From contig JAUCBJ010005881.1 in the NCBI GenBank assembly GCA_032718475.1, forward strand, positions 1 through 64,000: DNA of 64,000 nt. Direction: 5' to 3'. Positions within the stretch are counted from its first letter, which is position 1. Each line of letters starts with the position of its first letter. A program made the position numbers and the translations under genes. A model generated the notes under the pieces. It worked only from the letters and a program-made list of their open reading frames with translations. It was not told the DNA's origin and did no database searches. This DNA is from Nemertoderma westbladi (Eukaryota > Animalia > Xenacoelomorpha). Positions 1 through 64,000 of the stretch are shown one piece after another.

Positions 1-115
1 CTAAAAAATACAACATTGGACTTTTATACGACTTTCCCGTTTCCCATGACTATTGACAGAGCGTTTTTAGAGCCGAACGGCGTTAAACTCGTCATACAAC
101 TATTTCAAATAATAG

Positions 116-188
116 CTGCCGCCAACTAGCAACGGCTGCCGCCACCTAGCAACGGCTGCCGCCAACTAGCAACGGCTGCCGCCAACTA
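116..188. repeat. 20-bp tandem repeat (GCCGCCAACTAGCAACGGCT, ~3.5 copies)
   Basis: Directly visible tandem copies. Confidence 0.9.
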
Positions 189-969
189 CTGTAGCAGACT
201 TAACAATTCCGATTCTTCATCAGGGGCAGTTTCGTAATGACTTAAATTAAATAACTTATGACTTAAAAAACTTAAATTGAAATTTAAATATCCCGCCATT
301 AAACCTTTGTAATACAGGACCAGGAGTTTTACGTCTATACTGTAAGTCTATCAACGGACACCCACCAATCAGTATGACCTGTTTCCGGTAGCAACTGACA
401 TACAATAATGTTACACATGTTAATTTATTACCACTGTCAGCCCCTGTTATCTTTCTCTATACTCACAAACCCTGAAGGACATTGGTATAGTGTAACGTTG
501 ACTGCTTACCCACCCTTTACTTACATGTAAATCGTACCCGTCACACACAAAAACGTTTTACTATATGAATGAATATCAACCTAATTAACATCTGGTGTCA
601 CATACAGAACACTCGGTAACAACCCTAACTAATACAACCCCAACAATAAGGGAAGAGGTTAACGTAAGTTAATCATTGATTTCTGGCGGACCAACTAACT
701 GTAGGCCTATGCATTTGCATTGCTACCGTAAATTATCATTATTACAAATAATTCCTTGTCGCCATGGCTACGATTATCTCGTCACCAATACCTTAATTCG
801 CCAATCATTATGTTTCTCGCCCATGTAAAGAATACCAGGATTTCACTTTTCGGTCGACTTTTTATTGGAATATGTAGATTTTTTACTTTTTTTTTAATTT
901 ATCTTTATTAAGTGTTTTATAGCCCTCTTATTTCTGTCTTATAACCTGTACATAATACTAATCGTCCCG

Positions 970-1095
970 GCCCATGTGAAGAATACCAGACTTTCTGTCG
1001 TTATATTTCACTTTGCAGTTACCCCCATGTGAAGAATACCAGACTTTCTGTCGTTATATTTCACTTTGCAGTTACCCCCATGTGATGACTACCAG
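970..1095. repeat. ~54-bp tandem duplication (CCCATGTGAAGAATACCAGACTTTCTGTCG...)
   Basis: Two near-identical copies plus partial copies at ~820 and ~1077. Confidence 0.8.
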
Positions 1096-1175
1096 GTTTT
1101 CACCAAAAACACAAGTTACAGAAGGGCTGAATCTAACCAAGGAAACGTATATTCAAGTCATTCGGGAATCGTAAA

Positions 1176-1330
1176 GTCAGGTTATCCGTGTGGTCAGAGC
1201 CTCGAGCCTTCCAATCGGGAGGTCGTGAGTTCGAGCCTCAGAAAAGTCAGAAATAAGGAATATCCCAGTTTTTGTTAAGCTGTCAGCTGTGATTGGATAG
1301 TGAGAGTATTAGATCTTAGGAGTTATAATT
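1176..1330 (+). mobile_element. tRNA-derived SINE-like element (degenerate)
   Basis: tRNA-like head with A-box-like (TGGTCAGAGC) and B-box (GAGTTCGAGCC) motifs at tRNA spacing; no intact acceptor stem; 3' boundary approximate. Confidence 0.55.
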
Positions 1331-1351
1331 ACTATAATTACTGCGACTAAC

Positions 1352-1539
1352 CATCCACTGGTGCGTCCAATGATGGGGCTCCATTTTGTGCGTTATTGGG
1401 ATCGTTGTACTGAACTAATATACTTATTGACGCGTCTAGCTTCTGTTTGTTGGATTTGCATAGATTAACTGTGGCAGCCATAGTGTTTGTGGAGCCCCGG
1501 ATACATTCCCTAAGTGGTATCTGGCAGGTTCCCAACAAT
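1352..1539 (-). CDS. Ferlin (myoferlin/dysferlin-like) coding exon 3, end of C2A domain plus linker
   Basis: Acceptor ccctatAG, donor G|GTTAGT; phase-2 join to the previous exon gives R-LLGTCQIPLREC...ASISILVQYNDP, matching ferlin LIGTAxVxLxDL...ATIxLxIxYxPP. Confidence 0.8.
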
Positions 1540-2479
1540 CTATAGGGAATTTAAATATCTTACAACTAAATTAGATTTATTCCTTTATTAAAACCTTCAA
1601 ATTAAAAAATACAATCAACTCTACCTGTAACCTAGCAACTAGTGTATGCCTAAGTAATGTGTTTGCGAACAATGCCTACAAGTTCTAGTGTACTTAGTTT
1701 GGTATCGAATATAATTATTACGAATTACAACTATTGTTTGATCCATCTATTGCCTTTTATATTTTTAATAAGTGCATTCTTAAAATGTAATATGTAGGAC
1801 CATTTTATTTATTTGAGACCTGTATAATATATTGAATATAACAATACTAATATAACAGTAAATAATAATTTAATACTGTGAATGGATGAATAAAGAAATA
1901 CTGAATAATCCCACGTCGATATCCCCAAGTTCAATCCAAACGCCTACGTTATTGTGTTTAATAAAGAAAAGTTTGTTAGAGGAGTGAGTCACGAATAGAG
2001 GAGTGAGTCTAACTAAAGTCACGAAATAGATAGTGTGTGACGTCACGGTTTCCAAGTAAACGGATCATAGACATAGATCATCAACATATCATATCATAGA
2101 TAAAGGATAGTAAAATTGAACCTTTTGATTACAGCCTGTCAGCATCCCAAATAAAAAATCACCAGAGTCTGTGATAAGCACTCATACACAGATGGACAGC
2201 AGTTTACCTCTAAGCCTTGAGCATTGCCACGCTCTCGGAAAAGTTGTAAATAGTGTAATTACATTTTATATATGTTTTATGTGTGCGTAGTGTACTTTGT
2301 ATTTTAGTAACAGTAACTATTTATAACGCGGAAAACCAGAGCTTAATAGGAAAATATCGATATACTAAGCGCCATGTTGCATTGCCACTTCATTAAATAT
2401 ATTATATATATATATATATACATGTTCTAGATATTATAGATATATATGAAAAATTCATATAAGAATGATATGCTGGTTT

Positions 2480-2670
2480 CAGAGCAGGTGTATTTAAGAG
2501 GCGTCTCAAGAAAGTCATGGGCTGTCCAGTCCACCATGCTTATCTCTCCATGAGGCCGCCAAAGCACATAATTGTGCGCGGGGTGGTCCACAAGGCGAGA
2601 AACAATGTCCTGCAAAGCGGAGGCGGCTCCATTAAAAGTGTTAAGTATAACATGCTCCAATTCTCGCATA
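2480..2670 (-). mobile_element. Degenerate 3' fragment of the same RTE LINE family as 60435-61963
   Basis: Reverse complement (CGCCTCCGCTTTGCAGGACATTG...CCTCATGGAG...ATAAGCATGGTGGAC...AGCCCATGACTTTCTTGAGACGC) aligns with 61692-61811; lies in a ferlin intron. Confidence 0.85.
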
Positions 2671-2732
2671 CCACGGATTATATAGGTTCAACAATAAGTC
2701 ACGAATAATAAGTTTAACTTTCCGACTCTAAC

Positions 2733-2877
2733 CTATTCCGCCCTACTTTCTCATAGTCCTTCACATCAACTTCCAGTACATCGTTGGCCGTCAGAGGGTT
2801 GTGTAGATCGAAGGCGATCTTCTCATTCCACGTAGGGTTACAGGTGTTCTCAATCACAGAGGTTTGCTTCGCTTGGC
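2733..2877 (-). CDS. Ferlin coding exon 2, C2A domain core
   Basis: Acceptor gtattttAG, donor AG|GTTAGA; 145 nt, phase 1 to 2; GQAKQTSVIENTCNPTWNEKIAFDL...LEVDVKDYEKVGRNR has the C2 TxVxxNxxNPxWNE and ferlin VKDxExxGxNR motifs. Confidence 0.9.
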
Positions 2878-3312
2878 CTAAAATACACAAAAGAATATAA
2901 ACTAACAGTGTCCTTTATTTTATTCATAATAGTTTTCTGTGGTTAAATGGGCCTCGATGGATAATATAGATTATAATCTATATGGTCTTGTCATATCACG
3001 GTATTGTCCTGTTACGCCATCACATGAAATGCAGTGCAGTGTCATGCCAAGTAAGAATTGTAACTTGCTATGCCAACCTATCAAATAATGGTATGTGCTG
3101 CTATGCTGTGCCACTCAAAACTCAAACTCATCAATATGATGTTTCGAGTACTTCTTCACCCGTTCCAAAAAAAATAAAGATGAATTTAACCGTCATTACC
3201 TCTAGTCGACATTCAACATGACTGACAAAATATTTCGACTCATAAAGGGGTCTACTTTGAACAACTCTGGTCACAATATCAACGCCCTGGTACAAATGGG
3301 TTAGACACTCAC

Positions 3313-3409
3313 CTCTGAACTTAACCTCAGTTATGGGGTCACTCTCTCCTAGAGTCTCAACGTTTGGTAAATTAGTCGCGTTACATACTGTCACAATTAA
3401 TGTTGACAT
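3313..3409 (-). CDS. Ferlin first coding exon (ATG at 3409), start of C2A domain
   Basis: MSTLIVTVCNATNLPNVETLGESDPITEVKFR-G; donor AG|GTGAGT (phase 1); an acceptor ttttccAG 10 nt upstream of the ATG implies an unlocated non-coding upstream exon. Confidence 0.88.
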
Positions 3410-3566
3410 TTTTTGTGACCTGGAAAATAAATAGTTAGATACGTAATTAACAAATAGTAAACATGATATAAACTATGTAATTCTTGACCTGTTGTCTAGT
3501 TACCGCAAGGAGAACGAATTTTATTATAAAGATTTAACATTTTACGTGAAACGAAGAAGGAAACTA

Positions 3567-5385
3567 CAACAAGGAGGAATGCACAAGGAAGAATGTACAT
3601 GGACAAGGAGGAATGTACAAGGAAGAATGTACATGTACAAGGAGGAATGTACAAGGAAGAATGTACATGGACAAGGAGGATTGTTCAAGGAAGAATTTAC
3701 ATGTACAAGGAGGTATGTACAAGGAAGAATGTACATGTACAAGGAGGAATGTACACGGAAAAGGAGGAATGCACAAGGAAGAATGTACATGGGCAAGGAG
3801 GAATGTACAAGGAAGAATGTACATGGACAAGGAGGATTGTTCAAGGAAGAATTTACATGTACAAGGAGGTATGTACAAGGAAGAATGTACATGTAAAAGG
3901 AGGAATGTACAAGGAAGAATATACATGTTCGAGGAAGTATGTACATGTACAAGGAGGAATGTACAAGGAATAATTTCCTTTTACAAGGAGGAATGTACAA
4001 GGAAAAATGTACATGTACAAGGAGGAATGTACAAGCAAGAATGTACATGTACAAGGAGGAATGTACACGGAAAAGGAGGAATGCACAAGGAAGAATGTAC
4101 ATGGACAAGGAGGAATGTACAAGGAAGAATGTACATGTACAAGGAGGAATGTACACGGAAAAGGAGGAATGCACAAGGAAGAATGTACATGGACAAGGAG
4201 GATTGTTCAAGGAAGAATTTACATGTACAAGGAGGTATGTACAAGGAAGAATGTACATGGACAAGGAGGATTGTTCAAGGAAGAATTTACATGTACAAGG
4301 AGGTATGTACAAGGAAGAATGTACATGGACAAGGAGGATTGTTCAAGGAAGAATTTACATGTACAAGGAGGTATGTACAAGGAAGAATGTACATGTAAAA
4401 GGAGGAATGTACAAGGAAGAATATACATGTTCGAGGAAGTATGTACATGTACAAGGAGGAATGTACAAGGAAGAATAAATACATGTACAAAGAGGGATGT
4501 ACAAGGAAGAATGTACATGGAATAATTTCCTTTTACAAGGAGGAATGTACAAGGAAAAATGTACATGTACAAGGAGGAATGTACAAGCAAGAATGTACAT
4601 GTACAAGGAGGAATGTACACGGAAAAGGAGGAATGCACAAGGAAGAATGTACATGGGCAAGGAGGAATGTACAAGGAAGAATGTACATGGACAAGGAGGA
4701 TTGTTCAAGGAAGAATTTACATGTACAAGGAGGTATGTACAAGGAAGAATGTACATGTAAAAGGAGGAATGTACAAGGAAGAATGTACATGTACAAGGAG
4801 GAATGTACAAGGAAGAATGTACATGTACAAGGAGGAATGTACAAGGAGGAATGTATAAGGAAGTATGTACATGTACAAGGAGGAATGTACAAGGAAGAAT
4901 GTACATGTACACGGAGGAATGCACAATGAAGAATGTAAATGTACAAGGAAGTATGTACATGTAGACGGAGGATTGTACAAGGTAGAATGTACAAGGTAGG
5001 ATATACATGTACAAGGAAGCATGTACATGTACAAGGAGTAATGTACAAGGTGGAATGTAAAAGGTGAAATGTACATGTCCAAGGAAGTATGTACATGAAC
5101 ACGGGTGAAGGTACAAGGAAGAATGTACATGTACAAGGAAGTATGTACATGTACAAGGAGTAATGTACAAGGTGGAATGTACAAGGAGGAATGTGCATGT
5201 TCAAGGATGAATGTACAATGAAGAATGTACATGTACAAGGAGGAATGTTTAAGGAAGAATGTACATGTACAAGGAGGGATGTACAAGGAAGTATGTACAT
5301 GTACAAGGATGAATGTACAATGAAGAATGTACATGTACAAGGAGGAATGTTTAAGGAAGAATGTACATGTACAAGGAGGAATGAA
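3567..5385. repeat. Minisatellite built from TGTACA and AGGAGGAA/AGGAAGAA subunits
   Basis: Visible ~14/20/34-bp periodic array that generates spurious multi-frame ORFs. Confidence 0.95.
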
Positions 5386-5523
5386 CAAACCATCCTGACG
5401 TTGCAGTACAAAGGGCGGTTCTGGCAATAGATAGATTGTCAGTCGTCACTCAACGATAAATATTTTTCTAAATGGAAGAGAAATATATATTTTTCGAAGT
5501 AAAAATATAGAGAAAAGTAGAGA

Positions 5524-5622
5524 TGTGGGGCGAGCCACGAAGTTGGCGGAGCCTTAGCGAATTGACACTGTTAGGGGGTGGGTCAATTTATGCAAATAGT
5601 TGTCGTCGTCGTCGTCGTCGTT

Positions 5623-5664
<42 letters not shown>

Positions 5665-6053
5665 GTCTTCGTCGTTACGATTTTGACATGCTAATAACTT
5701 TGTCGGATTTAAAGCTGCCAAGTTGAAAATTTGTAGGTATCAATATGAGCAAAAGTTGAGATTTTTGAGAGACTTTCAGACACCATCAGTGCAATGGTCT
5801 CCCGCTAGAGGGCCACATGTCTAAACATTAAATGCCCTCCCATTTCTTTGCTTTTAATCCGTTTAAGCTGAAACTTGGCAGATATGTATTAGACCATTAG
5901 ATGTGACTTTCAAAGGAGGCGAATCCATCTGCAGTTCTCCAGTCTGCCGCTAGAGGGCCAACGTGACTATTTGCATAAATTGACCTACCCCCTAACAGTG
6001 TCAATTCGCTAAGGCTCTGCCAACTTCGTGCTGCGCGAAGTCCCCACTTCGTG
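5524..6053. mobile_element. Non-autonomous inverted-repeat element (MITE or Helentron/DINE-like)
   Basis: ~65-bp inverted repeats (5536-5600 and ~5966-6030), internal (GTC)n microsatellite 5601-5675 and a terminal hairpin CGAAGT-CCCC-ACTTCG. Confidence 0.75.
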
Positions 6054-6364
6054 TATAAATATATATATTACTACTAATCTGTGTCAGGGATTCGATGGAA
6101 GTAATTTAAGATTCTATTTGGTATAATTTGTTATATTTATGTAACAAAATTACGTACAAGATTGAATTAAAATGGCACAATTAAGCGTTATCATTGAATT
6201 ATATATATTGAATTGAAAAGTTATTATAGAACCTTGTATATTTATGTAAACATCCCTCGCTACGCTCGCTCTAGCCCGGTACATAAATACACGGTGTAAA
6301 GTGCTACTTTTCACACAATAAATTTACATCGTTGATTAAAAATAAGCGACAATTCAGTTATATT

Positions 6365-7080
6365 GCTCTCTCTTTACTCTTTCTATTTACTCTCAATATT
6401 TACTCTCTCTCTTCCATCTCTCTTTAATCTCTCTTTACTCTCCCTTTACTCTCTCTTTACTCTCTCTTTACTCTCTCTTTACTCTCCCTTTACTCTCCCT
6501 TTACTCTCCCTTTACTCTCCCTTTACTCTCTCTTTACTCTCCCTTTACTCTCCCTTTACTCTCTCTTTACACTCTCTTTACTCTCTCTTTACTCTCTCTT
6601 TACTCTCTCTCTACTCTCTCTTTACTCTCTCTTTACTCTCTCCCTACTCTCTCCCTACTCTCTCTTTACTCTCTCTTTACTCCATCTTTACTCTCTCTTT
6701 ACTCTTTCTTTACTCTCTCTTTACTCTCTCTCTACTCTCTCTTTACTCTCTCTTTACTCTCTCCCTACTCTCTCCCTACTCTCTCTTTACTCTCTCTTTA
6801 CTCCATCTTTACTCTCTCTTTACTCTTTCTTTACTCTCTCTTTACTCTCTCCCTACTCTCTCCCTACTCTCTCTTTACTCTCTCTTTACTCCATCTTTAC
6901 TCTCTCTTTACTCTTTCTTTACTCTCTCTTTACTCTCTCTCTACTCTCTCTTTACTCTCTCTTTATTCTCTCTTTACTCTCTCTTTACTCTCTCTTTACT
7001 CTCTCTTTACTCTCTCTTTTCTCTCTCTTTACTCTCTCTCTACTCTCTCTCTACTCTCTGTCTTTACTCTCTCTTTACTT
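6365..7080. repeat. 11-bp pyrimidine-rich repeat (CTTTACTCTCT)n
   Basis: Visible array. Confidence 0.95.
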
Positions 7081-8689
7081 TTTCTTTACCTGCCGGATTT
7101 TCCTTCTTTGTTTTTTGATTTAGGCATCGCGAAATTCCTAAATTTTCTTCTAACAAATTTTAAAAATGTAGACAGTGTTGATGGGATATAATTACGTAAT
7201 TATTAAACAGTAAACCATATTAAGTAAGATTAATCCGCATAGTTTCTCTCAGTTGTGTAGGTATACAATTAATTCCAGGGTTGGTTACTGACAAAATCTA
7301 TAATAATCGATATTAAATTATATTTATAACTTTTTTGACAACTTGTTTTGTCCCTTGGGAAAAAAGTAGAACATTTTCACAGATAATAAAGAATCGATAG
7401 AATATTGAAAACTGCGTTTTATCTAGTTTTTAGTTATGTAATATTATTCTTTAATTGGTACTTTTTTTGTTGTTTAATTCTTGTAATAAAAGATAAATTA
7501 TATAATGTTACACAATAAATTGAACTGTAGTATTTTACTATATTGCTTCCATAGTTACTCCGATTCCAATTATTGTACACTTCAACTCCTTACTCAATGT
7601 TACAATAATTTAGTCTTCTCGTATATTTATTACGTAACTAGAGAGCCGCTTAACAACATAAATCAATATTTATTATTGAGTTCCGTTTTATAAAGATGCA
7701 ATAACTTTTCAATGTGTGCATTGATTTTGCTTAAATTACGTACAATCCTTTTCTACTTCGAAGCTCTTTCAACACATTTAATATAATTCAAGAAATTTCA
7801 CAAAAAATATTTCACATTTTCTTATTTTATGTTTTTTGCCAGGGAAAAAAGGTAAAAGTAATGTAATCCTATGGGTTACTTATTTTTCCTAGGAAAAAAA
7901 TGAACTCATTTTCTCTCGATTTTAGGGTATATTCTGTCGACAAAAGTAACAATTTAAGAATAGCCTAACACATTACTTCGAGTCATGCGTTTGAACAATC
8001 CGTTTGTTTTTTAAAAACACGAAAAACCCAAAAGATAATAATTAACAAGTATTTTTTATGGCTCTACAAAATGGTTAGATACGCGACTAAACCAATGCAT
8101 AAATAATCAAATACAACACCAGATGGCTTCTATGGGGTGTTCATCTTTAGTAAGCCGAGCAGTAGCGATGCAGAAATCCGAGTAAAGATGACACATTGTT
8201 ATTGCCTAGGTTACCTAGATGAGTTCATGGTTGGAGTCATATTAAATGTTATGTTTATATTTAACTTCAATATGTTAGACTTCATTGCTGTCTCTTATTT
8301 TGAATTTGATGTTGTTGGTTAAAAATAGGTCGACATAGAGATGGGGATGTTACTTAGACGTTAGACACATTCCACGTTTTTTACTTAATTATCACAACAC
8401 AATTAATTAGTATTATGTAGTTATACAATAATTACATAAATTACTGTAGTTTCTAGTTCTAATTACTCAAGTGGTTTGGTACTGATACGACGCTGTCAAA
8501 CAACTTACATGGATTCAACGCAAATGTTAATTTTTGCAGAAATTTATTTATTTAGAGCCATTCATTAAATGTTAAAACAATAATTTATTAATATTTAATA
8601 TTAATATTTAATAATAATTACCAGGAATACTTAAAATTACAGACTTATTATATCGTACCTTGTTGATTGGGGAATTTTTAGACATTTGT

Positions 8690-9172
8690 CAATGCGCGGC
8701 AATCATTACCAAATCAACCGGATTTTAAGAAATTATGGGTTTTTTTGGAGACGCTGATCACGAATATGACTATCAAAAAATCATATCATCCAAAAAAATT
8801 CGATTCTTGCAGTTTGTATAATATTATAATAATGTAATAATATTTATAACTAGTTTCCATCGTGATCAGCGACCTCGGAAACGTTAAGAATTATCAAATC
8901 AATCACAACATGTTTTAGTTTGACTATTTTTACTTGTACTTTTCGTCCTGGGGGACCAAAATAGCCCCAAAATGACGGTTCCATTGCCAGAAAATATCAT
9001 AACATGTTTATATAACAAGTTTTATCGTGATCAGCGACCTCGAAAACCCTTATACCATCAAAATTGTAATTTTTGAGTCAAGGTCTAAAAACTTTCTAAA
9101 ATGACAACCACCCCCCCCCCCTCCCGCGCGGGGGCAATGACGTAGTTAAATAGCCCGGGCCAGATAGAGTTA
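8690..9172. mobile_element. Probable non-autonomous DNA transposon end fragment (TTAA-ended, piggyBac-like)
   Basis: Repeated GTGATCAGCGACCTCG motifs and a terminus ...GGGCCAGATAGAGTTAA; no matching other end found. Confidence 0.3.
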
Positions 9173-10449
9173 ACCTAAATCAGATTAAAACGCAAACTTT
9201 TAACCTGAATCAGTTTATAACACTAACTCTTAATCTAAATCAGAATAAAACGCAAACTTTTAACCTAAATGAGTTTATAAAACTAACTCTTAACCTAAAT
9301 CAGTTTAAAACGCAAACTTTTAAACTAAATCAGATTAAAACGCAAACTTTTAACCTGAATCAGTTTATAACACTAACTCTTAACCTAAATCAGTTTATAA
9401 CACAAACTTTTAACCTAAATCAGTTTATAACACTAACTCTTAACCTAAATCAGATTAAAACGCAAACTTTTAAACTAAATCAGATTAAAACGCAAACTTT
9501 TAACCTGAATCAGTTTATAACACTAACTCTTAACCTAAATCAGTTTAAAACGCAAACTTTTAACCTGAATCAGTTTATAACACAAACTCTTAATCTAAAT
9601 CAGTTTATACACTAAATCTTAACCTAAATCAGATTAAAACGCAAACTTTTAAACTAAATCAGATTAAAACGCAAACTTTTAACCTGAATCAGTTTATAAC
9701 ACTAACTCTTAACCTAAATCAGTTTAAAACGCAAACTTTTAACCTGAATCAGTTTATAACACTAACTCTTAACCTAAATCAGATTAAAACGCAAACTTTT
9801 AGCCTGAATCAGTTTATAACACTAACTCTTAATCTAAATCAGAATAAAACGCAAACTTTTAACCTAAATGAGTTTATAAAACTAACTCTTAACCTAAATC
9901 AGTTTAAAACGCAAACTTTTAAACTAAATCAGATTAAAACGCAAACTTTTAACCTGAATCAGTTTATAACACTAACTCTTAACCTAAATCAGTTTATAAC
10001 ACAAACTTTTAACCTAAATCAGTTTATAACACTAACTCTTAACCTAAATCAGATTAAAACGCAAACTTTTAAACTAAATCAGATTAAAACGCAAACTTTT
10101 AACCTGAATCAGTTTATAACACTAACTCTTAACCTAAATCAGTTTAAAACGCAAACTTTTAACCTGAATCAGTTTATAACACAAACTCTTAATCTAAATC
10201 AGTTTATACACTAAATCTTAACCTAAATCAGATTAAAACGCAAACTTTTAAACTAAATCAGATTAAAACGCAAACTTTTAACCTGAATCAGTTTATAACA
10301 CTAACTCTTAACCTAAATCAGTTTAAAACGCAAACTTTTAACCTGAATCAGTTTATAACACTAACTCTTAACCTAAATCAGATTAAAACGCAAACTTTTA
10401 GCCTGAATCAGTTTATAACACTAACTCTTAATCTAAATCAGTTTATACA
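9170..10449. repeat. 30-bp minisatellite with two alternating variants and a 599-bp higher-order duplication
   Basis: TAACCTAAATCAGTTTATAACACTAACTCT / TAACCTGAATCAGATTAAAACGCAAACTTT-type units; rare variants recur at +599 (9231/9830, 9601/10200). Confidence 0.95.
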
Positions 10450-11324
10450 GTAACACAAGCGTTTTTAACCTAACCTTGTTTATGAACCCTTTTATATGTT
10501 GTGACCGAAGTATATATTTAATTTCAGCAAAATTGTCGAACATTTTTTCTTTAAATAAGTCAAACATTTCACAATATAAGTGGGCGAATAATTATTACGT
10601 GGTAAATCTATATATAAATCTAAACTATACAATATACAGTAATAATAATTAATAGTTATTGTTAATTAATAAATATATTGGTAATTCAGTAAGTGAAAGT
10701 ATTACAAATGAGTGCAAATAATAAATATACCAACCTGTAACCAACATTAAAACATTTTGGATTTTTATATTCCACGAATTTATGAAATTAATATGATAAA
10801 CGATAAACCCCACCACCACCGCCCACGTAAATAAATGACACGGATCTGATACACTGCGCTATCCCAACAGCAAACCGTATAGGGTGAGTTAAAGTAATTA
10901 AGAGACCTGCCAATAAGGCAGTAGCTGCGAGCGCAACCAACGCAATTACGGGCTGCTACGCAACACAGTTAGCAATCAGAATGGAATACAGAATCGATTA
11001 TATTACTCCTGTTGTCAGGCAACCAAACAGATTGTATTGTTTCTCATGAACAATGACACATCGCTTTTATAATAGGAGAGAATGGCAGCACAGCTGTACC
11101 AGATAGAATTCCATATCGCTACTGTATTACTGTTACTATTATTATAACTACCCGCTTTGTCACGCTCTATCGCAAACAGCTAATGAAGATATGTATTTTC
11201 CCTGTCACTGAACTTCTTGTGCAACCAGCATGGATCACTGCACCGTTATTCCAGTCACTAAACTTATTGTCACCAACACGGCTGCTCTGCGTCCAAATAC
11301 CTGGCACCATGTACAGTACAGTGC

Positions 11325-11868
11325 AGTACCTGTCACCAATACTTTGTTCCAAGGGGTGCGTGTAGCAGTACCTGTCACCAATACTTTGTTCCAAGGGGTG
11401 CGTGTAGCAGTACCTGTCACCAATACTTTGTTCCAAGGGGTGCGTGTAGCAGTACCTGTCACCAATACTTTGTTCCAATGGGTGCGTGTAGCAGTACCTG
11501 TCACCAATACTTTGTTCCAAGGGGTGCATGTAGCAGTACCTGTCACCAATACTTTGTTCCAAGGGGTGCGTGTAGCAGTACCTGTCACCAATACTTTGTT
11601 CCAAGGGGTGCGTGTAGCAGTACCTGCCACCAATACTTTGTTCCAAGGGGTGCGTGTAGCAGTACCTGTCACCAATACTTTGTTCCAAGGGGTGCGTGTA
11701 GCAGTACCTGTCACCAATACTTTGTTCCAAGGGGTGCGTGTAGCAGTACCTGTCACCAATACTTTGTTCCAAGGGGTGCGTGTAGCAGTACCTGTCACCA
11801 ATACTTTGTTCCAAGGGGTGCGTGTAGCAGTACCTGTCACCAATACTTTGTTCCAAGGGGTGCGTGTA
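11325..11868. repeat. 42-bp near-perfect tandem repeat (~13 copies)
   Basis: AGTACCTGTCACCAATACTTTGTTCCAAGGGGTGCGTGTAGC units with very few substitutions and no spacers. Confidence 0.95.
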
Positions 11869-12195
11869 TTCAATTTCAATACGAACTTCAAAACTTACCC
11901 AATACCGGTACTTCCAGCATCATCCTTCTTTCTAAACTGAAACATTGTGAGATTACTATAAAGCAACCATAGCAACACTTCAGTCTTCCAATGGTGAGGC
12001 AGAAAGGTATCTGGCTAGGTCGTATCCATAGTGATTTGTCGCAATATATTAAGATTGATTGATTCTGTGCAATCAAGTATTATAAACTATAGCCTACTAA
12101 TGTAAAAATTTAATATAAACTTAATTTTCCTAACTAAATTCTGTGAAAACTCTTTTAAATTATTGTACTTCTAGTGCAGTATTAGTAATTAAGTA

Positions 12196-12548
12196 ACCAT
12201 AAATTCATTTATGGTTGACCAAAAATTAATTTATGGTCGACCAAAAATTATTATTTTATGGTCGACCATAAATTAATTCCTGGTAGTTTGAATTTCCCGG
12301 TAACTTGTAGGTCGAGATTTTGACTGGCTATTCATTGGTTAGGGTAGTGGGAAACCATCCAATTGCACGTTTATTTGAATGTAATTACTTAAAGTAACCA
12401 ATGAATGGCCTGTCCAAATCTCGCCGTACAAGGTACCGGGAAATTCAAACTTCCAGAAATTAATTTAAGGTCGACCATAAATTAATAATTTTTCGTCGAC
12501 CATAAATTAATTTTTCGTCGACCATAAATTAATTTTTGGTCGACCATA
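12196..12548. mobile_element. Foldback/MITE-like palindromic element
   Basis: Arms are inverted copies (TTTGAATTTCCCGGTA / TACCGGGAAATTCAAA; CTATTCATTGGTTA / TAACCAATGAATGG) with GGTCGACC-containing subrepeats. Confidence 0.75.
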
Positions 12549-13499
12549 TGAAACTTTCGTGTGTTAAAAAGAAGTGGAAGTGGAAAGGCAGAATTTCTCC
12601 AACAAAAAATGGGGGGGGGGGGGGGGGGGGGAGTGCAGACTCAAAATTAACACATCTAATCAAAATTAATGAAATCATTTATTTGTATTATTACTGGAGG
12701 TCACTTTAGTGTGTATATCTGTCTGTCTGTTTGTCTCTTGCTCTGTCTGTGTGTTTGTCTGTCAAAAATTGAGAAATCAATAAAATTAACAAAACAATCA
12801 TAAATTTATGGTTTTTTTTACCTATTATTGTATATTTATTTAACATATGTATATATTTGTAAAAATAATTGAAAATAACCTTTGGTAATTGAAACCCAAT
12901 TATCTAATAATGAGATTATTGATTTATATTTAATTATTTTATTTTATTTATTTTATTTTATTTATTTAATTTATATAAGTGCTGAGCTGCTAACAGGTAT
13001 CCAGCGGGGCCTGGCGAATTTATTTAAAAATCTTCCTCACAAGAAGGGGGGGGGGGGGGGGGGGGAGATTCTCCAAGGTGGGTGCCTTGGCCCCCTCCCC
13101 CCCCCCCCCCCCCCAACCTGGCTACGCCATTGTTATAATGTCTACATCAATATCAATTGAATGTTCGACTGCAGCTATGTGATAATAAAGCCTTCATCTA
13201 AAGTTATAATATGCAATAAAATCTCTCTGTAACGCCGTTAAAATTTAAAATTTTCGACTACAATAAAAATACGATTACTTTTGCTACAAACAGTTTACAA
13301 CGCACTACAGTAGTGCTGTAGATCGCATCAATAATCCCTATGGCCAGCAATTCAACTTCTTATGTAACGGTACTGACTGAACTGTACAATCGATACAACA
13401 CTCGCAATGTTATATAACTCTTTGGGAATGAATCCAATGCAACTACGGAGAGATATGTAACAAGGGATTATTAGGAATTATATAGAACGAGTTGGGATT

Positions 13500-14789
13500 G
13501 TTAACTAAACGTTTACATAACGGCTGTGAGATAGTTAACTAAACGTTTACATAACGGCAGTGAGATAGTTAACTAAACGTTTACATAACGGCAGTGAGAT
13601 AGTTAACTAAACGTTTACATAACGGCAGTGCGATAGTTAACTAAACGGTTACATAACGGCTGTGAGATAGTTAACTAATCGGTTACATAACGGCTGTGAG
13701 ATAGTTAACTAAACGTTTACATAACGGCTGTGAGATAGTTAACTAAACGTTTACATTACGGGAGTGAGATAGTTAACTAAACGGTTACATAACGGCTGTG
13801 AGATAGTTAACTAATCGTTTACATAACGGCTGTGAGATAGTTAACTAAACGTTTACATAACGGCAGTGAGATAGTTAACTAAACGGTTACATAACGGCTG
13901 TGAGATAGTTAACTAAACGTTTACATAACGGCTGTGAGATAGTTAACTAAACGATTAAATAACGGCTGTGAGATAGTTAACTAAACGGTTACATAACGGC
14001 TGTGAGATAGTTAACTAAACGTTTACATAACGGCTGTGAGATAGTTAAGTAAACGGTTACATAACGGCTGTGAGATAGTCAACTAAACGTTTACATAACG
14101 GCTGTGAGATAGTTAACTAAACGGTTACATAACGGCTGTGAGATAGTCAACTAAACGTTTACATAACGGCTGTGAGATAGTCAACTAAACGTTTACATAA
14201 CGGCTGTGAGATAGTTAACTAAACGGTTACATAACGGCTGTGAGATAGTTAACTAAACGTTTACATAACGGCTGTGAGATAGTTAACTAAACGTTTACAT
14301 AACGGCTGTGAGATAGATAACTAAACGTTTACATAACGGCTGTGAGATAGTTAAATAAACGTTTACATAACAGCTGTGAGATAGTTAACTAAACGTTTAC
14401 ATAACGGCTGTGAGATAGTAACTAACCGTTTACATAACGGCTGTGAGATAGTTAACTAAACGTTTACATAACGGCTGTGGGATAGTTAACTAAACGTTTA
14501 CATAACGGCTGTGGGATAGTTAAATAAACGTTTACATAACGGCTGTGAGATAGTTAACTAAACGTTTACATAACGGCTGTGGGATAGTTAACTAAACGTT
14601 TACATAACGGCTGTGGGATAGTTAACTAAACGTTTACATAACGGCTGTGGGATAGTTAACTAAAGGTTTACATAACGGCTGTGAGATAGATAACTAAACG
14701 TTTACAAAACGGCTGTGGGATAGTTAACTAAACGTTTACATAACGGCTGTGGGATAGTTAACTAAACGTTTACATAACGGCTGTGAGAT
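13500..14789. repeat. 32-bp satellite (GTTAACTAAACGTTTACATAACGGCTGTGAGATA-type), left part
   Basis: Visible array; resumes at 29270-29287 and 47900-48316 after the two LTR insertions. Confidence 0.95.
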
Positions 14790-14918
14790 TATAGAATTAT
14801 ATTCTCTAAATGCCGTGGATTTTCAAAATTTTTATTTTATTCGAATTAACTTTGCTAAAGATTACATTAAGTCCTCATTTGTATTTGCTATATCTATTTG
14901 TACGATGATTAGTCAAGT

Positions 14919-15003
14919 GGTTCAGTAGCTCAGTCGGTAGAGCGTTGGAAATTATATGTAGTGTGTATTGATTTCGAATCCTAGTAAGTGCGAATTATTT
15001 TTT
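14919..15003 (+). ncRNA. tRNA-like Pol III module embedded in LTR U3 (second copy 27501-27585)
   Basis: TAGCTCAGTCGGTAGAGC (A box/D arm), GA(G/T)TTCGAATCC (B box/T loop), T6 run; acceptor and anticodon stems do not pair, so it is not a functional tRNA. Confidence 0.55.
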
Positions 15004-15069
15004 GTGCAGAATTTCAACTCATTTAAATTGGCCGCTACAAATTAATTGCATTTACTCGAAGTAAGGTTA

Positions 15070-15240
15070 ACCAATGAGACTGTAGTTATTAGATTGTAAC
15101 CAATGTCGTACGAGTTATATATTTGCTGGACCAATAGCTATCTTTAAAAACCTGTTAGAACTCATAGAACAATCGAGAATTTTCTCGATTGATTGTGGCA
15201 CAAATTTGGTATAAAAGGTGCGATTTCGTTCATTAGTTAT
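15070..15240 (+). promoter_or_regulatory. Putative Pol II promoter of element 1 LTR
   Basis: Three CCAAT motifs, TATAAAA 15210-15216 and an Inr-like TTAGTT ~25 bp downstream. Confidence 0.6.
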
Positions 15241-17497
15241 CTCTCTCTATCTTTCTTTCTCAGTTACATTATTTCAGATTACATTGTTTATTGTATAATA
15301 GTTATCGTTTGATTTTGTAATAAAAGTTAGAAATACTTGTCACATCTGCCCTTTTCTATCTGTTTTATCATGCTTCACCACGGTGAACCCAACTGAGGGA
15401 CAGGATGGCTGGCTAGACATCGGGCCGCAGCAATGAACGGGAACATCAAAGGAATGTAGACAGGAATCAGGAATGATATCATCTTAGTTATTCGCCCATC
15501 GCCTGAAAGGTTAGACAGCGTTCGATGCCTTGCTACCTAAGTATAAGACCAAAGATCGAAGGTAGAGGTAGTGACACGCTGTACGCCTAAAATTACATCT
15601 AGGGACTGTACTGTCTTAATTCAGGAAAAAACCGCAGTAGACCTTCATATTCCTACGGGGGGGGAGAGGAGAGAGCTCAGGCAGAGATACTAGTACGCAG
15701 ATAGGACGTAGGCACACCGGTACAAGGCATACACATTGGTAGGGTGCAGCAAACTGTACGCCTAACTCTTGCTAAGTACAGGTGCGTCTGCGACTATTTG
15801 TAGTACAATGGTGTCCATTGCATCAGAACTTGTCGGCCAGGAGAGTTGCTGCGTTTCACCTGAATTAGGATTGTACTGTTCAGGCGGTAGGGCAGTTTAC
15901 GACTAGGCGCAAATAAATTGAGGCTAATTAGGGATACTAACATCTACCGTGTCCCCGCCGACATCCTGATAGGAAGTTACCAAGCCCACCTAGGTAACCA
16001 AAATTCTAGATAAGAACGCCAGGCTAGCTATTAGTAACCGTACGCCTACTGTAGTAAACTAACACATTTCTTCTTAGTATTAGGGACCTGGTAAATTAAA
16101 ATTGCCGAATTCTGGGCGTAGTATTAATCTCATGCCAGAATTTGAGTCCTGGAAATACGCAAGAGGGGAAGGAGCCTTATCATTCGTGAGTATTGGCCCT
16201 ACAAGTTACAAAATTAGAATATTCGTAAAATGCACACCGTACCCAGTAATTATATATGTGAAGGAGCAAAACTGATCTTGACTGTTCAGAATTAACACAC
16301 GCGCGTTAAAAATTATTTACACCTCAAAATATATAAAATTAACTTTTGTCCGTACTGCGCTTTGCCCGCTAGTTAGACATCTCCAAATCTCTGCACCTAG
16401 CTAGCGTCTCTTTCGCCCAACCATATAAATCACACCGCGGCAAAGTATACGAGCCCTTTAGTCCGTCAGCGAGTCAGCCTGATTTTAGGATTCGCTGCGC
16501 GGGATTTTGTTTTATCGAAGTTTGTCTGTTCGTAGACTGTTTTCTGCCTTACCGGTTATAAGGGACCAATACTGCAATATATTCGCTTACTTGGAGTTTA
16601 CTGTTTTGGTGAGAAGGTCGGATTTATGATTTGATTCACAAACTTTACAGTAAGATATTGCAGGTATTGTTACTGTCTCTTCGAATTAGTAGGAATGTGT
16701 TTTACTGAACTACAGTTCGGTAGGACTAAAGTTATTTGAAAATTTTGTATTTTGAGGTAAAAGTTTATATTTGATTAGCTAAGTGCTAATTTTTTGAAAT
16801 AAAATTTTGATTTGAACCGCGTGTAAAATTTTTGGAATTGAATACCGGTGTTTAAAAGGATTTAAATACCATATTGTACCGGTACAAAATTTTCGTAAAA
16901 GTAAAACCTAACTCTTTTGTTTTTCAGGATTCAGAACTCATTTCTAGACTGTAACGAGAGCAAGACCGTGTTTAGCAAGTTTGGGAGATAGATAACCCAA
17001 CAACTTTGGTTGGGAAAATCGCACTTCGTCCGCAACGCTGGAAACGGAAAGGTTCACGTCCGGTTTGTATCTGGGAATCTGTTTTTCTGGAGAATTATTG
17101 GAGTGGGTGATTTCGAAAAGTTGCATAAATAAGTTAGGCATTACAGTATTAGTTAAAATTTATTGTGGGTTCCACTGTCTCAAGTATTTATGCATTCCGT
17201 ACGATTTCTTTGTTCATTGCTGAATTAGTCCGTATTATTGTATTTAATTTACCTTTTGATAACGCATATCGTTATCCGATTTATTTGTTATAAAATTGGC
17301 CGCTAGGCTAATTTTATTATATACTTATTCCGTGACATTTATTTGCTGTAAAATTGGCCGTTTAGGCTAATTTTATCCATCTGCTATAAAATCGGCCGGT
17401 AGGCTAATTTTATATGACTGTAATTAGTACTGTTTAAATATAAATACGGTAAATTTGATACTTTGACACTCACTTTACTTGACTTACAACTACTGAA

Positions 17498-20400
17498 ATG
17501 AGTGACAAACAAGACTATACGAAGAATACACCTACCGACTATGACTCATGTGATGCGGATAAGTCAGCAGCGGAAGAACTACAAGGGAAGACTCGCGAGC
17601 CTACCGAACCTACACCGTGTGCGTCACCAGTACATCCAACGGGAGTACCGGATGCCGTAGTACGAGGCGACGGCAGGACCGAGGACTTTCTAACTGTTCC
17701 GCAACCTAGATATAGGGAAACGGACATGGTAAGTTCAGTAGGAAGCCAGGAGAGCGTGGTTAGAAGCGTCGGCGGATACATGGCGCATATTACCAGGAGT
17801 ATTGGAGAAGGCCAACGCATATTAGACGAGTTGACCGCTCCGATGTCTCGGTTTGAGTTCTACACCCTCCAGGTTAGAGTACAAAGTAGAGTACATAAGT
17901 CCGTAGATAACCTTATCAGTCTACAAGATCTAGCTAGACAGAGACAGGATATGGATACTCAACTTAGAATCCTCGAGAAACTAATGATCGCTAGAGAGAA
18001 ACTGATTCAGTTTAAGTCGACAATTAGGCAGATACAACAGGAACAAGCGGACCAGTTGTTAGGTGAGTCAGTTTCGGACGAATTATTGCAACCCGAGGAA
18101 GAACAGGAACTGTATAGGCTGGATGGACAATTGAAACACCTGACGGATCACTTACGCATGTGCGGCGAGGACGTCGGAGATTGGGAAACCGTGCCGGAGG
18201 CTACGAGGGAAACTTCACTCGCACAAATCGAACCGGCACCGGGAACACTAGATCAATCACTGGTGAGTATTCGCAGCGAAATTGGCGAGGTGAGTATGGC
18301 TACGTCAGAAATTGCTCGACAACAGCAGATCTACAGACAACAACAGGAGTGGGAGGAACAAACTCAATTGCTAATGGCACAAGCAGCAGCAGAAGAAGAG
18401 AAACTACGCGTTGCGAATGTTGCGAGAATCTCTCATCTGCAAGAACAAGCTGAGTTGGAAGCAGCCGAAATGGAAAGGTTAGAGTTGGACATTGCACAAC
18501 AAGCGGCAGCGGCCGAGTTAGCGCAACGAACGGCAGCGGCCGAGTTAGAGCGACAAGCGGCAGCGGCAGCGGCAGTGGCAGCGTCCGAGTTAGAGCGACA
18601 AGGGTTAGCTTCAGAAGTGAGAACCGAAATGAAAAAACGGCAAGTAAAGGCTCAGTCAGCTATACGACAAGCGGAGTTCGAGGCGCAACAACAACAAACG
18701 GAACAACGCGAGAAAGAAGTTAAACTTCGTTTCGAACTTGAGAAGAAGGCGAGAGAATTAGCCAACGCCAAGGAAGATTTGGATCTACAAGCCCGCGACC
18801 GATCGATGAGATCTCGAGACGGACATGATTTAGACCAGATGGAGGTAAGGCACCGCCAAATCCAGGAACGAATGAAGGAAGGTTCGATAGGAGCACCTGG
18901 ACGGGAACGACAATTGGTTAAAGACTTATGTCAAAGATTCCCTCAAGTAACTCCTATGTTTGCACCAGTTACGACTAAGGAACCTGTTTTGATTGCTGGT
19001 AGTAGTAATATTTCTCCTATCCATGGTGCGACAGAACACAGGTTTGTTATTCCGGACAAGTTTACACCGCCAAGAGCAACGTCATCGCCTATTCCGAAAG
19101 TCAAGGTAAGTAACCCACCGATTACAGATCGTAGTAGTTTGTTGACCGCACCTGCACTACTGACGACTAAACAGGTGAGTCCACCTTCGACACCAAAACC
19201 CGCCAGAACATACACGTACCCAATGACTTTTAGGCCTACAAGGCCTTTAGATTCAAACGCTGTCATTCGACCACCGAACCAGTTTACATCGCAATCTACG
19301 ACTTCGAGGAAGACTTGTGAGCCTACCGAACAACGGAGACCAGTGGATACGCTACCGTTCAACCAGTTTACATCGCAATCTACGACTTCGAGGAAGACTT
19401 GTGAGCCTACCGAACAACGGAGAACAGTGGACGATGTTCCGAAACGGAATGTTAGAATTCGAACGACACAACGGACGCGAGCACGTCAGCCACCGTATCC
19501 AGGTGACAGTAGTACTTCGAGTGAATCGGATTACCCGAAACGCGAGGTATTTAGAACAGGAGCGGCTGACGAATATAAACGTGAGCGTTCAGATAACTCC
19601 TTTATCGATAATCCTCCACAAAATACACCAACACAAAAGGCGTTACAACCAACGGACGCAATTAGTACGCAACAACTCGCCGAAATAATGCGCCCAGTTG
19701 TAGACAAGTTGGCTCAGATAGAGAAACGTTTAGAAGAAACTCAAACTGATAGTTCGCGAGGTAACGAGTTCGAACACTCTAGACACCCGAAGCAGCAAAG
19801 AAAACAACCCTCGAGAAACACTTCGTATCAAGGAAAAGCGCCAAGACGAGAGAACATCAACTCGATTGTCAACCAAGGACGCGAAACTTTGAACGTGGCC
19901 GAGGAGATAGCGAAATTCGCCGCCAGACAAGGTTTACCGGTACAACAACCACCGAAGTTTTCAGGTAACTCGAAACATTGGCACACCTTTGTGGACTACA
20001 TCGAAACACAAATAGCAGCGTGCGCCTTTACATCGAGGGAGAAATTCAACTACCTGCTACAAACGCTGACGGGAGAACCGAAACGTCTAGCGGAGACCTT
20101 TGTCGGTGTACCAGATGCCTTCGAACTAGCGTATGATCGCTTAACTTCAATTTACGGTGGCACGGTGAGTATGGCTAAGTCAGTGATAGATGAACTCTGT
20201 AAAGGGGGGGCTATAACAAAACCCGTTGACTTACTAAAATTAGCTGACGAGATTAAGAACGCCATTACTACACTACGCTCGATTGGACAACTTGACTACG
20301 CGAACACTCCGACAGTTCTATTGAAAATAATAGGAAGATTACACCATCGACTTCGTCGGGAGTGGCGAAAGATAGAATATCAGCGAGAAGAGAGAGGCGG

Positions 20401-23400
20401 ATTCTTGAAGTTGGAAGACGTCTACTTACTGATATCCAGAGAGGCAGTCGTTGAGACGCGTTCGAACTACACGGACCAACATATCGTGGCGGAGGGAATA
20501 ACATTACCATCCTCGAACCGACAAAAACCCCAAACAACATCCACCAAGACGGTTACTTACGCCACATCGACCGACACCCGACAATTTTCGGACAATAATA
20601 AGGTATCCGCACCAATTGGAACCAAACAGATCCGACAGCAACTGACCACAGATTTTAGCGGTTGCCAATATTGTGAACGGCTAGGTAAACGACATACTAG
20701 CCATAAACTGAGAGGTTGTCGACTATTCTGCGAATTGAACTCGGAGGAACGACGATTACAAATACGACCATTGGACTCTTGTTGGCGGTGTACGCTACAT
20801 GGACATGTCTGTAAGGACTGCCCAAATACAGACACCTGTCCTTCTTGTGGACGCAACCACGACGGCTTGCTACATACAGACAGTCATACGCCGACCAAAC
20901 GCTTCACCAGGGAACACCCGGAAGCTGCAGCAAGATGCAACACAGCATATAAGGGTCGAGAGTCGAAAACAACACCGACATTCGTGACGCACATTAGAGA
21001 TTGTTTCTCGGAACAATCAGGATCGTCAGATGAAGAGTCGGAAGACGAAGACGTTTACTTTGATACTGGAGACGAACAACCATCGATTGCGCTTCTGACG
21101 CCTGATCAACTAAAGGGGTTTAGTATAATACCTGTCAAGATTACTGGCATCAAAGGGAGCAAGAGGATCTACGCTATCCTGGATTCAGCCTCATCTCATA
21201 GCTACGTGGATGAGAAAGTAGCTGATGTTGTGACGGATCTCCGACAAGGTAAGAACGTCAGTTACACCGTAAGTAGTATGCATGGACAACGTGCAATACC
21301 AGTGACACGAGTTAAGTTGAACTTAGACACTCTTCTTCCGAAATCGCAACATAGCGAAAAGGAGAGGTCTTTGTTACCCTTTAAGGATTTAACCTTTGCG
21401 GCCACAAAGGACTTTAGTAACCTACTAGGTCCTGTCCCAGAACAATCCTTGGAGGACCATAAGTACTTCAGACACCTTGGTGTACCTGAATGTCCTGTCA
21501 ACTATAGGTCGGTAGCAATGCTGATCGGGACAGATCAATTCAACCTACATCAAGTGTGGGAAACCAGACCATCGGCAGTCGTAGCGGGAAACGCATACGC
21601 CTGTAGAACGCCGATAGGGTGGTATACTCGAGCGCCTGTGCGCACACTGGATATAAGTGACGAGGAAGACGATATACAAAGTACATGTAGTTTATTAACT
21701 ACAACTTCGACTCATTCCTTTTCACACGACGTAGACTATACTACACTACATTCGACAAAACATGACACGACGTGTGTAGCGAGTATGATAAGTCACAAGG
21801 AGCAGCTAATCCACCAGGTGAGTTTAGAACTTGGGAAGAAGACGAGTCAGCCAGAGATTCCATCGACGACAGATGATAACGCCGGAAGACTTGCGAGCCT
21901 TTCTACACCAGACATATCGCCAGACACGTTACCAGACGTATCACCAGACGCGTTACTAGACGGTCAACCAGACATTTTGCCAGACATATCACAAAATGTT
22001 CTACCAGACACTAGTAACATATTGACAAATAGTAAAGCCGCAGTTTCTCTATTGGAGCGGCCTTCTACAGACAATCAACCAGACACGTTACCAGACGTAT
22101 CGCCAGACGCGTTACTAGACGGTCAACCAGACGTTTTGCCAGACACGTCACTAGATATTTCGCCGGATGTTCCGCGAAACATTTTACCAGACATGTCACA
22201 AAATGTTCTACCAGACACTAGTAACATATTGACAAATAGTAAAGCCGCAGTTTCTCTATTGGAGCGGCCTTCTATTGACAAACAACCAGACGCGTTACTA
22301 GACGGTCAACCAGACGTTTTGCCAGACATGTCACTAGATATTTCGCCGGATGTTCCGCGAAACATTTTACCAGACATGTCACAAAATGTTCTACCAGACA
22401 CTAGTAACATATTGACAAATAGTAAAGCCGCAGTTTCTCTATTGGAGCGGCCTTGTATTGACAAACTACCAAATTTGACACACTTGAGCAACAATAAGCA
22501 CAGTGAAACCTCATGTATTACAGATGTGGGTAGTACCTACGTAAATGTAAATACAGGTGTTACTTTGCGCTCAAGAGACATACCAAACTTGCAACCTATG
22601 GTGAAACCTGGGATTAATATCGGCAGAAAAATAAGTTTACCGAAACCCACTGACCCCATAGAGTTCAAACCACCATTAACGATCGACTTACAAAGTACTG
22701 ACAACCAAGGTAAGAAAACAAGGAAGGACAAATTACTTGTAGACCCGGACGGATCAACAGTCAACAAGGGAATACTTACCGGCGGACCCGTGGGCCCTTC
22801 TAGTAAATCAAAACCTTCCAAATTCTCCATTGACTTACCTGATGACGTCACAAATACTTACGTCGACCGCATTGTAAACCTAACAGATTCTTGGACAAAC
22901 GCTTGCCGAAAATTAGCGTGGATTGTACGTTTTGTACAATACGTTAAAGGCAAACGCGACTTTACACGTCGACTTACATTGACTGAGATTGACAGGTGTG
23001 AAATTAAATTAATTCGCCATTACCAACTGCGATATTTCGCACGCGAATTCACATCTATAAATCAAGGTCAACCAATCAAGTCGTCACCAATATTGAGTTG
23101 GAGTCCGATAATTTATAATGGCTTAATTTGTCATAAATCTCGGCTTCAAAACATTGACTTTAACACAAACTTTAGATACCCAATAATAATATCGCAGCAT
23201 CACGAACTACAACGTTCAATGATACTGGACGCACATTTACATCTGAAACACGCTGGAAGACACCACTGTCTTTCCTACTTACATACAAGATTTGTATTAA
23301 TTAGACCCAGTAAAGCGTTAAGTTCAGTGACACGTACGTGTATTATTTGTAAAAAGGTACATTCTAGAATAGGTACCCAAGAAATGAGTGAACTTCCACA

Positions 23401-24370
23401 AGCACGACTTCAAGCATTCAGACCACCTTTTACAGAGACTGGAATTGACTGCTTTGGTCCCATACATACGAAACGTGGACGTATACTAGTAAAACGCTGG
23501 GGACTGATTTTCACATGTATGTCCAGTAGGGCAGTTCATATTGAACGTGTGATGGATCTTTCCACCAACGCGTTTATACTAGCATTGCGGCGATTTATCG
23601 CTAGACGCGGACTAGTGAAATGCTTGTACTCAGACCAAGGGACAAACTTTGTTGGTGCTCGAAATGAGATTGCTAGAGCCTTTAAGAAATTAGATCATGA
23701 TCAAATCTCAAACGAACTACGTCCTTACAAGATTGTTTGGAAGTTTAATCCTCCAGATAGTCCATGGAGAGGCGGAGTCTGGGAGAGATTGATTAGATCT
23801 ATAAAGACAGCCATGGCAAAGGTCATTCCAGTAAACCACATTTTGACAGACGACCAACTGACAACACTGTTTGTTGAAATCGAGGCAATACTAAATACTA
23901 GACCAATAGTATTAGTACCCGATGACAAACAATCCCAGTTTGCTTTAACACCGGCACACCTGCTTATGCAGGCACCGACTACTTTAACGCCTATTTCTTT
24001 TCCAACAGAAGGCGATAGCTACGGTAGAAAAGCGTGGAAAATCAGGCAACTACTAGCTAACAAATTCTGGGAAATATGGCAAAACCATTATTTGCCCTCT
24101 ATTTCTGCCAGAACAACATGGTACAATAACACCCGCGCATTAAAGCCGGGAGATCACGTGCTGTTAGCGGAAGTGAATCTAAAAAGACGCTTCTGGATAA
24201 CAGGTGTAATTTTAGCCACACATCCATCTATGGATGGAGTGACAAGAACTGTGACAGTACGGACAATTGACGGTCGTACAGTTGACAGACCGACTCAACG
24301 TCTCGTACTTCTTGAAGAGACTCGTAACGAGTCTGGAGACTACAAATCTCCAACTAATGTTAGTAAATAA
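17498..24370 (+). CDS. Gag-protease-integrase polyprotein lacking RT/RNase H (2290 aa)
   Basis: Pao capsid region (PKFSGNSKHW...EKFNYLLQTLTGEP), three Cys/His knuckles, AILDSAS protease, HHCC zinc finger, GIDCFGP / SDQGTNF / GGVWERL DDE integrase with C-terminal RTVTVRT...RP; no YxDD or FGDAS motifs. Confidence 0.93.
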   Translation: MSDKQDYTKNTPTDYDSCDADKSAAEELQGKTREPTEPTPCASPVHPTGVPDAVVRGDGRTEDFLTVPQPRYRETDMVSSVGSQESVVRSVGGYMAHITRSIGEGQRILDELTAPMSRFEFYTLQVRVQSRVHKSVDNLISLQDLARQRQDMDTQLRILEKLMIAREKLIQFKSTIRQIQQEQADQLLGESVSDELLQPEEEQELYRLDGQLKHLTDHLRMCGEDVGDWETVPEATRETSLAQIEPAPGTLDQSLVSIRSEIGEVSMATSEIARQQQIYRQQQEWEEQTQLLMAQAAAEEEKLRVANVARISHLQEQAELEAAEMERLELDIAQQAAAAELAQRTAAAELERQAAAAAAVAASELERQGLASEVRTEMKKRQVKAQSAIRQAEFEAQQQQTEQREKEVKLRFELEKKARELANAKEDLDLQARDRSMRSRDGHDLDQMEVRHRQIQERMKEGSIGAPGRERQLVKDLCQRFPQVTPMFAPVTTKEPVLIAGSSNISPIHGATEHRFVIPDKFTPPRATSSPIPKVKVSNPPITDRSSLLTAPALLTTKQVSPPSTPKPARTYTYPMTFRPTRPLDSNAVIRPPNQFTSQSTTSRKTCEPTEQRRPVDTLPFNQFTSQSTTSRKTCEPTEQRRTVDDVPKRNVRIRTTQRTRARQPPYPGDSSTSSESDYPKREVFRTGAADEYKRERSDNSFIDNPPQNTPTQKALQPTDAISTQQLAEIMRPVVDKLAQIEKRLEETQTDSSRGNEFEHSRHPKQQRKQPSRNTSYQGKAPRRENINSIVNQGRETLNVAEEIAKFAARQGLPVQQPPKFSGNSKHWHTFVDYIETQIAACAFTSREKFNYLLQTLTGEPKRLAETFVGVPDAFELAYDRLTSIYGGTVSMAKSVIDELCKGGAITKPVDLLKLADEIKNAITTLRSIGQLDYANTPTVLLKIIGRLHHRLRREWRKIEYQREERGGFLKLEDVYLLISREAVVETRSNYTDQHIVAEGITLPSSNRQKPQTTSTKTVTYATSTDTRQFSDNNKVSAPIGTKQIRQQLTTDFSGCQYCERLGKRHTSHKLRGCRLFCELNSEERRLQIRPLDSCWRCTLHGHVCKDCPNTDTCPSCGRNHDGLLHTDSHTPTKRFTREHPEAAARCNTAYKGRESKTTPTFVTHIRDCFSEQSGSSDEESEDEDVYFDTGDEQPSIALLTPDQLKGFSIIPVKITGIKGSKRIYAILDSASSHSYVDEKVADVVTDLRQGKNVSYTVSSMHGQRAIPVTRVKLNLDTLLPKSQHSEKERSLLPFKDLTFAATKDFSNLLGPVPEQSLEDHKYFRHLGVPECPVNYRSVAMLIGTDQFNLHQVWETRPSAVVAGNAYACRTPIGWYTRAPVRTLDISDEEDDIQSTCSLLTTTSTHSFSHDVDYTTLHSTKHDTTCVASMISHKEQLIHQVSLELGKKTSQPEIPSTTDDNAGRLASLSTPDISPDTLPDVSPDALLDGQPDILPDISQNVLPDTSNILTNSKAAVSLLERPSTDNQPDTLPDVSPDALLDGQPDVLPDTSLDISPDVPRNILPDMSQNVLPDTSNILTNSKAAVSLLERPSIDKQPDALLDGQPDVLPDMSLDISPDVPRNILPDMSQNVLPDTSNILTNSKAAVSLLERPCIDKLPNLTHLSNNKHSETSCITDVGSTYVNVNTGVTLRSRDIPNLQPMVKPGINIGRKISLPKPTDPIEFKPPLTIDLQSTDNQGKKTRKDKLLVDPDGSTVNKGILTGGPVGPSSKSKPSKFSIDLPDDVTNTYVDRIVNLTDSWTNACRKLAWIVRFVQYVKGKRDFTRRLTLTEIDRCEIKLIRHYQLRYFAREFTSINQGQPIKSSPILSWSPIIYNGLICHKSRLQNIDFNTNFRYPIIISQHHELQRSMILDAHLHLKHAGRHHCLSYLHTRFVLIRPSKALSSVTRTCIICKKVHSRIGTQEMSELPQARLQAFRPPFTETGIDCFGPIHTKRGRILVKRWGLIFTCMSSRAVHIERVMDLSTNAFILALRRFIARRGLVKCLYSDQGTNFVGARNEIARAFKKLDHDQISNELRPYKIVWKFNPPDSPWRGGVWERLIRSIKTAMAKVIPVNHILTDDQLTTLFVEIEAILNTRPIVLVPDDKQSQFALTPAHLLMQAPTTLTPISFPTEGDSYGRKAWKIRQLLANKFWEIWQNHYLPSISARTTWYNNTRALKPGDHVLLAEVNLKRRFWITGVILATHPSMDGVTRTVTVRTIDGRTVDRPTQRLVLLEETRNESGDYKSPTNVSK

Positions 24371-24902
24371 TTAGGAGTTTACAAATAGATTTCCACGTAC
24401 CTGTACACTGTAGTAAAGACAGCGGTAGAATTCCATTGTCTTTATATGTGAACATTGAGGGTAATACCCTTATGTATCACATAGGAGCGGGATTTGTAGG
24501 TATAAGAAATGGAATTATACTTGGAACTCACAATATTGAGACATTTTCGAAACTTTAGACAATCCATTTGGATTTGAAAAAATTTTAAAATTTTCTCCAG
24601 TGAATAGATTTCAGGGTACAGTCGGGTGGAACTTAAAATTAGAGAAACAAGAGAGGAAGACTTGCGAGCCTTTCTTAAAATTTTAATTAAATTTTACACG
24701 GTCTTGTTTCAATAAGTTACGTCAAAATAGACTTCCCTATATTTATTACTAATTCTTGATTGCTTATTTTCTGATAATAGTTTGGGATCAAAAAGTGAGT
24801 ATTTTAGACTCACAGCCAGTTTAGCCCAAATTCGTTTTTTATTTCGGCAAAAATTTTAGATAAGAAGCAGCGTGTCATTAAAGAAACCCTAGATCTTAGG
24901 CT

Positions 24903-26576
24903 ATGGGTAGGAGGTTAGAGCGTTGTCGAGCCAAAAAAGGCAGACGAAAACTCTCACGTCTCCTCACAACTAACTACAAACTCTGTTGTAATCCCTCTAG
25001 TAGTAATGATTATGTAACTACACCTCTAATTATGGAGAGGATGCGTGTATTGGGCTATTACGTCACCTCCAAGAGCGGTCTTACAATATTATTTAGCAAT
25101 AGAGTCGTCAGTGAATGTTTGCTTAATAACAAACGTATCGTGGAGATTACGGATGAATCACGGCAGACGCGCGCACCTATCGGTCACCTTGGTGATGATT
25201 TCGAAGTAACGACTACGATCACTGACGATCCTTTAGAGGAACTTCTTGAGATAGAAAGGAACCTCCCGAAGAAATCTCAGACGGAGATTCGACAACTTGA
25301 AGCAACAGATGCTATAGTTTGTATACAACCTTCAGAAACCTACCAACCCATAGATCCAGATGATTATGATTATAGTGTGGGAGGAAGCGCTCGACCAATT
25401 GGAGATCTTATATAAGAACGAGTGTGGTACCCTGCCAATACGATGTGTGGTAAATGTGGCGTCGCTGGACATCATTCGACCAAGTGCAGTGGAAAGCACA
25501 TTACTACGACTCAACTAATCTGTGGATGGTGTGGAGATCAAGGGTCTCATACCTTTTATACTTGCTGGAGATTTATGGCTCAATGTACTTATTGCAATAT
25601 AAAAGGGCATCGAGCATCTGAATGCCAACTAAGAGACATACCCTATGAACACGAATCTGTAAAACTCGTGAGAAAACTATTCGATGAGTGGGAAGATTTA
25701 GCCGACGAACACGTATCGGCACAAAGAAGACGATTTCCGATGAGGGCGCATCTTGGATTTTGGGCGGTAAATCCCCAAACGATGATGTCGGAAGGATACA
25801 TCTCCGCTATGCCCCAATATGACGAACTTATCGAGGTAGTCGATATTTTGCCTCACGACAGTCGATTCCGAGTAGTGCGTGAGTATCTATTACAGATTCA
25901 CCCAGACAACAAGAACACGTGGAATTTTCAGAAAGTCGTAAATCGTATCACGTATGGTGAATTTGATCGTTTTCGAACTGAAAAGCGGAATAAAGGAGCT
26001 TGGTTAACCGTCGCATGGGCGTACCGAGCCGCGTTTTACCACAAACGTATACGAGCGAGCGTATTCGAGGAAGAGGAGATCCTAGAGGCGACAAATATAC
26101 CAGCCACTCCGGTTGCGCCGTCTGCACGTCACACTCGGGAGGACGGGCAGGGTAGGATCATAAGGGTCCAGAAAGTTAGCCAACAATTAAAGAAGTCTAT
26201 TAATATAGAAGAACGCAAGGGAGTTGAGCCGACCATTCGAATTACTCGGGATACGGTATCGCTTCCTAGAGAACCAACAGGAGGATCGGGACATACACCA
26301 GCTGATCAAAAGGGGGCGCAAGCTACTCTTGGGTCTGTGTCGTCCGCTTCCCGCGCATTCCCAGACGTTTTACCAACTGTAGTGACAACTGATCGGTCAC
26401 GAGGAATCGGTCGAGGTTTTGGGATGCCAAATAGACGAATTTGCGAGGAAATAGTCGCACCGTCTCCCAACGTCCAAACGAAACCAGTGACTCGCCCCAC
26501 GAGTCCCATATCGCGAGCAAAGTGACCTGTGCGCAGTTTTCGAGGACGCGGCAGGGCTCGATCCACTAAGCGATAA
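24903..26576 (+). pseudogene. Element 1 accessory ORF: zinc-knuckle protein of unknown function, interrupted by in-frame stops
   Basis: ORFs 24903-25415 and 25422-26525 share a frame, separated by one TAA; after TGA 26523 the frame continues PVRSFRGRGRARSTKR*; knuckles CGKC..H..C, CGWC..H..C, CTYCNIKGHRASEC. Confidence 0.75.
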
Positions 26577-27371
26577 AAGGGAGGGCAAGGGTGGACGGAA
26601 GACTCGTGAGCCTTTCTTGTGAATTTGTGATTTATTTGAATTATATGTTTTATATTTAATTAGTAAGTTTTGTATTCTGGAAGAACTCATATTTAGTAAG
26701 ATTTATATTTAGTAAGAATTTATATTTTGCAAGATTTATATTTTATATTTGTGATTATTCCGAACTTATGCAATTTATATTGTTCCGAATACTATGCAAT
26801 TTATATCTTATAAGCAGTATTTGTATTTACAGTGAAATAGAAAGTAAGAGTAGATGGAAGACTCGTGGGCCTTTCTTATAGTTTCATTTGTAAAGTGTTA
26901 TATTTGTATTTAGAAAGTTTTATAGTTAGAAAGTTTTGTACTTAGAAAGACTCATATTTGTAATTATTCCGAACTTATGCAATCTACATTTAGGCACGAA
27001 AGTATTTGTAATTATTTGAATTTATGCAATATTTGAGATGCAATAGTAGATGGAAGACTCGCGAGCCTTTCTTATGATTTCATTTATTTGTATTTGTAAT
27101 TGTTTGAATTTATGCAATATTGAGATGCAATAGATTTATATTGGTGAATTTAATTTAGATTTATATTGTACTTACTTAGTAAAGCCTTAAATATGTAAAG
27201 TTTGAATTTGTAATTATTTTGTATCGAATTATTATGTAGAAAGGAAGTATTGCTTGAAATTTAATTTGTAAATATGTAAGTACGCGACGCCCTAAGTATT
27301 CTATAATTTGATTGATTATTGGTGAAAACCGTATATTTTATGCACGATAATATCCTGTTTTCATGGAGCGG

Positions 27372-29269
27372 TATAGAATTATATTCTCTAGATGCCGTGG
27401 ATTTTCAAAATTTTTATTTTATTCGAATTAACTTTGCTAAAGATTACATTAAGTCCTCATTTGTATTTGCTATATCTATTTGTACAATGATTAGTCAAGT
27501 GGTTCAGTAGCTCAGTCGGTAGAGCGTTGGAAATTATATGTAGTGTGTATTGAGTTCGAATCCTAGTAAGTGCGAATTATTTTTTGTGCAGAATTTCAAC
27601 TCATTTAAATTGGCCGCTACAAATTAATTGCATTTACTCGAAGTAAGGTTAAGCAATGAGACTGTAGTTATTAGATTGTAACCAATGTCGTACGAGTTAT
27701 ATATTTGCTGGACCAATAGCTATCTTTAAAAACCTGTTAGAACTCATAGAACAATCGAGAATTTTCTCGATTGATTGCGGCACAAATTTGGTATAAAAGG
27801 TGCGATTTCGTTCATTAGTTATCTCTCTCTATCTTTCTTTCTCAGTTACATTATTTCAGATTACATTGTTTATTGTATAATAGTTATTGTTTGATTTTGT
27901 AATAAAAGTTAGAAATACTTGTCACATCTGCCCTTTTCTATCTGTTTTATCATGCTTCACCACGGTGAACCCAACTGAGGGACAGGATGGCTGGCTAGAC
28001 ATCGGGCCGCAGCAATGAACGGGAACATCAAAGGAATGTAGACACGAGACAACCCGCAATATCATCTTAGTTATTCGCCCATCGCCTGAAAGGTTAGACA
28101 GCGTTCGATGCCTTGCTACCTAAGTATAAGACCAAAGATCGAAGGTAGAGGTAGTGACACGCTGTACGCCTAAAATTACATCTAGGGACTGTACTTTCTT
28201 AATTCAGGAAAAAACCGCAGTAGACCTTCATATTCCTACGGGGGGGAGAGGAGAGAGCTCAGGCAGAGATACTAGTACGCAGATAGGACGTAGGCACACC
28301 GGTACAAGGCATACACATTGGTAGGGTGCAGCAAACTGTACGCCTAACTCTTGCTAAGTACAGGTGCGTCTGTGACTATTTGTAGTACAACGGTGTCCAT
28401 TGCATCAGAACTTGTAGGCCAGGAGAGTTGCTGTGTTTCACCTGAATTAGGATTGTACCGTTCAGGCGGTAGGGCAGTTTACGACTAGGCGCAAATAAAT
28501 TGAGGCTAATTAGGGATACTAACATCTACCGTGTTCCCGCCGACATCCTGATAGGAAGTTACCAAGCCCACCTAGGTAACCAAAATTCTAGATAGGACGC
28601 CAGGCTAGCTATTAGTAACCGTACGCCTACTGTAGTAAACTAACACATTTCTTCTTAGTATTAGGGACCTGGTAAATTAAAATTGCCGAATTCTGGGCGT
28701 AGTATTAATCTCATGCCTGAATTTGAGTCCTGGAAATACGCAAGAGGGGAAGGAGCCTTATCATTCGTGAGTATTGGCCCTACAAGTTACAAAATTAGAA
28801 TATTCGTAAAATGCACACCGTACCCAGTAATTATATATGTGAAGGAGCAAAACTGATCTTGACTGTTCAGAATTAACACACGCGCGTTAAAAATTATTTA
28901 CATCTCAAAATATATAAAATTAACTTTTGTCCGTACTGCACTTTGCCCGCTAGTTAGACATCTCCAAATCTCTGCACCTAGCTAGCGTCTCTTTCGCCCA
29001 ACCATATAAATCACACCGCAGCAAAGTACACGAGCCCTTTAGTCCGTCAGTGAGTCAGCCTGATTTTAGGATTCGCTGCGCGGGATTTTGTTTTATCGAA
29101 GTTTGTCTGTTCGTAGACTGTTTTCTGCCTCACCGGTTATAAGGGACCAATACTGCAATATATTCGCTTACTTGGAGTTTAATGTTTTGGTGAGAAGGTC
29201 GGATTTATGATTTGATTCACAAACTTTACAGTAAGATATTGCAGGTATTGTTACTGTCTCTTCGAATTA
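27372..29269 (+). repeat. Element 1 3' LTR (1898 bp)
   Basis: Direct repeat of 14790-16688; preceded by PPT-like GGAGCGG; followed by TSD GAGAT. Confidence 0.95.
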
Positions 29270-29287
29270 GAGATAGATAACTAAACG

Positions 29288-30467
29288 TGTAAAGGCTTTT
29301 GCGGAATTAGCCGGTTATTTTCCCGGTAAAGTACTCTGTAGTTGGTTTAACAGGCATAAAAGGCCGTGTCCTTACTGTACTGGTGTTTTAGAGGACATAA
29401 AAGTCATTTCTTCTGTATGTGTACTTTAGCGGACATAATTCGCAATTTTATGACGCAATGCGCCAAATCCTCTGTAAACAGTGTAGCTACCATGACGACG
29501 GCTAACAGCTGATGCTGTACACGTGGAGCCTTTTCTTTGTTCTCTGTTCCTTCTTTGTTCGGTCGACCAATCAGAGTGTTTTTGCCTCTGTGTTAGAGAT
29601 TGTATATAGAAACTCGTGGAGTTGAGTCAGTATGTGATTTTGTCCACAGCCTACAACACAGGCTTTGGAACCTCCGTGTTTCAGTCTTTAGCCCAACATT
29701 AGTAGGCTTAATTATAGAACGTATATCTGTTATCAATCCAAACTCAATAATCATAACTTACTCACTCACTCATAACTTAACAAACCATTCATAACTTAAC
29801 ATTTTACTGCTTTTACTGTCGGTTATTCATTATATTTGTTGATGGAATATTATATTTGGAATACTGATAAATAATCAGACACCCCAATCTTCTTGATATA
29901 CTAAAGGTTAGAGAGACCGGTTACATATAACGATTGCGACTTACATTAAGTGGTTTGAAGTGAATCTAATGCTATTTTATAGGCCCTACATGTATTGTCT
30001 GTTGTTCTCCTTATATGTGACTAAAATTAATGAAGGTCGGCAGATCAGTGTGCAGCATTGTGCAGTATTGTGTATGATTGTGATTGATAACAAAGCATCT
30101 CCTAAAGAATGCGCCATATACGTGAATCTATAGCCATTCCGTTGTGTCTAGTTTAAGTCATAACTCTGTTTATATATTTAAAGCGCCACGTCCTAAAGGA
30201 ACTGTTAATATTTCCCGAAAGTGAATAATATTTGTCAGAGATTATATATATTACGATCAGTCGAATAATACAGTAGGCCTACCCCGCAATACGGTTAGGC
30301 TTCCGAATCCAGTCTCCCGGGTATATCCAGCGGGTGAATGATCGCGCATAGACTGGCTTCGGCTAATGTAGTGTATCAAATACTTGTCATAGGCTAAAGA
30401 TGATCTATCATCTAAAAGACATCCCAATTTGGCAGGTTAAACTGCTAAAGGTCTGAAAACGCGAACA
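29288..30467 (+). repeat. Element 2 5' LTR (1180 bp, TGTAA...GAACA)
   Basis: About 11 substitutions versus 46720-47899 by eye; CCAAT ~29567, TATATA 29603, Inr-like TCAGT 29627. Confidence 0.96.
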
Positions 30468-30734
30468 ATAACAGATATACCTTCTGTATTGCAGTAGGCA
30501 ATAACGCTGAAGTACCGGACAACCGGTACCTAGTAGGCCTGACTACCTAACCACCCGGACCGGTACCTACAGCAGTACAGGTACATCAGTATTATTCGAT
30601 TGTGAAATTGTATACCGGTAGGCTGTTTAAGAGATTAGGGACTGTACACCCCTTGTTTCTTTTGGAGCTTACTTATTTCTGTCAGTTTTATTTATTTGTA
30701 GGCCAGTATTGAGCAGAAGGCGTGTAAGCCTGCT

Positions 30735-31320
30735 CAGATTGTACAGACAATTTGTAGGCTAGACTGTTGTCTGACTGTTGTTAAGTCTGAAGGGACTGTA
30801 GTGTGTGTAGAGCATATGTCCGAAAAAGTACTAGTTAGGAAAGTAGGGGCTGCCAGTGCTGTGAGGTGAACCCCCCAAGAAAGAATAAGTCGTACTACTC
30901 GGTTAGAACGCATACTAACTAACCATTTCGGAGTCTGCATATATTGTAGTTTATTTAGGCTTGATAGTAGTCTGCCAGCGTTTGGTCTGTACCTTGTTTG
31001 TGTAGTTTGTATGGGTAGCGTAATAGTTCTTATTTAGATAATTTGTAGGCTGGATTTTGTCTGACTGTTGTTAGGTCTTGAGAGATTTCGGTGTGTGTAG
31101 AGTGTATGTCCGATAAAGTGCCAGTTGGGAACGTAGGGGCTTCCAGAGCTGTGAGGTAAACCCCCTCGAAAGTATAAGTCGTACTACTGGGTTAGAACGC
31201 ATACTAACTAACCATTTTGGAGTCTGCATATACCGTAGTTTGTTTGGGCTTGACAGTAGTCTGTCAGTATTTGGTCTGCATTTTGTTTGAGTAGTCTGTA
31301 CGCGTAGCGTAATATTTATT
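30735..31320. repeat. ~290-bp diverged tandem duplication in element 2 leader
   Basis: Two copies of AATTTGTAGGCT...AAGTCGTACTACT...GGAGTCTGCATAT...GTAGCGTAATA. Confidence 0.85.
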
Positions 31321-32650
31321 ATTCAGAGTTTATGCGATTATTCGCAACATTCATATCCCCAAGTTTATTCCTACAGTAATTGTGCTTGTTATATATACCG
31401 TTATAGTTAAACTAACCCCGGTACTACATCAGGGCTGCTTGGCGTAGGTAAAGACTGGTGATTTTGTGCCCCGGTCACTCCAGCAGATACCGTGGTTCTT
31501 TTAGCTGTTCAAGTATTTTTAACTACTGATTATTTGTTGTATAAGTACTTGTACCTAATTTAGGGTTTAGTGTACAGTGCTTTCCGAAGGTGATTAGTGT
31601 GTAGGCAGTATATTTGTGTTGTAAAGTGGTTAATAGGCACGTTGGTTCTGGTAGACCGCGGTAATTAACTTCTAGGTAGGAACACTCCGTGATACATAAC
31701 GTAGTACTTATAGCGCCACGGCTATAAGTCGTCAGACGGTGGTATTTTTCTATCTGGACAACGCAGTATATTTACTACTACTTATTATTTTCAAATACCG
31801 TAGTACCCTGTCCTTTGTAATAACCAGATATTCTAACCCTTTGTTAGGCTGGTTAGTAAACTTCTTGTAAAACTACCCTAAAAATTTGTACTTGTAAATT
31901 TTTGTGTTTATTTAGAGATTGTAATCTCACCTCGAATTGTACGTAATTTGTAGTATTAAGTAACTTAGGTAAATTAGAATTATTTGTTTTAGTGTCCAAC
32001 AAGTAGCACTTCACTGAGAGCGCACAGCTTCTGTGTAGTGACTCCCCCCAGAAATAATAACATTTATTTCAAATATTGACAAAACCCATTTAACGGGTAA
32101 ATATATTATAAATCAACTCAAACCGATTTATAAAATAGTAGGCCTGCCATACAACAATTAGGTCTCAAGATCAGTTAGACTACTGCTCAAATAACGGTAA
32201 TCAAGTAAAGCAAAGTAACCAAGTAACCCTAAAAATTCAGAAATTCAATTATTCTAAAATAATTGATATACTATTTACAATAGGCTTATTATATTTATTT
32301 CTATAAATTTAGGCTGAAATTATACCGGTATTCTGTAATTAATTCTAGTCCATAATTATACTTATATATACTATAAGTGTAAGCTGTATACCGGTATTCA
32401 CGATAGGCCTATTATATATTTATATATACTTGTGCTGAAATTACATACCGGTATTCTGTGACTAATCTAGTCTGTGACAATACTTATATATATATACTAT
32501 AAGCATACCGGTATTCTAATATATTATATATATATTACGCTACACTGAGTAGCAGTATCGGTAATTAATTACTAGGCTAACAGTGATACTGAATTACTAG
32601 ACTTGCTTAAACTGTAATATAGCAGTAGGCATTCAACTGTACAAACCAAC

Positions 32651-35600
32651 ATGTCCGACACAAAGCAAAACCTGTCAGATAGTCTCCTAGATACAACCAT
32701 ATGTGACCCAGACAGGAGTGTGGAACGTGTAGGACCGAAGTTCAACTCACCTCCTACTGTAAGAAAGATCATCCCTCCCGTAGTAATATCAGACCCTAGG
32801 CTAGTCCAACATCGTAGGTCTATCATAGGCACTTGGGCTCAGGTCAAGCGGGACCGAGAAGCAGCAGAACAGCAACAACCCGTGAGCCAATAACTTATTT
32901 CTCAGCGGCCCGACAGCTCCAGTAGTGCGGATACTGTAGAGCTGACACCCGAACACGGCGCAAAGATGACAGATGTGGTTTATTCGGACCCCCTTCTCAT
33001 CCTTCCTGCAGCCGTACTCACTAGGTTATTGATTGCGGTGGAAGAACACCAGATCGATTGGGCGAGAAATAAGCGATAAACTAAAGATAGTTATGCGGGA
33101 TACACAAGGGAAGAACTGAAGTCTATTGTCGAGTCGCAATGGAACTTCCCCGGACCCGGACTCCCGTTTGATTTATCAGAAGCTGCCTGGGAAGACATAC
33201 ACAGGATGGGAGTAACCAAGGAAACCATCGATCCAGCTGTGTGGAAGAGGTCCGCAGCCGGATACGTACAGGGATTCTTCAGCTCCATGGAGCGATTAGA
33301 AGAACAACTGTTTCAACAACCCCAAGGACCTCAAGAGCAGGGACAGCTGCTTTATCAAGTTAGAGAAAGAATTCTACGAATCAGGCTAATCTTATCGGCC
33401 TTTGAAGAGGCTTCTAAAAGAAGACAAGACACGTCGTTGCAAGTTGCCGTAAAGACTTGGTTTCAACGGGTGAGTCTCCAGGTGCAAGGAACGGCTCAGT
33501 GGAAAGCCCAGCTGGATGAGCGCTCAACCCATGGAGAATCAACAGATGCTACTTTTTCCCAAGTGGAAAGTGAAGCGACGGCAGAGAAACCGCATAAGAG
33601 GAATGCCATTGACATCTATCTGTCAGACTATCAACGTTTTTTAGGTGATGAAGAGTTGAGGAGAAGGCTAGATGGACTTAGCCCTAATAGTGAAGGAACC
33701 CAGCGTGTGTTGGACGCCATCGATGTGGATATGAGAGCTGCGAACCAAGCTAGATTTGATGAATGCCTCCGCATCACTAGAGTCCAAGAAGAACAAGTGA
33801 AGAAAAAACGTATAGAAGACAGAAAGACAGCGGCAGTGGCAGCAGCAGTGGCAGCGGCAGAAGCAGAAAGAAAAGCGGCAGTGGCAGCGGCAGAGGCAGA
33901 GGCAGAAGCGGAAAGAAAAGCGGCAGAGGCAGAGGCAGAAGTGGAAAGAAAAGTGGCAGCGGCAGCGGCCGAAGCGGAAAGAAAGGCGGCTATGACAGCG
34001 GCAGAGGCAGTAGCAGAAGCAGAACGGAGAGCTTCCGAAGAAACCACCCAATTAGAATTGGAAAACATTCAGGAGAATCAAGACTGCATAAATAAACAGT
34101 TAACAGCTAGTAATATGCAGATGATGAGTCGATCTACTCCCAAAAGACAGGGATATACATCATCTGAGGAAGGCGATACCACCGATACTGAAGGCGGAGG
34201 AAATAGATCTCGTCTAAGCAGATGTAAAAGAACATCCCACCGTCAGAAATTGCCTGATTTGCCCCCAGCTGTTAGAAGGCAACTAAATAACACAAACTTA
34301 GGTAGTACAGAACCCACAGACCAAATAATTAAAATAGAAAGACTCCCTACTATAATAGATGAGCCTGAAATAATTAGGCCTGTTCCCAAAGCCACCCTTT
34401 CGGTGATAGAGACACCTGTACTCCCTGAACCTACCTCTAAATTCCCTCTGCACAGCACTAAGCTATCTGTGCCCCACAGAACCACCCTTGAAAATGTTCA
34501 TGTCCTGGACTCCGAGCGAAATATTCATGATTTGTCGCCCGTTGTCCCTCATCCGCCCGCTACAACGTTGGCGCCTCCCGCTTCGGCGGTCGAGTGGGTA
34601 GATGAGGGACGACGGGAGATGGGTCTCCTGCTCGGACAGCTGAGGGAACAACATTCTCGCTCCTCTCAGCAGGCCCAGGAGATGGAGGGAACTGTGCAGC
34701 AGTTAAAGGGAACGATTAGAGAGAGTAGGTTAGAGTTGCAAGAAGTGCAGCAAAGTATCGCGTTAGAACGCGATAAATTAGTAAATACACAAAAGGGTAT
34801 ACCACCAACCCCGGTAACAATGTGTCAACCTGTTAGGTCTGAAGTATTTCATGCGCAAGGTGTGGAGCCTACACACATATATACTGCTAGCGAAGTAGAA
34901 ACTCCTATAGTGAACCCTATTAAGGGTAATTATAGACCTGTTGATAATGATATTCCCTATAGACCTGATCATAATCCGAGAAATTTATATACCGATAACT
35001 CGATATTAAATAACACGATGGCCCAAGAAAGTTTTACGCGTCAAATGGCTAGAACCGAAGTCCGTCAAGCGGTAAAGGTGGGAGAGATAGTCAAGTTCAA
35101 TGGAGAGGTCAATGGAGAGGAGATGAAATGGTTACCTTTTAATGAATATTATAAAGATAACATACAGAACTCTGTACTATCTAATGGGGAGAAACTTAGA
35201 TTCCTCATCGAGTGATTGGAAGGATCTCCCAAGTTAATGGCGTTAAAGTTTATTGGACATCCAGACGGATTAAGACAAGTTTGGGATACACTAAACATCA
35301 GGTATGGTAATAGGAATAACATAGCTAAATATTTGTATGCAAAATTAGTAGCGCCCCGAAAGTTCATTAGCAGCGGGATAATAGAGTTTTCCGATGAGAT
35401 TCAAGAGATCTGTAGACAATTAGATTGGTTAGGTAAGTCTCATGAATATCAGAGTTCTATGGTTATTGGAGCCGTGGCTTCTACTTTACCGAAGGGTGGA
35501 GTAGGTACACGCTGGGATAAGAAAGTGTTATATATGATGGAACAACAACGACGAGACCCTACCATGGCTGATCTCATGTCATTCTTAGATGGAGAAGTGA

Positions 35601-38600
35601 AATTACAGCTTCTAAAACAGTCCAGAGAGAAGACACCGGAAAACAAGGTAAGTGAGAAACCCGTTTCTAGGAGAAAGGTAACACCAGTGTGTTATACAGA
35701 CGACTGCGAAAGCCAAACTTCTCAAGGAGAGGATAGCGGGAAAGACACTGAAAGATCTTATTATGTCAATAAAATGCCTAAAGAACAGGTAAGTAAATTC
35801 AAGTCTCGAACCAATGACAGGAGAGAACAGGTAAGAAAAACTCCTCCTACGTCTCCTAAGAGAATTCAGGTGAGAAAGCCGAAGAAAGAACGAGTGTGCA
35901 CAATGTTATTCAAAATAAGGTAAGTAACATCAAACCGAAATGTGCGCTATGTGACGGGACCCACCGTTTGAATATGTGTGATGAATTCCTGAAGAAATCA
36001 TTAACGGAGAGACGGGAAGTCATGTGGGATAAGCGGTTGTGTTATAATTGCCTCAGACAAGGACACCAACGGCGAACCTGTTACTCCGACACAAGGTGTG
36101 CAAAGTGCGGTGCGAAACATCATATCTTGTTGCACACTGAATTTGAGCGAAACAGCCAGAGTCAGGTAAGTGATTCCGAACTACATGTCCAATTCAGTGA
36201 TGTGAACGACACTGACCAAAGTTCTGAGATGGAAGGATTCTATACAGATGAATTCTCCGACGAAGGTGAATCCTGTTACATGATAAATACCGCAGTGTAT
36301 CGAGCACTTACGTATGAAAAAGACACAGACAGCGACCTCACCCTAACTACTTCTGATCGACGACCATCTTGGAAAGCGCCACCTTACAATGTAGGAATCC
36401 GAGAATTTCCTGTAGTACAGGTAAGGGTCCACGGACCTAAAAGGAGTTATGTAGTGAACGCCCTCCTTGACTCCGGTAGTACAGGAACATTCATAGAAAA
36501 AGAACTAGCTGAAGACATCTTTGCTGGACAACCCAAGTTCAGAACTAAGCTAAACATGTCAGGAATTATGCAGGTTTGGAAATCTACAGTAATAGCGGAT
36601 TATTATGTAGGTGCGTTGTCCACCCCCCAGGATGAACTAGGAGAACATAGTATAAGGTCCGTAAAAATGGTGGCGATAAAGAACTTCGCTACCACCCAAG
36701 TGGAACCTTATAACTGGGATGAGGACGATTTCACCCAGCAGCTGGAAATACCTAGATTCAACACCGATTACCCTGGAGTGCAAATACTCATCGGTCAAAA
36801 CGCGCATGAAGCGCTCGAGACATTGGAGAAACGGCCCGCTCAACCGCAACCACTACAAGCTTATGCGGGAAGAACTAGAGTGGGTTGGTACTTTACTGGC
36901 CCTTCCCGTAGAACTCTCATGGAAAGATTACCGAAAGACCAGGTATATCAAGTAAGAGAATGGGAAGTCGAGGGCAGTGAGTTAGACGATCCAACTGAGG
37001 GAACACCATACTCCTCAGATAATGACGATGTCCACCAACTTTTCGATGAGGAGAATACCATCGATCTCCTTGAGGAAAACGAGACTTGGCAAAACCAAGG
37101 GAACTTATGTCAGCTCCTTCTTCCATCAGAACGAGACGACTATAACGACGAGCTTAATGACGTCATTGAACGTTGTAATGCCAAGACTCGGGATGAACAC
37201 GCCGTACGATTCTTTACTCAAGAGGCTGTAGAGCCCAATTCCTACGACAAGGCCCTATCGGTAGAGGAAGAAAGAGCCAAGCAGATCCAAGAGACAACTA
37301 CACGTTTTCTTAAAGATCAAGGTAGATATGAGATCGGTCTACCTTTCCGAAAGCGAGAACCAAAGTTCGTAAACAACAGACCCTTGGCGGAGAAAAGAAT
37401 TGCTCAACTACATCGACGCCTTACGGCAAATTCTTCAGCTAAAGAAATGTATCAAACGCAGTTGGAGAAATTTATTAGTAAGGGATATGTGGAGCTAGTA
37501 CCGGAAGAAACACTTATAACTGAGAGAACGTATTATTTAACTCACCATTACGTTCCCAAACCCGGTAAACCCCATGAGGTACGAGTGGTGTTTGACGGCT
37601 CCGCCCTCTATATGGGCCAATCCCTTAATTCTGAATTGTTACCCGGACTCAACTTACTCCAATCCTTGTTGGGAATACTCTTAAGATTAAGACAATATTC
37701 AATCGCTTTCGCCTCAGATATAGAAGGCATGTTCTTACAAGTCAAGGCGCTGGATAGGGATCGAGATAGCCTACGATTTCTGTGGTGGCCTGAAGGAGAC
37801 CTCAACCAGAAACCGGTGGAGTACTGGATGACCATCCAGGCTTTTGGGATAATCTCAAGCCCTTCAAACGCCTGTTCAGTGGTGCGTACCACTGCGGATG
37901 ACAACCGAGATGCCTTCTCTAAAGAGGTGATTGACAACATCAAGCGGGATATATACATGGATGACAATCTAAAGTCCCTTCCATCAGTCGAAGAAGCCAT
38001 TGATGTCGCTAAAGGAACGGTAGAGTGCTTAAAAATAGGTGGATTTCGATTAACTAAATTCACCAGCAACTCCCGTGAGTTTCTGGAGTCGATCCCGGTA
38101 GAAGATCGAGGAGCGAAAGACCTGGATCTAATAAAAGATGATCTCCCAGAAACTAAGACCCTTGGTTTGAAATGGGACACAGAAAGAGATATCCTGTTTT
38201 TCCAACTAAAACAGCGAGATAATCCAGTTCGGACTAAACGTATTTGTTTAAGTATCCTGAGCACTTATTTCGATCCATTGGGATTTATTAGCCCAGTTAT
38301 ATTGATTGCTCGGAGTTTAGTACAACAAATGTGGCTTGAAAACCACTCATGGGACGATCCACTTAAGGGAGAATTGTTAAAGAAGTGGATGAAATGGGAA
38401 GATTCTCTACCAGCCATCGAGAACTTTATAATTTCCCGTTCATATTTTGGTCATGTTCTCCCTACGTATTCCTATCAACTCCATGTGTTTGGAGACGCCA
38501 GCAATATCGGAATAGGTATAGTAGCCTACCTAAGGGTGGAAACTCCGGACGGAATCAAAGTTGCCTTGGTTACCTCTAAGGCATTAATAAACAATAAGTT

Positions 38601-40857
38601 GAAAGTTCCTCGAGCGGATTTAAAAGCGGCTCTATACGCTACAGCCATCGGCCGGAATGTAACAGAACAGATCGACTATCCACTGGAGAAAACTGTCTAT
38701 TGGACCGACGCTTTGCTCGTGTTGGAGTATATAACCAATGAAGTCTGTCAGTTCAGCGTCTTCGTTACCAACAGAGTAGCCATTATACTCAGTCGCACAA
38801 CGATGGATCAATGGAGACATTGCCCCGGAACGATTAATCCAGCAGACATCGCTTCCAGGGGAGCAACTCCACAAGAACTGGTTGATACTCCAGACTGGCT
38901 AGGTGGACCCGACTTCCTCTACAAAGAAGAAGAAGAATGGCCTCCTCATCTTACTACCACAGAGATTAGACAAGCCAAGGGAGTGGAGAAAGTCAAACCT
39001 AAAACTCAGGCGAGTAAATCGAAGTTATTCAAACCTATGGTAGATCTGTCTGTACTACATACTTCCGGAGACGACGCCTTGGATCAGAAACCCACAGCCA
39101 CAAATAAACTTGTTGTGGAAATCCGTGAGAAGGATTGGACATCTGGAATACCAGACGCCTCGCAAGGACTCTCACCTCTCCTGCAGAGAGCGATACATCA
39201 CTACAGTTCCTGGAATCGGCTCTGTAAGGCCGTTACATATTTAAAAAGATGTTTTCACCATCACTACTCCGGGATGAAGACCAAAAGTGATACCGCTCCA
39301 ATAACATCGGTGCAGGTCCATGTTATTAAAGATCTTCCCAAATATAAGATATCCGACAGGTTTCTGAAGGAGAAGATCAGTTATCAGGAGCATGAAGAAA
39401 CCAACAAGCAGATGCTGAGACTCCTGCAATGCTATGAGGATTCCGATAAGTATTTCCTGTTGTTGAGAAATCCGCAGATGCACTTAAGGGATCGTTTCTC
39501 TAGCACAATGATAGATGGGTTGATACGTGTTGGAGGAAGATTAACGAATGCTCCATTATCCTTTGACACTAAGTTTCCCATACTCATTAGAAATCTTGAA
39601 ATACAAGTCAAGATGATTGTAGACGTTCACAGCAAACTTTATCATGCTGGTAGGGAATGAGTTCTTAGCGAAATTCGAACTTGCTATTATTTTTATAAAC
39701 CCCGTAGAGCTCTGAACCAAGTTCTTAGGAACTGCATACCCTGTAGGAAAGCATTCAGTAGGCCTTTAACACAGCGAGAGGCAGAATTACCTAGGGAACG
39801 AGTAAGCTTCTATGAACCACCCTTTACTAATACCGGTGTGGATTTATTTGGCCCTATTGAAGTATATCGTGCTAGGACTATAGTCAAGAGATGGTGTGTC
39901 ATCTTTGTTTGTATGACTTGTAGAGCTATCCATCTCGACAGGGTGAACGATTTATCTACCAACAGCTTTCTATTAAGCTTACGACGACAGATCGCTCGCT
40001 TTGGCACTAGTAACACGATGAGATCTGATAAGGGAACAAACTTCATTGGTGCCAACAATGAAATCAAAGCTTACGTCAAAGATTGGAACCAAAGACAGGT
40101 GGACGATCAGCTACGAGTAACAGCGTCTAGCTGGACCTTCAACGCCGCCGACGCCCCTTGGTGGGGAGGAAGTTGGGAGAGATTAATAAGAAGTGTGAAA
40201 ACCGCATTTCACTTTATAGTGCCGTGCCGCGCGTATCTCACCGACGAACTTTTGCGGACGTTAATGGAGGAAATCGCCGCCTATCTCAACGAGAGACCGC
40301 TTATGCCAGTCTCATCGAGTCCCGATTCCCTGGAAGCGCTAACACCCGCGCATTTCCTACTGAAGAAACCTGTAGCCATGCTCCCACAATCGGAAATCAC
40401 AGACGGAGACGAATACTGCCGGCAAACTTGGCAACTCATGCAGTTGTTATCCCGTCGTTTCGCTGACCATTTCGAAAAACATTATCTGCCCACGCTACAA
40501 CTTCGAACTAAGTGGTTTGCGCAGCAAGAAAACGTCAGCGCTGGAGACATGGTTCTTATTGTGGATGTAGATCTTCCACGTAAGCGGTGGCAGACAGGTC
40601 GTATCATCGAGACTCACATCTCGGATGACGGTTTGGTGCGATCGGTAGAACTCGTCGTCATGCGACGTAACTTCAAGAAACCGGGAATTGTCTTCGAGAC
40701 ACAGCAGCTCAATCGCCCAGTTGGTCGCTTATGTTTACTGGAAAGGGACAGAGAACTCTCCGGAAACTATGGGAGGCAAGATACTCTTCCCACGACCACC
40801 TCCCTAATCCAACAAACATCTAGGGACTATAAATTTTATTATAATCGTTTTCTTTAA
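32651..40857 (+). pseudogene. Element 2 gag-pol (Gag-PR-RT-RNaseH-IN), disrupted
   Basis: Gag frame 32651-35923 has stops at 32891, 33077 and 35213, then a frame change near 35900; CALC/CYNC/CAKC knuckles, ALLDSGS protease, RVVFDGS, DIEGMFLQV, YMDD RT, HVFGDAS/YWTD/NPADIASRG RNase H; stop at 39658, then in-frame integrase (DLFGP, SDKGTNF, GGSWERL). Confidence 0.93.
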
Positions 40858-42410
40858 TTTTACTTAGTAGAACGTTATTTTAGCGATTATTTAGTAGATT
40901 AGTGCAATATATATTCGGGTTTATTACTTAATTACTTATATATTATATATTTAGTGCGACGGCGAGAAATAATTATTTTTCTCTTTCCTTACTGTCCGTA
41001 TTACATTACAAATACGTAATTACAGTAAGATGAAATGTCCGTACTTATTAAAGTACAATAAAGCTCCTACTATATTCAAGTATTATTGGTAAAGTAGAGT
41101 ATTAGGAATGCAAAATTCAGATCCTCGTGTCTCGGCTAAACCAAGCTCTGGGTAGACCTTGGAAACGACTTGCCTCTTCTCACTGACATTGCTTCGTGCG
41201 ATATTGCTCTCATACCGTATAGTAAATAATACATATAGTAGCGTGATGTCCTTTTAACAGTAGCGTATAACGCAAAATAAATCTGTTAAACCCTTTGACC
41301 ATCTGTAATTCTAGTCGATTAAGATATCGCGGCACCCACCGATATACTTGAAAGACAAATTCTAGAATCAGTGGTTAACGTCCCCAGACAAGTTCTGGAA
41401 TAAACTGGTGCCCATCCTAAATATTAATTATTAATATTTATAAAATCTGTCGAAATTGTAGATCCTTTAAAATTCTAGTCGATTAAGATATCGTAGCACT
41501 TACCGATACTCTTAAAAGGTCAAAATTCCTAGAATCAAGGATCCCAGTCCCCAGACACGTTCTGGAATAAAATTGTGTCTATTTAACATTAAATAATAAA
41601 ATTTACGGGAATAAATTTAAATTCATATATTTCAATGAATTTAATAAATTGTCATTTTATACAATTTATAACATTCCCAAAATTCCATTAATTAATAGAT
41701 CATGGGAGCGGAGATTCACTCTATTAAGTGTATTTGTGTGCGAGAATCTCCAATATATAGTCAATAGCCGATAAAATTCATAAAATCATATATAGAGAGG
41801 ATATTGACAATTAAAGAATTACTATTAAATAGCATCCCAGATCTGTATGCATGAGAATTACCCTAATTCTACCGCTAGCTTTCCATAATGTCACCATGGC
41901 AACAACCACGCTAGAATTAGAAGTGAGTTAAAAGAACAATAAAGGCTTGCCCCATTGAATAGCATAAGGAATAAAATAGCACATTGCTAGTATCCCAGGA
42001 TACCCAATAATAACGTGGCATTCTGGAAGGCACTGACTAAAGGACAAATGGCCCGAATATGTGCGGTTTGTGACAGTTGTGTGGAATTTGTGCGTTTATA
42101 GGTGAATGTTACTACTAAAGTGTGTTTACAGTAGCGAGTCGCAATTGTGAAAGTAGCCCTAACTCTCCAGTAAGAACCTGAAGTATATCTAAGCCTTTGG
42201 GACGGACGGTGGAGTGACTCGTGCTGGTTGTTGTGGTCGTTGTGCAGCTACGACGTTGGCGATAGGCACATCGGCGAAAGTACACCAGCGCTGAAGATCT
42301 TACACTGTCCGGGGGCAAAAGAGGGGTAGGCAGCGACGCCCGCTAGCCTAATATATAAACTCATTATAATATTGATAAACTCATAGCAGATATGACTGAG
42401 TTGATAGAAG

Positions 42411-45400
42411 ATGATCTTGGTATCAGGGAGCGATACTCTACCTTTACAAGCGTTTGTCGATAGCTTGATACGCGGCGACGCTGGTCCAACTACTACGGAG
42501 GATGATGGTCATTATATCGAACCACCAATGTCCCCGGAGCAACTTACGCGTGAATTGGATTATAGAAAGTTCACCGCTCGCTATACGCATCGTAATGGTA
42601 CGTATATGGACTTCTTAACTACTGGCCATCCTATCGATTTACACGATACGGACGACGTAGACACCGAAAGGGAAATGGTTTTATTTAAATATCATACCCA
42701 GCGGAGTCGGAACGATAAACCGAGAATAGAACACGAGAACTCTATTCGAAACAGACTCGAAAGGGAAGACGTTGAAGAGCCGGATAAACGCAGCGACTTC
42801 AACGATTATCTGGAATTCCTGAGAGAGACATACCTCAATATTGCCAGTCAACAAAATCTCGAAACTCGATATCCTCAAGGTATACATCATGACCCTATGA
42901 TAGAACTCAAACGACTCTCTTTCACTATGATGTATCTCACCGCCGATCGACCGCTACCTGTCGTCCCAGATAGCTTCGAACAGATGGAGGAATATTGTAA
43001 AACTGGAGAACGATCACCCGCGTTTCCCCTGCAGGACGTGCGTCTTTGGTATTACTGCGACGAGTGCCCTAGACCCAATCAGCAAACGGAAAGACATAAA
43101 CATCCGCGGAGACGTTGCGCTAAACACAGTTTTACACGATATACTTATGGGAGTTTCGAGCGAAACCTGTTCGACGTATCCCCTACGGTTGCTCGACTCA
43201 AACGATCCTTGAACAAACCAATGATCAGAGTTCCGGAATACTCGGTCAGACCTCCTCATTCCTCAGTTAGACCTCAGACTCTTGATCCTAATAGTATCAC
43301 GGATCCTCCCGAACTGTATTCGCTGTTCAAAGATCTAGTGTTACCCGAACAGTTGATCGGTGGCACTCCGGTAGTAGGCTCACTAGATATTCGCCAACCC
43401 TACCTAACTGGATTGGGACGCGGTCATCTAATATCGCCGTTTAACCCACACAACCGTCCCGGCTTCACCTCGATACAACCCGTTACGGAAGTCGAAGAGA
43501 GCGTCGTACGAAATGCGTTAGACGCTATTCGGCAGAAAATTGGAAAGGGAACTTACGATTGTTTGGAGAAACGTAAATTGCAACAACAAGTCCAAGCGGT
43601 GAAGGAATTAGCTTTACCCCAGTTCGAAAGAGAAATACAAAATCTCGAGGAGGACATCGAATGTGGACGAACCCACTCTTTACAAGAGTTCCTAGATGAG
43701 CGTCTACAACAACAAGCGGATGAAAATCAGCTCGAGGAGAGACATATAGAAATGGATGAGAGAGAAGAAGCAGCTTTAGCTCAACCCGAAGCTCAAATCC
43801 TTATGACGGATCTCTACTCTAAAACCATCCTTCATCCCTCGATGGTTCCCAATTTTGGAGACAAACTCTTTGCGACGGTACAACCCCAACCGGTTGATAT
43901 CAACCTAAGATCTCGAGATCTTATCGCTGACGCTCCCATGTTGCAACGTCCGCCCATCGAAGCCGCTCGTGTCGATGGTATACTCGTTGAACCTCCGGAC
44001 AATAGAGTGGATCTTGTCCGTCGCATGGTACACGATGTAAACATACGCGCTAGACCTTTACCGGACTCGTTTTATGGGATCAAAGATCACCCTTATTACG
44101 TCAACCTAACACAATATTACATGGTAAAACCGGAAGATCCTACACATAGTCTGAGGTTTCTGCCTCTCATAAATCCTCTCGATCTTGTCGAACTCGAACA
44201 ACTGCATAAACATCTGGATCAGTTAGTTAAGATAAACTCATTTCGAAAACCATACAATGTTTCCAGAATAGAGAAAGAAACAATACCTCCGTATAATCTT
44301 GATGGATTCATCAAAACTCGTTTAGTACACTGGAATCTTGACGTGTTATTCGAGGAAGAAAGAATACAACGATATGGAGATGTGGAAACATATACCACAC
44401 AATATTTAAAGTATAGAGACCTACCTAATGCTAGCGAATGCGCTACCTTGTGGCATCCTGTGGGAATGACCCTCGAAAACGCCACTAAAGAGTGGAATGA
44501 GACTCTTAACGTTATCGAGATGTATGGAGTTGTCACCTACGACAACGAAGGTAGCGTTCCGGTTGGAGAACTGGGAACTACGCGGATGATACACATATGA
44601 GGACTCGCTGGTTCTGCCCACGTATTTACTCGAGCGTGTTCCGATGTGATTGATTATTCTTTTGAAACTCTTACTGAGACACAAAGAGACTCCGACATGG
44701 ACAATTCGAGCTCGCGCAGCGTTACGTCGCCGACACCAAGCGCAAACCGGCCATGGGTATCGATGGATCGATGTTACCCCAGCCCGTGCTCGAGATGTTG
44801 TTTAACGAAAGAATCCTTAAAATCGGCTCAGCTGTTTATGGAGATCTACAAAACGACTTTCGGAATATGGAGAACATTCCATACCCTTTCGTGGATACTC
44901 AGCTGATTGCTCCCTGGGCAGAAGGCCGAGGTTTCTTCTGCACTATGTATGCCAATACACCCAGCGGCATTACTAAAGTACAACGAACCTCCATCGGACA
45001 TCTTGCCTTTCAAGAATACGGATGGAATTTCAAGGTTGGAAATCCTAAAAATTACCAACAAGTATATGGAGATCATTATTCTCGTTTATACTTTGATGGA
45101 CCATTGACCGCACCTGGCGCCGTGTATAGCTTTATGAGTGTTCCACTTCGTCCCTCCTTAGCTATATACACGATCTTTGAAAACGCAGCACTTGCCGGTT
45201 GGCTAGCCGATGTGTGCAGTCGTACCATACGCGCCCATCCCTTAATACTTGGAACCAAACTCGCCAAGTTAGATGAACACAATAAATTCATCCGCTTCGA
45301 ATGTTTCAGGCGCTTTCTGACTCCGTTCCATAACGTTGATAGTCAGTTCAAGGACCGCGCTCTGACCAAACTCAGCCTAAGAGACTCAGCTGCGGAGAAG

Positions 45401-46641
45401 CTAAACAGCGCGGGATTTGCCCTCTTTCAGGACGTTTGTATACAGAACTTACATTCATCTGTTATACAAAGACCCCGAATACCCACGGGTTATTCTGTCG
45501 TGGAAGTTCAGACAGTGGGTCCGCTTGCGGAGACAGCCGCACCTACCTCAGCTATGCAATTGGAAGACGAACCAATCTGCTTAGAGTCTGAAGCGATCCA
45601 GCCTACAGCGCCCCGGAGCAGCGATAACGATTACGTCTTGGAGTGGTATCAAGGTCCACAATGTCTCACCGCATACGATTATCGACACGCCAACTATGTT
45701 TCTCGAAAACGTTGCCGATTATGCGCATCGAGAGACCATTTCACCCCTATGGACTCAGACGTACCCTGCTCCTATTTCCACGAACAACCGATGATGGAGA
45801 TCTATTGTGCGTATTGCAGACTTAATAACTCGCATATTTTTGCAGTCTGCCCCCAATTTATGACCCAATGCCACCACTGTCAACTTAAAGGACATGCCAG
45901 TTATAATTGCCCCTTTAACCGCGATTTAGAAAGCGTAGATGAGATGATTACCCTGCGCTACATCCGAGCTTGGGAAGCGAACGCGGATTTACATTGTGAG
46001 TCACGCCATCGCTACTACCCTGGACGCTCTTACGAGGGAGTTTACGCATTCCATCCTTATTTATTCGCGTCTGTGGAACAAAAAACACGCACACCGAGTT
46101 ACGAACTAATGAAGCGTGTTGGTGAGTGTATTTCAACCAAATTTGTTCGAAAATATCTTAGGAACGTCAATCCTAACGATATTACTTCATATCATTTGAT
46201 CAATTTCATCCGTCAAGACCCTGAGTATGGCGATTTATTTATCAACTCGCACCCTGAGTTACAGGAAGTATCTCGACGGCCCTACGAATATCGAGCCCGA
46301 GAACGCGAGCTGGAAAGAACCATTAAACCAAGAAGTTTCTCACCACTCACGGTCCGCCTACCGCCATTGTCCAGACGACCCGTCAAGGACCCGTAGGAGC
46401 TGCTGTCCTAAGACACGCCCTAAAGGCTGTTAGACCTCGCTCCACTGAAATTGATATCGATCAACCAGGTACCTCGACCGGCGGATACAGCGATCGTAAT
46501 CCTAAACCTTCTGATGCAATTGTATTGCACCCTTCACCCAGGAGCTACAGCCCTCCTAGTAAAGTGGCTCGCCCCAAAGAGAAAAGGACTCTTGCTAACC
46601 TCAAAAAACTGCGTAAACGCCGTCCGCGTAAGAAAGACTAA
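42411..46641 (+). pseudogene. Element 2 accessory ORF: unknown N-terminal region, DEDDy 3'-5' exonuclease-like domain, triple zinc knuckle and basic tail (broken into pieces)
   Basis: 729-aa ORF ends ...YGVVTYDNEG (ExoI-like) at TGA 44598; the 547-aa ORF has LPQPVLEMLFNERILKIG...GD (ExoII-like), FVDTQ, SIGHLA and PLRPSLAIYTIFENA (ExoIII-like), then knuckles; a third frame (46327-46641) ends KKLRKRRPRKKD*. Confidence 0.7.
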
Positions 46642-46719
46642 CTGTTTAGAGTATTTTTATATTTTAGAAACTGTGATTGGTTATATTTTATAGACTTAAA
46701 TCCCATTTTCTGGGTGCGG

Positions 46720-47899
46720 TGTAAAGGCTTTTGCGGAATTAGCCGGTTATTTTCCTGGTAAAGTACTCTGTAGTTGGTTTAACAGGCATAAAAGGCCGTG
46801 TCCTTACTGTACTGGTGTTTTAGAGGACATAAAAGTCATTTCTTCTTTATGTGTACTTTAGCGGACATAATTCGCAATTTTATGACGCAATGCGCCAAAT
46901 TCTCTGTAAACAGTGTAGCTACCATGACGACGGCTAACAGCTGATGCTGTACACGTGGAGCCTTTTCTTTGTTCTCTGTTCCTTCTTTGTTCGGTCAACC
47001 AATCAGAGCGTTTTTGCCTCTGTGTTAGAGATTGTATATAGAAACTCGTGGAGTTGAGTCAGTATGTGATTTTGTCCACAGCCTACAACACCGGCTTTGG
47101 AACCTCCGTGTTTCAGTCTTTAGCCCAACATTAGTAGGCTTAATTATAGAACGTATATCTGTTATCAATCCAAACTCAATAATCATAACTTACTCACTCA
47201 CTCATAACTTAACAAACCATTCATAACTTAACATTTTACTGCTTTTACTGTCGGTTATTCATTATATTTGTTGATGGAATATTATATTTGGAATACTGAT
47301 AAATAATCAGACACCCCAATCTTCTTGATATACTAAAGGTTAGTGAGACCGGTTACATATAACGATTGCGACTTACATTAAGTGGTTTGAAGTGAATCTA
47401 ATGCTATTTTATAGGCCCTACATGTATTGTCTGTTGTTCTCCTTATATGTGACTAAAATTAATGAAGGTCGGCAGATCAGTGTGTAGCATTGTGCAGTAT
47501 TGTGTATGATTGTGATTGATAACAAAGCATCTCCTAAAGAATGCGCCATATACGTGAATCTATAGCCATCCCGTTGTGTCTAGTTTAAGTCATAACTCTG
47601 TTTATATATTTAAAGCGCCACGTCCTAAAGGAACTGTTAATATTTCCCGAAAGTGAATAATATTTGTCAGAGATTATATATATTACGATCAGTCGAATAA
47701 TACAGTAGGCCTACCCCGCAATACGGTTAGGCTTCCGAATCCAGTCTCCCGGGTATATCCAGCGGGTGAATGATCGCGCATAGACTGGCTTCGGCTAATG
47801 TAGTGTATCAAATACTTGTCATAGGCTAAAGACGATCTATCATCTAAAAGACATCCCAATTTGGCAGGTTAAACTGCTAAAGGTCTGAAAGCGCGAACA
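46720..47899 (+). repeat. Element 2 3' LTR (1180 bp)
   Basis: Direct repeat of 29288-30467; preceded by GGGTGCGG; followed by TSD AAACG. Confidence 0.96.
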
Positions 47900-48316
47900 A
47901 AACGTTTACATAACGACTGTGGGATAGTTAACTAAACGTTTACATAACGGCTGTGAGATAGTTAACTAAACGTTTACATAACGGCTGTGGGATAGTTAAC
48001 TAAACGTTTACATAACGGCTGTGAGATTGTTAACTAAACTATTACATAACGGCTGTGAGATAGTTAACTAAACGTTTACATAACGGCTGTGGGATAGTTA
48101 AATAAACGTTTACATAACGGCTGTGAGATAGATAACTAAACGTTTACATAACGGCTGTGGGATAGTTAACTAAACGTTTACATAACGGCTGTGGGATAGT
48201 TAACTAAACGTTTACATAACGGCTGTGAGATTGTTAACTAAACTATTACATAACGGCTGTGAGATAGTTAACTAAACGTTTACATAACGGCTGTGGGATA
48301 GTTAACTAAACTAAAC
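47900..48316. repeat. 32-bp satellite, right part
   Basis: Same unit as 13500-14789, in register after removing both elements and their TSDs. Confidence 0.95.
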
Positions 48317-48415
48317 GTCTGAACCAGCGTAAGGCCCAACTTTGTCCCAGTGGTTAAATCCGTTGCTTAGATTTCACATCTCTCCGGCTGGGTTCGATCC
48401 AAGCATGAGTTTTCG

Positions 48416-50454
48416 GTCCAACATCCAACTTGGTTCCGTCCCACATCCAACTTGGATCCGTCCAACAGCCAACTTGGATCCGTCCAACATCCAACTTGGA
48501 TCCGTCCAACAGCCAACTTGGATCCGTCCAACAGCCAACTTGGATCCGTCCAACAGCCAACTCGGATCCGTCCAACATCCAACTTGGATACGCCCAACAG
48601 CCAACTTGGATCCGTCCAACATCCAACTTGGATCCGTCCAACATCCAGCTTGGATCCGTCCCACATCCAACTTGGATCCGTCCAAAATCCAACTCGGATC
48701 CGTCCAACATCCAACTTGGATACGTCCAACAGCCAACTTGGATCCGTCCAACAGCCAACTTGGATCCGTCCAACAGCCAACTTGGATCCGTCCAACAGCC
48801 AACTTCGATCCGCCCAACATCCAACTTGGATCCGTCCAACATCCAACTTGGATCCGTCCAACATCCAACTTGGATCCGTCCCACATCCAACTTGGATCCG
48901 TCCAACATCCAACTTGGATCCGTCCAACATCCAGCTTGGATCCGTCCAACATCCAACTTGGATACGTCCAACAGCCAACTTGGATCCGTCCAACAGCCAA
49001 CTTGGCTCCGTCCAACATCCAACTTGGATCCGTCCAACAGCCAACTTGGATCCGTCCAACAGCCAACTTGGATCCGTCCAACAGCCAACTTCGATCCGTC
49101 CAACATCCAACTTGGATCCGTCCAACATCCAACTTGGATCCGTCCAACAGCCAACTTGGATCCGTCCAACAGCCAACTTGGATCCGTCCAACATCCAACT
49201 TGGATCCGTCCAACAGCCAACTTGGATCCGTCCAACAGCCAACTTGGATCCGTCCAACAGCCAACTTGGATCCGTCCAACAGCCAACTTGGATCCGTCCA
49301 ACATCCAACTTGGATCCGTCCAACAGCCAACTTGGATCCGTCCAACAGCCAACTTGGATCCGTCCAACAGCCAACTTCGATCCGTCCAACATCCAACTTG
49401 GATCCGTCCAACATCCAACTTGGATCCGTCCAACATCCAACTTGGATCCGTCCCACATCCAACTTGGATCCGTCCAACATCCAACTTGGATCCGTCCAAC
49501 AGCCAACTTGGATCCGTCCAACAGCCAACTTGGATCCGTCCAACAGCCAACTTCGATCCGTCCAGCATCCAACTTGGATCCGTCCAACATCCAACTTGGA
49601 TCCGTCCCACATCCAACTTGGATCCGTCCAACATCCAGCTTGGATCCGTCCAACATCCAACTTGGATACGTCCAACAGCCAACTTGGATCCGTCCAACAG
49701 CCAACTTGGATCCGTCCAACAGCCAACTTGGATCCGTCCAACATCCAACTTGGATCCGTCCAACAGCCAACTTGGATCCGTCCAACAGCCAACTTCGATC
49801 CGTCCAACATCCAACTTGGATCCGTCCAACATCCAACTTGGATCCGTCCCACATCCAACTTGGATCCGTCCAACATCCAACTTGGATCCGTCCAACATCC
49901 AACTTGGATCCGTCCCACATCCAACTTGGATCCGTCCCACATCCAACTTGGATCCGTCCAAAATCCAACTCGGATCCGTCAAACATCCAACTTGGATACG
50001 TCCAACAGCCAACTTGGATACGTCCAACATCCAACTTGGATCCGTCCAACAGCCAACTTGGATCCGTCCAACATCCAACTTGGATACGTCCAACATCCAA
50101 CTTGGATCCGTCCCACATCCAACTTGGATCCGTCCCACATCCAACTTGGATCCGTCCAAAATCCAACTCGGATCCGTCCAACATCCAACTTGGATACGTC
50201 CAACAGCCAACTTGGATCCGTCCAACATCCAACTTGGATCCGTCCAACAGCCACCTTGGATCCGTCCAACATCCAACTTGGATCCGTCCCACATCCAACT
50301 TGGATCCGTCCAAAATCCAACTCGGATCCGTCCAACATCCTACTTGGATACGTCCAACAGCCAACTTGGATCCGTCCAACATCCAACTTGAATCCGTCCA
50401 ACAGCCAACTTGGATCCGTCCAACATCCAACTTGGATCCGTCCCACATCCAACT
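48416..50454. repeat. 20-bp satellite (CCAACTTGGATCCGTCCAACA[T/G])n, left part
   Basis: Visible array; explains the six long overlapping ORFs. Confidence 0.97.
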
Positions 50455-52149
50455 CACAGTGGGGCTTAACTTGGTTTTTGGCAAAGGTTGGACCCCGTTC
50501 ATGAAAATAAGTTTTTTGAGCTTAGTTGGTCCCCTAATGTAAAAATTCACAAAAATTAAAATATTTCATGGGTGGCTTTTTATATTAATACTATTTAAGT
50601 AATTATTTAATACTAATCATATTACTAAATTTCATCACTTACTCCCCCAAACATATTGACAGGTTTATTTTGCTCCATTGGTGTCACATTGTACAAAAAA
50701 TAAAAAAATTTAAAATTTCATGGGTGGCTTTTAATATAATTAATATATAATAGTTAATAATAATAATTAATATTAATATTAATAAATATTAAAATTAAAT
50801 ATTAATAAATATATAATAATAATTAATTATTTATTTAATACTAAATATTATTACCTTTAACAAAGGATGTTACCCCATTCCTGAAAACACGTTTTTTGGC
50901 TCTAATCATGTCTCGATGAATAAAATATAAAAAATTAGAAAGTTTCATGGGTGGCTTTTAATATAAATGCTATTTAATTATTTATTTAATACTAAATATT
51001 ATTACCTTTAACTAAGGATGTTTGTTACCCCATCCCATACATGAAAAAAGTTTGTTTGGCTCCAAGCATGTCTTGGTGAATAAAATATAAAACATTAGAA
51101 AGTTTCATGGGTGGCTTTTAATATAAATGCTATTTAATTATTTATTTAATGCTAAATATTATTACATTTAACAAAGGATGATTGGTACTCTTTCCCATAC
51201 ATTAAAACTAGTTTTTTGGCTTCAAGCAGGCCTTGATGAATAAAATATAAAAAATTAGAAAGTTTCCAGGGGGGCGTTTAATATTACAATTATTTTATTA
51301 TTCAATTAATACTAAATATTATTACTTATATATATTTATATGTATAACGAACCTTTTACGCCCATTGAATAATGTAAAAACGGTTTACATATGCAGTGGC
51401 GATTTCGTTCCCAAATATATATTGACGTTCTGTACTCATTCGAAGATACTTTGTAAAGCGCATGAAAATAATGAGTGTATACAGTAGCGTTTTCGTCAAG
51501 AAAAAATTCGTCAAAACTTACGATCTTTTAAAAAAACACAGTATGTTAGTTTTATACAGTATAATTATGTAACAAAAATTGTTAAGTGTAGGTAAACTTT
51601 ACTGACTTTCAAGTACTGTACAAGTAGAGTAGTTGTATTGAGTAGGATATCAGCCTACTGTATATACAGTAGTGCAAAACTACTGTAGGCCTACTATACA
51701 TTCCGATTATTCTGTGTTTCTGTTTATTTATTATTTAATTATTAATTCACAACCAAGTTTGATATATTTTGTTTTATAAAAACCCTATATCACTATATAA
51801 CCTGACAATTTCAAATGGGAAGGGGGGGGGGGGGGATATACGCAAGAAATATTTAACCTACTTCAAGGGAAAATCGATGCGCAAATACCACCAACCAGCA
51901 AGAATGAAACGGGAACTTACGATATAAACTCTCATGTCACTCAGTTTCCCCTTTCTTCACACATTTATTCCCCTTGTAAGCTTAATCCGTGCTTTGTTAG
52001 CGTTAGGTAAACATGCGAACATTGAACATACAATTTAATTTCAGACGTTAATAAAATTATGTTTTGACGACCAACAAGTTACATTACATACTGTTGTAGG
52101 CCTATGTAAAAAAACGATGATACGTAAACATTGATACGTAAACAATGAT

Positions 52150-54430
52150 ACGTAAGTCAATCGCCAGAGACTTGACTTGTCATACTTGACTTGACATTGC
52201 ATTGACTTGAAATATACCCCATTTGGCTTTGTCATCCTTCAGTTGATATAATTCAATTCTCATACTTGATTTGACATACACATACTTGACTTGAAATTCT
52301 TCTGCCAAAAGAAGTCAAATATGCTAAGTTAAGTACGTCAACTTTAAGTCAAGTAAAGTGATCACTTAAACATAAACAGGCTATGATTTCTACATTATTT
52401 ATGTATACATTTTGTCATTGTCACCACTATATTTCGTCAATTTAAGTCGATGAAATGCCAAAGGTAGGAAAAAATAAACATTTAAAGTCACAAATACGCC
52501 ACAAATAATCCAAGTCGACATTTTATATATAGGAATATATAATGTAACAAATTCTCCAATCGGTGTTGTTAAAACGCCTTTCGTATAAAAAATAAATCTA
52601 AAGGGTTACAAATACGACGTATTTGTAACCCTTTAGATTTATTTTTAAACTTTCCGCGATGTGAAGACAAGCTTTGTATGTGACGTCGTCACATACAAAG
52701 CTTGTCTTCATATCGCGGAAAGTGTTGCTATCAGTCGCATTTTTTCTAAGCCCTGACATATTATGCATTAAGCCTATTTATATTAGCCTACTGTACCAGA
52801 CTGAAAATCATATTTTTTAGATTGTTGGCTGGTTATATTTACTTAACATACTGTACTTTATTTGACATACAGTATTTGACTTAGCTTATTCTACTTGACA
52901 TAATTGACTTGACATACTTGACTTGACAAAGTTGATTTAACTAAGATGGCCAATAATGCTCCCACAGGAACCATCAGCTATTACAAAAAGCCCGATAATT
53001 GTCAATCATCTAAGTAATCTTCAGGATAACCAATTTCATAATATAATAGTCGATTTTTCTGGAGTCCAGCCAATGGCATTCTAGAACGGTTTATGTAGCA
53101 CAATGTAGCGACGTCATTAAGTACGCTGATTTGCCAACCCTGCGAGTTGGTAAATATTCGGATTCTAGGCCTGGGACGGTATTATGATGGGGGGTGGTAG
53201 TGCTGGTGTCAAGTCTAGCATGTCAAGTCAAGTATATCAAAATAAATTAGAAATTAGAACCTTAACATTCCTACACCATTACTGAATATAGTGTCTTTCT
53301 TTTAGTGTCGATATTATATTGCACCAGTTGCGCCGTTATTCTTCGTACTGTATTTATAGTGAATTCTGGGTTCCAAAGGAAAGGTATCATGGAAGCGTGT
53401 CAGAAAACGCGGCTAAAAGCGCGGAAAAAACGCCTCAACGAAAATGGCCTTCTCAGTAGGCCTTGTGCAAATTATTATTTTTTTTCTACCTTTGGCGTTT
53501 TATGGACTTCAATTGACGAAATTGTTTCATAATGCGATTAAGTTGTGACAATGAAAAGATATATGCATAAATAATGGAATCAAGTGTATTCACAGTGTTG
53601 AAGTCAATGGCTTCTATGTCCAACTCAATTTATCGATTAAACTCAATGATATTGAATTTATTTTCCTTAAAGTTACCCACTCTTCTACACATGTGTGTGA
53701 AAGTCAAAGCCAAGCTAACATTAAAGCATAGAACATCGCCGTGACCGTCACAAAGGTCGAACCCCCCTCCCCCTGTCACAAAATGTCACGCAAAAAAGAC
53801 TGTCTACCCCCCCCCCCCCCCCCCCCCCCCCTAGTGCGTGACATACTTTATGAACGCCCCCCTTGTCATTTTATCGACTTCAATTGACGAAATAGTTCCA
53901 TTATGCGATTAAGTTTTAACAATGAAAACATTTATGCATAAATATTGTAGCAGACATAGCCTGTTTAAGTGATCACATTACTTGAGGCACTTGACTTCTC
54001 TTGGCGGAAGAAATTCAAGTCATGAATTTCAATTCAAGTATGTCAAGTCTGGTCAATTCAAGTACATATGTCGGGTCAATTATTTTGTCAAGTCAAGTCC
54101 TAGTTTGTCAAGTAAAGTGTATCAAGCGAAGTCTAGTATGCCAAGTCAAGCACATTTATATCAAGTGAAGTCAAGTATATCACGTCAGTTATGTCAGGCC
54201 AAGTCATGTCAAGTCAATAATTTCAAGTCAAGTAAAATATGTTAATTTGTCAAGTCAAGTAATGTACAGTATGTTACGTAAATATGTCAACAGAAGTATA
54301 TCAAATCAAATAGGCCTATATCTTTAAGTCAAGTGGAGTATGACAAATAAATTATGTCAAACCAAAAATCACAAGCCATGTCAAGTACCGATATGTCAAA
54401 TCAAGTATGACAAGTCAAGTATGTCAAATG
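52150..54430. repeat. Nested imperfect inverted-repeat structure with (GTCAA)n-rich arms
   Basis: 52150-52470 (ACTTGACTTG.., AAACAGGCTATG, ATTTCGTCAATT) is inverted relative to 53860-54430 (AATTGACGAAAT, CATAGCCTGTTT, GTCAAGTCAAG). Confidence 0.65.
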
Positions 54431-54769
54431 AAGATGGTAGAAATGAAATGATAGATGGGATTCAGTTGTTTCGGTCGCTCTCTCTATGGATAGATAGTAA
54501 ACAGCAACACAGATTAGCGACGAACTTTATATGAAATACCAGTTGAAGACAGTTTTTACTTAGAAACCATGAAATGGAGACATAGCTTAATTCGCATTAT
54601 TTTATAATGAAACAGTAAACGAAATTTTCATATCTATTTTAGTTTTGGAGTTATTTGATTTTTTGTAGACCTCACTTATTTTGAAATTAGTAGAAATTTA
54701 AGTGGTCAATTTTTTGTAAGATAAGCTATTACTTTTTCAACATACTATAATTGTATTTGTCCTACAGGA

Positions 54770-55304
54770 TAATTTTCGCTATGAGTTTTCCTGTTCAGTG
54801 ATTTCATTTCAATTGTTACTTTCCACGGCTGACGGATTCTAGACTGTCCATCAGTCTGTCTGTCTGTCTGTGTGTCGGTTTGTCTGTCAAAATTAGGGAA
54901 ATATGATATGTAACAAAATATTTTGCTTGTGGGTGAAATGAAATCACTGACCAAGAAAACCCCATAATTATTTGTTAATTTGATATATTTCTCAATTTTG
55001 ACAGACAAAAGACAAACAGGACAGACAGACCGACAGACAGACAGACGTAAAAACATTAAATAATCAATCAAACGTAAAAAAAATAGCTACCGGAAATGAA
55101 ATCACCGACCAAGAAAACCCCATAAATAGATATGTTTCTTAATTTGATTTATTTCTCAATTTTGACAGAAAGACAGACCGACAGACAGACGTACAAACAT
55201 TAAATAATAAATCAAACGTAAACATAGATATCAGAAATGAAATCACCAACCAAGAAAACCCCATATATAAATTTTTTTGTTAATTTGATTTAGTTCTCAA
55301 TTTC

Positions 55305-55342
<38 letters not shown>

Positions 55343-55700
55343 AAGTCTAGATTTCTTTAAACTGGAAAAGTGAAATTTTAACTGTAATTACCACCCAGTG
55401 ACATTTTAAATGTTATCACCACCCAGAAAAACCTTATAACACAAATTTTGAACAGTTTGTGCACTTCTTAAATTTTAACAGACTGACAAACCAAAAACAG
55501 ACAGACTGACTGACATGCAGACAATCGTCTAGAATCGATATATAGTGAAAACCGATATCGTATTTTAAATCATCGGCAAATAAAAACCCAATAGCAAAAA
55601 AATTTAGGTGGTGGTGTTATATTTATTTATTTGTTACATTTTTGACAGAGAAACAGACAAGTATTCAGACAAACAGACAGAGTGACCTCCAATAAAAATA
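54770..55700. repeat. Cluster of (GACA)n/(GTCT)n-bearing repeats, Helentron/DINE-like; related copy at ~12695-12790
   Basis: Recurring GAAATGAAATCAC..ACCAAGAAAACCCCATA...TTCTCAATTTTGACAGACA units of ~150 bp. Confidence 0.55.
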
Positions 55701-58450
55701 CAAATTAAAACATTGTCGCCAAAGTTCCATACACTGATGTGTATCTGAATTCTGACGTATGTACCTAATGTTTTACAAGTCTGCTTTGAAATATCGTAAA
55801 AGTTTACATAATAATCCCCCCAATTACAGAAAATTGGCGGGAACGTTTGAAACTCTCATAACTTTAAAGCCGTTTTTCTCAAAACTTTGTTAATATTTGG
55901 TCATTAGACTACTAATTTTCAAAACTCAATATCTTTATCGGATTTGAAATCTGTTTTCAGTGTTCGATTCAGCATAAAAATGTGTATTTGAATCAATAAA
56001 AAAACACAAAATTATTTTTTGTAACCGTAGGTCGGATTCTTGATCAAACCCCACATTTTTAGATAATTAGTCATTATTATCATATGTAATAAATCACACA
56101 AGAATTTGCACCACAGGTTTCTTGGACGTATTTTTAACTTGTATATTTATTTTTTATACAACAGACGTGTTTCATCAGTACTAATTAGTAATTACATAAT
56201 TTGTTACATTATTCATTCTTGCTGTATATATTGCATATAATGGCGAATTAATGCTATTAACTTTTGACGCATTTGCAACTATATATATATATATTTCATG
56301 TGTATGATAAAAAGGCATATATGTTACATACATATATCGCATCATTTTACTACAATTCAACATTATTTTGGTGATAGCATTAACTAATGTTTCCTTTATT
56401 AAATGAGAATAAAATATTTAAAACAAAAATAATATCTAAAAGTATTAGTTAGTTAGTTTATTTATGATGATCTTAATCTGATGATTGTAATCTGAACACT
56501 GTATATTGTATAATTCATAGCCCCATAATAAAAATAAATTGGCATCATATCAGTTCATTATTACCAGCATTAATTCAACACAGTGGCGATCCACTTAGAC
56601 TATTTACTATATCTAATGGAAACTACCCATTTACAAGCGAGTTTATCAAAAGTGAAGCAGTTTAGCACAGAAAAAGCTTTCTTCGTGGTGGATTAAGTAA
56701 TTTTATGTTCATTGGTACTTTGCACTGGTTGAACAAAAAAATAGTGTGTGACATCTGACTTTAGACCTAAAATACACTGAGAGCGCCACTAAGGCGTAAT
56801 CGTTACAAGTAGTCAATACGCCCAGATATCCATGATAACGCCCTTGTTACATTTCCCAAAATCGTTAAAACGCCGTTATACATAACCATTTATGTCGAAT
56901 TCGCTACGTGTTACATCTATATTTATATATAGTATATAAGCTCATTGTTTATACAATGAAGGACTAGCGTAGATCAGCAGTTGGAAGATATGGACCAGTC
57001 CACAATCTTCATAAAAAATCCCATATTTTCAAACATTTTATCTATAATCTACGTATTTATTTACTTTTTTTTATTAATATAATTCCTCAACTGGTGGTCA
57101 GCAACATTGTATCAATAATCATTGTGTCTTACCTACAACTGTACTGAGTCGTTGTAGGTAATAAGACACAATGTGTACTCTCTCTATATAATTGTTTATT
57201 TATATTACCAATCAAACCAACCGAACCAACCATATATTAGTAGAACATCAGTAGGTATAATCTTTCACATTATTCACGCATGGATGCACACACCTCCTAC
57301 ACTACATTATAATATAAAATAACAGCTACATTAGTTCATGATTGTCCTTAGTCTTGGGTATAGATATACAGTATGCTTCAGTTTAAGGCATATTTTTCAT
57401 TCATTCATTTTTAAGTGGTTCTTAAGTTAAATATAAAATACATTTAAGAACATCGATCTTATTATAAATTTATAAAACATCATAAACTATTTAATTTTAT
57501 TTCTTACTTAATCTTACACACTGCAGATAATGGTGCGCCATTATCTGATATACCTTTCATGTATACATGTATATAGTCTAATGTTGTTAGTGGACTGAAA
57601 TGTTTATTTCGTTCCTGAAAAATGCCACATCATTCTAAGATTGGGTTAATTTTCTGAACAAGCAACATTTTCTTGAAAAACATGGTCGAAGTATAAAGTT
57701 TTAGAAAGTCATCCAAGATACGCAAATTAGCTACTTCAAGCAGTTAAGGAATATAATTCGAAACATGTATGAACTATTTTTGGTTTTTAATGGAGTATAC
57801 AGTATATCAAAATAATTACATATATTTAGTATTAACTGGATAAATAAATAGTTGTATTATTAAAAATTACCAATGAAACTTTCTAATTTTTTGTATTATA
57901 ATCATCAAGATATGCTTGGAGCCAAAAAAACTTGTTTTCATGAATGGGATAGGGTACCAAACATCCTTTGTTAAAGGTAATAATATTTAGTATTAAATAA
58001 ATAATTAAATATAATTTATATTAAAAGCCACCCATGAAACTTTCTAATTTTTTATATTTTATTCATCGAGACATGATTAGAGCAAAATAACTTGTTTTCA
58101 TGAATGGGGTAACATCCTTTGTTAAAGGTAATAATATTTAGTATTAAATAAATAATTAAATAGCATTATATTAAAAGCCACCCATGAAATTTTAAATTTT
58201 TTTATTTTGTGTACAATGTGACACCAATGGAGCAAAATAAATCTGTCAATTTGTTTGGGGGAGTAAGTGTTGAAATTTAGTAATATGATTAGTATTAAAT
58301 AATTACTTAAATAGTATTAATTTAAAAAGCCACCCATGAAATATTTTAATTTTCGTCAATTTTTACATTAGGGGACCAACTAAGCTCAAAAAACTTATTT
58401 TCATGAACGGGGTCCAACCTTTGCCAAAAACCAAGTTAAGCCCCACTGTG

Positions 58451-59193
58451 AACTTGGATCCGTCCAAAATCCAACTCGGATCCGTCCATCATCCAACTTG
58501 GATACGTCCAACAGCCAACTTGGATCCGTCCAACAGCCAACTTGGATCCGTCCAACAGCCAACTTGGATCCGTCCAACATCCAACTTGGATCCGTCCCAC
58601 ATCCAACTTGGATCCGTCCAAAATCCAACTCGGATCCGTCCATCATCCAACTTGGATACGTCCAACAGCCAACTTGGATCCGTCCCACATCCAACTTGGA
58701 TCCGTCCAAAATCCAACTCGGATCCGACCAACATCCAACTTGGATACGTCCAACAGCCAACTTGGATCCGTCCAACATCCAACTTGGATCCGTCCCACAT
58801 CCAACTTGGATCCGTCCAACAGCCAACTTGGATCCGTCCAACAGCCAACTTGGATCCGTCCAACAGCCAACTTCGATCCGTCCAACATCCAACTTGGATC
58901 CGTCCAACAGCCAACTTGGATCCGTCCAACAGCCAACTTGGATCCGTCCCACATCCAACTTGGATCCGTCCAAAATCCAACTCGGATCCGACCAACATCC
59001 AACTTGGATACGTCCAACAGCCAACTTGGATCCGTCCAACATCCAACTTGGATCCGTCCCACATCCAACTTGGATCCGTCCAACAGCCAACTTGGATCCG
59101 TCCAACAGCCAACTTGGATCCGTCCAACAGCCAACTTCGATCCGTCCAACATCCAACTTGGATCCGTCCAACAGCCAACTTGGATCTGTCCAA
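58451..59193. repeat. 20-bp satellite, right part
   Basis: Same unit and orientation as 48416-50454. Confidence 0.97.
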
Positions 59194-60434
59194 TAGACAT
59201 AGATCCAGCATGTAGGCCTACAGTTAATAAATATAATGAAATAAATAAAATAATGATAATGAATGAATTTATGAAAATCGAATTTATATAAAGCAAAAGT
59301 AGTTGCCTAGGAACAACAATAAGTATAATTATTATAATAAGTAGTTTATTTTATATTAGACTTGGTGTTACTTGGCTACTCGGTGTTCGAACTATAAATA
59401 CAGTGAACTATTGTTAAAGTTTAATTTTACGATTGATTATTGTGGGAATTAATATAAATACCTAGTGGCAGCAGATGTGGAGGAATTCAATAGAATACAA
59501 CAAGGAATCAATTCAAGTTGGGGCGATGCACACATTAGCCGTTATACTTTTTTTTTAATGTCTACAATTTCTACTGAAATTAAAATATTTTGATTTTATA
59601 CAGTATGGGCTGTTAAAATATGGCTAAAGATTTGTTTTTCGAAAAATTTTCAAATTTTCAATCGCCCTGTAGCGGCTATTGAATGAAACAAGACTTGCGG
59701 CTAAAATGCTACTAGTCATTGAATTTTAGGTGAAATTGCCTGCAACCAATTTTTTCGAATTACAGAGGTGAGCTCCACAAAAGTTATCGGTTTTACAATT
59801 TTTAGTCTTGCCTTTTTATGTAAATTAATTAATATTTATTAATATTTGCCAAAATTTAACAAATTTTTGGCTTTAATCTGAAAAATTGGCTGTAAAACCA
59901 AAAATATAAAAATTATAACCGATAACTTTTAAAGAACAGTTGAAAACCTTTCGAATGAGCCAAAAATAAAGAAAATTGGATAAAAAAAAGGCGGAGGATT
60001 AGTATTTTGAAAAATGTCATTCCGAGATAAGTTCATTCCGAGGTTGTCTGTCTGTCTTACAATTTGACTGACAGACCGTCATACAGAAAAATAGCAATAA
60101 CTCGAGAACTAAAAGAGGTTTCACTAAGCGATTTTCAGATTTTAAATCCCCATTAAATTCTGCTATAAAAATTTTGACCAGGGGGGGGGGGGGGGTACTC
60201 CGGCCCCGGCGAATGTAATATAATGCAATAGTGATAAGGTAGTAAAATAATGTAAGTTCATTTTACGGAATACATTAAAACTTTATTTGATTTCAGTTAA
60301 AATTAATGATTATATATTTTTCACCCCACGTGGTATATCGGGAGATCAGGACACCTGCCTACAGGTGTTATTGTACTGTACGTCCAAGAGCAGAAGCTGT
60401 TTTTAACGACTCTTAGGTATGTATCTTGATTGAC

Positions 60435-61963
60435 CCCCCCCCCCCCCCCCCTGAGGTCTTTAAAATACCTGAGTGTTTAAAGCTCATCTATCCCATCATA
60501 GTAGACATGTACCGAACAACAAGAGTCCCACAAGAAATGAAAACAAATAAGTTGGTGCCAGTTCCCAAGAAGGGCAACCTAACACTCTATGGTTCTTTTC
60601 GGGGAATCTCATTGATCTCGATTGCTGCAAAGCTATACAATAGGATTCTATTAAATCGCATCAGGGATCCCATTGAGAGACTGCTCCGTGGAAATCAGAA
60701 TGGGTTCCGTAAAGGTCGTGGGACCATGGAGCCCATTTTGGCACTTAGAAGGATAATTGAAGAGTTATCAAAAAAGAAAGACAGGCATCTGGCTGTTATC
60801 TTTGTTGACTTCTTCAAGGCCTTTGATTCAGTCTCTCGCTCACGTATGTTCAGCATACTTTCATTATATGGGATTCCTGATGAAATTATTGCAGCAATCA
60901 GATCAGTATACGATGGTTCGACAACATTTGTGTCTACTGTTGACGGTGACACAGAACCATTTGAAGTGTTATGGGGCGTCCTCCAAGGAGACACACTTGC
61001 ACCATTCTTGTTCATTATTGTGGTTGACTATGTTCTACGCATGTCCTTAGATAATTATAATGATGATGGGGTGATGATAACTCCACCTACTGGCTCCAGA
61101 AGTCGAGGAAATCCTGCCAAGTACCTAACTGATCTAGACTTTGCTGATGACTTAGGAGTACTCTCAGAATCATTAGAGGGAGCCCAACGGCTCCTCAGCT
61201 CATTAGAACATGCTGCTTCTAGTGTTGGTCTTTTTATTAACTCCAGTAAGACCAAAATTCTGACAGTTAACTTTGAAAGTCCTCAGCAAGTCTCTGATCG
61301 GATGAGCATAAGCTCAAAGGATGGTATGCTAGAGCATGTGGACGACTTCTGTTACCTGGGATCATGGATCCGGAAGTCAGGTGAGGACCTTCGAATACGT
61401 AAGGGAAAGGCATGGGCAGCCTTGAATAGGCTTTCCAGGATTTGGAAGTCACCGAGAATTAATCGGAAACTTAAGGTCCGATTATTTAGAGCAGCAGTAG
61501 TTCCAGTACTCCTCTACGGGAGTCCATGCTGGGCTCTAACTGCTGAGGACACCAAATCTCTGGATGGCACATTCACAAGAACGCTACGCCGGGTACATTG
61601 TGTCAAGTACAATGCACACATCTCCAACCAGACACTATATAACATTGGAGATGTCTCATTGGTTCCCCCAAGCTTGACACTAGAACAAAATCGCCTCCGC
61701 TTTGCAGGACATTGCTTTCGCCGTGAGGACCAGCCAGTGCATAATCTTGTACTTTGGCAGCCTCATGGAGTGAATAAGCATGGTGGACAGCCCATGACTT
61801 TCTTGAGACGCATCTTAAAGGACACTGGCCTTAAAGATGCGGATGATCTAGCAAATGTCATGGATAATAGGGAGTTGTGGCGGTGCAATTTTGTTGACAA
61901 GCCGGCACAGCATTCTTAAAAATGCAGCTGCAATGCAGCATGCCGATCCTAGTAGTAGTAGTA
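60435..61963 (+). mobile_element. 5'-truncated RTE-clade non-LTR retrotransposon
   Basis: 12-bp TSD ATCTTGATTGAC (60423-60434, 61964-61975), (TAG)n 3' tail, short 3' UTR, poly-C at the 5' junction. Confidence 0.92.
60450..61919 (+). CDS. RTE reverse transcriptase (N-terminally truncated, open frame)
   Basis: PKKG, FRGISL, QNGFR, FVDFFKAFDSV, GVLQGDTLAPFLF, LDFADD, YLGS, RLRFAGH motifs. Confidence 0.92.
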   Translation, partial: PEVFKIPECLKLIYPIIVDMYRTTRVPQEMKTNKLVPVPKKGNLTLYGSFRGISLISIAAKLYNRILLNRIRDPIERLLRGNQNGFRKGRGTMEPILALRRIIEELSKKKDRHLAVIFVDFFKAFDSVSRSRMFSILSLYGIPDEIIAAIRSVYDGSTTFVSTVDGDTEPFEVLWGVLQGDTLAPFLFIIVVDYVLRMSLDNYNDDGVMITPPTGSRSRGNPAKYLTDLDFADDLGVLSESLEGAQRLLSSLEHAASSVGLFINSSKTKILTVNFESPQQVSDRMSISSKDGMLEHVDDFCYLGSWIRKSGEDLRIRKGKAWAALNRLSRIWKSPRINRKLKVRLFRAAVVPVLLYGSPCWALTAEDTKSLDGTFTRTLRRVHCVKYNAHISNQTLYNIGDVSLVPPSLTLEQNRLRFAGHCFRREDQPVHNLVLWQPHGVNKHGGQPMTFLRRILKDTGLKDADDLANVMDNRELWRCNFVDKPAQHS

Positions 61964-62561
61964 ATCTTGATTGACAACAAACTAACTTGGAAATACCAAT
62001 GCGCATACATACACAAAAAATATCAAAATCATGCGGTATATTTTTTAAACTACGTTATATCTTACCACAGAATTTACTAAAATTACTTTATTTTTCACTT
62101 ATTCATCCATACACACAATACGGTATAATACTATGGGGCAATACTCACAACAAATATATACAACCAATTCGAGTCAAAATAAATAAAATTGTAAGAGCCA
62201 TCGTTTTTAGCCATTATCAGTCATATTCAAAACCAATTTATAAACAACTAAACATACTACCGTTAGAAAACATTGACAAACTTGAAGTAGCGAAATTAAT
62301 GTGGGACATAAATAACAATAAATAACAACCTTTTATCACATCTTTATTTCATCAGAAATCAAAAATACATAAATATAATACTAGATCAGTAGCGTCTTTA
62401 AATTTCTTTCTCCCTCGAACTCGGTTACTATCAACACAAAACTCACTAAAATATAGCGGCACAAAAATATGGAATTCAATAGAGTTTGGCTTAAAAAATA
62501 ATAAATCCAAGAAATATTTAGCAAGAAAGTACAAGACATATTTAATAAACAACCAGAATTA
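61964..62561 (+). mobile_element. 3' remnant of an L2/CR1-group (Crack/Daphne-like) LINE, host of the RTE insertion
   Basis: IDNKLTWK...KISKSCGIFFKLRY...LYFSLIHPY..YGIILWG...HKYNTR...YSGTKIWN, with a frameshift and a stop. Confidence 0.85.
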
Positions 62562-62577
62562 ACACATATAATTATAA

Positions 62578-63020
62578 CGAACCTGCCTATTAATAGGCCA
62601 GGGTAGTTTTTGTGTCAACAGTTGAGCCGTTCAAAAACACGATGTGGTTGTGTACGTGTGTGTGTGTGTGTATATATGTATAAACATCCAATATCTCAAA
62701 AACTCAAGCAGGTACGCAAAAATTTTAATAACAAACTCTACATAAATTTTAGTTGCGCACAAGACTGTATATTTTTTGCGGCGTTTCGATCACGGGGTCA
62801 CTGAAAAATAGCGGTTTTGAAAATTTAAGTCGAATTTCACCGATTTCAAATTCAACTCGTCGAGTATGCACCAACTTTTTTATTTGGGCTATTCAGTCAT
62901 TTGAGCAACATATTTGAGGCTCAAAATCTTTTCAAATATCGCCAATCTCGCACAGAACGTCGCCAAAATTTGTTAGTCCTGCAAAAAAAACCGCAAAAAA
63001 TTCGTCTAAAATTATTGGTT
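62578..63020 (+). mobile_element. Helentron/DINE-like non-autonomous element fragment
   Basis: Begins with a hairpin (CCTG.CCTATTAATAGG.CAGG), followed by a (GT)n microsatellite; 3' limit uncertain. Confidence 0.4.
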
Positions 63021-64000
63021 GCAGAATAATATAATTGAACTAGAAAAGCCAACAAACTGGCTATAAGGAGAGCGTCCATAGACAAACGTAGTGTTAGTTG
63101 GGTCCCTCCTCATTCATTATCATCAACCTATACTGTAAAACATTTGAACGACCCAGTGCTTACAATGATATTCCCATATGATTCACTGGGAAGAGCTATT
63201 CAGCTGGCGGGGTAATACATTATAAACAGTTGATGTTTGATTACTGTCTGGGATAGAGTGAGAGAGTAATAAATTTAGCAAGTAATATTATACGTATGTG
63301 CAGTTTGGGCCTATCCATTAAATAAATAGTTGTAGCTTACTAGGCCCTCATGAGTACCAGCAGCTGGTGTTTCTATCGTTGAGTTGATGGCAATTTTCGT
63401 GTTTTCATTTTCGCTCACTCAGGGTACTATTTAGAGGGACAGGTTCGTTTAAAGCCAGCTTGCTGGATTCTAGTATTTGAATATTAATATTAATAAATTA
63501 ACACACACGAAATAACATTAATCTCATCTTCATCAATGAATAATCTTGTCTTGTCATTATTCTCTCTCTTCTAAAATAGTATGAAAGTTTATTAATTAAT
63601 TTTGTATAACGGTGTGCCCACACGTTGCTTTCTGTACGCATAATACTAGACATTACTATATAATTATATTATAAGTTTTATAAATATTTACAATAGACAT
63701 AAAGGGGAAAAAACAGAACTCAATTTAACCCGAAATTAGAAGTAACGTATATTATGATGGCATGAACCCTTCTCTTTATATCTACGCGCAACAACAGCAA
63801 AATAGAACAACACTAGCTATGCTACTGTTATTTTTAGTGATTTAAAATCTATATCTACTATACTATTACATTACTATCACAAACATTACAAATTTTAGCA
63901 AAATAAACGTTAATTTGTAAGATTGAGAAATTGTAGTGCTATAACTATAATGTTGGCATCATGTCATATATTGCGTAAATGGAAATTATTCGAGTTCTAT

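Follow-up and report, generated by a model that had tools for sequence, protein, structure and literature searches.

Two BEL/Pao elements in one satellite array

The window, i.e. the whole stretch of 64,000 nucleotides that was analysed, contains two young BEL/Pao elements, A and B, which lie side by side on the same strand within a single array of a 34-bp satellite. The features of the region are as follows:

13496..14789, no strand: 34-bp satellite, left portion of the array hit by the insertions of A and B
14790-29269, +: element A, BEL/Pao, 14,480 bp (14.5 kb)
14790..16688, +: 5' LTR of A, 1899 bp, TA...TA
15646..15656, +: candidate self-primer of A, the complement of its primer site, LTR positions 857-867
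16689..16699, +: primer-binding position of A, without TGG, partner at 15646-15656
17498..24370, +: Gag-protease-integrase ORF of A, intact, 2290 aa
24903..26525, +: accessory frame of A past integrase, with one in-frame stop at 25413
27365..27371, +: GGAGCGG at the polypurine-tract position of A
27372..29269, +: 3' LTR of A
29270..29287, +: satellite between A and B, 18 bp, containing the GAGAT and AAACG duplications
29288-47899, +: element B, BEL/Pao, 18,612 bp (18.6 kb)
29288..30467, +: 5' LTR of B, 1180 bp, TG...CA
29721..29733, +: candidate self-primer of B, the complement of its primer site, LTR positions 434-446
30468..30480, +: primer-binding position of B, without TGG, 13-nt perfect pairing
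32651..40857, +: Gag-protease-RT-RNase H-integrase of B, broken
42408..44600, +: open frame of 730 aa found in B only, no family
44678..46396, +: accessory frame of B, 572 aa, with a zinc-knuckle domain (45692-46240) homologous to that of A
46713..46719, +: GGTGCGG at the polypurine-tract position of B
46720..47899, +: 3' LTR of B
47900..48311, no strand: 34-bp satellite, right portion

Both elements show the LTRs and target duplications of BEL/Pao elements, the duplications being 5 bp long (GAGAT for A, AAACG for B). The LTR pairs differ by 26 substitutions in 1893 columns in A (K2P 0.014) and by 11 in 1181 columns in B (K2P 0.009). An earlier note on this DNA had described adjacent insertion into one satellite, similar LTR divergence of about 1% and LTRs of unrelated appearance, and all three observations hold: there is no nucleotide match between the LTRs of A and B, and blastn matches between the two elements are confined to an Ala/Glu-codon repeat. 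Termini other than the TG...CA that the note gave as usual for BEL/Pao are a property of A but not of B. A variant of A ending in TAG with a 4-bp duplication was rejected, since the duplications of B and of the related loci L014 and L059 are 5 bp long, and since the self-pairing described below begins at that G. At 14.5 and 18.6 kb, A and B exceed the size range given by ICTV (4.2-10 kb; LTRs 0.2-1.2 kb, compared with 1.9 kb in A and 1.18 kb in B), as the emphasis on their large size had implied, but they lie within the maxima of a 2011 survey of BEL/Pao elements (22.8 kb, LTRs 2.4 kb).

Coding content

A and B are filed under BEL/Pao because of their proteins. Like Belpaoviridae (BEL/Pao, Semotivirus), they have a Gag with DUF1759 and a triple Cys-His box, found in A as well as in B (the motif being defined as in PMC554778), a protease with LDSxS and LIG motifs, and an integrase with DUF5641. 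The order Gag-protease-RT-RNase H-integrase is seen in B, where Peptidase_A17 (E 3e-35), DUF5641, YMDD and VFGDAS were detected and where the best matches of the RT are BEL/Pao proteins (up to 43%); A has protease and integrase only. Domains and homologues are those of BEL/Pao and not of a Ty3/gypsy-type Pol such as that of the Tf1/sushi chromoviruses. The Pol frame of B is interrupted by stops at 32891, 33077, 35213 and 39658 and changes frame near 35860-35920. In A, RT and RNase H are replaced by a repeat-rich linker of about 485 aa, with neither YxDD nor FGDAS and a best tblastn E value of 1.1, while the triple Cys-His box and the catalytic-type motifs DCFGP, SDQGTNF and GVWERL are kept. 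RT-containing and RT-less members therefore do coexist, as had been proposed. Two contigs of run X1, which consists of contigs only and whose kind is guessed, join across the RT-RNase H region of B, which suggests that RT-less derivatives of B exist. Among the X1 joints listed there was no A-like copy with RT, the X1 depth on A being low, and an RT-coding partner of A was not identified.

The Gag heads are long, about 810 aa in A and 830 aa in B. The very long Ala/Glu-rich N-terminus that both had been said to possess is confirmed as to length, but the Ala/Glu-rich part is one block of about 100 residues (43% in A, 51% in B), and the two heads have no detectable homology (E 0.09).

Between integrase and the 3' LTR, 3-6 kb of additional sequence is found in both elements. 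The accessory frame of A includes, from 25425, a triple zinc knuckle and a helical domain, and the corresponding frame of B is homologous to it (BLASTP E 1e-18, 26% over 178 aa). The homologous, non-env accessory ORF of the earlier note is thus real, but its homology is limited to the zinc-knuckle domain of about 180 aa, in which the Cys/His pattern is conserved. No membrane segment was found in the accessory proteins (best 19-residue hydrophobicity mean 0.7-1.2), nor was any Pfam env match obtained past the integrase of A or B. In Tas and Cer7, BEL/Pao elements which also carry an extra gene, that gene is an envelope gene, whereas A and B have three zinc knuckles and no hydrophobic segment. 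All 7 of the 7 X1 variants listed for the accessory frame of B are at third codon positions, and the gene appears to be under selection. A search against 1.84 billion representative proteins gave 3 matches, all spurious or generic zinc knuckles, and one against 5.8 billion proteins (lengths 298-951) gave none; Atlas matches were below 0.9 and to generic knuckles, and matches to PDB sequences were weak. Structure predictions (pLDDT 33 and 40) were unusable. Viral contigs, scanned with the RT and with alignments of Pol and of the accessory protein, yielded no relative, and no usable look-alike was found for the 730-aa frame of B.

Primer sites complementary to the LTR

According to the ICTV profile, replication of Belpaoviridae, described as poorly understood, is primed by a host tRNA (tRNA-Arg or tRNA-Gly) at an 18-nt site. 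No such site is present in A or B, and no TGG occurs in the first 8 nt past either 5' LTR; an internal fragment of a host tRNA might nevertheless serve as primer. As the earlier note had recognised, the place of the tRNA site is taken by a sequence complementary to the element's own LTR, the pairing starting in both elements at the first base past the LTR (offset 0) and its letters differing between them. It extends over 13 nt in B, without mismatch, and over 11 nt in A, including one G-U that is preceded by 8 Watson-Crick pairs. When extended, the duplex of A gains 7 bp across an internal loop to reach 18 bp, and 20 of 21 positions are paired in that of B. The published screen for self-primers (at least 10 bp complementary to the LTR, starting 0-5 bp past it), is passed by B, and by A only if one G-U is allowed. 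At random internal positions, pairing of at least 11 nt was obtained in 2/600 cases for A and of 13 nt in 0/600 for B, and a second null gave 0/200 for each. By free energy alone, 3/120 and 2/120 GC-matched internal 25-mers had an equally good partner within the LTR. In both elements, the primer-site bases are also contested by local hairpins. None of the X1 contig variants listed falls at either primer site, and neither ARAGORN nor Rfam detected a tRNA gene in the LTR of A. A primer formed at a splice junction was rejected for A and B (9 nt, 15/200; 6 nt, 58/200).

In the LTR of A, a TATA box at 421 and an AATAAA at 530 precede the primer segment, which lies at 857; use of both would give an RNA whose 3' end falls short of the part required for strand transfer. 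Another AATAAA, at 1123, would be suitably placed. Neither AATAAA nor ATTAAA was found in the LTR of B.

Relatives and phylogeny

The integrases of A and B are 44-45% identical and long-branched. They are sisters with 100/100 support in each of two trees (51 and 44 rows) and group with a support of 1.0 in a FastTree of 156 rows, so that their assignment to one lineage stands. They are separate from the few named rows covered (an Antheraea polyprotein and a Schistosoma mekongi protein), and their deep position changes between the trees of 51 and of 44 rows.

Among related BEL/Pao loci in metagenome contigs, 13 with a fixed 5' LTR end could be tested. Self-pairing was found in 9 of these (L003, L007, L014, L029, L043, L048, L059, L062 and L066), representing 8 families, over 9-15 nt, at offsets 0-3 and with letters of their own in each case; it was not seen in the other 4. 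A TGG is present in the first 8 nt of 1/13, and a tRNA-type site is lacking in 12/13. The self-pairing loci also have a short GC-rich tract at the place of GG(A/T)GCGG (GGGGCCGG, GGAGCC or GGGCGG). Unlike A and B, those for which both ends could be placed measure about 6-8 kb, and the loci have LTRs of 0.18-0.42 kb, 82-547 nt past integrase and no accessory gene; in 6 of the 8 families the partner is formed only at a predicted exon-exon junction of the LTR, i.e. after removal of a predicted intron, which A and B do not require. The tract abutting the 3' LTR, correctly reported for A and B, can therefore not be upheld as their private motif, and co-occurrence of the proposed traits breaks down: priming signature and tract are found in elements that are not enlarged and have neither the accessory gene nor a long Gag, and so do not mark the lineage of A and B. 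Since both are common to ordinary-sized relatives, a wider BEL/Pao group is the likely source from which A and B inherited them. What is particular to A and B is their long LTRs, long Gag head, the 3-6 kb past integrase and the orphan gene, the domain of which was present in 0/78 related loci.

RT-less Gag-protease-integrase proteins were found in 3/120 cases (P0169, P0189, P0246), in other branches of the integrase tree. Like A, they encode Gag, protease and integrase in one frame, but are shorter (1470-1560 aa with linkers of 147-227 aa, versus 2290 and about 485 aa). P0246 retains a short RNase H remnant.

Mode of replication and alternative explanations

Primer sites with about 11 nt of complementarity to LTR RNA of the same element are described for Tf1/Tf2, Tj1 and the Tf1/sushi and Tcn1 groups of Ty3/gypsy and for TAR, Houba and Osr-1 of Ty1/copia. 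In the literature searched (titles and beginnings of abstracts, with subscription papers and Repbase reports mostly outside it), no description was found of self-priming or tRNA-independent BEL/Pao elements, of an RT-less BEL element or of an extra zinc-knuckle ORF in BEL/Pao. Judged from their sequences, tRNA-independent priming is the best reading for A and B. We consider it probable that they are two young BEL/Pao elements of one enlarged lineage which are likely self-priming, that A borrows RT and RNase H from an RT-coding family, and that the shared zinc-knuckle gene is likely an RNA-binding helper. By analogy with Tf1, whose RNA is cut by RNase H between bases 11 and 12, the RNA would fold back so that the site past the 5' LTR pairs with the LTR segment, RNase H would cut just 3' of this segment, and the resulting end would prime minus-strand DNA. 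Element A would build its own particles and integrate its own TA...TA ends, receiving RT in trans. The orphan protein, to judge from its motif, may chaperone or export the long RNA, for instance by aiding primer annealing across 730-1030 nt of LTR, a role which is possible but somewhat doubtful.

The pairing might instead reflect a leader fold with a structural or regulatory role (packaging, dimerisation or a translation switch), the true primer being supplied by the host, for instance as an internal fragment of a tRNA. Ty1/copia lineages are known to include cases of half-tRNA priming without TGG, and both the competing hairpins and the location of the primer segment, which is deep in the LTR and not evidently at the 5' end of the RNA, would be compatible with this. 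A single host RNA would, however, impose shared letters, whereas these differ wholly among A, B and the 8 other families with pairing kept at the LTR edge, and 6 families have a partner only where two predicted exons are joined; we thus regard a host primer as unlikely. Chance complementarity in ordinary, enlarged BEL/Pao copies is hardly credible: AT-rich LTRs of 1.2-1.9 kb do offer many partners, the match of A needs a G-U and published sizes span these lengths, but the position-anchored nulls and the recurrence of the signature in 9/13 relatives argue against it.

The full proposal of the earlier note was that of a distinct clade in which the mode of priming, the tract, the long Gag and the accessory gene are coupled in a single new system, B representing the helpers and A the dependants. 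The sister relationship of the integrases, an accessory domain with no real homologue in related loci or protein databases and the RT-less derivatives of B suggested by X1 all fit this proposal. Nevertheless it appears quite improbable, as priming and tract occur apart from the other traits and RT loss recurs in other branches; moreover, with integrases only 44-45% identical and LTRs unrelated, B need not be the helper of A.

Self-priming of A and B, the preferred reading, also allows a broader scenario, which we regard as rather doubtful. In a large marine branch of Belpaoviridae, self-priming, often by a spliced primer, may have replaced priming by tRNA, and A and B may represent a "complex" 14-19-kb offshoot which acquired an orphan zinc-knuckle regulator, much as retroviruses have accessory genes, and which divided into RT-coding helpers and RT-less dependants, the latter keeping a capsid and an integrase of their own to insert non-standard TA...TA ends. 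If correct, self-priming would have arisen in LTR elements a third time, independently, with a direct or a spliced primer. Self-priming BEL/Pao elements would require revision of the tRNA-primed ICTV profile and would make it possible to test how elements lose tRNA priming, and annotation based on tRNA sites would miss such elements or misplace their boundaries. To this the pair adds an accessory gene, apparently selected, for which searches of billions of proteins gave no relative. It also adds an RT-less element whose frame of 2290 codons has been kept open, pointing to families that share out the work of replication.

Boundaries and setting of the two elements

Self-comparison of the window revealed two LTR pairs, belonging to two large BEL/Pao elements, A and B, whose exact ends were fixed by their target duplications:

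14790-29269: element A, 14,480 bp, LTRs of 1899 and 1898 bp, ends TA...TA, target duplication GAGAT
29288-47899: element B, 18,612 bp, both LTRs of 1180 bp, ends TG...CA, target duplication AAACG

The adjoining giants of 14.5 and 18.6 kb described in the earlier note are thus real and well bounded. They lie in the same orientation in a single 34-bp satellite array, spaced by 18 bp, which places their target sites 13 bp apart, and their LTR divergence is, as had been claimed, similar and about 1% (0.014 in A and 0.009 in B, values from which insertion order is not deducible). Parts of a Drosophila study describe TE dimers as forming commonly and ascribe them mainly to insertion-site preference, its LTR section stressing recombination instead (10.1101/158386), so that adjacency is no proof of partnership between A and B. 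In a 2011 survey the median length is 7,382 bp, the longest element measures 22,762 bp and LTRs reach 2,427 bp (PMC3118150); its size maxima may include nested insertions.

Elsewhere in the window, a 500-aa frame (60417-61919) with RVT_1 (E 4.5e-29) and DUF6451 is a piece of a non-LTR retrotransposon, and long inverted arms about 7.4 kb apart (50454-51338 and 57803-58451; 287 nt at 98%, plus more) adjoin two arrays of one 22-bp satellite.

Polyproteins and integrase phylogeny

In element A a single frame stays open for 2290 codons and encodes, in order, a head of ~810 aa, Gag (DUF1759), a triple Cys-His box, a protease (motifs ILDSAS and LIG), a repeat-rich linker of ~485 aa and an integrase. 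Element B has all domains, including YMDD and VFGDAS, with four stops and one frame change in this copy. One element with RT and one without had been proposed, and indeed the protein frame of A contains neither YxDD nor FGDAS, and RT-RNase H of B finds no match in A DNA (best E 1.1). Such loss is not restricted to the giant lineage, since Gag, protease and integrase without RT also occur in 3 of the 120 listed integrase homologues. The linker of A contains in-frame tandem repeats of 183 bp (21907-22471).

The long Ala/Glu-rich Gag N-terminus attributed to both elements stands as to length and is qualified as to composition, Ala/Glu richness being confined to one block. Both heads are long relative to homologues (median 311, maximum 531, for the 74 of 120 listed proteins with a Gag match, in a search limited to proteins of up to 2235 aa; median 354, maximum 782, for 102 of 120 in a second set), and no homology was detectable between the two.

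Integrase trees join A and B as sisters, with support of 1.0 among 156 rows, and again at 100/100 in trees of 51 and 44 rows, subsets hand-picked to span the larger tree. Both branches are long, so attraction may have caused this grouping; identity is 44-45% between A and B and at most 42% between either and the others. The deep position of the pair differs between the 51-row and 44-row trees.

Self-pairing at the primer site

According to the ICTV profile, the primer site is 18 nt long and serves tRNA-Arg or tRNA-Gly (PMC8742986). Within the 8 nt that follow the LTR, neither A nor B has TGG. Starting at the first base after the LTR, A forms an 11-nt duplex with its own LTR (857-867, one G-U) and B a 13-nt duplex (434-446), with nulls of 2/600 and 0/600, respectively, and both duplexes gain 7 bp beyond an internal loop. 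The LTR-complementary sequence noted in place of a tRNA PBS is therefore upheld. Under the plant self-primer screen, as outlined in PMC6317226, B passes, and A passes only if G-U is counted. In Tf1, according to passages of PMC7175516 and PMC4600332, pairing involves the first 11 bases, and cleavage by RNase H follows these. By analogy, priming in A and B is likely Tf1-like, in that the first bases after the LTR pair with the LTR itself; the elements are nevertheless not members of the Tf1/sushi group, being BEL/Pao by their proteins.

In B, about 88 nt (29630-29717) are bracketed by a donor-like GTATGT and, 3 nt upstream of the primer segment, an AG; this may be a slid or dead intron, and its size is similar to that of the LTR introns predicted in relatives (71-98 nt). 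The B leader contains a tandem duplication of 289 bp (30744-31327). The first ~555 bp of the A LTR, with TATA box, AATAAA and CA (15210-15345), resemble a complete short LTR inside a long one. A tRNA-like stretch in the 5′ part of the A LTR, present in both LTR copies (14916-14985 and 27498-27567), has boxes that resemble the A and B boxes of Pol III and are spaced as in a tRNA; neither ARAGORN nor Rfam made a call there.

Self-pairing and GC-rich tracts in ordinary-sized relatives

Pol alignment retrieved at least 78 related loci (L numbers) from metagenome contigs, 33 with a distant direct repeat. We tested the 13 whose repeat defined the 5′ LTR end, or seemed to define it. Visual inspection put the remaining 20 down to overlaps in assembly, duplications of coding sequence or LTRs truncated at a contig end. 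Splice-junction primers, with splicing predicted from GT...AG signals, were also tested. Direct self-pairing was found in L014 (10 nt) and L029 (11 nt), and junction primers were predicted in L003 (12 nt), L007 (12), L048 (15), L059 (11), L043 (9) and, at 10 nt, in L062 and L066, which form one family; L062 passed only with the acceptor filter relaxed. Nulls were 0-3/200 for the matching test, rising to 16/200 for L043 if either mode is counted. Neither mode was detected in L009, L016, L065 and L074; these four all lack a clear TG...CA pair. TGG occurs in 1/13 (L009).

Self-pairing is thus no mark of the giants, and on this sequence evidence the putative priming trait is one of a wider BEL/Pao group. 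Self-pairing loci are scattered across the integrase tree. The GC-rich tract at the 3′ LTR loses its exclusiveness likewise: one lies within 3 nt of the 3′ LTR start in 14/14 loci with that start fixed, 10 of them independent, as the start was set from the tract itself in 4. No description of a self-priming BEL/Pao group was found in the literature searched; in excerpts of PMC554778, primer binding, PBS and tRNA go unmentioned, as does PBS in excerpts of PMC6238403.

In L003, L007, L059 and L048, 2-3 nt between LTR and paired primer site are mirrored by a spacer between GC-rich tract and TG; A, B and L062 have zero spacer on both sides, and L014 falls outside the pattern. Integrase end-trimming may vary within the group.

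Accessory genes

Integrase is followed by 3002 nt in A and 5863 nt in B, compared with 82-547 in 14 related loci. The A accessory frame (one stop) and the last frame of B have ~180 aa in common (E 1e-18), comprising three knuckles of CCHC type and a part predicted to be helical; B carries an additional 730-aa frame. No membrane-like segment was seen in any of these frames, in agreement with the homologous non-env accessory ORF reported earlier. For this orphan protein, no real homologue was found in protein databases, PDB sequences, viral contigs or related loci, and its putative function is that suggested by the zinc knuckles. A tandem duplication of about 165 bp lies after the B integrase (41307-41605).

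Family evidence and GGWGCGG motifs

Contigs of X1, a sequencing run possibly of DNA, cover 30/30 bins of the B stretch (938 contigs, 85-100% likeness) and 29/30 bins of the A stretch, B 5′ LTR included (157 contigs), so A and B each come from a family or have relatives in the sample. Differences fall at third codon positions in 7/7 cases in the last frame of B, 17/23 in pol and 1/2 in the 730-aa frame, among the 40 listed of about 1780 differences, several from the same contigs. Two X1 contigs jump over B RT and most of RNase H, the part absent from A (joints 37026-38834 and 37029-38806, one contig each, short sides of 41 and 34 nt), which hints weakly that B, too, gives rise to RT-less derivatives.

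GGWGCGG has 14 matches in the window, all within A or B (4 expected, a post hoc count). A second GGAGCGG, preceded by CAT and one base much like the A terminal tract, lies 114 nt past the integrase stop in A (24484-24490) and about 850 nt past it in B (41705-41711); it might serve as a central plus-strand primer or be left over from a former 3′ LTR start.

Proposed mechanism

Genomic RNA would fold with the LTR segment lying on the primer site, RNase H would cut 3′ of this segment, and RT would extend over 730-1030 nt of LTR before jumping to the 3′ end, the plus strand being primed from the GC-rich tract. Since neither edge carries a spacer, trimming of the ends would be unnecessary. Element A would depend on a trans supply of RT and RNase H, which it would need just to free its primer, and its own integrase would process TA...TA ends. 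The main difficulty lies in the upstream TATA/AATAAA pair of A and in the fact that B has no clear poly(A) signal. The novelty particular to this pair lies in its enlargement, its orphan zinc-knuckle gene and its intact RT-less member.

Follow-up and report, generated by a model that had tools for sequence, protein, structure and literature searches.

Can a retrotransposon that encodes no reverse transcriptase (RT) persist as a family, keeping its own particle proteins and integrase and borrowing the missing enzyme? This question is raised by a contig of the xenacoelomorph Nemertoderma westbladi (GenBank assembly GCA_032718475.1, JAUCBJ010005881.1), of which the first 64,000 nucleotides, referred to here as the window, were analysed. 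The window holds a Bel/Pao-derived LTR element of 14.5 kb (element 1, 14790-29269) and a second Bel/Pao element that serves for comparison (element 2, 29288-47899); all features of both given below lie on the plus strand. An initial annotation, made from the letters alone, had proposed that in element 1 a repetitive linker replaces RT and RNase H and that the element belongs to an evolved non-autonomous lineage borrowing RT in trans. We consider it probable that element 1 is a member of an old non-autonomous Bel/Pao family that has been amplified and would make its own particle and integrase, with RT and RNase H borrowed from a related element, although particle formation, the use of its own integrase and the borrowing itself are what we infer for this family.

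The borders of element 1 are well defined. The 5' LTR (14790-16688; 1.9 kb) pairs with the 3' LTR (27372-29269) at 98.2% identity (27 substitutions and 7 gap columns), and the element is flanked by the target-site duplication GAGAT, on the left at 14785-14789, inside an array of a 34-bp satellite, and on the right at 29270-29274. LTRs and duplication are thus complete as initially annotated, but the LTRs end in TA...TA and not in TG...CA; a 4-bp duplication with TA...AG ends is formally possible as an alternative. Just before the 3' LTR, a segment ending in TGGAGCGG (27355-27371) resembles the same place in element 2 and is a candidate plus-strand primer tract, with a short G-rich end common to both elements and no clean purine run. 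An extra 3' frame with three Cys/His knuckles (24900-26525), in this copy interrupted by a stop at 25413-25415, has a homologue among the extra frames in element 2 (E 1e-18; 26% over 178 aa). Element 2 has two long extra 3' frames, 42408-44600 (730 aa) and 44678-46396 (572 aa). Neither gave a Pfam family above cut-off, and the second has the triple Cys/His knuckle region in common with the 3' frame of element 1. At 14926-14981, with a copy in the 3' LTR near 27508-27563, the LTR contains what we take to be a tRNA-like stretch with A-box-like and B-box-like parts. It was called by neither ARAGORN nor Rfam, and on both LTR regions Rfam gave no ribozyme and no tRNA and ARAGORN no tRNA.

The two elements stand 13 bp apart (29270-29287), in the same orientation and in one unit of the 34-bp satellite, arrays of which occupy 13496-14789 and 47896-48311. 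Insertion into this satellite is possibly a target preference of the clade. More widely, both elements are surrounded by satellite and minisatellite arrays (3569-14789 and 47896-59193; periods 11, 22, 30, 34 and 42).

Between the LTRs of element 1, one frame (17498-24370) runs without a break through Gag, protease, linker and integrase, as had been annotated, and encodes a polyprotein of 2290 aa. Capsid and nucleocapsid domains of a Bel/Pao Gag are present, as the DUF1759 core (19958-20371; aa 821-958, E 1.1e-10) and as Cys/His knuckles aligned to element 2 (20663-20880), respectively. The aspartic protease region (21150-21625) has DSA at 21182 and GWY at 21617-21625. The DSA motif, described before as intact, is indeed there; it is a minority variant carried by 2 of 98 aligned homologues, within the range of a motif that is very variable among relatives, and the activity of the protease is putative. 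The pre-integrase helix and integrase (22886-24340), in which SWTNACR begins at 22889, contain DUF5641 and all zinc-finger (H1913, H1918, C1948, C1951) and D-D-E residues (D1984, D2046, E2096), in agreement with the intact HHCC and DDE motifs of the initial annotation. Pfam recognized only DUF1759, Integrase_H2C2 (below cut-off) and DUF5641 in the polyprotein. The integrase scored 175 bits on a Bel/Pao profile, integrase and Gag are both of Bel/Pao type, and the best homologues in protein searches, among the 120 listed of 242, were all Bel/Pao-type polyproteins (30-42% identity). As a side observation, the chance that a 6.9-kb frame stays open by neutral decay at the mutation rate derived from the LTRs is about 0.4% (0.14 x 0.027), a low value that means either that the LTRs differed at insertion or that the window was chosen for its open frame.

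What lies between protease and integrase is not a recognizable RT. On a profile of RT and RNase H (657 positions, from 102 homologues) element 2 scored 641 bits, and none of the six frames of element 1 exceeded 1.2 bits. This bears out, for RT and RNase H and in all six frames, the claim that no RT residue is found between GWY and SWTNACR. Pfam detected neither RT nor Peptidase_A17 in element 1, and it detected Peptidase_A17 in element 2. Eighteen X-read frames from the linker, the 3' region and the 5' LTR and leader of element 1 contained no RT family, while the positive control, a non-LTR-type RT frame of the window (60417-61919; 500 aa; RVT_1 and DUF6451), was detected. A second profile of 920 positions, from the protease end to the integrase, matches element 1 only at positions 7-159 and 708-919, so about 550 profile positions (RT, RNase H and tether) are absent. 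A very divergent RT concealed in the linker, or an artefact of assembly, is exceedingly improbable: both were tested and are not supported, nothing was found in their favour, the linker has no YxDD-type motif, profile, Pfam, representative-library and ESM Atlas searches were blank for RT (the Atlas match for the linker was unusable), and independent short-read contigs reproduce the junctions. A divergent RT, the finding that would have overturned the initial annotation, was thus detected neither by the profile and Pfam searches nor in the X-read frames. Since RT and RNase H are missing from the Bel/Pao order of protease, RT, RNase H and integrase, we class element 1 with the non-autonomous derivatives of Bel/Pao elements; it lacks a function that its replication requires.

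The linker from GWY to SWTNACR measures 421 aa and is rich in D (12%), L (12%), S (11%), P (10%) and T (10%), close to the Pro/Asp/Ser/Thr-rich linker of about 400 aa described initially, but only about 45% of it is repetitive. Its first part (21626-21906) is non-repetitive and likely an eroded protease-RT spacer: its approximately 92 aa are near the median spacer length of 96 aa in 100 homologues, it aligns weakly to the spacer, up to profile position 159, and alone it reaches only 1.2 bits in the RT and RNase H profile. A Pro/Asp-rich tandem array follows (21907-22471; about 188 aa, 45% of the linker), built of 12/24-bp subunits and of duplications with periods of 183 bp (2.0 copies, 98%) and 207 bp (2.1 copies, 80%), as expected from the tandem duplications of about 180-200 bp noticed before; of the motif that had been counted three times, SKAAVSLLERP occurs three times and exact PDVLPD only twice. 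The array sits where RT and RNase H would be, and its length differs among copies, mostly in frame. The last part (22472-22885; 138 residues) is again non-repetitive and has no known match, and contigs bridge it to the integrase side. Compared with shorter proteins, the region aa 1200-1860 showed no close relative. Probably, RT and RNase H were first lost in frame, and repeats then grew at the scar.

An open frame that lacks RT is in itself ordinary, since 16 of 215 database polyproteins that have both the protease end and the integrase are missing the greater part of RT or RNase H, their joins being clean and variously placed; the nine of these 16 that were looked up are all single-member clusters. 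One of the 16, P0045, is 98% identical to the RT-bearing P0053 apart from an in-frame deletion. Element 1 might be a dead-end copy, or one of a small set, that lost RT and RNase H in frame during or after insertion while the family at large is autonomous, and both P0045 and the sixteen RT- or RNase H-poor homologues would fit such an origin. The simple deletion copies, however, show clean joins and no added array, whereas what stands out in element 1 is amplification, age and a frame-kept array. In public contigs, moreover, the linker has a depth near that of protease and integrase in two runs (X2 and X3, below), with its own divergence and repeat-number variants, and the contigs come from four studies. 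The dead-end reading is already largely refuted and we regard it as very unlikely. As a separate observation, P0006, P0148, P0225 and P0141 are Bel/Pao proteins from other sources, all in single-member clusters, in which protease and integrase side are connected with little or nothing left of RT and RNase H; RT-less families may be among them, and so may artefacts of gene models. A group of RT-less proteins suggested by the tree was rejected as an artefact of counting two groups only, P0006 and P0045 being placed apart.

The stretch or part of it is contained in public contigs from five of the seven runs listed, from four studies (X1-X5); contig depth is not copy number, X1 and X2 may be the source sample of the window itself, and X5, guessed to be RNA, has a depth below 11 in all but one bin. 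On the internal region of element 1, four runs from four studies gave 12258, 5186, 407 and 42 contigs. Of 30 bins on 21150-23450, all were covered in X2 and X3, 28 in X4 and 24 in X5; in X2 and X3 the linker was about as deep as protease and integrase, and the share running on into unlike sequence was 0 and 0.01, respectively. The corresponding shares of 0.24 in X4 and 0.36 in X5, partly at the edges of the stretch, count against an RT-less family, as do an X4 contig of depth 888 that departs from the window sequence at 21878 for 286 letters and a low-depth X2 contig that departs at 21723 for about 200 letters. Both junctions of the linker were recovered in diverged form. Protease and linker are bridged at 21206-21732 (52 other letters, X5), and a contig of that side covers 21643-21878 (19 other letters, X4); array and unique part are joined at 22362-22631 (19 other letters, X5) and 22425-22590 (7, X4), and linker and integrase side at 22655-23059 (12 other letters, X4). 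Contigs of the repeat array differ by up to 21 of 109 letters, a divergence of about 19%.

In none of the runs did a single contig reach from protease to integrase or represent a second full-length copy; the evidence for many copies with the same defective structure is thus made up of diverged, junction-bridging short contigs from four studies. Other copies containing RT, which would have pointed to a deletion after insertion, were not borne out: the contigs share both linker junctions, and unlike sequence makes up at most 1% of the depth in the two deepest runs. Since diverged contigs share junctions, length changes keep the frame and protease variants are mostly silent, the RT-less element is most likely an old amplified non-autonomous family and not a one-off deletion, which lends support to the evolved lineage proposed initially. 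Two further observations concern the depth profile. A joint in X1 (depth 137) connects 19421 to 22520, so that the Gag core, the protease and some of the linker are skipped; it represents a derivative with a further deletion. Depth is lower at 19900-21300 than elsewhere, with X4 giving no cover at 19904-20615.

The frame of the family appears to be maintained where its sequence is not. Of the six length changes in the linker whose net size is known, five are divisible by three (+12, -3, -12, -354 and +72; p 0.018), the sole out-of-frame change being -184 at depth 4.7. This count leaves out the joints with unknown filler (21724-21808, 21919-22068 and 22128-22396) and an out-of-frame joint at 23117-23321 (depth 34), which lies on the integrase side and outside the linker, and it counts once the X3 indel cluster at 21926-21941 (listed rows summing to 11, with rows missing) together with an X4 contig of 12 gaps. 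The variant tables comprise the best-supported rows, that is 40 of 186 variant places and, for indels, 12 of 19 and 12 of 44. None of the best-supported 12 among 44 small indels in 10.7 kb lies within the long frame, which makes up 64% of that stretch; AT-rich non-coding DNA may contribute to this pattern. Among the best 40 of 186 variant places, 20 of the 25 listed for the protease are silent, against 31% expected (p 7e-7), compared with 4 of the 12 linker places and all 3 on the integrase side; in the whole-frame list for the internal region only 13 of 29 listed variants are silent. These values fit a linker that is free in sequence and constrained in frame. Selection on the integrase is thinly tested, resting on three sites plus frame-keeping.

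Amplification by duplication of host DNA, as a satellite or a segment, would yield many RT-less copies with no RT borrowed, and the position of element 1 inside a 34-bp satellite array is in line with it. Such duplication would not favour silent changes in the protease or frame-keeping indels, however, and the copy in the window has a clean 5-bp duplication of its own, so we hold this explanation to be most improbable.

A more serious alternative accepts an RT-less family but regards its protein as a passenger, the helper supplying all enzymes and the frame remaining open through a benefit of the RNA in cis (stability, packaging) or through recombination with an autonomous partner that refreshes protease and integrase. 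The protease region is about 10% different from other copies and linker end and integrase 0-3%, which looks mosaic; the silent variation of the protease could have originated in an RT-bearing partner recombining with the RT-less family, and few integrase variants are available. Recombination among family members during reverse transcription is documented (PMC6894440), and mouse IAP 1Δ1 depends on gag and pol supplied in trans even though its fusion works in cis (PMC6466679). Against a passenger protein, the zinc-finger and D-D-E residues of the integrase are all present despite an array divergence of up to about 19%, and contigs leading from protease or integrase into RT are not evident in the deepest runs, so a refreshing RT-bearing partner would have to be rare. 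All in all we judge a passenger protein to be unlikely.

Where, then, might the missing enzymes come from? Element 2 (TG...CA LTRs at 29288-30467 and 46720-47899; duplication AAACG) has RT and RNase H at approximately 37165-38970, the position of the linker, as the initial annotation had noted, but its own gag-pol is interrupted. The integrases of both elements are sisters at 45% identity (SH-aLRT 99) in a quick tree of 62 rows, namely the first 60 matches and both elements, in which both window branches are long. There is no LTR similarity between the elements; what they share is the homology of the extra 3' frames, a similar stretch ahead of the 3' LTR and a common primer architecture. On these sequence grounds, the helper is probably a member of the clade of element 2. 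No closer relative above 36% was found among the 150 listed of 4616, the window proteins are absent from the protein cluster collection, metagenome loci yielded one distant RT-bearing contig (L001, 34%) and viral contigs no related locus.

Priming may also set both elements apart from other Bel/Pao elements, for which a tRNA primer site is typical according to the ICTV profile of the Belpaoviridae (PMC8742986). No TGG occurs within 32 nt after the 5' LTR of either element, and it is from this absence of TGG that the 18-nt site complementary to the 3' end of a host tRNA is judged to be missing. The 11 nt after the 5' LTR of element 1 (16689-16699), its primer-site position, are instead complementary to its own LTR at 15646-15656, the partner site of a candidate self-primer, with 8 Watson-Crick pairs (reached by 11 of 400 controls) or 11 pairs with one G-U (19 of 400), which is weak alone. 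In element 2, the 13 nt after the 5' LTR (30468-30480) are perfectly complementary to the LTR at 29721-29733 (0 of 400 controls), which makes it a Tf1-like self-primer candidate by sequence. Self-priming has been defined by a complementarity to the 5' LTR of 10 bp or more that begins 0-5 nt behind the LTR (PMC6317226); by this definition element 2 qualifies with 13 bp, and element 1 reaches 8 bp, or 11 if one G-U is allowed. In Tf1-type elements the partner site is situated at the 5' end of the transcript. The Tf1 primer is released by RNase H (PMC7175516); by analogy, element 1 would also have to borrow RNase H for this step. A splice-junction primer was found in neither LTR, and the literature searched gave no description of a self-priming Bel/Pao element.

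For the non-autonomous family that we favour, the following course can be envisaged. An ancestral in-frame loss just behind the protease-RT spacer would have left a scar at which slippage could grow the flexible Pro/Asp-rich array, growth being tolerated only in multiples of three because the integrase lies downstream. The RNA would be translated, and its own Gag would package it into mixed particles that also take up helper Gag-Pol. Helper RT and RNase H would then copy the RNA of element 1, possibly primed by this RNA and not by a tRNA, and either its own integrase, suited to the TA...TA ends, or the helper integrase would insert it with a 5-bp duplication. A bolder version, which we put forward tentatively and consider doubtful, is that the lineage outsources reverse transcription only: equipped with its own Gag and an integrase matched to TA...TA, and self-primed, it would take RT and RNase H from distant Bel/Pao families that share no LTR with it, and would outnumber them. 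Self-priming without a tRNA together with sequence-specific machines of its own would make RT and RNase H of such distantly related families usable.

Among non-autonomous LTR elements, TR-GAG keeps Gag without the pol enzymes and BARE-2 is without working Gag, while IAP 1Δ1 is a betaretrovirus-like element. TRIM, LARD, TR-GAG and BARE-2 all rely on the machinery of other elements, TRIM and LARD being non-coding (PMC6696364). With its open frame of 2290 aa, element 1 is unlike non-coding LARD and TRIM, as had been stated, and it keeps Gag, protease and integrase while losing RT and RNase H only, which none of these four classes does. By analogy, the closest working counterpart is mouse IAP 1Δ1, whose deleted in-frame gag-pol fusion is reported to help in cis and which is non-autonomous yet successful (PMC6466679). 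Both have a fusion frame created by an in-frame internal deletion, but IAP 1Δ1 lacks portions of gag and pol and relies on a supply of both in trans, a same-family full-length helper is known for it, and the portion of the account at hand describes no repeat-grown linker (PMC6466679).

With Bel/Pao elements as profiled by the ICTV (PMC8742986) element 1 shares gag and pol between LTRs, the target-site duplication, a single Gag-Pol frame, a DUF1759 Gag, a protease and a C-terminal integrase with DUF5641. It differs from them by the absence of RT, RNase H and a tRNA-Arg/Gly primer site, by its TA...TA ends, by the extra 3' knuckle frame and by its size, the LTR of 1.9 kb and the element of 14.5 kb exceeding the 0.2-1.2 kb and 4.2-10 kb of the profile (PMC8742986). 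Bel/Pao elements are described as metazoan only (PMC3601003). Tf1/sushi, Tcn1 and TAR likewise have no tRNA site and have bases after the 5' LTR that pair with their own LTR (PMC7175516, PMC6317226); these belong to the Ty3/gypsy and Ty1/copia groups, whereas element 1 is Bel/Pao and has only 8 Watson-Crick pairs with a candidate partner site. TARE1 of tomato is an amplified family whose LTRs also start with TA and not TG, but it is Copia-like with 194-bp LTRs, and TA is stated for the start only (PMC3701649), whereas the copy of element 1 in the window has it at both ends. Non-autonomous LTR elements with coding capacity are thus already known (TR-GAG, BARE-2 and IAP 1Δ1), and the layout of Gag, protease, linker and integrase was not found described: in the literature searched, which excludes subscription papers and Repbase reports, we found no family with Gag, protease and integrase but without RT and RNase H.

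The known non-autonomous LTR classes have given up all coding, retain Gag only or are without Gag. If a family retains Gag, protease and integrase under selection and drops RT and RNase H, the two dropped enzymes can be shared between the polyproteins of a mixed particle while the integrase stays with its element. Surveys that collect and classify elements by their RT miss such RT-less families, and an RT-less coding family would show, in a natural setting, which steps of LTR retrotransposition favour action in cis.

Follow-up and report, generated by a model that had tools for sequence, protein, structure and literature searches.

A BEL/Pao retrotransposon of Nemertoderma westbladi whose primer-binding position complements its own LTR: a candidate for self-priming

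Introduction

Which RNA primes minus-strand DNA synthesis in an LTR retrotransposon with no tRNA site after its 5′ LTR? The question is raised by an element, E2, in the DNA of Nemertoderma westbladi analyzed here (assembly GCA_032718475.1, contig JAUCBJ010005881.1, positions 1 to 64,000 of the forward strand; this whole stretch of 64,000 nucleotides is referred to as the window). E2 is a BEL/Pao retrotransposon, and the ICTV profile describes BEL/Pao elements as tRNA-primed and their replication as poorly understood (PMC8742986). A sequence-only reading of the window had proposed that E2 primes with its own RNA, as has been described or predicted for Tf1/sushi elements, Tcn1 and the copia element TAR (excerpts of PMC6317226, PMC4600332, PMC5341516, PMC5006619, PMC6934838 and PMC3601003).

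Results

Structure and classification of E2

E2 occupies positions 29288-47899 (18,612 bp, ~18.6 kb) and comprises the following parts.

29288..30467, forward strand: E2 5′ LTR, 1180 bp, TG...CA ends, 99.1% identity to 46720-47899
33080..40857, forward strand: E2 BEL/Pao gag-pol, in four open pieces, with three in-frame stops at or between the pieces and one frame change
42408..46396, forward strand: two extra ORFs of E2, 730 and 572 aa stop to stop, no Pfam match
46720..47899, forward strand: E2 3′ LTR, TG...CA ends

The 5-bp TSD AAACG flanks the element at 29283-87 and 47900-04; with this TSD intact and its LTRs 99.1% identical, E2 was inserted recently. The gag-pol contains DUF1759, protease, RT, Peptidase_A17/RNase H and an integrase with DUF5641. 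The Pfam matches to DUF1759, Peptidase_A17 (3e-35) and DUF5641 identify E2 as a BEL/Pao element; its protease and YMDD motifs lie upstream of RNase H, giving the domain order PR-RT-RH-IN, and its top protein matches all carry PF05380. These three domains, the domain order and an LTR length within 0.2-1.2 kb are shared with the Belpaoviridae (BEL/Pao; Semotivirus), for which the ICTV profile lists an 18-nt site that binds tRNA-Arg or tRNA-Gly by its 3′ end, genomes of 4.2-10 kb and LTRs of 0.2-1.2 kb (PMC8742986). Unlike the elements of that profile, E2 has no tRNA-Arg or tRNA-Gly site, measures 18.6 kb and carries two extra ORFs (PMC8742986), but the tRNA site and the 4.2-10 kb size are descriptive traits and BEL/Pao membership rests on the polyprotein.

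The 2.2-kb leader of E2 includes two 289-bp tandem copies at 30744-31327. Elsewhere in the window, an ORF with RVT_1 and DUF6451 (60417-61919) marks a separate reverse-transcriptase element.

The position after the 5′ LTR pairs with the E2 LTR

The sequence-only reading had identified a 13-nt complementarity between the LTR and the position directly after it. The segments concerned are listed below.

29713..29720, forward strand: imperfect extension of the E2 primer helix, with one mismatch, six Watson-Crick pairs and one G-U pair
29721..29733, forward strand: candidate E2 self-primer of 13 nt, exact complement of 30468-30480; predicted 3′ end at 29733, inferred cut site
30468..30488, forward strand: E2 primer-binding position at offset 0, first 13 nt perfect, 20/21 paired; begins A-T; no TGG
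47153..47165, forward strand: 3′ LTR copy of the E2 primer segment, with the same letters as 29721..29733

Direct sequence comparison bore out the exact reverse complementarity of 30468-30480 to 29721-29733, and verified the identical, equally complementary copy in the 3′ LTR. The reported end of the duplex at the LTR boundary also holds: as the LTRs at 29288-30467 and 46720-47899 are bounded by TG...CA and the TSD AAACG, their ends are fixed and the helix begins at offset 0. Likewise, the 13 nt after the 5′ LTR contain no TGG, the first of which occurs at 30663, 196 nt on and after 195 nt free of it. The candidate primer segment lies 734 nt before the end of the LTR.

Several comparisons set this pairing apart from background. 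Each of the two 13-mers (primer segment and binding position) is found nowhere else in the window, and 13 nt at offsets 0-3 is reached in only 4/20,000 dinucleotide shuffles of the LTR. Among all 16,232 internal positions of E2, no other has a perfect complement of this length in the LTR. Past a single C-C mismatch the helix resumes, so that 29713-29733 pairs with 30468-30488 by 19 Watson-Crick pairs and one G-U pair in 21 positions, where the best of 500 random internal E2 positions reaches 15. The duplex is A/U-rich and its energy unremarkable, 23/400 random internal 13-mers binding the LTR equally well. Predicted self-primers are recognized in excerpts of PMC6317226 by 10 bp or more of pairing 0-5 bp after the LTR; with 13 nt at offset 0 and no tRNA site, E2 has the sequence features of a Tf1-type self-primer.

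The neighboring element E1 keeps a helix with different letters

A second element, E1 (14790-29269), precedes E2 and offers a comparison at its own primer-binding position.

14790..16688, forward strand: E1 5′ LTR, ~1.9 kb, TA...TA ends, TSD GAGAT, 98.2% identity to 27372-29269
15646..15656, forward strand: E1 candidate self-primer, 11 bp with one G-U, pairing with 16689-16699 at offset 0
16061..16071, forward strand: second E1 candidate, 11 bp with one G-U at offset 2, of the same length as the first
16689..16701, forward strand: E1 primer-binding position, begins G-T; first TGG at 16833

E1 has a single intact ORF of 2295 aa (17483-24370) with gag, protease and integrase. RT and RNase H are missing: where they would stand there is a repeat-rich stretch, and none of the ORF aligns to the RT or RNase H parts of E2. 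Judged by this predicted coding content, E1 is a BEL/Pao element that is non-autonomous but retains an integrase. Its LTRs have TA at both the start (14790-14791) and the end (16687-16688) instead of TG...CA; an LTR end in TA, with a TSD, is shared by one of the distant loci described below (L063).

E1 and E2 form one branch in the integrase tree (support 100/99) and have an extra ORF in common (26% identity over 178 aa, E 2e-17), their LTRs failing to align. In E2 this is the second extra ORF, which is Cys/His-rich and homologous to the E1 ORF at 24900-26525; it has no database homologue of similar length and gives a weak zinc-knuckle lead in Atlas (0.81). A Pfam scan of the extra ORFs after pol (42408-46396, 24900-26525) returned no envelope match. 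Before the 3′ LTR, where BEL/Pao elements have a polypurine tract of ~10 nt, E1 and E2 alike carry a G-rich but mixed 10-mer ending GCGG. The two elements adjoin, 18 bp apart, within the same 34-bp satellite (13496-14789, 29270-29287, 47896-48311), each with its own 5-bp TSD, and a target preference of their lineage for this satellite is possible.

Between the E1 and E2 sites, 8 of the first 11 letters differ and an 11-bp helix is kept. Since an 11-bp helix is found at 46/10,623 background positions, or at 158/10,618 (1.5%) over five offsets, the E1 pairing alone is modest support for self-priming. A G-rich purine run (15657-15675) lies directly 3′ of the first candidate. Motifs resembling the A-box and B-box of a tRNA-type promoter were seen by eye in the E1 LTR at 14925-14985, where ARAGORN and Rfam make no call.

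Most readable distant BEL/Pao families match their sites to their own LTRs across a putative intron

Protein searches and searches of metagenome and viral contigs yielded no close copy of E2, the best protein relatives standing at 42-44% identity; the exact E2 junction of LTR and binding site was absent from the metagenome contigs searched, and a BEL alignment run against viral contigs gave 190 pattern matches, 0 of them confirmed as relatives. The BEL alignment search did return 78 metagenome loci at 29-45% identity, and of these 14 (13 families) have an LTR end fixed by the repeat and 11 an LTR start only; the other 53 stand outside the site counts. Two loci contain near-identical direct repeats, of 8.0 kb (L074, 1-14102) and 2.6 kb (L054, 1-9352), which suggest tandem BEL/Pao copies or assembly artefacts.

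A site was scored as paired when 11 nt or more matched the element's own LTR at offset 0-3, contiguously or across a GTR...YAG intron. Eight of the 13 boundary-defined families have such a site, matching over 11-15 nt and in every case across an intron of 72-186 nt, with a GTAAG donor in 7/8. At the same threshold of at least 11 nt, swapped pairs of site and LTR scored in 4/210 cases and decoys in 6/900. The remaining families comprise L065, with a contiguous 10-nt match in an intron-less LTR of 177 bp; L030, the sole family with a clear TGG-type site; and three matches recognized post hoc, namely L052 (11 nt after moving the boundary by 10 nt), L063 (12 nt at offset 4) and L075 (10 nt, weak donor, TGG also present). 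A boundary-free scan of the 11 loci with an LTR start only found six spliced matches, which add four new families (two loci repeat the L044 family), against 0/72 and 0/11 in controls. Relaxed rules add L003, L045 and L048, but 4/72 controls also pass; L008 and L070 gave no credible match even under these rules. Predicted LTR junctions among the relatives include 7905-7980 in L021 and 6621-6692 in L029.

From one family to another the site letters vary freely, with a mean of 4.8 of 11 shared. R-T opens the paired part in 18/19 relatives, post hoc cases included, versus a background of 0.12. A primer ending in A-C or A-U is thereby indicated. The same start stands at offset 0 in both E2 (A-T) and E1 (G-T), and it supports 29733 as the E2 primer end. 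All 8/8 relatives checked have a poly(A)-like hexamer (AATAAA or ATTAAA in six, AATACA in two) at a distance of 12-98 nt past the primer end, an arrangement that strand transfer requires. In 1/8 (L017) a TATA box 31 nt before the first primer base would leave a first exon of 5 nt. Pairing beyond the helix amounts to 0-2 of the next 9 positions in eight relatives and to 6 of 9 in E2, which fits a primer RNA reaching further 5′ in E2.

No primer built by splicing was recovered in E2 or E1. The best E2 junction, at 12 nt, falls short of the contiguous match, no junction was found in E1, and a scan of the E2 LTR for GTAAG or GTGAG donors found none. A primer end produced by the first splicing step is ruled out, there being no GT after either site.

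Placement of E1 and E2 relative to the spliced families

In the unrooted integrase tree, the sister of E1 and E2 is L030, the TGG-type family (97/92), and in the RT-RH tree E2 forms a long unplaced branch. For both reasons E2 may lie outside the spliced group, and the sister position of L030 may mean that all three do. The ready-made primer of E1 and E2 would reflect either loss of an intron or an older or separate state. L065 has an intron-less LTR while its tree neighbor L072 keeps the intron, and this suggests that intron-less LTRs arise if the 3′ LTR copy is spliced.

Predicted transcript ends and folding of the E2 leader

Two further segments of the E2 LTR bear on how the primer could form.

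29567..29634, forward strand: predicted E2 promoter, by motif match only, with CCAAT at 29567, TATA-like at 29603 and Inr-like at 29627
30074..30133, forward strand: E2 LTR segment competing for the primer site in equilibrium folds, unexceptional among LTR windows

The primer segment lies ~90-100 nt downstream of the start predicted from these motifs (near 29629); a second TATA-like stretch occurs at 29709-29720. A scan of the E2 LTR for AATAAA and ATTAAA found neither; a GATAAA lies at +133, and the primer site is succeeded by an A-rich and then a U-rich stretch.

In the equilibrium fold of the predicted leader, the primer site pairs with 30074-30133 (P ~0.95) and the primer helix has P = 0. 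The duplex probability is 0 for a leader starting at 29630 and in every fold that covers the leader to 30700 in full; it reaches 0.5-0.7 for starts at 29700-29721 with an end at 30560, and 0.5-1.0 only when the start is moved downstream, the arm is blocked or a 5′ piece is released. The binding site also forms a local hairpin in these folds. For comparison, the primer helix has a probability of ~1.0 in L065 and <0.2 in E1. Folds of 1-kb RNAs are unreliable and blind to Gag chaperoning, but as predicted here they lend self-priming no support. The competing arm is itself weaker than at least 8/39 LTR windows. We considered whether 30074-30133 might be a dedicated anti-primer removed by an intron at 29907-30435, and rejected it: the arm is unexceptional, the intron would have a weak donor, and progeny would not inherit an intron situated downstream of the cut.

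Discussion

A model for self-priming in E2 and its alternatives

The sequence-only reading's central proposal, self-priming, is supported by E1 and by most of the readable distant BEL/Pao families, which keep a pairing anchored at the LTR boundary with different letters. From these sequences, E2 probably primes minus-strand DNA with its own RNA instead of a tRNA by means of a cut 5′ leader (probability roughly 0.7), and self-priming of either sort, including the variant discussed below, is a somewhat safer claim. The leader segment ending at 29733 would anneal to 30468-30488, either within one RNA molecule or with a co-packaged one. By analogy with Tf1, the RNase H of E2 is the most likely enzyme to cleave the RNA directly 3′ of 29733, which would leave a 3′-OH on an A-U end. 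An RNase H domain is present in E2 by Pfam and motif; primer cutting is its predicted role. Starting at 30467, reverse transcriptase would then copy the template as far as the cut, and the resulting strong-stop DNA would transfer to R in its 3′ copy, downstream of 47165; this would require that polyadenylation take place beyond 47165.

Most relatives would have the primer segment only once the LTR intron is removed, E1 and E2 carrying it ready-made. In tRNA-primed elements, plus-strand synthesis copies the primer into the binding site. If the self-primer is likewise copied back, the match would be renewed in each cycle, which would account both for perfect pairing alongside free change of letters and for a site that resembles a spliced junction. 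Inheritance of the intron would require an unspliced 3′ LTR copy.

Self-priming could also use the 3′ LTR copy, the 3′ end of the transcript being cut or trimmed to 47165 and folding back on the binding site. The identity of the two primer copies and the lack of a canonical poly(A) signal in the E2 LTR are compatible with this route, as is the TATA-like stretch at 29709-29720, which would start transcription past the 5′ site. The poly(A)-like hexamers downstream of the primer end in 8/8 relatives argue that this end is not a natural RNA end there, and the 5-nt first exon of L017, in this 1/8 only, would be too short for strand transfer from a 3′ copy. We therefore consider this variant unlikely. 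Internal cleavage and 3′ trimming had both been put forward for E2 in the sequence-only reading, and on account of the same hexamers cleavage fits better and trimming less well.

A reading slightly less probable again is that the helix serves E2 as a structural switch of the leader, in packaging, dimerisation or translation control, or is a relic of self-priming, and is not its working primer. The E2 site does have a competing partner at 30074-30133 and a local hairpin, and its helix runs on imperfectly where those of the eight relatives stop dead. Yet the helix begins at the LTR boundary with the conserved R-T, the competing arm is ordinary for this LTR, and an element inserted so recently shows no other primer site. 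The least probable of these alternatives gives the priming to a host RNA (a tRNA half, a tRNA fragment or another small RNA), with the LTR match incidental or shielding the site. The last letters of the E2 binding site may resemble an anticodon loop, and L030, the nearest sampled relative of E1 and E2, has a TGG-type site; half-tRNA priming without a TGG is known in copia lineages (excerpts of PMC6317226). A host primer would, however, impose a few fixed sequences, whereas the sites vary freely and each matches its own LTR only. Within 14700-33000, both strands included, Rfam finds nothing tRNA-like, its 3 matches being at chance level, and ARAGORN finds no tRNA in the window, nor in 60 of the 78 loci.

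Comparison with known self-priming elements

By sequence criteria, E2 would work like Tf1, in a BEL/Pao rather than a Tf1/sushi element. As in Tf1 and Tf2 of Schizosaccharomyces pombe, Tj1 and Tf1/sushi, its site directly after the 5′ LTR complements its own LTR and there is no tRNA site. In Tf1, bases 1-11 anneal to the binding site, and cleavage by RNase H falls between base 11 and base 12 (excerpts of PMC7175516 and PMC4600332). E2 differs in carrying BEL/Pao domains instead of the Ty3/gypsy chromovirus polyprotein of Tf1/sushi, in the position of its segment ~90-100 nt after the motif-predicted start rather than in the first ~11 nt of the transcript, in a helix of 13-21 nt, and in having relatives that build the primer segment by splicing. 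The predicted self-primers of plant Tcn1 (gypsy) and TAR (copia) follow the same sequence criterion as E2 in other superfamilies and hosts, and excerpts of PMC6317226 give no intron-split primer for them; these predictions show, as far as those excerpts go, that self-priming arose in more than one superfamily.

The sequence-only reading knew of no equivalent in BEL/Pao, and this still stands: our literature search, whose scope excluded most subscription papers and Repbase notes, turned up no BEL/Pao self-priming or intron-split primer. Within the main text, the BEL/Pao survey PMC3118150 mentions neither primer nor PBS nor tRNA, and the terms PBS and tRNA are likewise absent from the Sinbad paper PMC554778. 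A tRNA-like primer of its own is reportedly encoded by a Cer element of C. elegans; the literature search returned no account of it.

Implications for BEL/Pao elements

More tentatively, there may be a large group of BEL/Pao elements of aquatic animals that dispenses with tRNA priming and has its LTR primer assembled by the spliceosome and cut after A-C or A-U. E1 and E2 would be its giant, satellite-inserted branch with extra ORFs, in which the intron was lost and a capped long leader is cut ~100 nt inside, a form of self-priming undescribed for any retroelement.

The self-priming model predicts RNA ends at one base, a primer end of A-C or A-U, and spliced junctions copied into the binding site; the intron-less forms, E2 and L065, are natural controls for the spliced relatives. 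If it is true, a tRNA-independent route in a third LTR superfamily would alter the current account of BEL/Pao, would account for the failure of tRNA-site searches on such elements and would let them escape control by tRNA fragments. In the spliced relatives, the onset of reverse transcription would be linked directly to host splicing.

Follow-up and report, generated by a model that had tools for sequence, protein, structure and literature searches.

The window, a stretch of 64,000 nucleotides of Nemertoderma westbladi DNA, includes an 18.6-kb LTR retrotransposon that carries an accessory gene, divided over two frames, between pol and the 3′ LTR (Table 1). The paired LTRs, the TG...CA ends and the target duplication are those of an LTR retrotransposon, and the order protease, RT, RNase H, integrase combined with the Pao-type domains DUF1759, Peptidase_A17 and DUF5641 is that of the BEL/Pao elements. 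Pfam searches identified Peptidase_A17 (E 3e-35) and DUF5641 (E 2.5e-20) in pol and DUF1759 in gag, the latter with an E value of 2.9e-5 that is slightly short of the cut-off. By its domains and motif order the element can be classed with the BEL/Pao LTR retrotransposons. It is a recent insertion, as judged from the near identity of the LTRs and the intact 5-bp target duplication. No Rfam match was found between positions 14000 and 48500, and no tRNA gene was found anywhere in the 64-kb window.

Table 1. Features of the retrotransposon, its accessory gene and the neighbouring element; positions are counted from the first nucleotide of the window
Feature	Position	Strand	Remarks
Neighbouring BEL/Pao-type element	14790..29270	+	LTR unrelated; no RT/RNase H, no exonuclease detected
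Whole BEL/Pao LTR retrotransposon, 18.6 kb	29288..47899	+	TG...CA ends; 5-bp target duplication; sits in a 34-bp satellite
5′ LTR, 1180 bp	29288..30467	+	1169/1180 identity with 3′ LTR; 11 mismatches, 0 gaps
Putative self-primer segment in LTR	29713..29733	+	13 nt exact at 29721-29733, up to 20 pairs; second copy in 3′ LTR, 47145-47165
Primer-binding position right after 5′ LTR	30468..30488	+	No TGG start; complementary to LTR segment
gag region (DUF1759)	32651..35923	+	Interrupted by stops at 32891, 33077 and 35213
pol: protease, RT (YMDD 37954), RNase H/Peptidase_A17, integrase, DUF5641	35860..40857	+	Stop at 39658
Accessory ORF, first piece, 730 aa	42408..44600	+	About 700 aa with no family match, then ExoI strand; terminates at TGA 44598
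ExoI motif VVTYDNEG (D 44541, E 44547)	44529..44552	+	
In-frame TGA within exonuclease domain	44598..44600	+	
Accessory ORF, second piece, 572 aa	44678..46396	+	Remaining exonuclease, linker, three zinc-knuckle-like motifs, C-terminal domain
Frame-change interval	44678..44773	+	Belongs to a stretch of about 40 residues that bacterial WRN-like enzymes do not have
ExoII region LP...LKIG...D 44843...DTQ	44774..44902	+	Strongest profile signal; LPQPV...VYGD at 44774-44845
FVDTQ	44888	+	
SIGHLAFQEYG	44990	+	
ExoIII motif PLRPSLAIYTIFENA (Y 45167; E 45179 in last-Asp column)	45143..45187	+	
Three zinc-knuckle-like Cys/His motifs	45713..45910	+	Pfam zf-CCHC_3, E 0.015; common to P0002 and neighbouring element
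3′ LTR	46720..47899	+	

The original prediction had placed an exonuclease-like domain in an LTR retrotransposon, which the LTRs, the target duplication and the BEL/Pao order of pol bear out, and the five motifs on which it was built are all present in the sequence, as is the TGA that splits the domain. It had also put a frame change near 44660-44680. A frame change does exist, but since the second frame is open from 44678 only and is needed by 44774, it must lie within 44678-44773, at or just past the right edge of that range. The two pieces would together encode one protein of about 1330 amino acids. The ExoI DxE is present and so is the ExoII Asp following an LL...K.G segment, while in ExoIII the Tyr of the YxxxD motif is kept and the Asp is replaced by Glu; neither piece reached the Pfam score cut-off, the Pfam search of both having returned no exonuclease. 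Because of the last Asp and the cut-off, the domain is better classed as DEDDy-like than as a canonical member of PF01612, and catalysis may be weakened by the replacement. The alignment to an RNase D profile suggests an alternative ExoI at 'FETLTE', a segment just before the frame change that includes no Asp.

The identity of the domain was examined with five profiles built from bacterial DEDDy proteins: WRN-like (51 sequences, the group being labelled after its best PDB match, the mouse WRN exonuclease), NrnC (36), RNase D (12), PolA (5) and combined (104). Four of the first 60 bacterial loci yielded no protein and were left out. When the whole window was scanned in six frames (2538 tiles), the exonuclease locus ranked first with three of the five profiles. 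The RNase D profile reached 19 bits at the locus (E 9e-5) versus 2.6 elsewhere in the window, and the combined profile gave an E value of 0.015; the WRN-like profile gave both pieces the top ranks, correctly ordered, but with non-significant E values (2.8-27). The NrnC profile and the PolA profile, the latter made of 5 sequences only, missed the locus. After reading through the two pieces with an X at the breaks, none of 1000 shuffles was as good for three of the five profiles, most of the signal being supplied by the ExoII region, and for the remaining two profiles 247 and 137 of 1000 shuffles did as well.

For the second piece NCBIfam returned two matches only, both to models of RNase D over residues 35-81 (E values of 0.0022 and 0.0091) and both far under the whole-protein cut-offs. 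In the ESM Atlas the second piece found PF01612 clusters first (0.89) and the best 10 of 10 family matches agree, which is a lead only; the piece before the stop showed low recognition and no exonuclease match. PDB sequence searches gave nothing significant, with RNase D fourth of four at E 2.2 in one of them, word-seeded protein searches gave 0 matches, and no related loci were found in the metagenome contigs and viral contigs that were searched. The best sequence-level matches are RNase D models and plant or generic PF01612 clusters, none being specifically MUT-7 or Nibbler.

An HMMER search of 1.84 billion representative proteins returned a single match, the 648-amino acid protein P0002 (E 9.5e-5, 28% identity), a singleton encoded on a 9449-bp ENA contig. 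P0002 is intact and includes an exonuclease followed by three zinc knuckles, in the same order as in the window; compared at the protein level, it differs from the accessory protein in the absence of the long N-terminal part. From ExoI to DTQ it gave 89.7% with the combined DEDDy profile (E 1.9e-6) versus 13% and 18% only with the WRN-like and RNase D profiles, and its Pfam PF01612 match has an E value of 0.2 and 11.9 bits, the cut-off being 23.6. The C-terminal half of P0002 matches its counterpart encoded in the window better than any of 5000 shuffles. The ExoIII motif is supported by P0002 alone (0/5000 shuffles), the ExoIII sub-profiles from bacteria being non-significant. The ExoI piece taken by itself aligned to P0002 in register with DNE at a non-significant level (1974 of 5000 shuffles). 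P0002 keeps the DxE, the ExoII Asp and the Tyr, and in an alignment of 36 rows the ExoII Asp and the ExoIII Tyr are invariant. The same alignment confirmed that the last Asp appears as Glu in the window, as had been predicted, and since the intact P0002 has the same Glu, this residue is probably characteristic of the family rather than a product of decay.

The single-sequence AlphaFold model of the second piece (pLDDT 33.6) had no Foldseek match and was uninformative. The model of P0002 made with the 36-row alignment reached a pLDDT of 75.7 with strands and helices in the expected order, and Foldseek placed EXD2 first (E 4.5e-7) and included Exd1 and Egalitarian among the matches. As 34 of the 36 rows are known bacterial DEDDy enzymes, this result is partly circular and the model shows compatibility with a DnaQ fold only.

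Taken as a whole, these comparisons make it very probable that the domain is DnaQ-like, that it belongs to the RNase D/WRN/EXD2 branch and that its acidic residues are D-E-D-E, accompanied by the Tyr. The resemblance of the motifs appears to exceed chance: four independent comparisons (Atlas, window profiles, P0002 and NCBIfam) agree on both the family and its location, and the catalytic columns are kept in P0002, so that a fortuitous likeness in a domain of another fold is very improbable despite the blank or non-significant Pfam and PDB sequence searches, the failure of the unaided model and the blindness of the Atlas to the first piece. Of the WRN/EXD/MUT-7/Nibbler type originally assigned to the domain, the branch is retained, but nothing specific to MUT-7/Nibbler or to small-RNA pathways was found.

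The gene might also be read as not decayed, with a 128-nt intron extending from GT 44551 to AG 44678 and removing both the stop and the frame change. The GT and the AG are phase-compatible, the sequence before the AG is rich in T (41% versus about 25% in the ORFs), and ORF3s usually come from spliced messages (PMC5408684). This reading is nevertheless disfavoured. Skipping the stretch adds no score (5.8 versus 6.0 bits), while the WRN-like profile gives 18.6 bits when the stretch is kept and about 40 inserted residues are allowed ahead of the LP helix, a score that was reached by 0 of 60 shuffles of the first piece after the same optimisation in each of three nulls (whole piece, part after the DxE, DxE part). 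Both the DxE strand and the stop-bearing stretch thus belong to the domain, a result that speaks against an intron at this position. Furthermore, the acceptor is GAG and not YAG, P0002 has in-register coding sequence at this place, and the copy is decayed elsewhere, all of which makes splicing a highly improbable explanation.

Because four further stops are found in gag-pol, the stop and the frame change in the exonuclease gene look like decay. About 2.6 stops are expected from the LTR divergence and 5 are seen (P about 0.12, a rough value that assumes that 4.5% of substitutions create stops). In the public runs of one organism the element family is abundant by summed contig depth, with 30 of 30 bins covered in all four runs. 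The stop at 32891 is absent from the contigs of three of these runs, the fourth having no cover there. A 420-nt contig over 44625-45043 shows 57 differences and one gap somewhere within, and this single gap fits an indel at the frame change. In four of the 15 listed contig joints a part of the accessory gene, 2.5-2.8 kb long and with the exonuclease in it, is passed over; exonuclease-less derivatives therefore exist as DNA, and they could be complemented in trans. In runs X1 and X3 the summed contig depth, which does not equal copy number, dips between 42.9 and 46.1 kb.

The first 13 bases after the 5′ LTR are, from the first base on, the exact complement of nucleotides 29721-29733. Complementarity of at least 10 bp between the sequence after the 5′ LTR and the LTR itself is characteristic of Tf1-type self-priming, and the working rule for a self-primer in PMC6317226, 10 bp located 0-5 bp from the LTR, holds for the present site. 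The predicted duplex has an energy of −22.8 kcal/mol over 20 pairs, the next best site reaching −12.2. Only one of 3672 start positions attains a 13-nt exact complement, and this one is the primer site itself; the duplex energy is equalled by 6 of 301 control starts. For an RNA with its start at 29721 the duplex forms in the predicted ensemble, with pair probabilities of 0.54-0.95; for a start at 29630 the probability is 0. The primer site would accordingly pair with a putative self-primer in the element's own LTR rather than with a tRNA end, and the premise of self-priming in the original prediction finds support in this complement.

The neighbouring element includes one 2295-amino acid ORF with gag, protease and integrase. 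RT and RNase H were not found, and the whole-window profile scan gave no exonuclease signal in it. Having no RT, this element must borrow functions. Its knuckle ORF, nucleotides 25416-26525, is related to the knuckle protein of the accessory gene (E 1e-18). The primer site of the neighbour shows the same anchoring in a weaker version, with a duplex of −21.8 that includes 8 exact pairs, or 11 with G-U; 5 of 130 controls equal it in energy, and judged by helix length, where the figure is 15 of 130, the signal is weak. When the LTR and primer-site pairs were swapped between the two elements the energies were −12.7 and −15.4.

We tentatively propose, with rather less than even confidence, that the 3′ accessory gene, broken in this copy, encodes in its working copies a DEDDy-type 3′-5′ exonuclease with three zinc knuckles that trims element RNA into the primer for RT. 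The accessory protein would be packaged with the element RNA, and its zinc knuckles would help the LTR segment to anneal to the primer site. The nuclease could then strip the single-stranded 3′ overhang, either the product of a cut or the 3′ end of a transcript that contains an LTR, and would stall at the duplex, leaving a 3′-OH that RT could extend into U5. RNase D-type enzymes are known to process the 3′ ends of structured RNAs (PMC5408684). Several observations run against trimming: Tf1-type elements self-prime, reportedly with an RNase H cut, which makes an exonuclease unnecessary in principle; the neighbour has a self-complementary site with no detected exonuclease; some contig joints skip the exonuclease; and the duplex prediction depends on the RNA start. 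A particular form of the proposal is improbable in our estimation, namely that the 3′ end of the genomic RNA folds on the primer site through the 3′ LTR copy of the segment (47145-47165) and that the DEDDy-knuckle protein of the element degrades it as far as the duplex edge, both a tRNA and an RNase H cut being dispensable; a BEL/Pao lineage would in this manner have replaced tRNA priming.

An alternative that we consider unlikely is that the domain, although of DnaQ fold, has little or no catalytic activity, and that it acts as an RNA-binding module similar to EXD1, Egalitarian or Maelstrom, which together with the knuckles would package, localise or shield the element RNA. Both known members have Glu in place of the ExoIII Asp, active bacterial enzymes lend ExoIII no profile support, and the Foldseek matches of the assisted P0002 model include Exd1 and Egalitarian; inactive DEDD derivatives do occur in piRNA pathways (PMC5408684). 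On the other hand, the four acidic positions and the Tyr are kept between two proteins of just 28% identity, a pattern that looks like selection on a metal site.

The exonuclease could also counter small-RNA silencing by degrading or mis-trimming the 3′ ends of piRNAs or siRNAs, or their precursors, a function that we regard as quite unlikely. Mature piRNA 3′ ends are 2′-O-methylated and shielded by PIWI, a protection that speaks against such a target, while MUT-7, Nibbler and EXD1, host relatives of the domain, act in small-RNA pathways. For MUT-7 and EXD1 this role is described in PMC5408684, and the abundance of the element family in the public runs, as far as summed contig depth reflects it, would agree with an escape from silencing. 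However, neither the sequence matches nor the listed Foldseek rows reveal any special affinity to MUT-7 or Nibbler, and in the available text of PMC5408684 the rotifer DEDDy ORF3s have no clear link to copy number.

Equally doubtful is a role on DNA, in which the enzyme would polish or proofread cDNA 3′ ends, removing mismatches or non-templated bases, and in this way aid strand transfer and the maintenance of an unusually long genome. The idea draws on the length of the element (18.6 kb), on the presence of DEDDy ORFs in the giant Terminons, on the activity of WRN/DnaQ relatives on single-stranded DNA (PMC5408684) and on the connection of nidoviral ExoN proofreading to genome growth (PMC7968707). 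It is at odds with the best curated matches, which are to RNase D, an RNA enzyme, and with the failure of the small PolA proofreading profile to find the locus, and the rotifer LTR elements with DEDDy domains have short LTRs and are not called giant in the available text of PMC5408684.

Returning to primer trimming by the accessory exonuclease, its interest lies in the fact that retroelement DEDDy exonucleases have been known since 2017 with no demonstrated role. The presence of a DEDDy domain and nucleocapsid-like knuckles beside a self-complementary primer site offers a concrete substrate for assay, and the combination makes the question of the job of the DEDDy cargo directly testable. If the link holds, it would add a third start of reverse transcription to the tRNA and the RNase H-cut self-primer, and would extend self-priming to a third LTR superfamily; exonuclease-made self-priming, if true, would be the first defined job for a DEDDy cargo that is common to LTR elements and Terminons. 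If the link fails, the element would still show that a further retrotransposon superfamily has independently acquired this class of enzyme.

The C. elegans element Cer7 encodes its own primer RNA. Tf1-type self-priming is said to use RNase H for the cut, going by the title of a report by Levin of 1996. The window element resembles the self-primed elements Tf1, Tf2, Tj1, sushi and Tcn1 (Gypsy) and TAR (Copia) in having a primer site complementary to its own 5′ LTR; it differs from Tf1, with its RNase H cut, in that the primer segment is only putatively the 5′ end of a transcript. Self-priming is predicted in 12% of surveyed plant elements (PMC6317226). In the literature covered, which includes also PMC6431247, PMC5718144, PMC6338049, PMC3601003, PMC4600332 and PMC13524379 and stops short of subscription journals and Repbase Reports, neither a DEDDy domain nor self-priming was found for BEL/Pao elements, and a BEL/Pao host, a fusion to knuckles and a self-primer alongside DEDDy cargo were not found in print.

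In comparison with the cellular PF01612 proteins (RNase D, EXD2, WRN-exo, MUT-7, NrnC), the window domain agrees in how ExoI, ExoII and ExoIII are ordered and spaced and in the invariant ExoII Asp and ExoIII Tyr, but it is far under the curated cut-offs, has insertions ahead of both the LP helix and ExoIII, ends in Glu instead of the last Asp and has no SxW motif. Repbase curators have reportedly noted DEDDy domains in other Gypsy groups. Mobile elements of different classes also carry them: the Terminons (Athena/Penelope-like) have DEDDy ORFs, and in some Dada DNA transposons the domain is located inside the transposase (PMC3706591). The closest parallel is found in bdelloid rotifers, whose LTR elements Juno and Vesta, as well as Terminons, include DEDDy ORF3s with the residues DEED, for which both 3′-end processing of element RNA and a role in silencing were suggested (Rodriguez, Kenefick and Arkhipova 2017, PMC5408684). 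BEL and PBS have 0 whole-word matches in the available text of that paper. Juno1/2 and Vesta2/5 have 159-551-bp LTRs and a dUTPase, the window element being of the BEL/Pao kind with 1180-bp LTRs, and in the latter the exonuclease is part of a protein that also includes three zinc knuckles, unlike the rotifer ORF3. The residues are DEED in Juno/Vesta and, by alignment, D-E-D-E in the window, the two sets being compared by description only. Common to both are an RNase D-like DEDDy domain in an extra ORF downstream of pol and one acidic residue changed to Glu, and as far as can be told the window exonuclease would work like the rotifer DEDDy ORF3s.

The neighbour of the main element, which is the BEL/Pao LTR retrotransposon carrying the broken exonuclease gene, is a non-autonomous element that has retained its integrase and an intact frame. 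Its single, unbroken 2295-aa ORF encodes gag, protease and integrase, and RT and RNase H are absent from this ORF. Both elements are hosted by one 34-bp satellite array with a gap of 17 bp between the insertions, which hints at satellite targeting. The 500-aa ORF with RVT_1 and DUF6451 marks a fragment of a non-LTR retrotransposon.

Features of the window outside the exonuclease domain
Feature	Position	Details
34-bp satellite segments around the two elements	13486-14789, 29271-29287, 47900-48311	
Neighbour element, BEL/Pao-type	14790-29270	LTRs 1899 bp, 27 mismatches; TA...TA ends; 5-bp duplication
Open frame, about 700 aa	42408-44500	Cys/His cluster near 43055-43130
Overlapping frame, 104 aa	46327-46641	shortly before 3' LTR of main element
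22-bp satellite arrays	48273-50454, 58451-59199	
Inverted repeats flanking the 22-bp arrays	50454-51330, 57803-58451	
ORF, 500 aa	60417-61916	RVT_1, DUF6451

The 3' accessory regions of the neighbour (25281-25940) and main element (45545-46210) have in common a triple zinc-knuckle and a domain of about 100 amino acids (26% identity, E 1e-18), without significant match to a family. The same knuckles are carried by P0002, the intact 648-aa homologous protein. Within the accessory region of the main element, the frame of about 700 aa had no match in Pfam and NCBIfam, and the 104-aa frame, whose C-terminal tail is strongly basic and nuclear-localisation-like, had none in Pfam. Among the joints of DNA contigs listed, 4 of 15 skip 2.5-2.8 kb of the accessory gene within 42757-46497; these are deletion derivatives without the exonuclease.

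The internal region of both elements is closed not by a long polypurine tract but by a short G-rich ...GCGG (46700-46719 in the main element and 27352-27371 in the neighbour). The primer position of the neighbour (16689-16710) is complementary to its own segment 15635-15657. In sequence it is unrelated to the self-complementary primer position of the main element.
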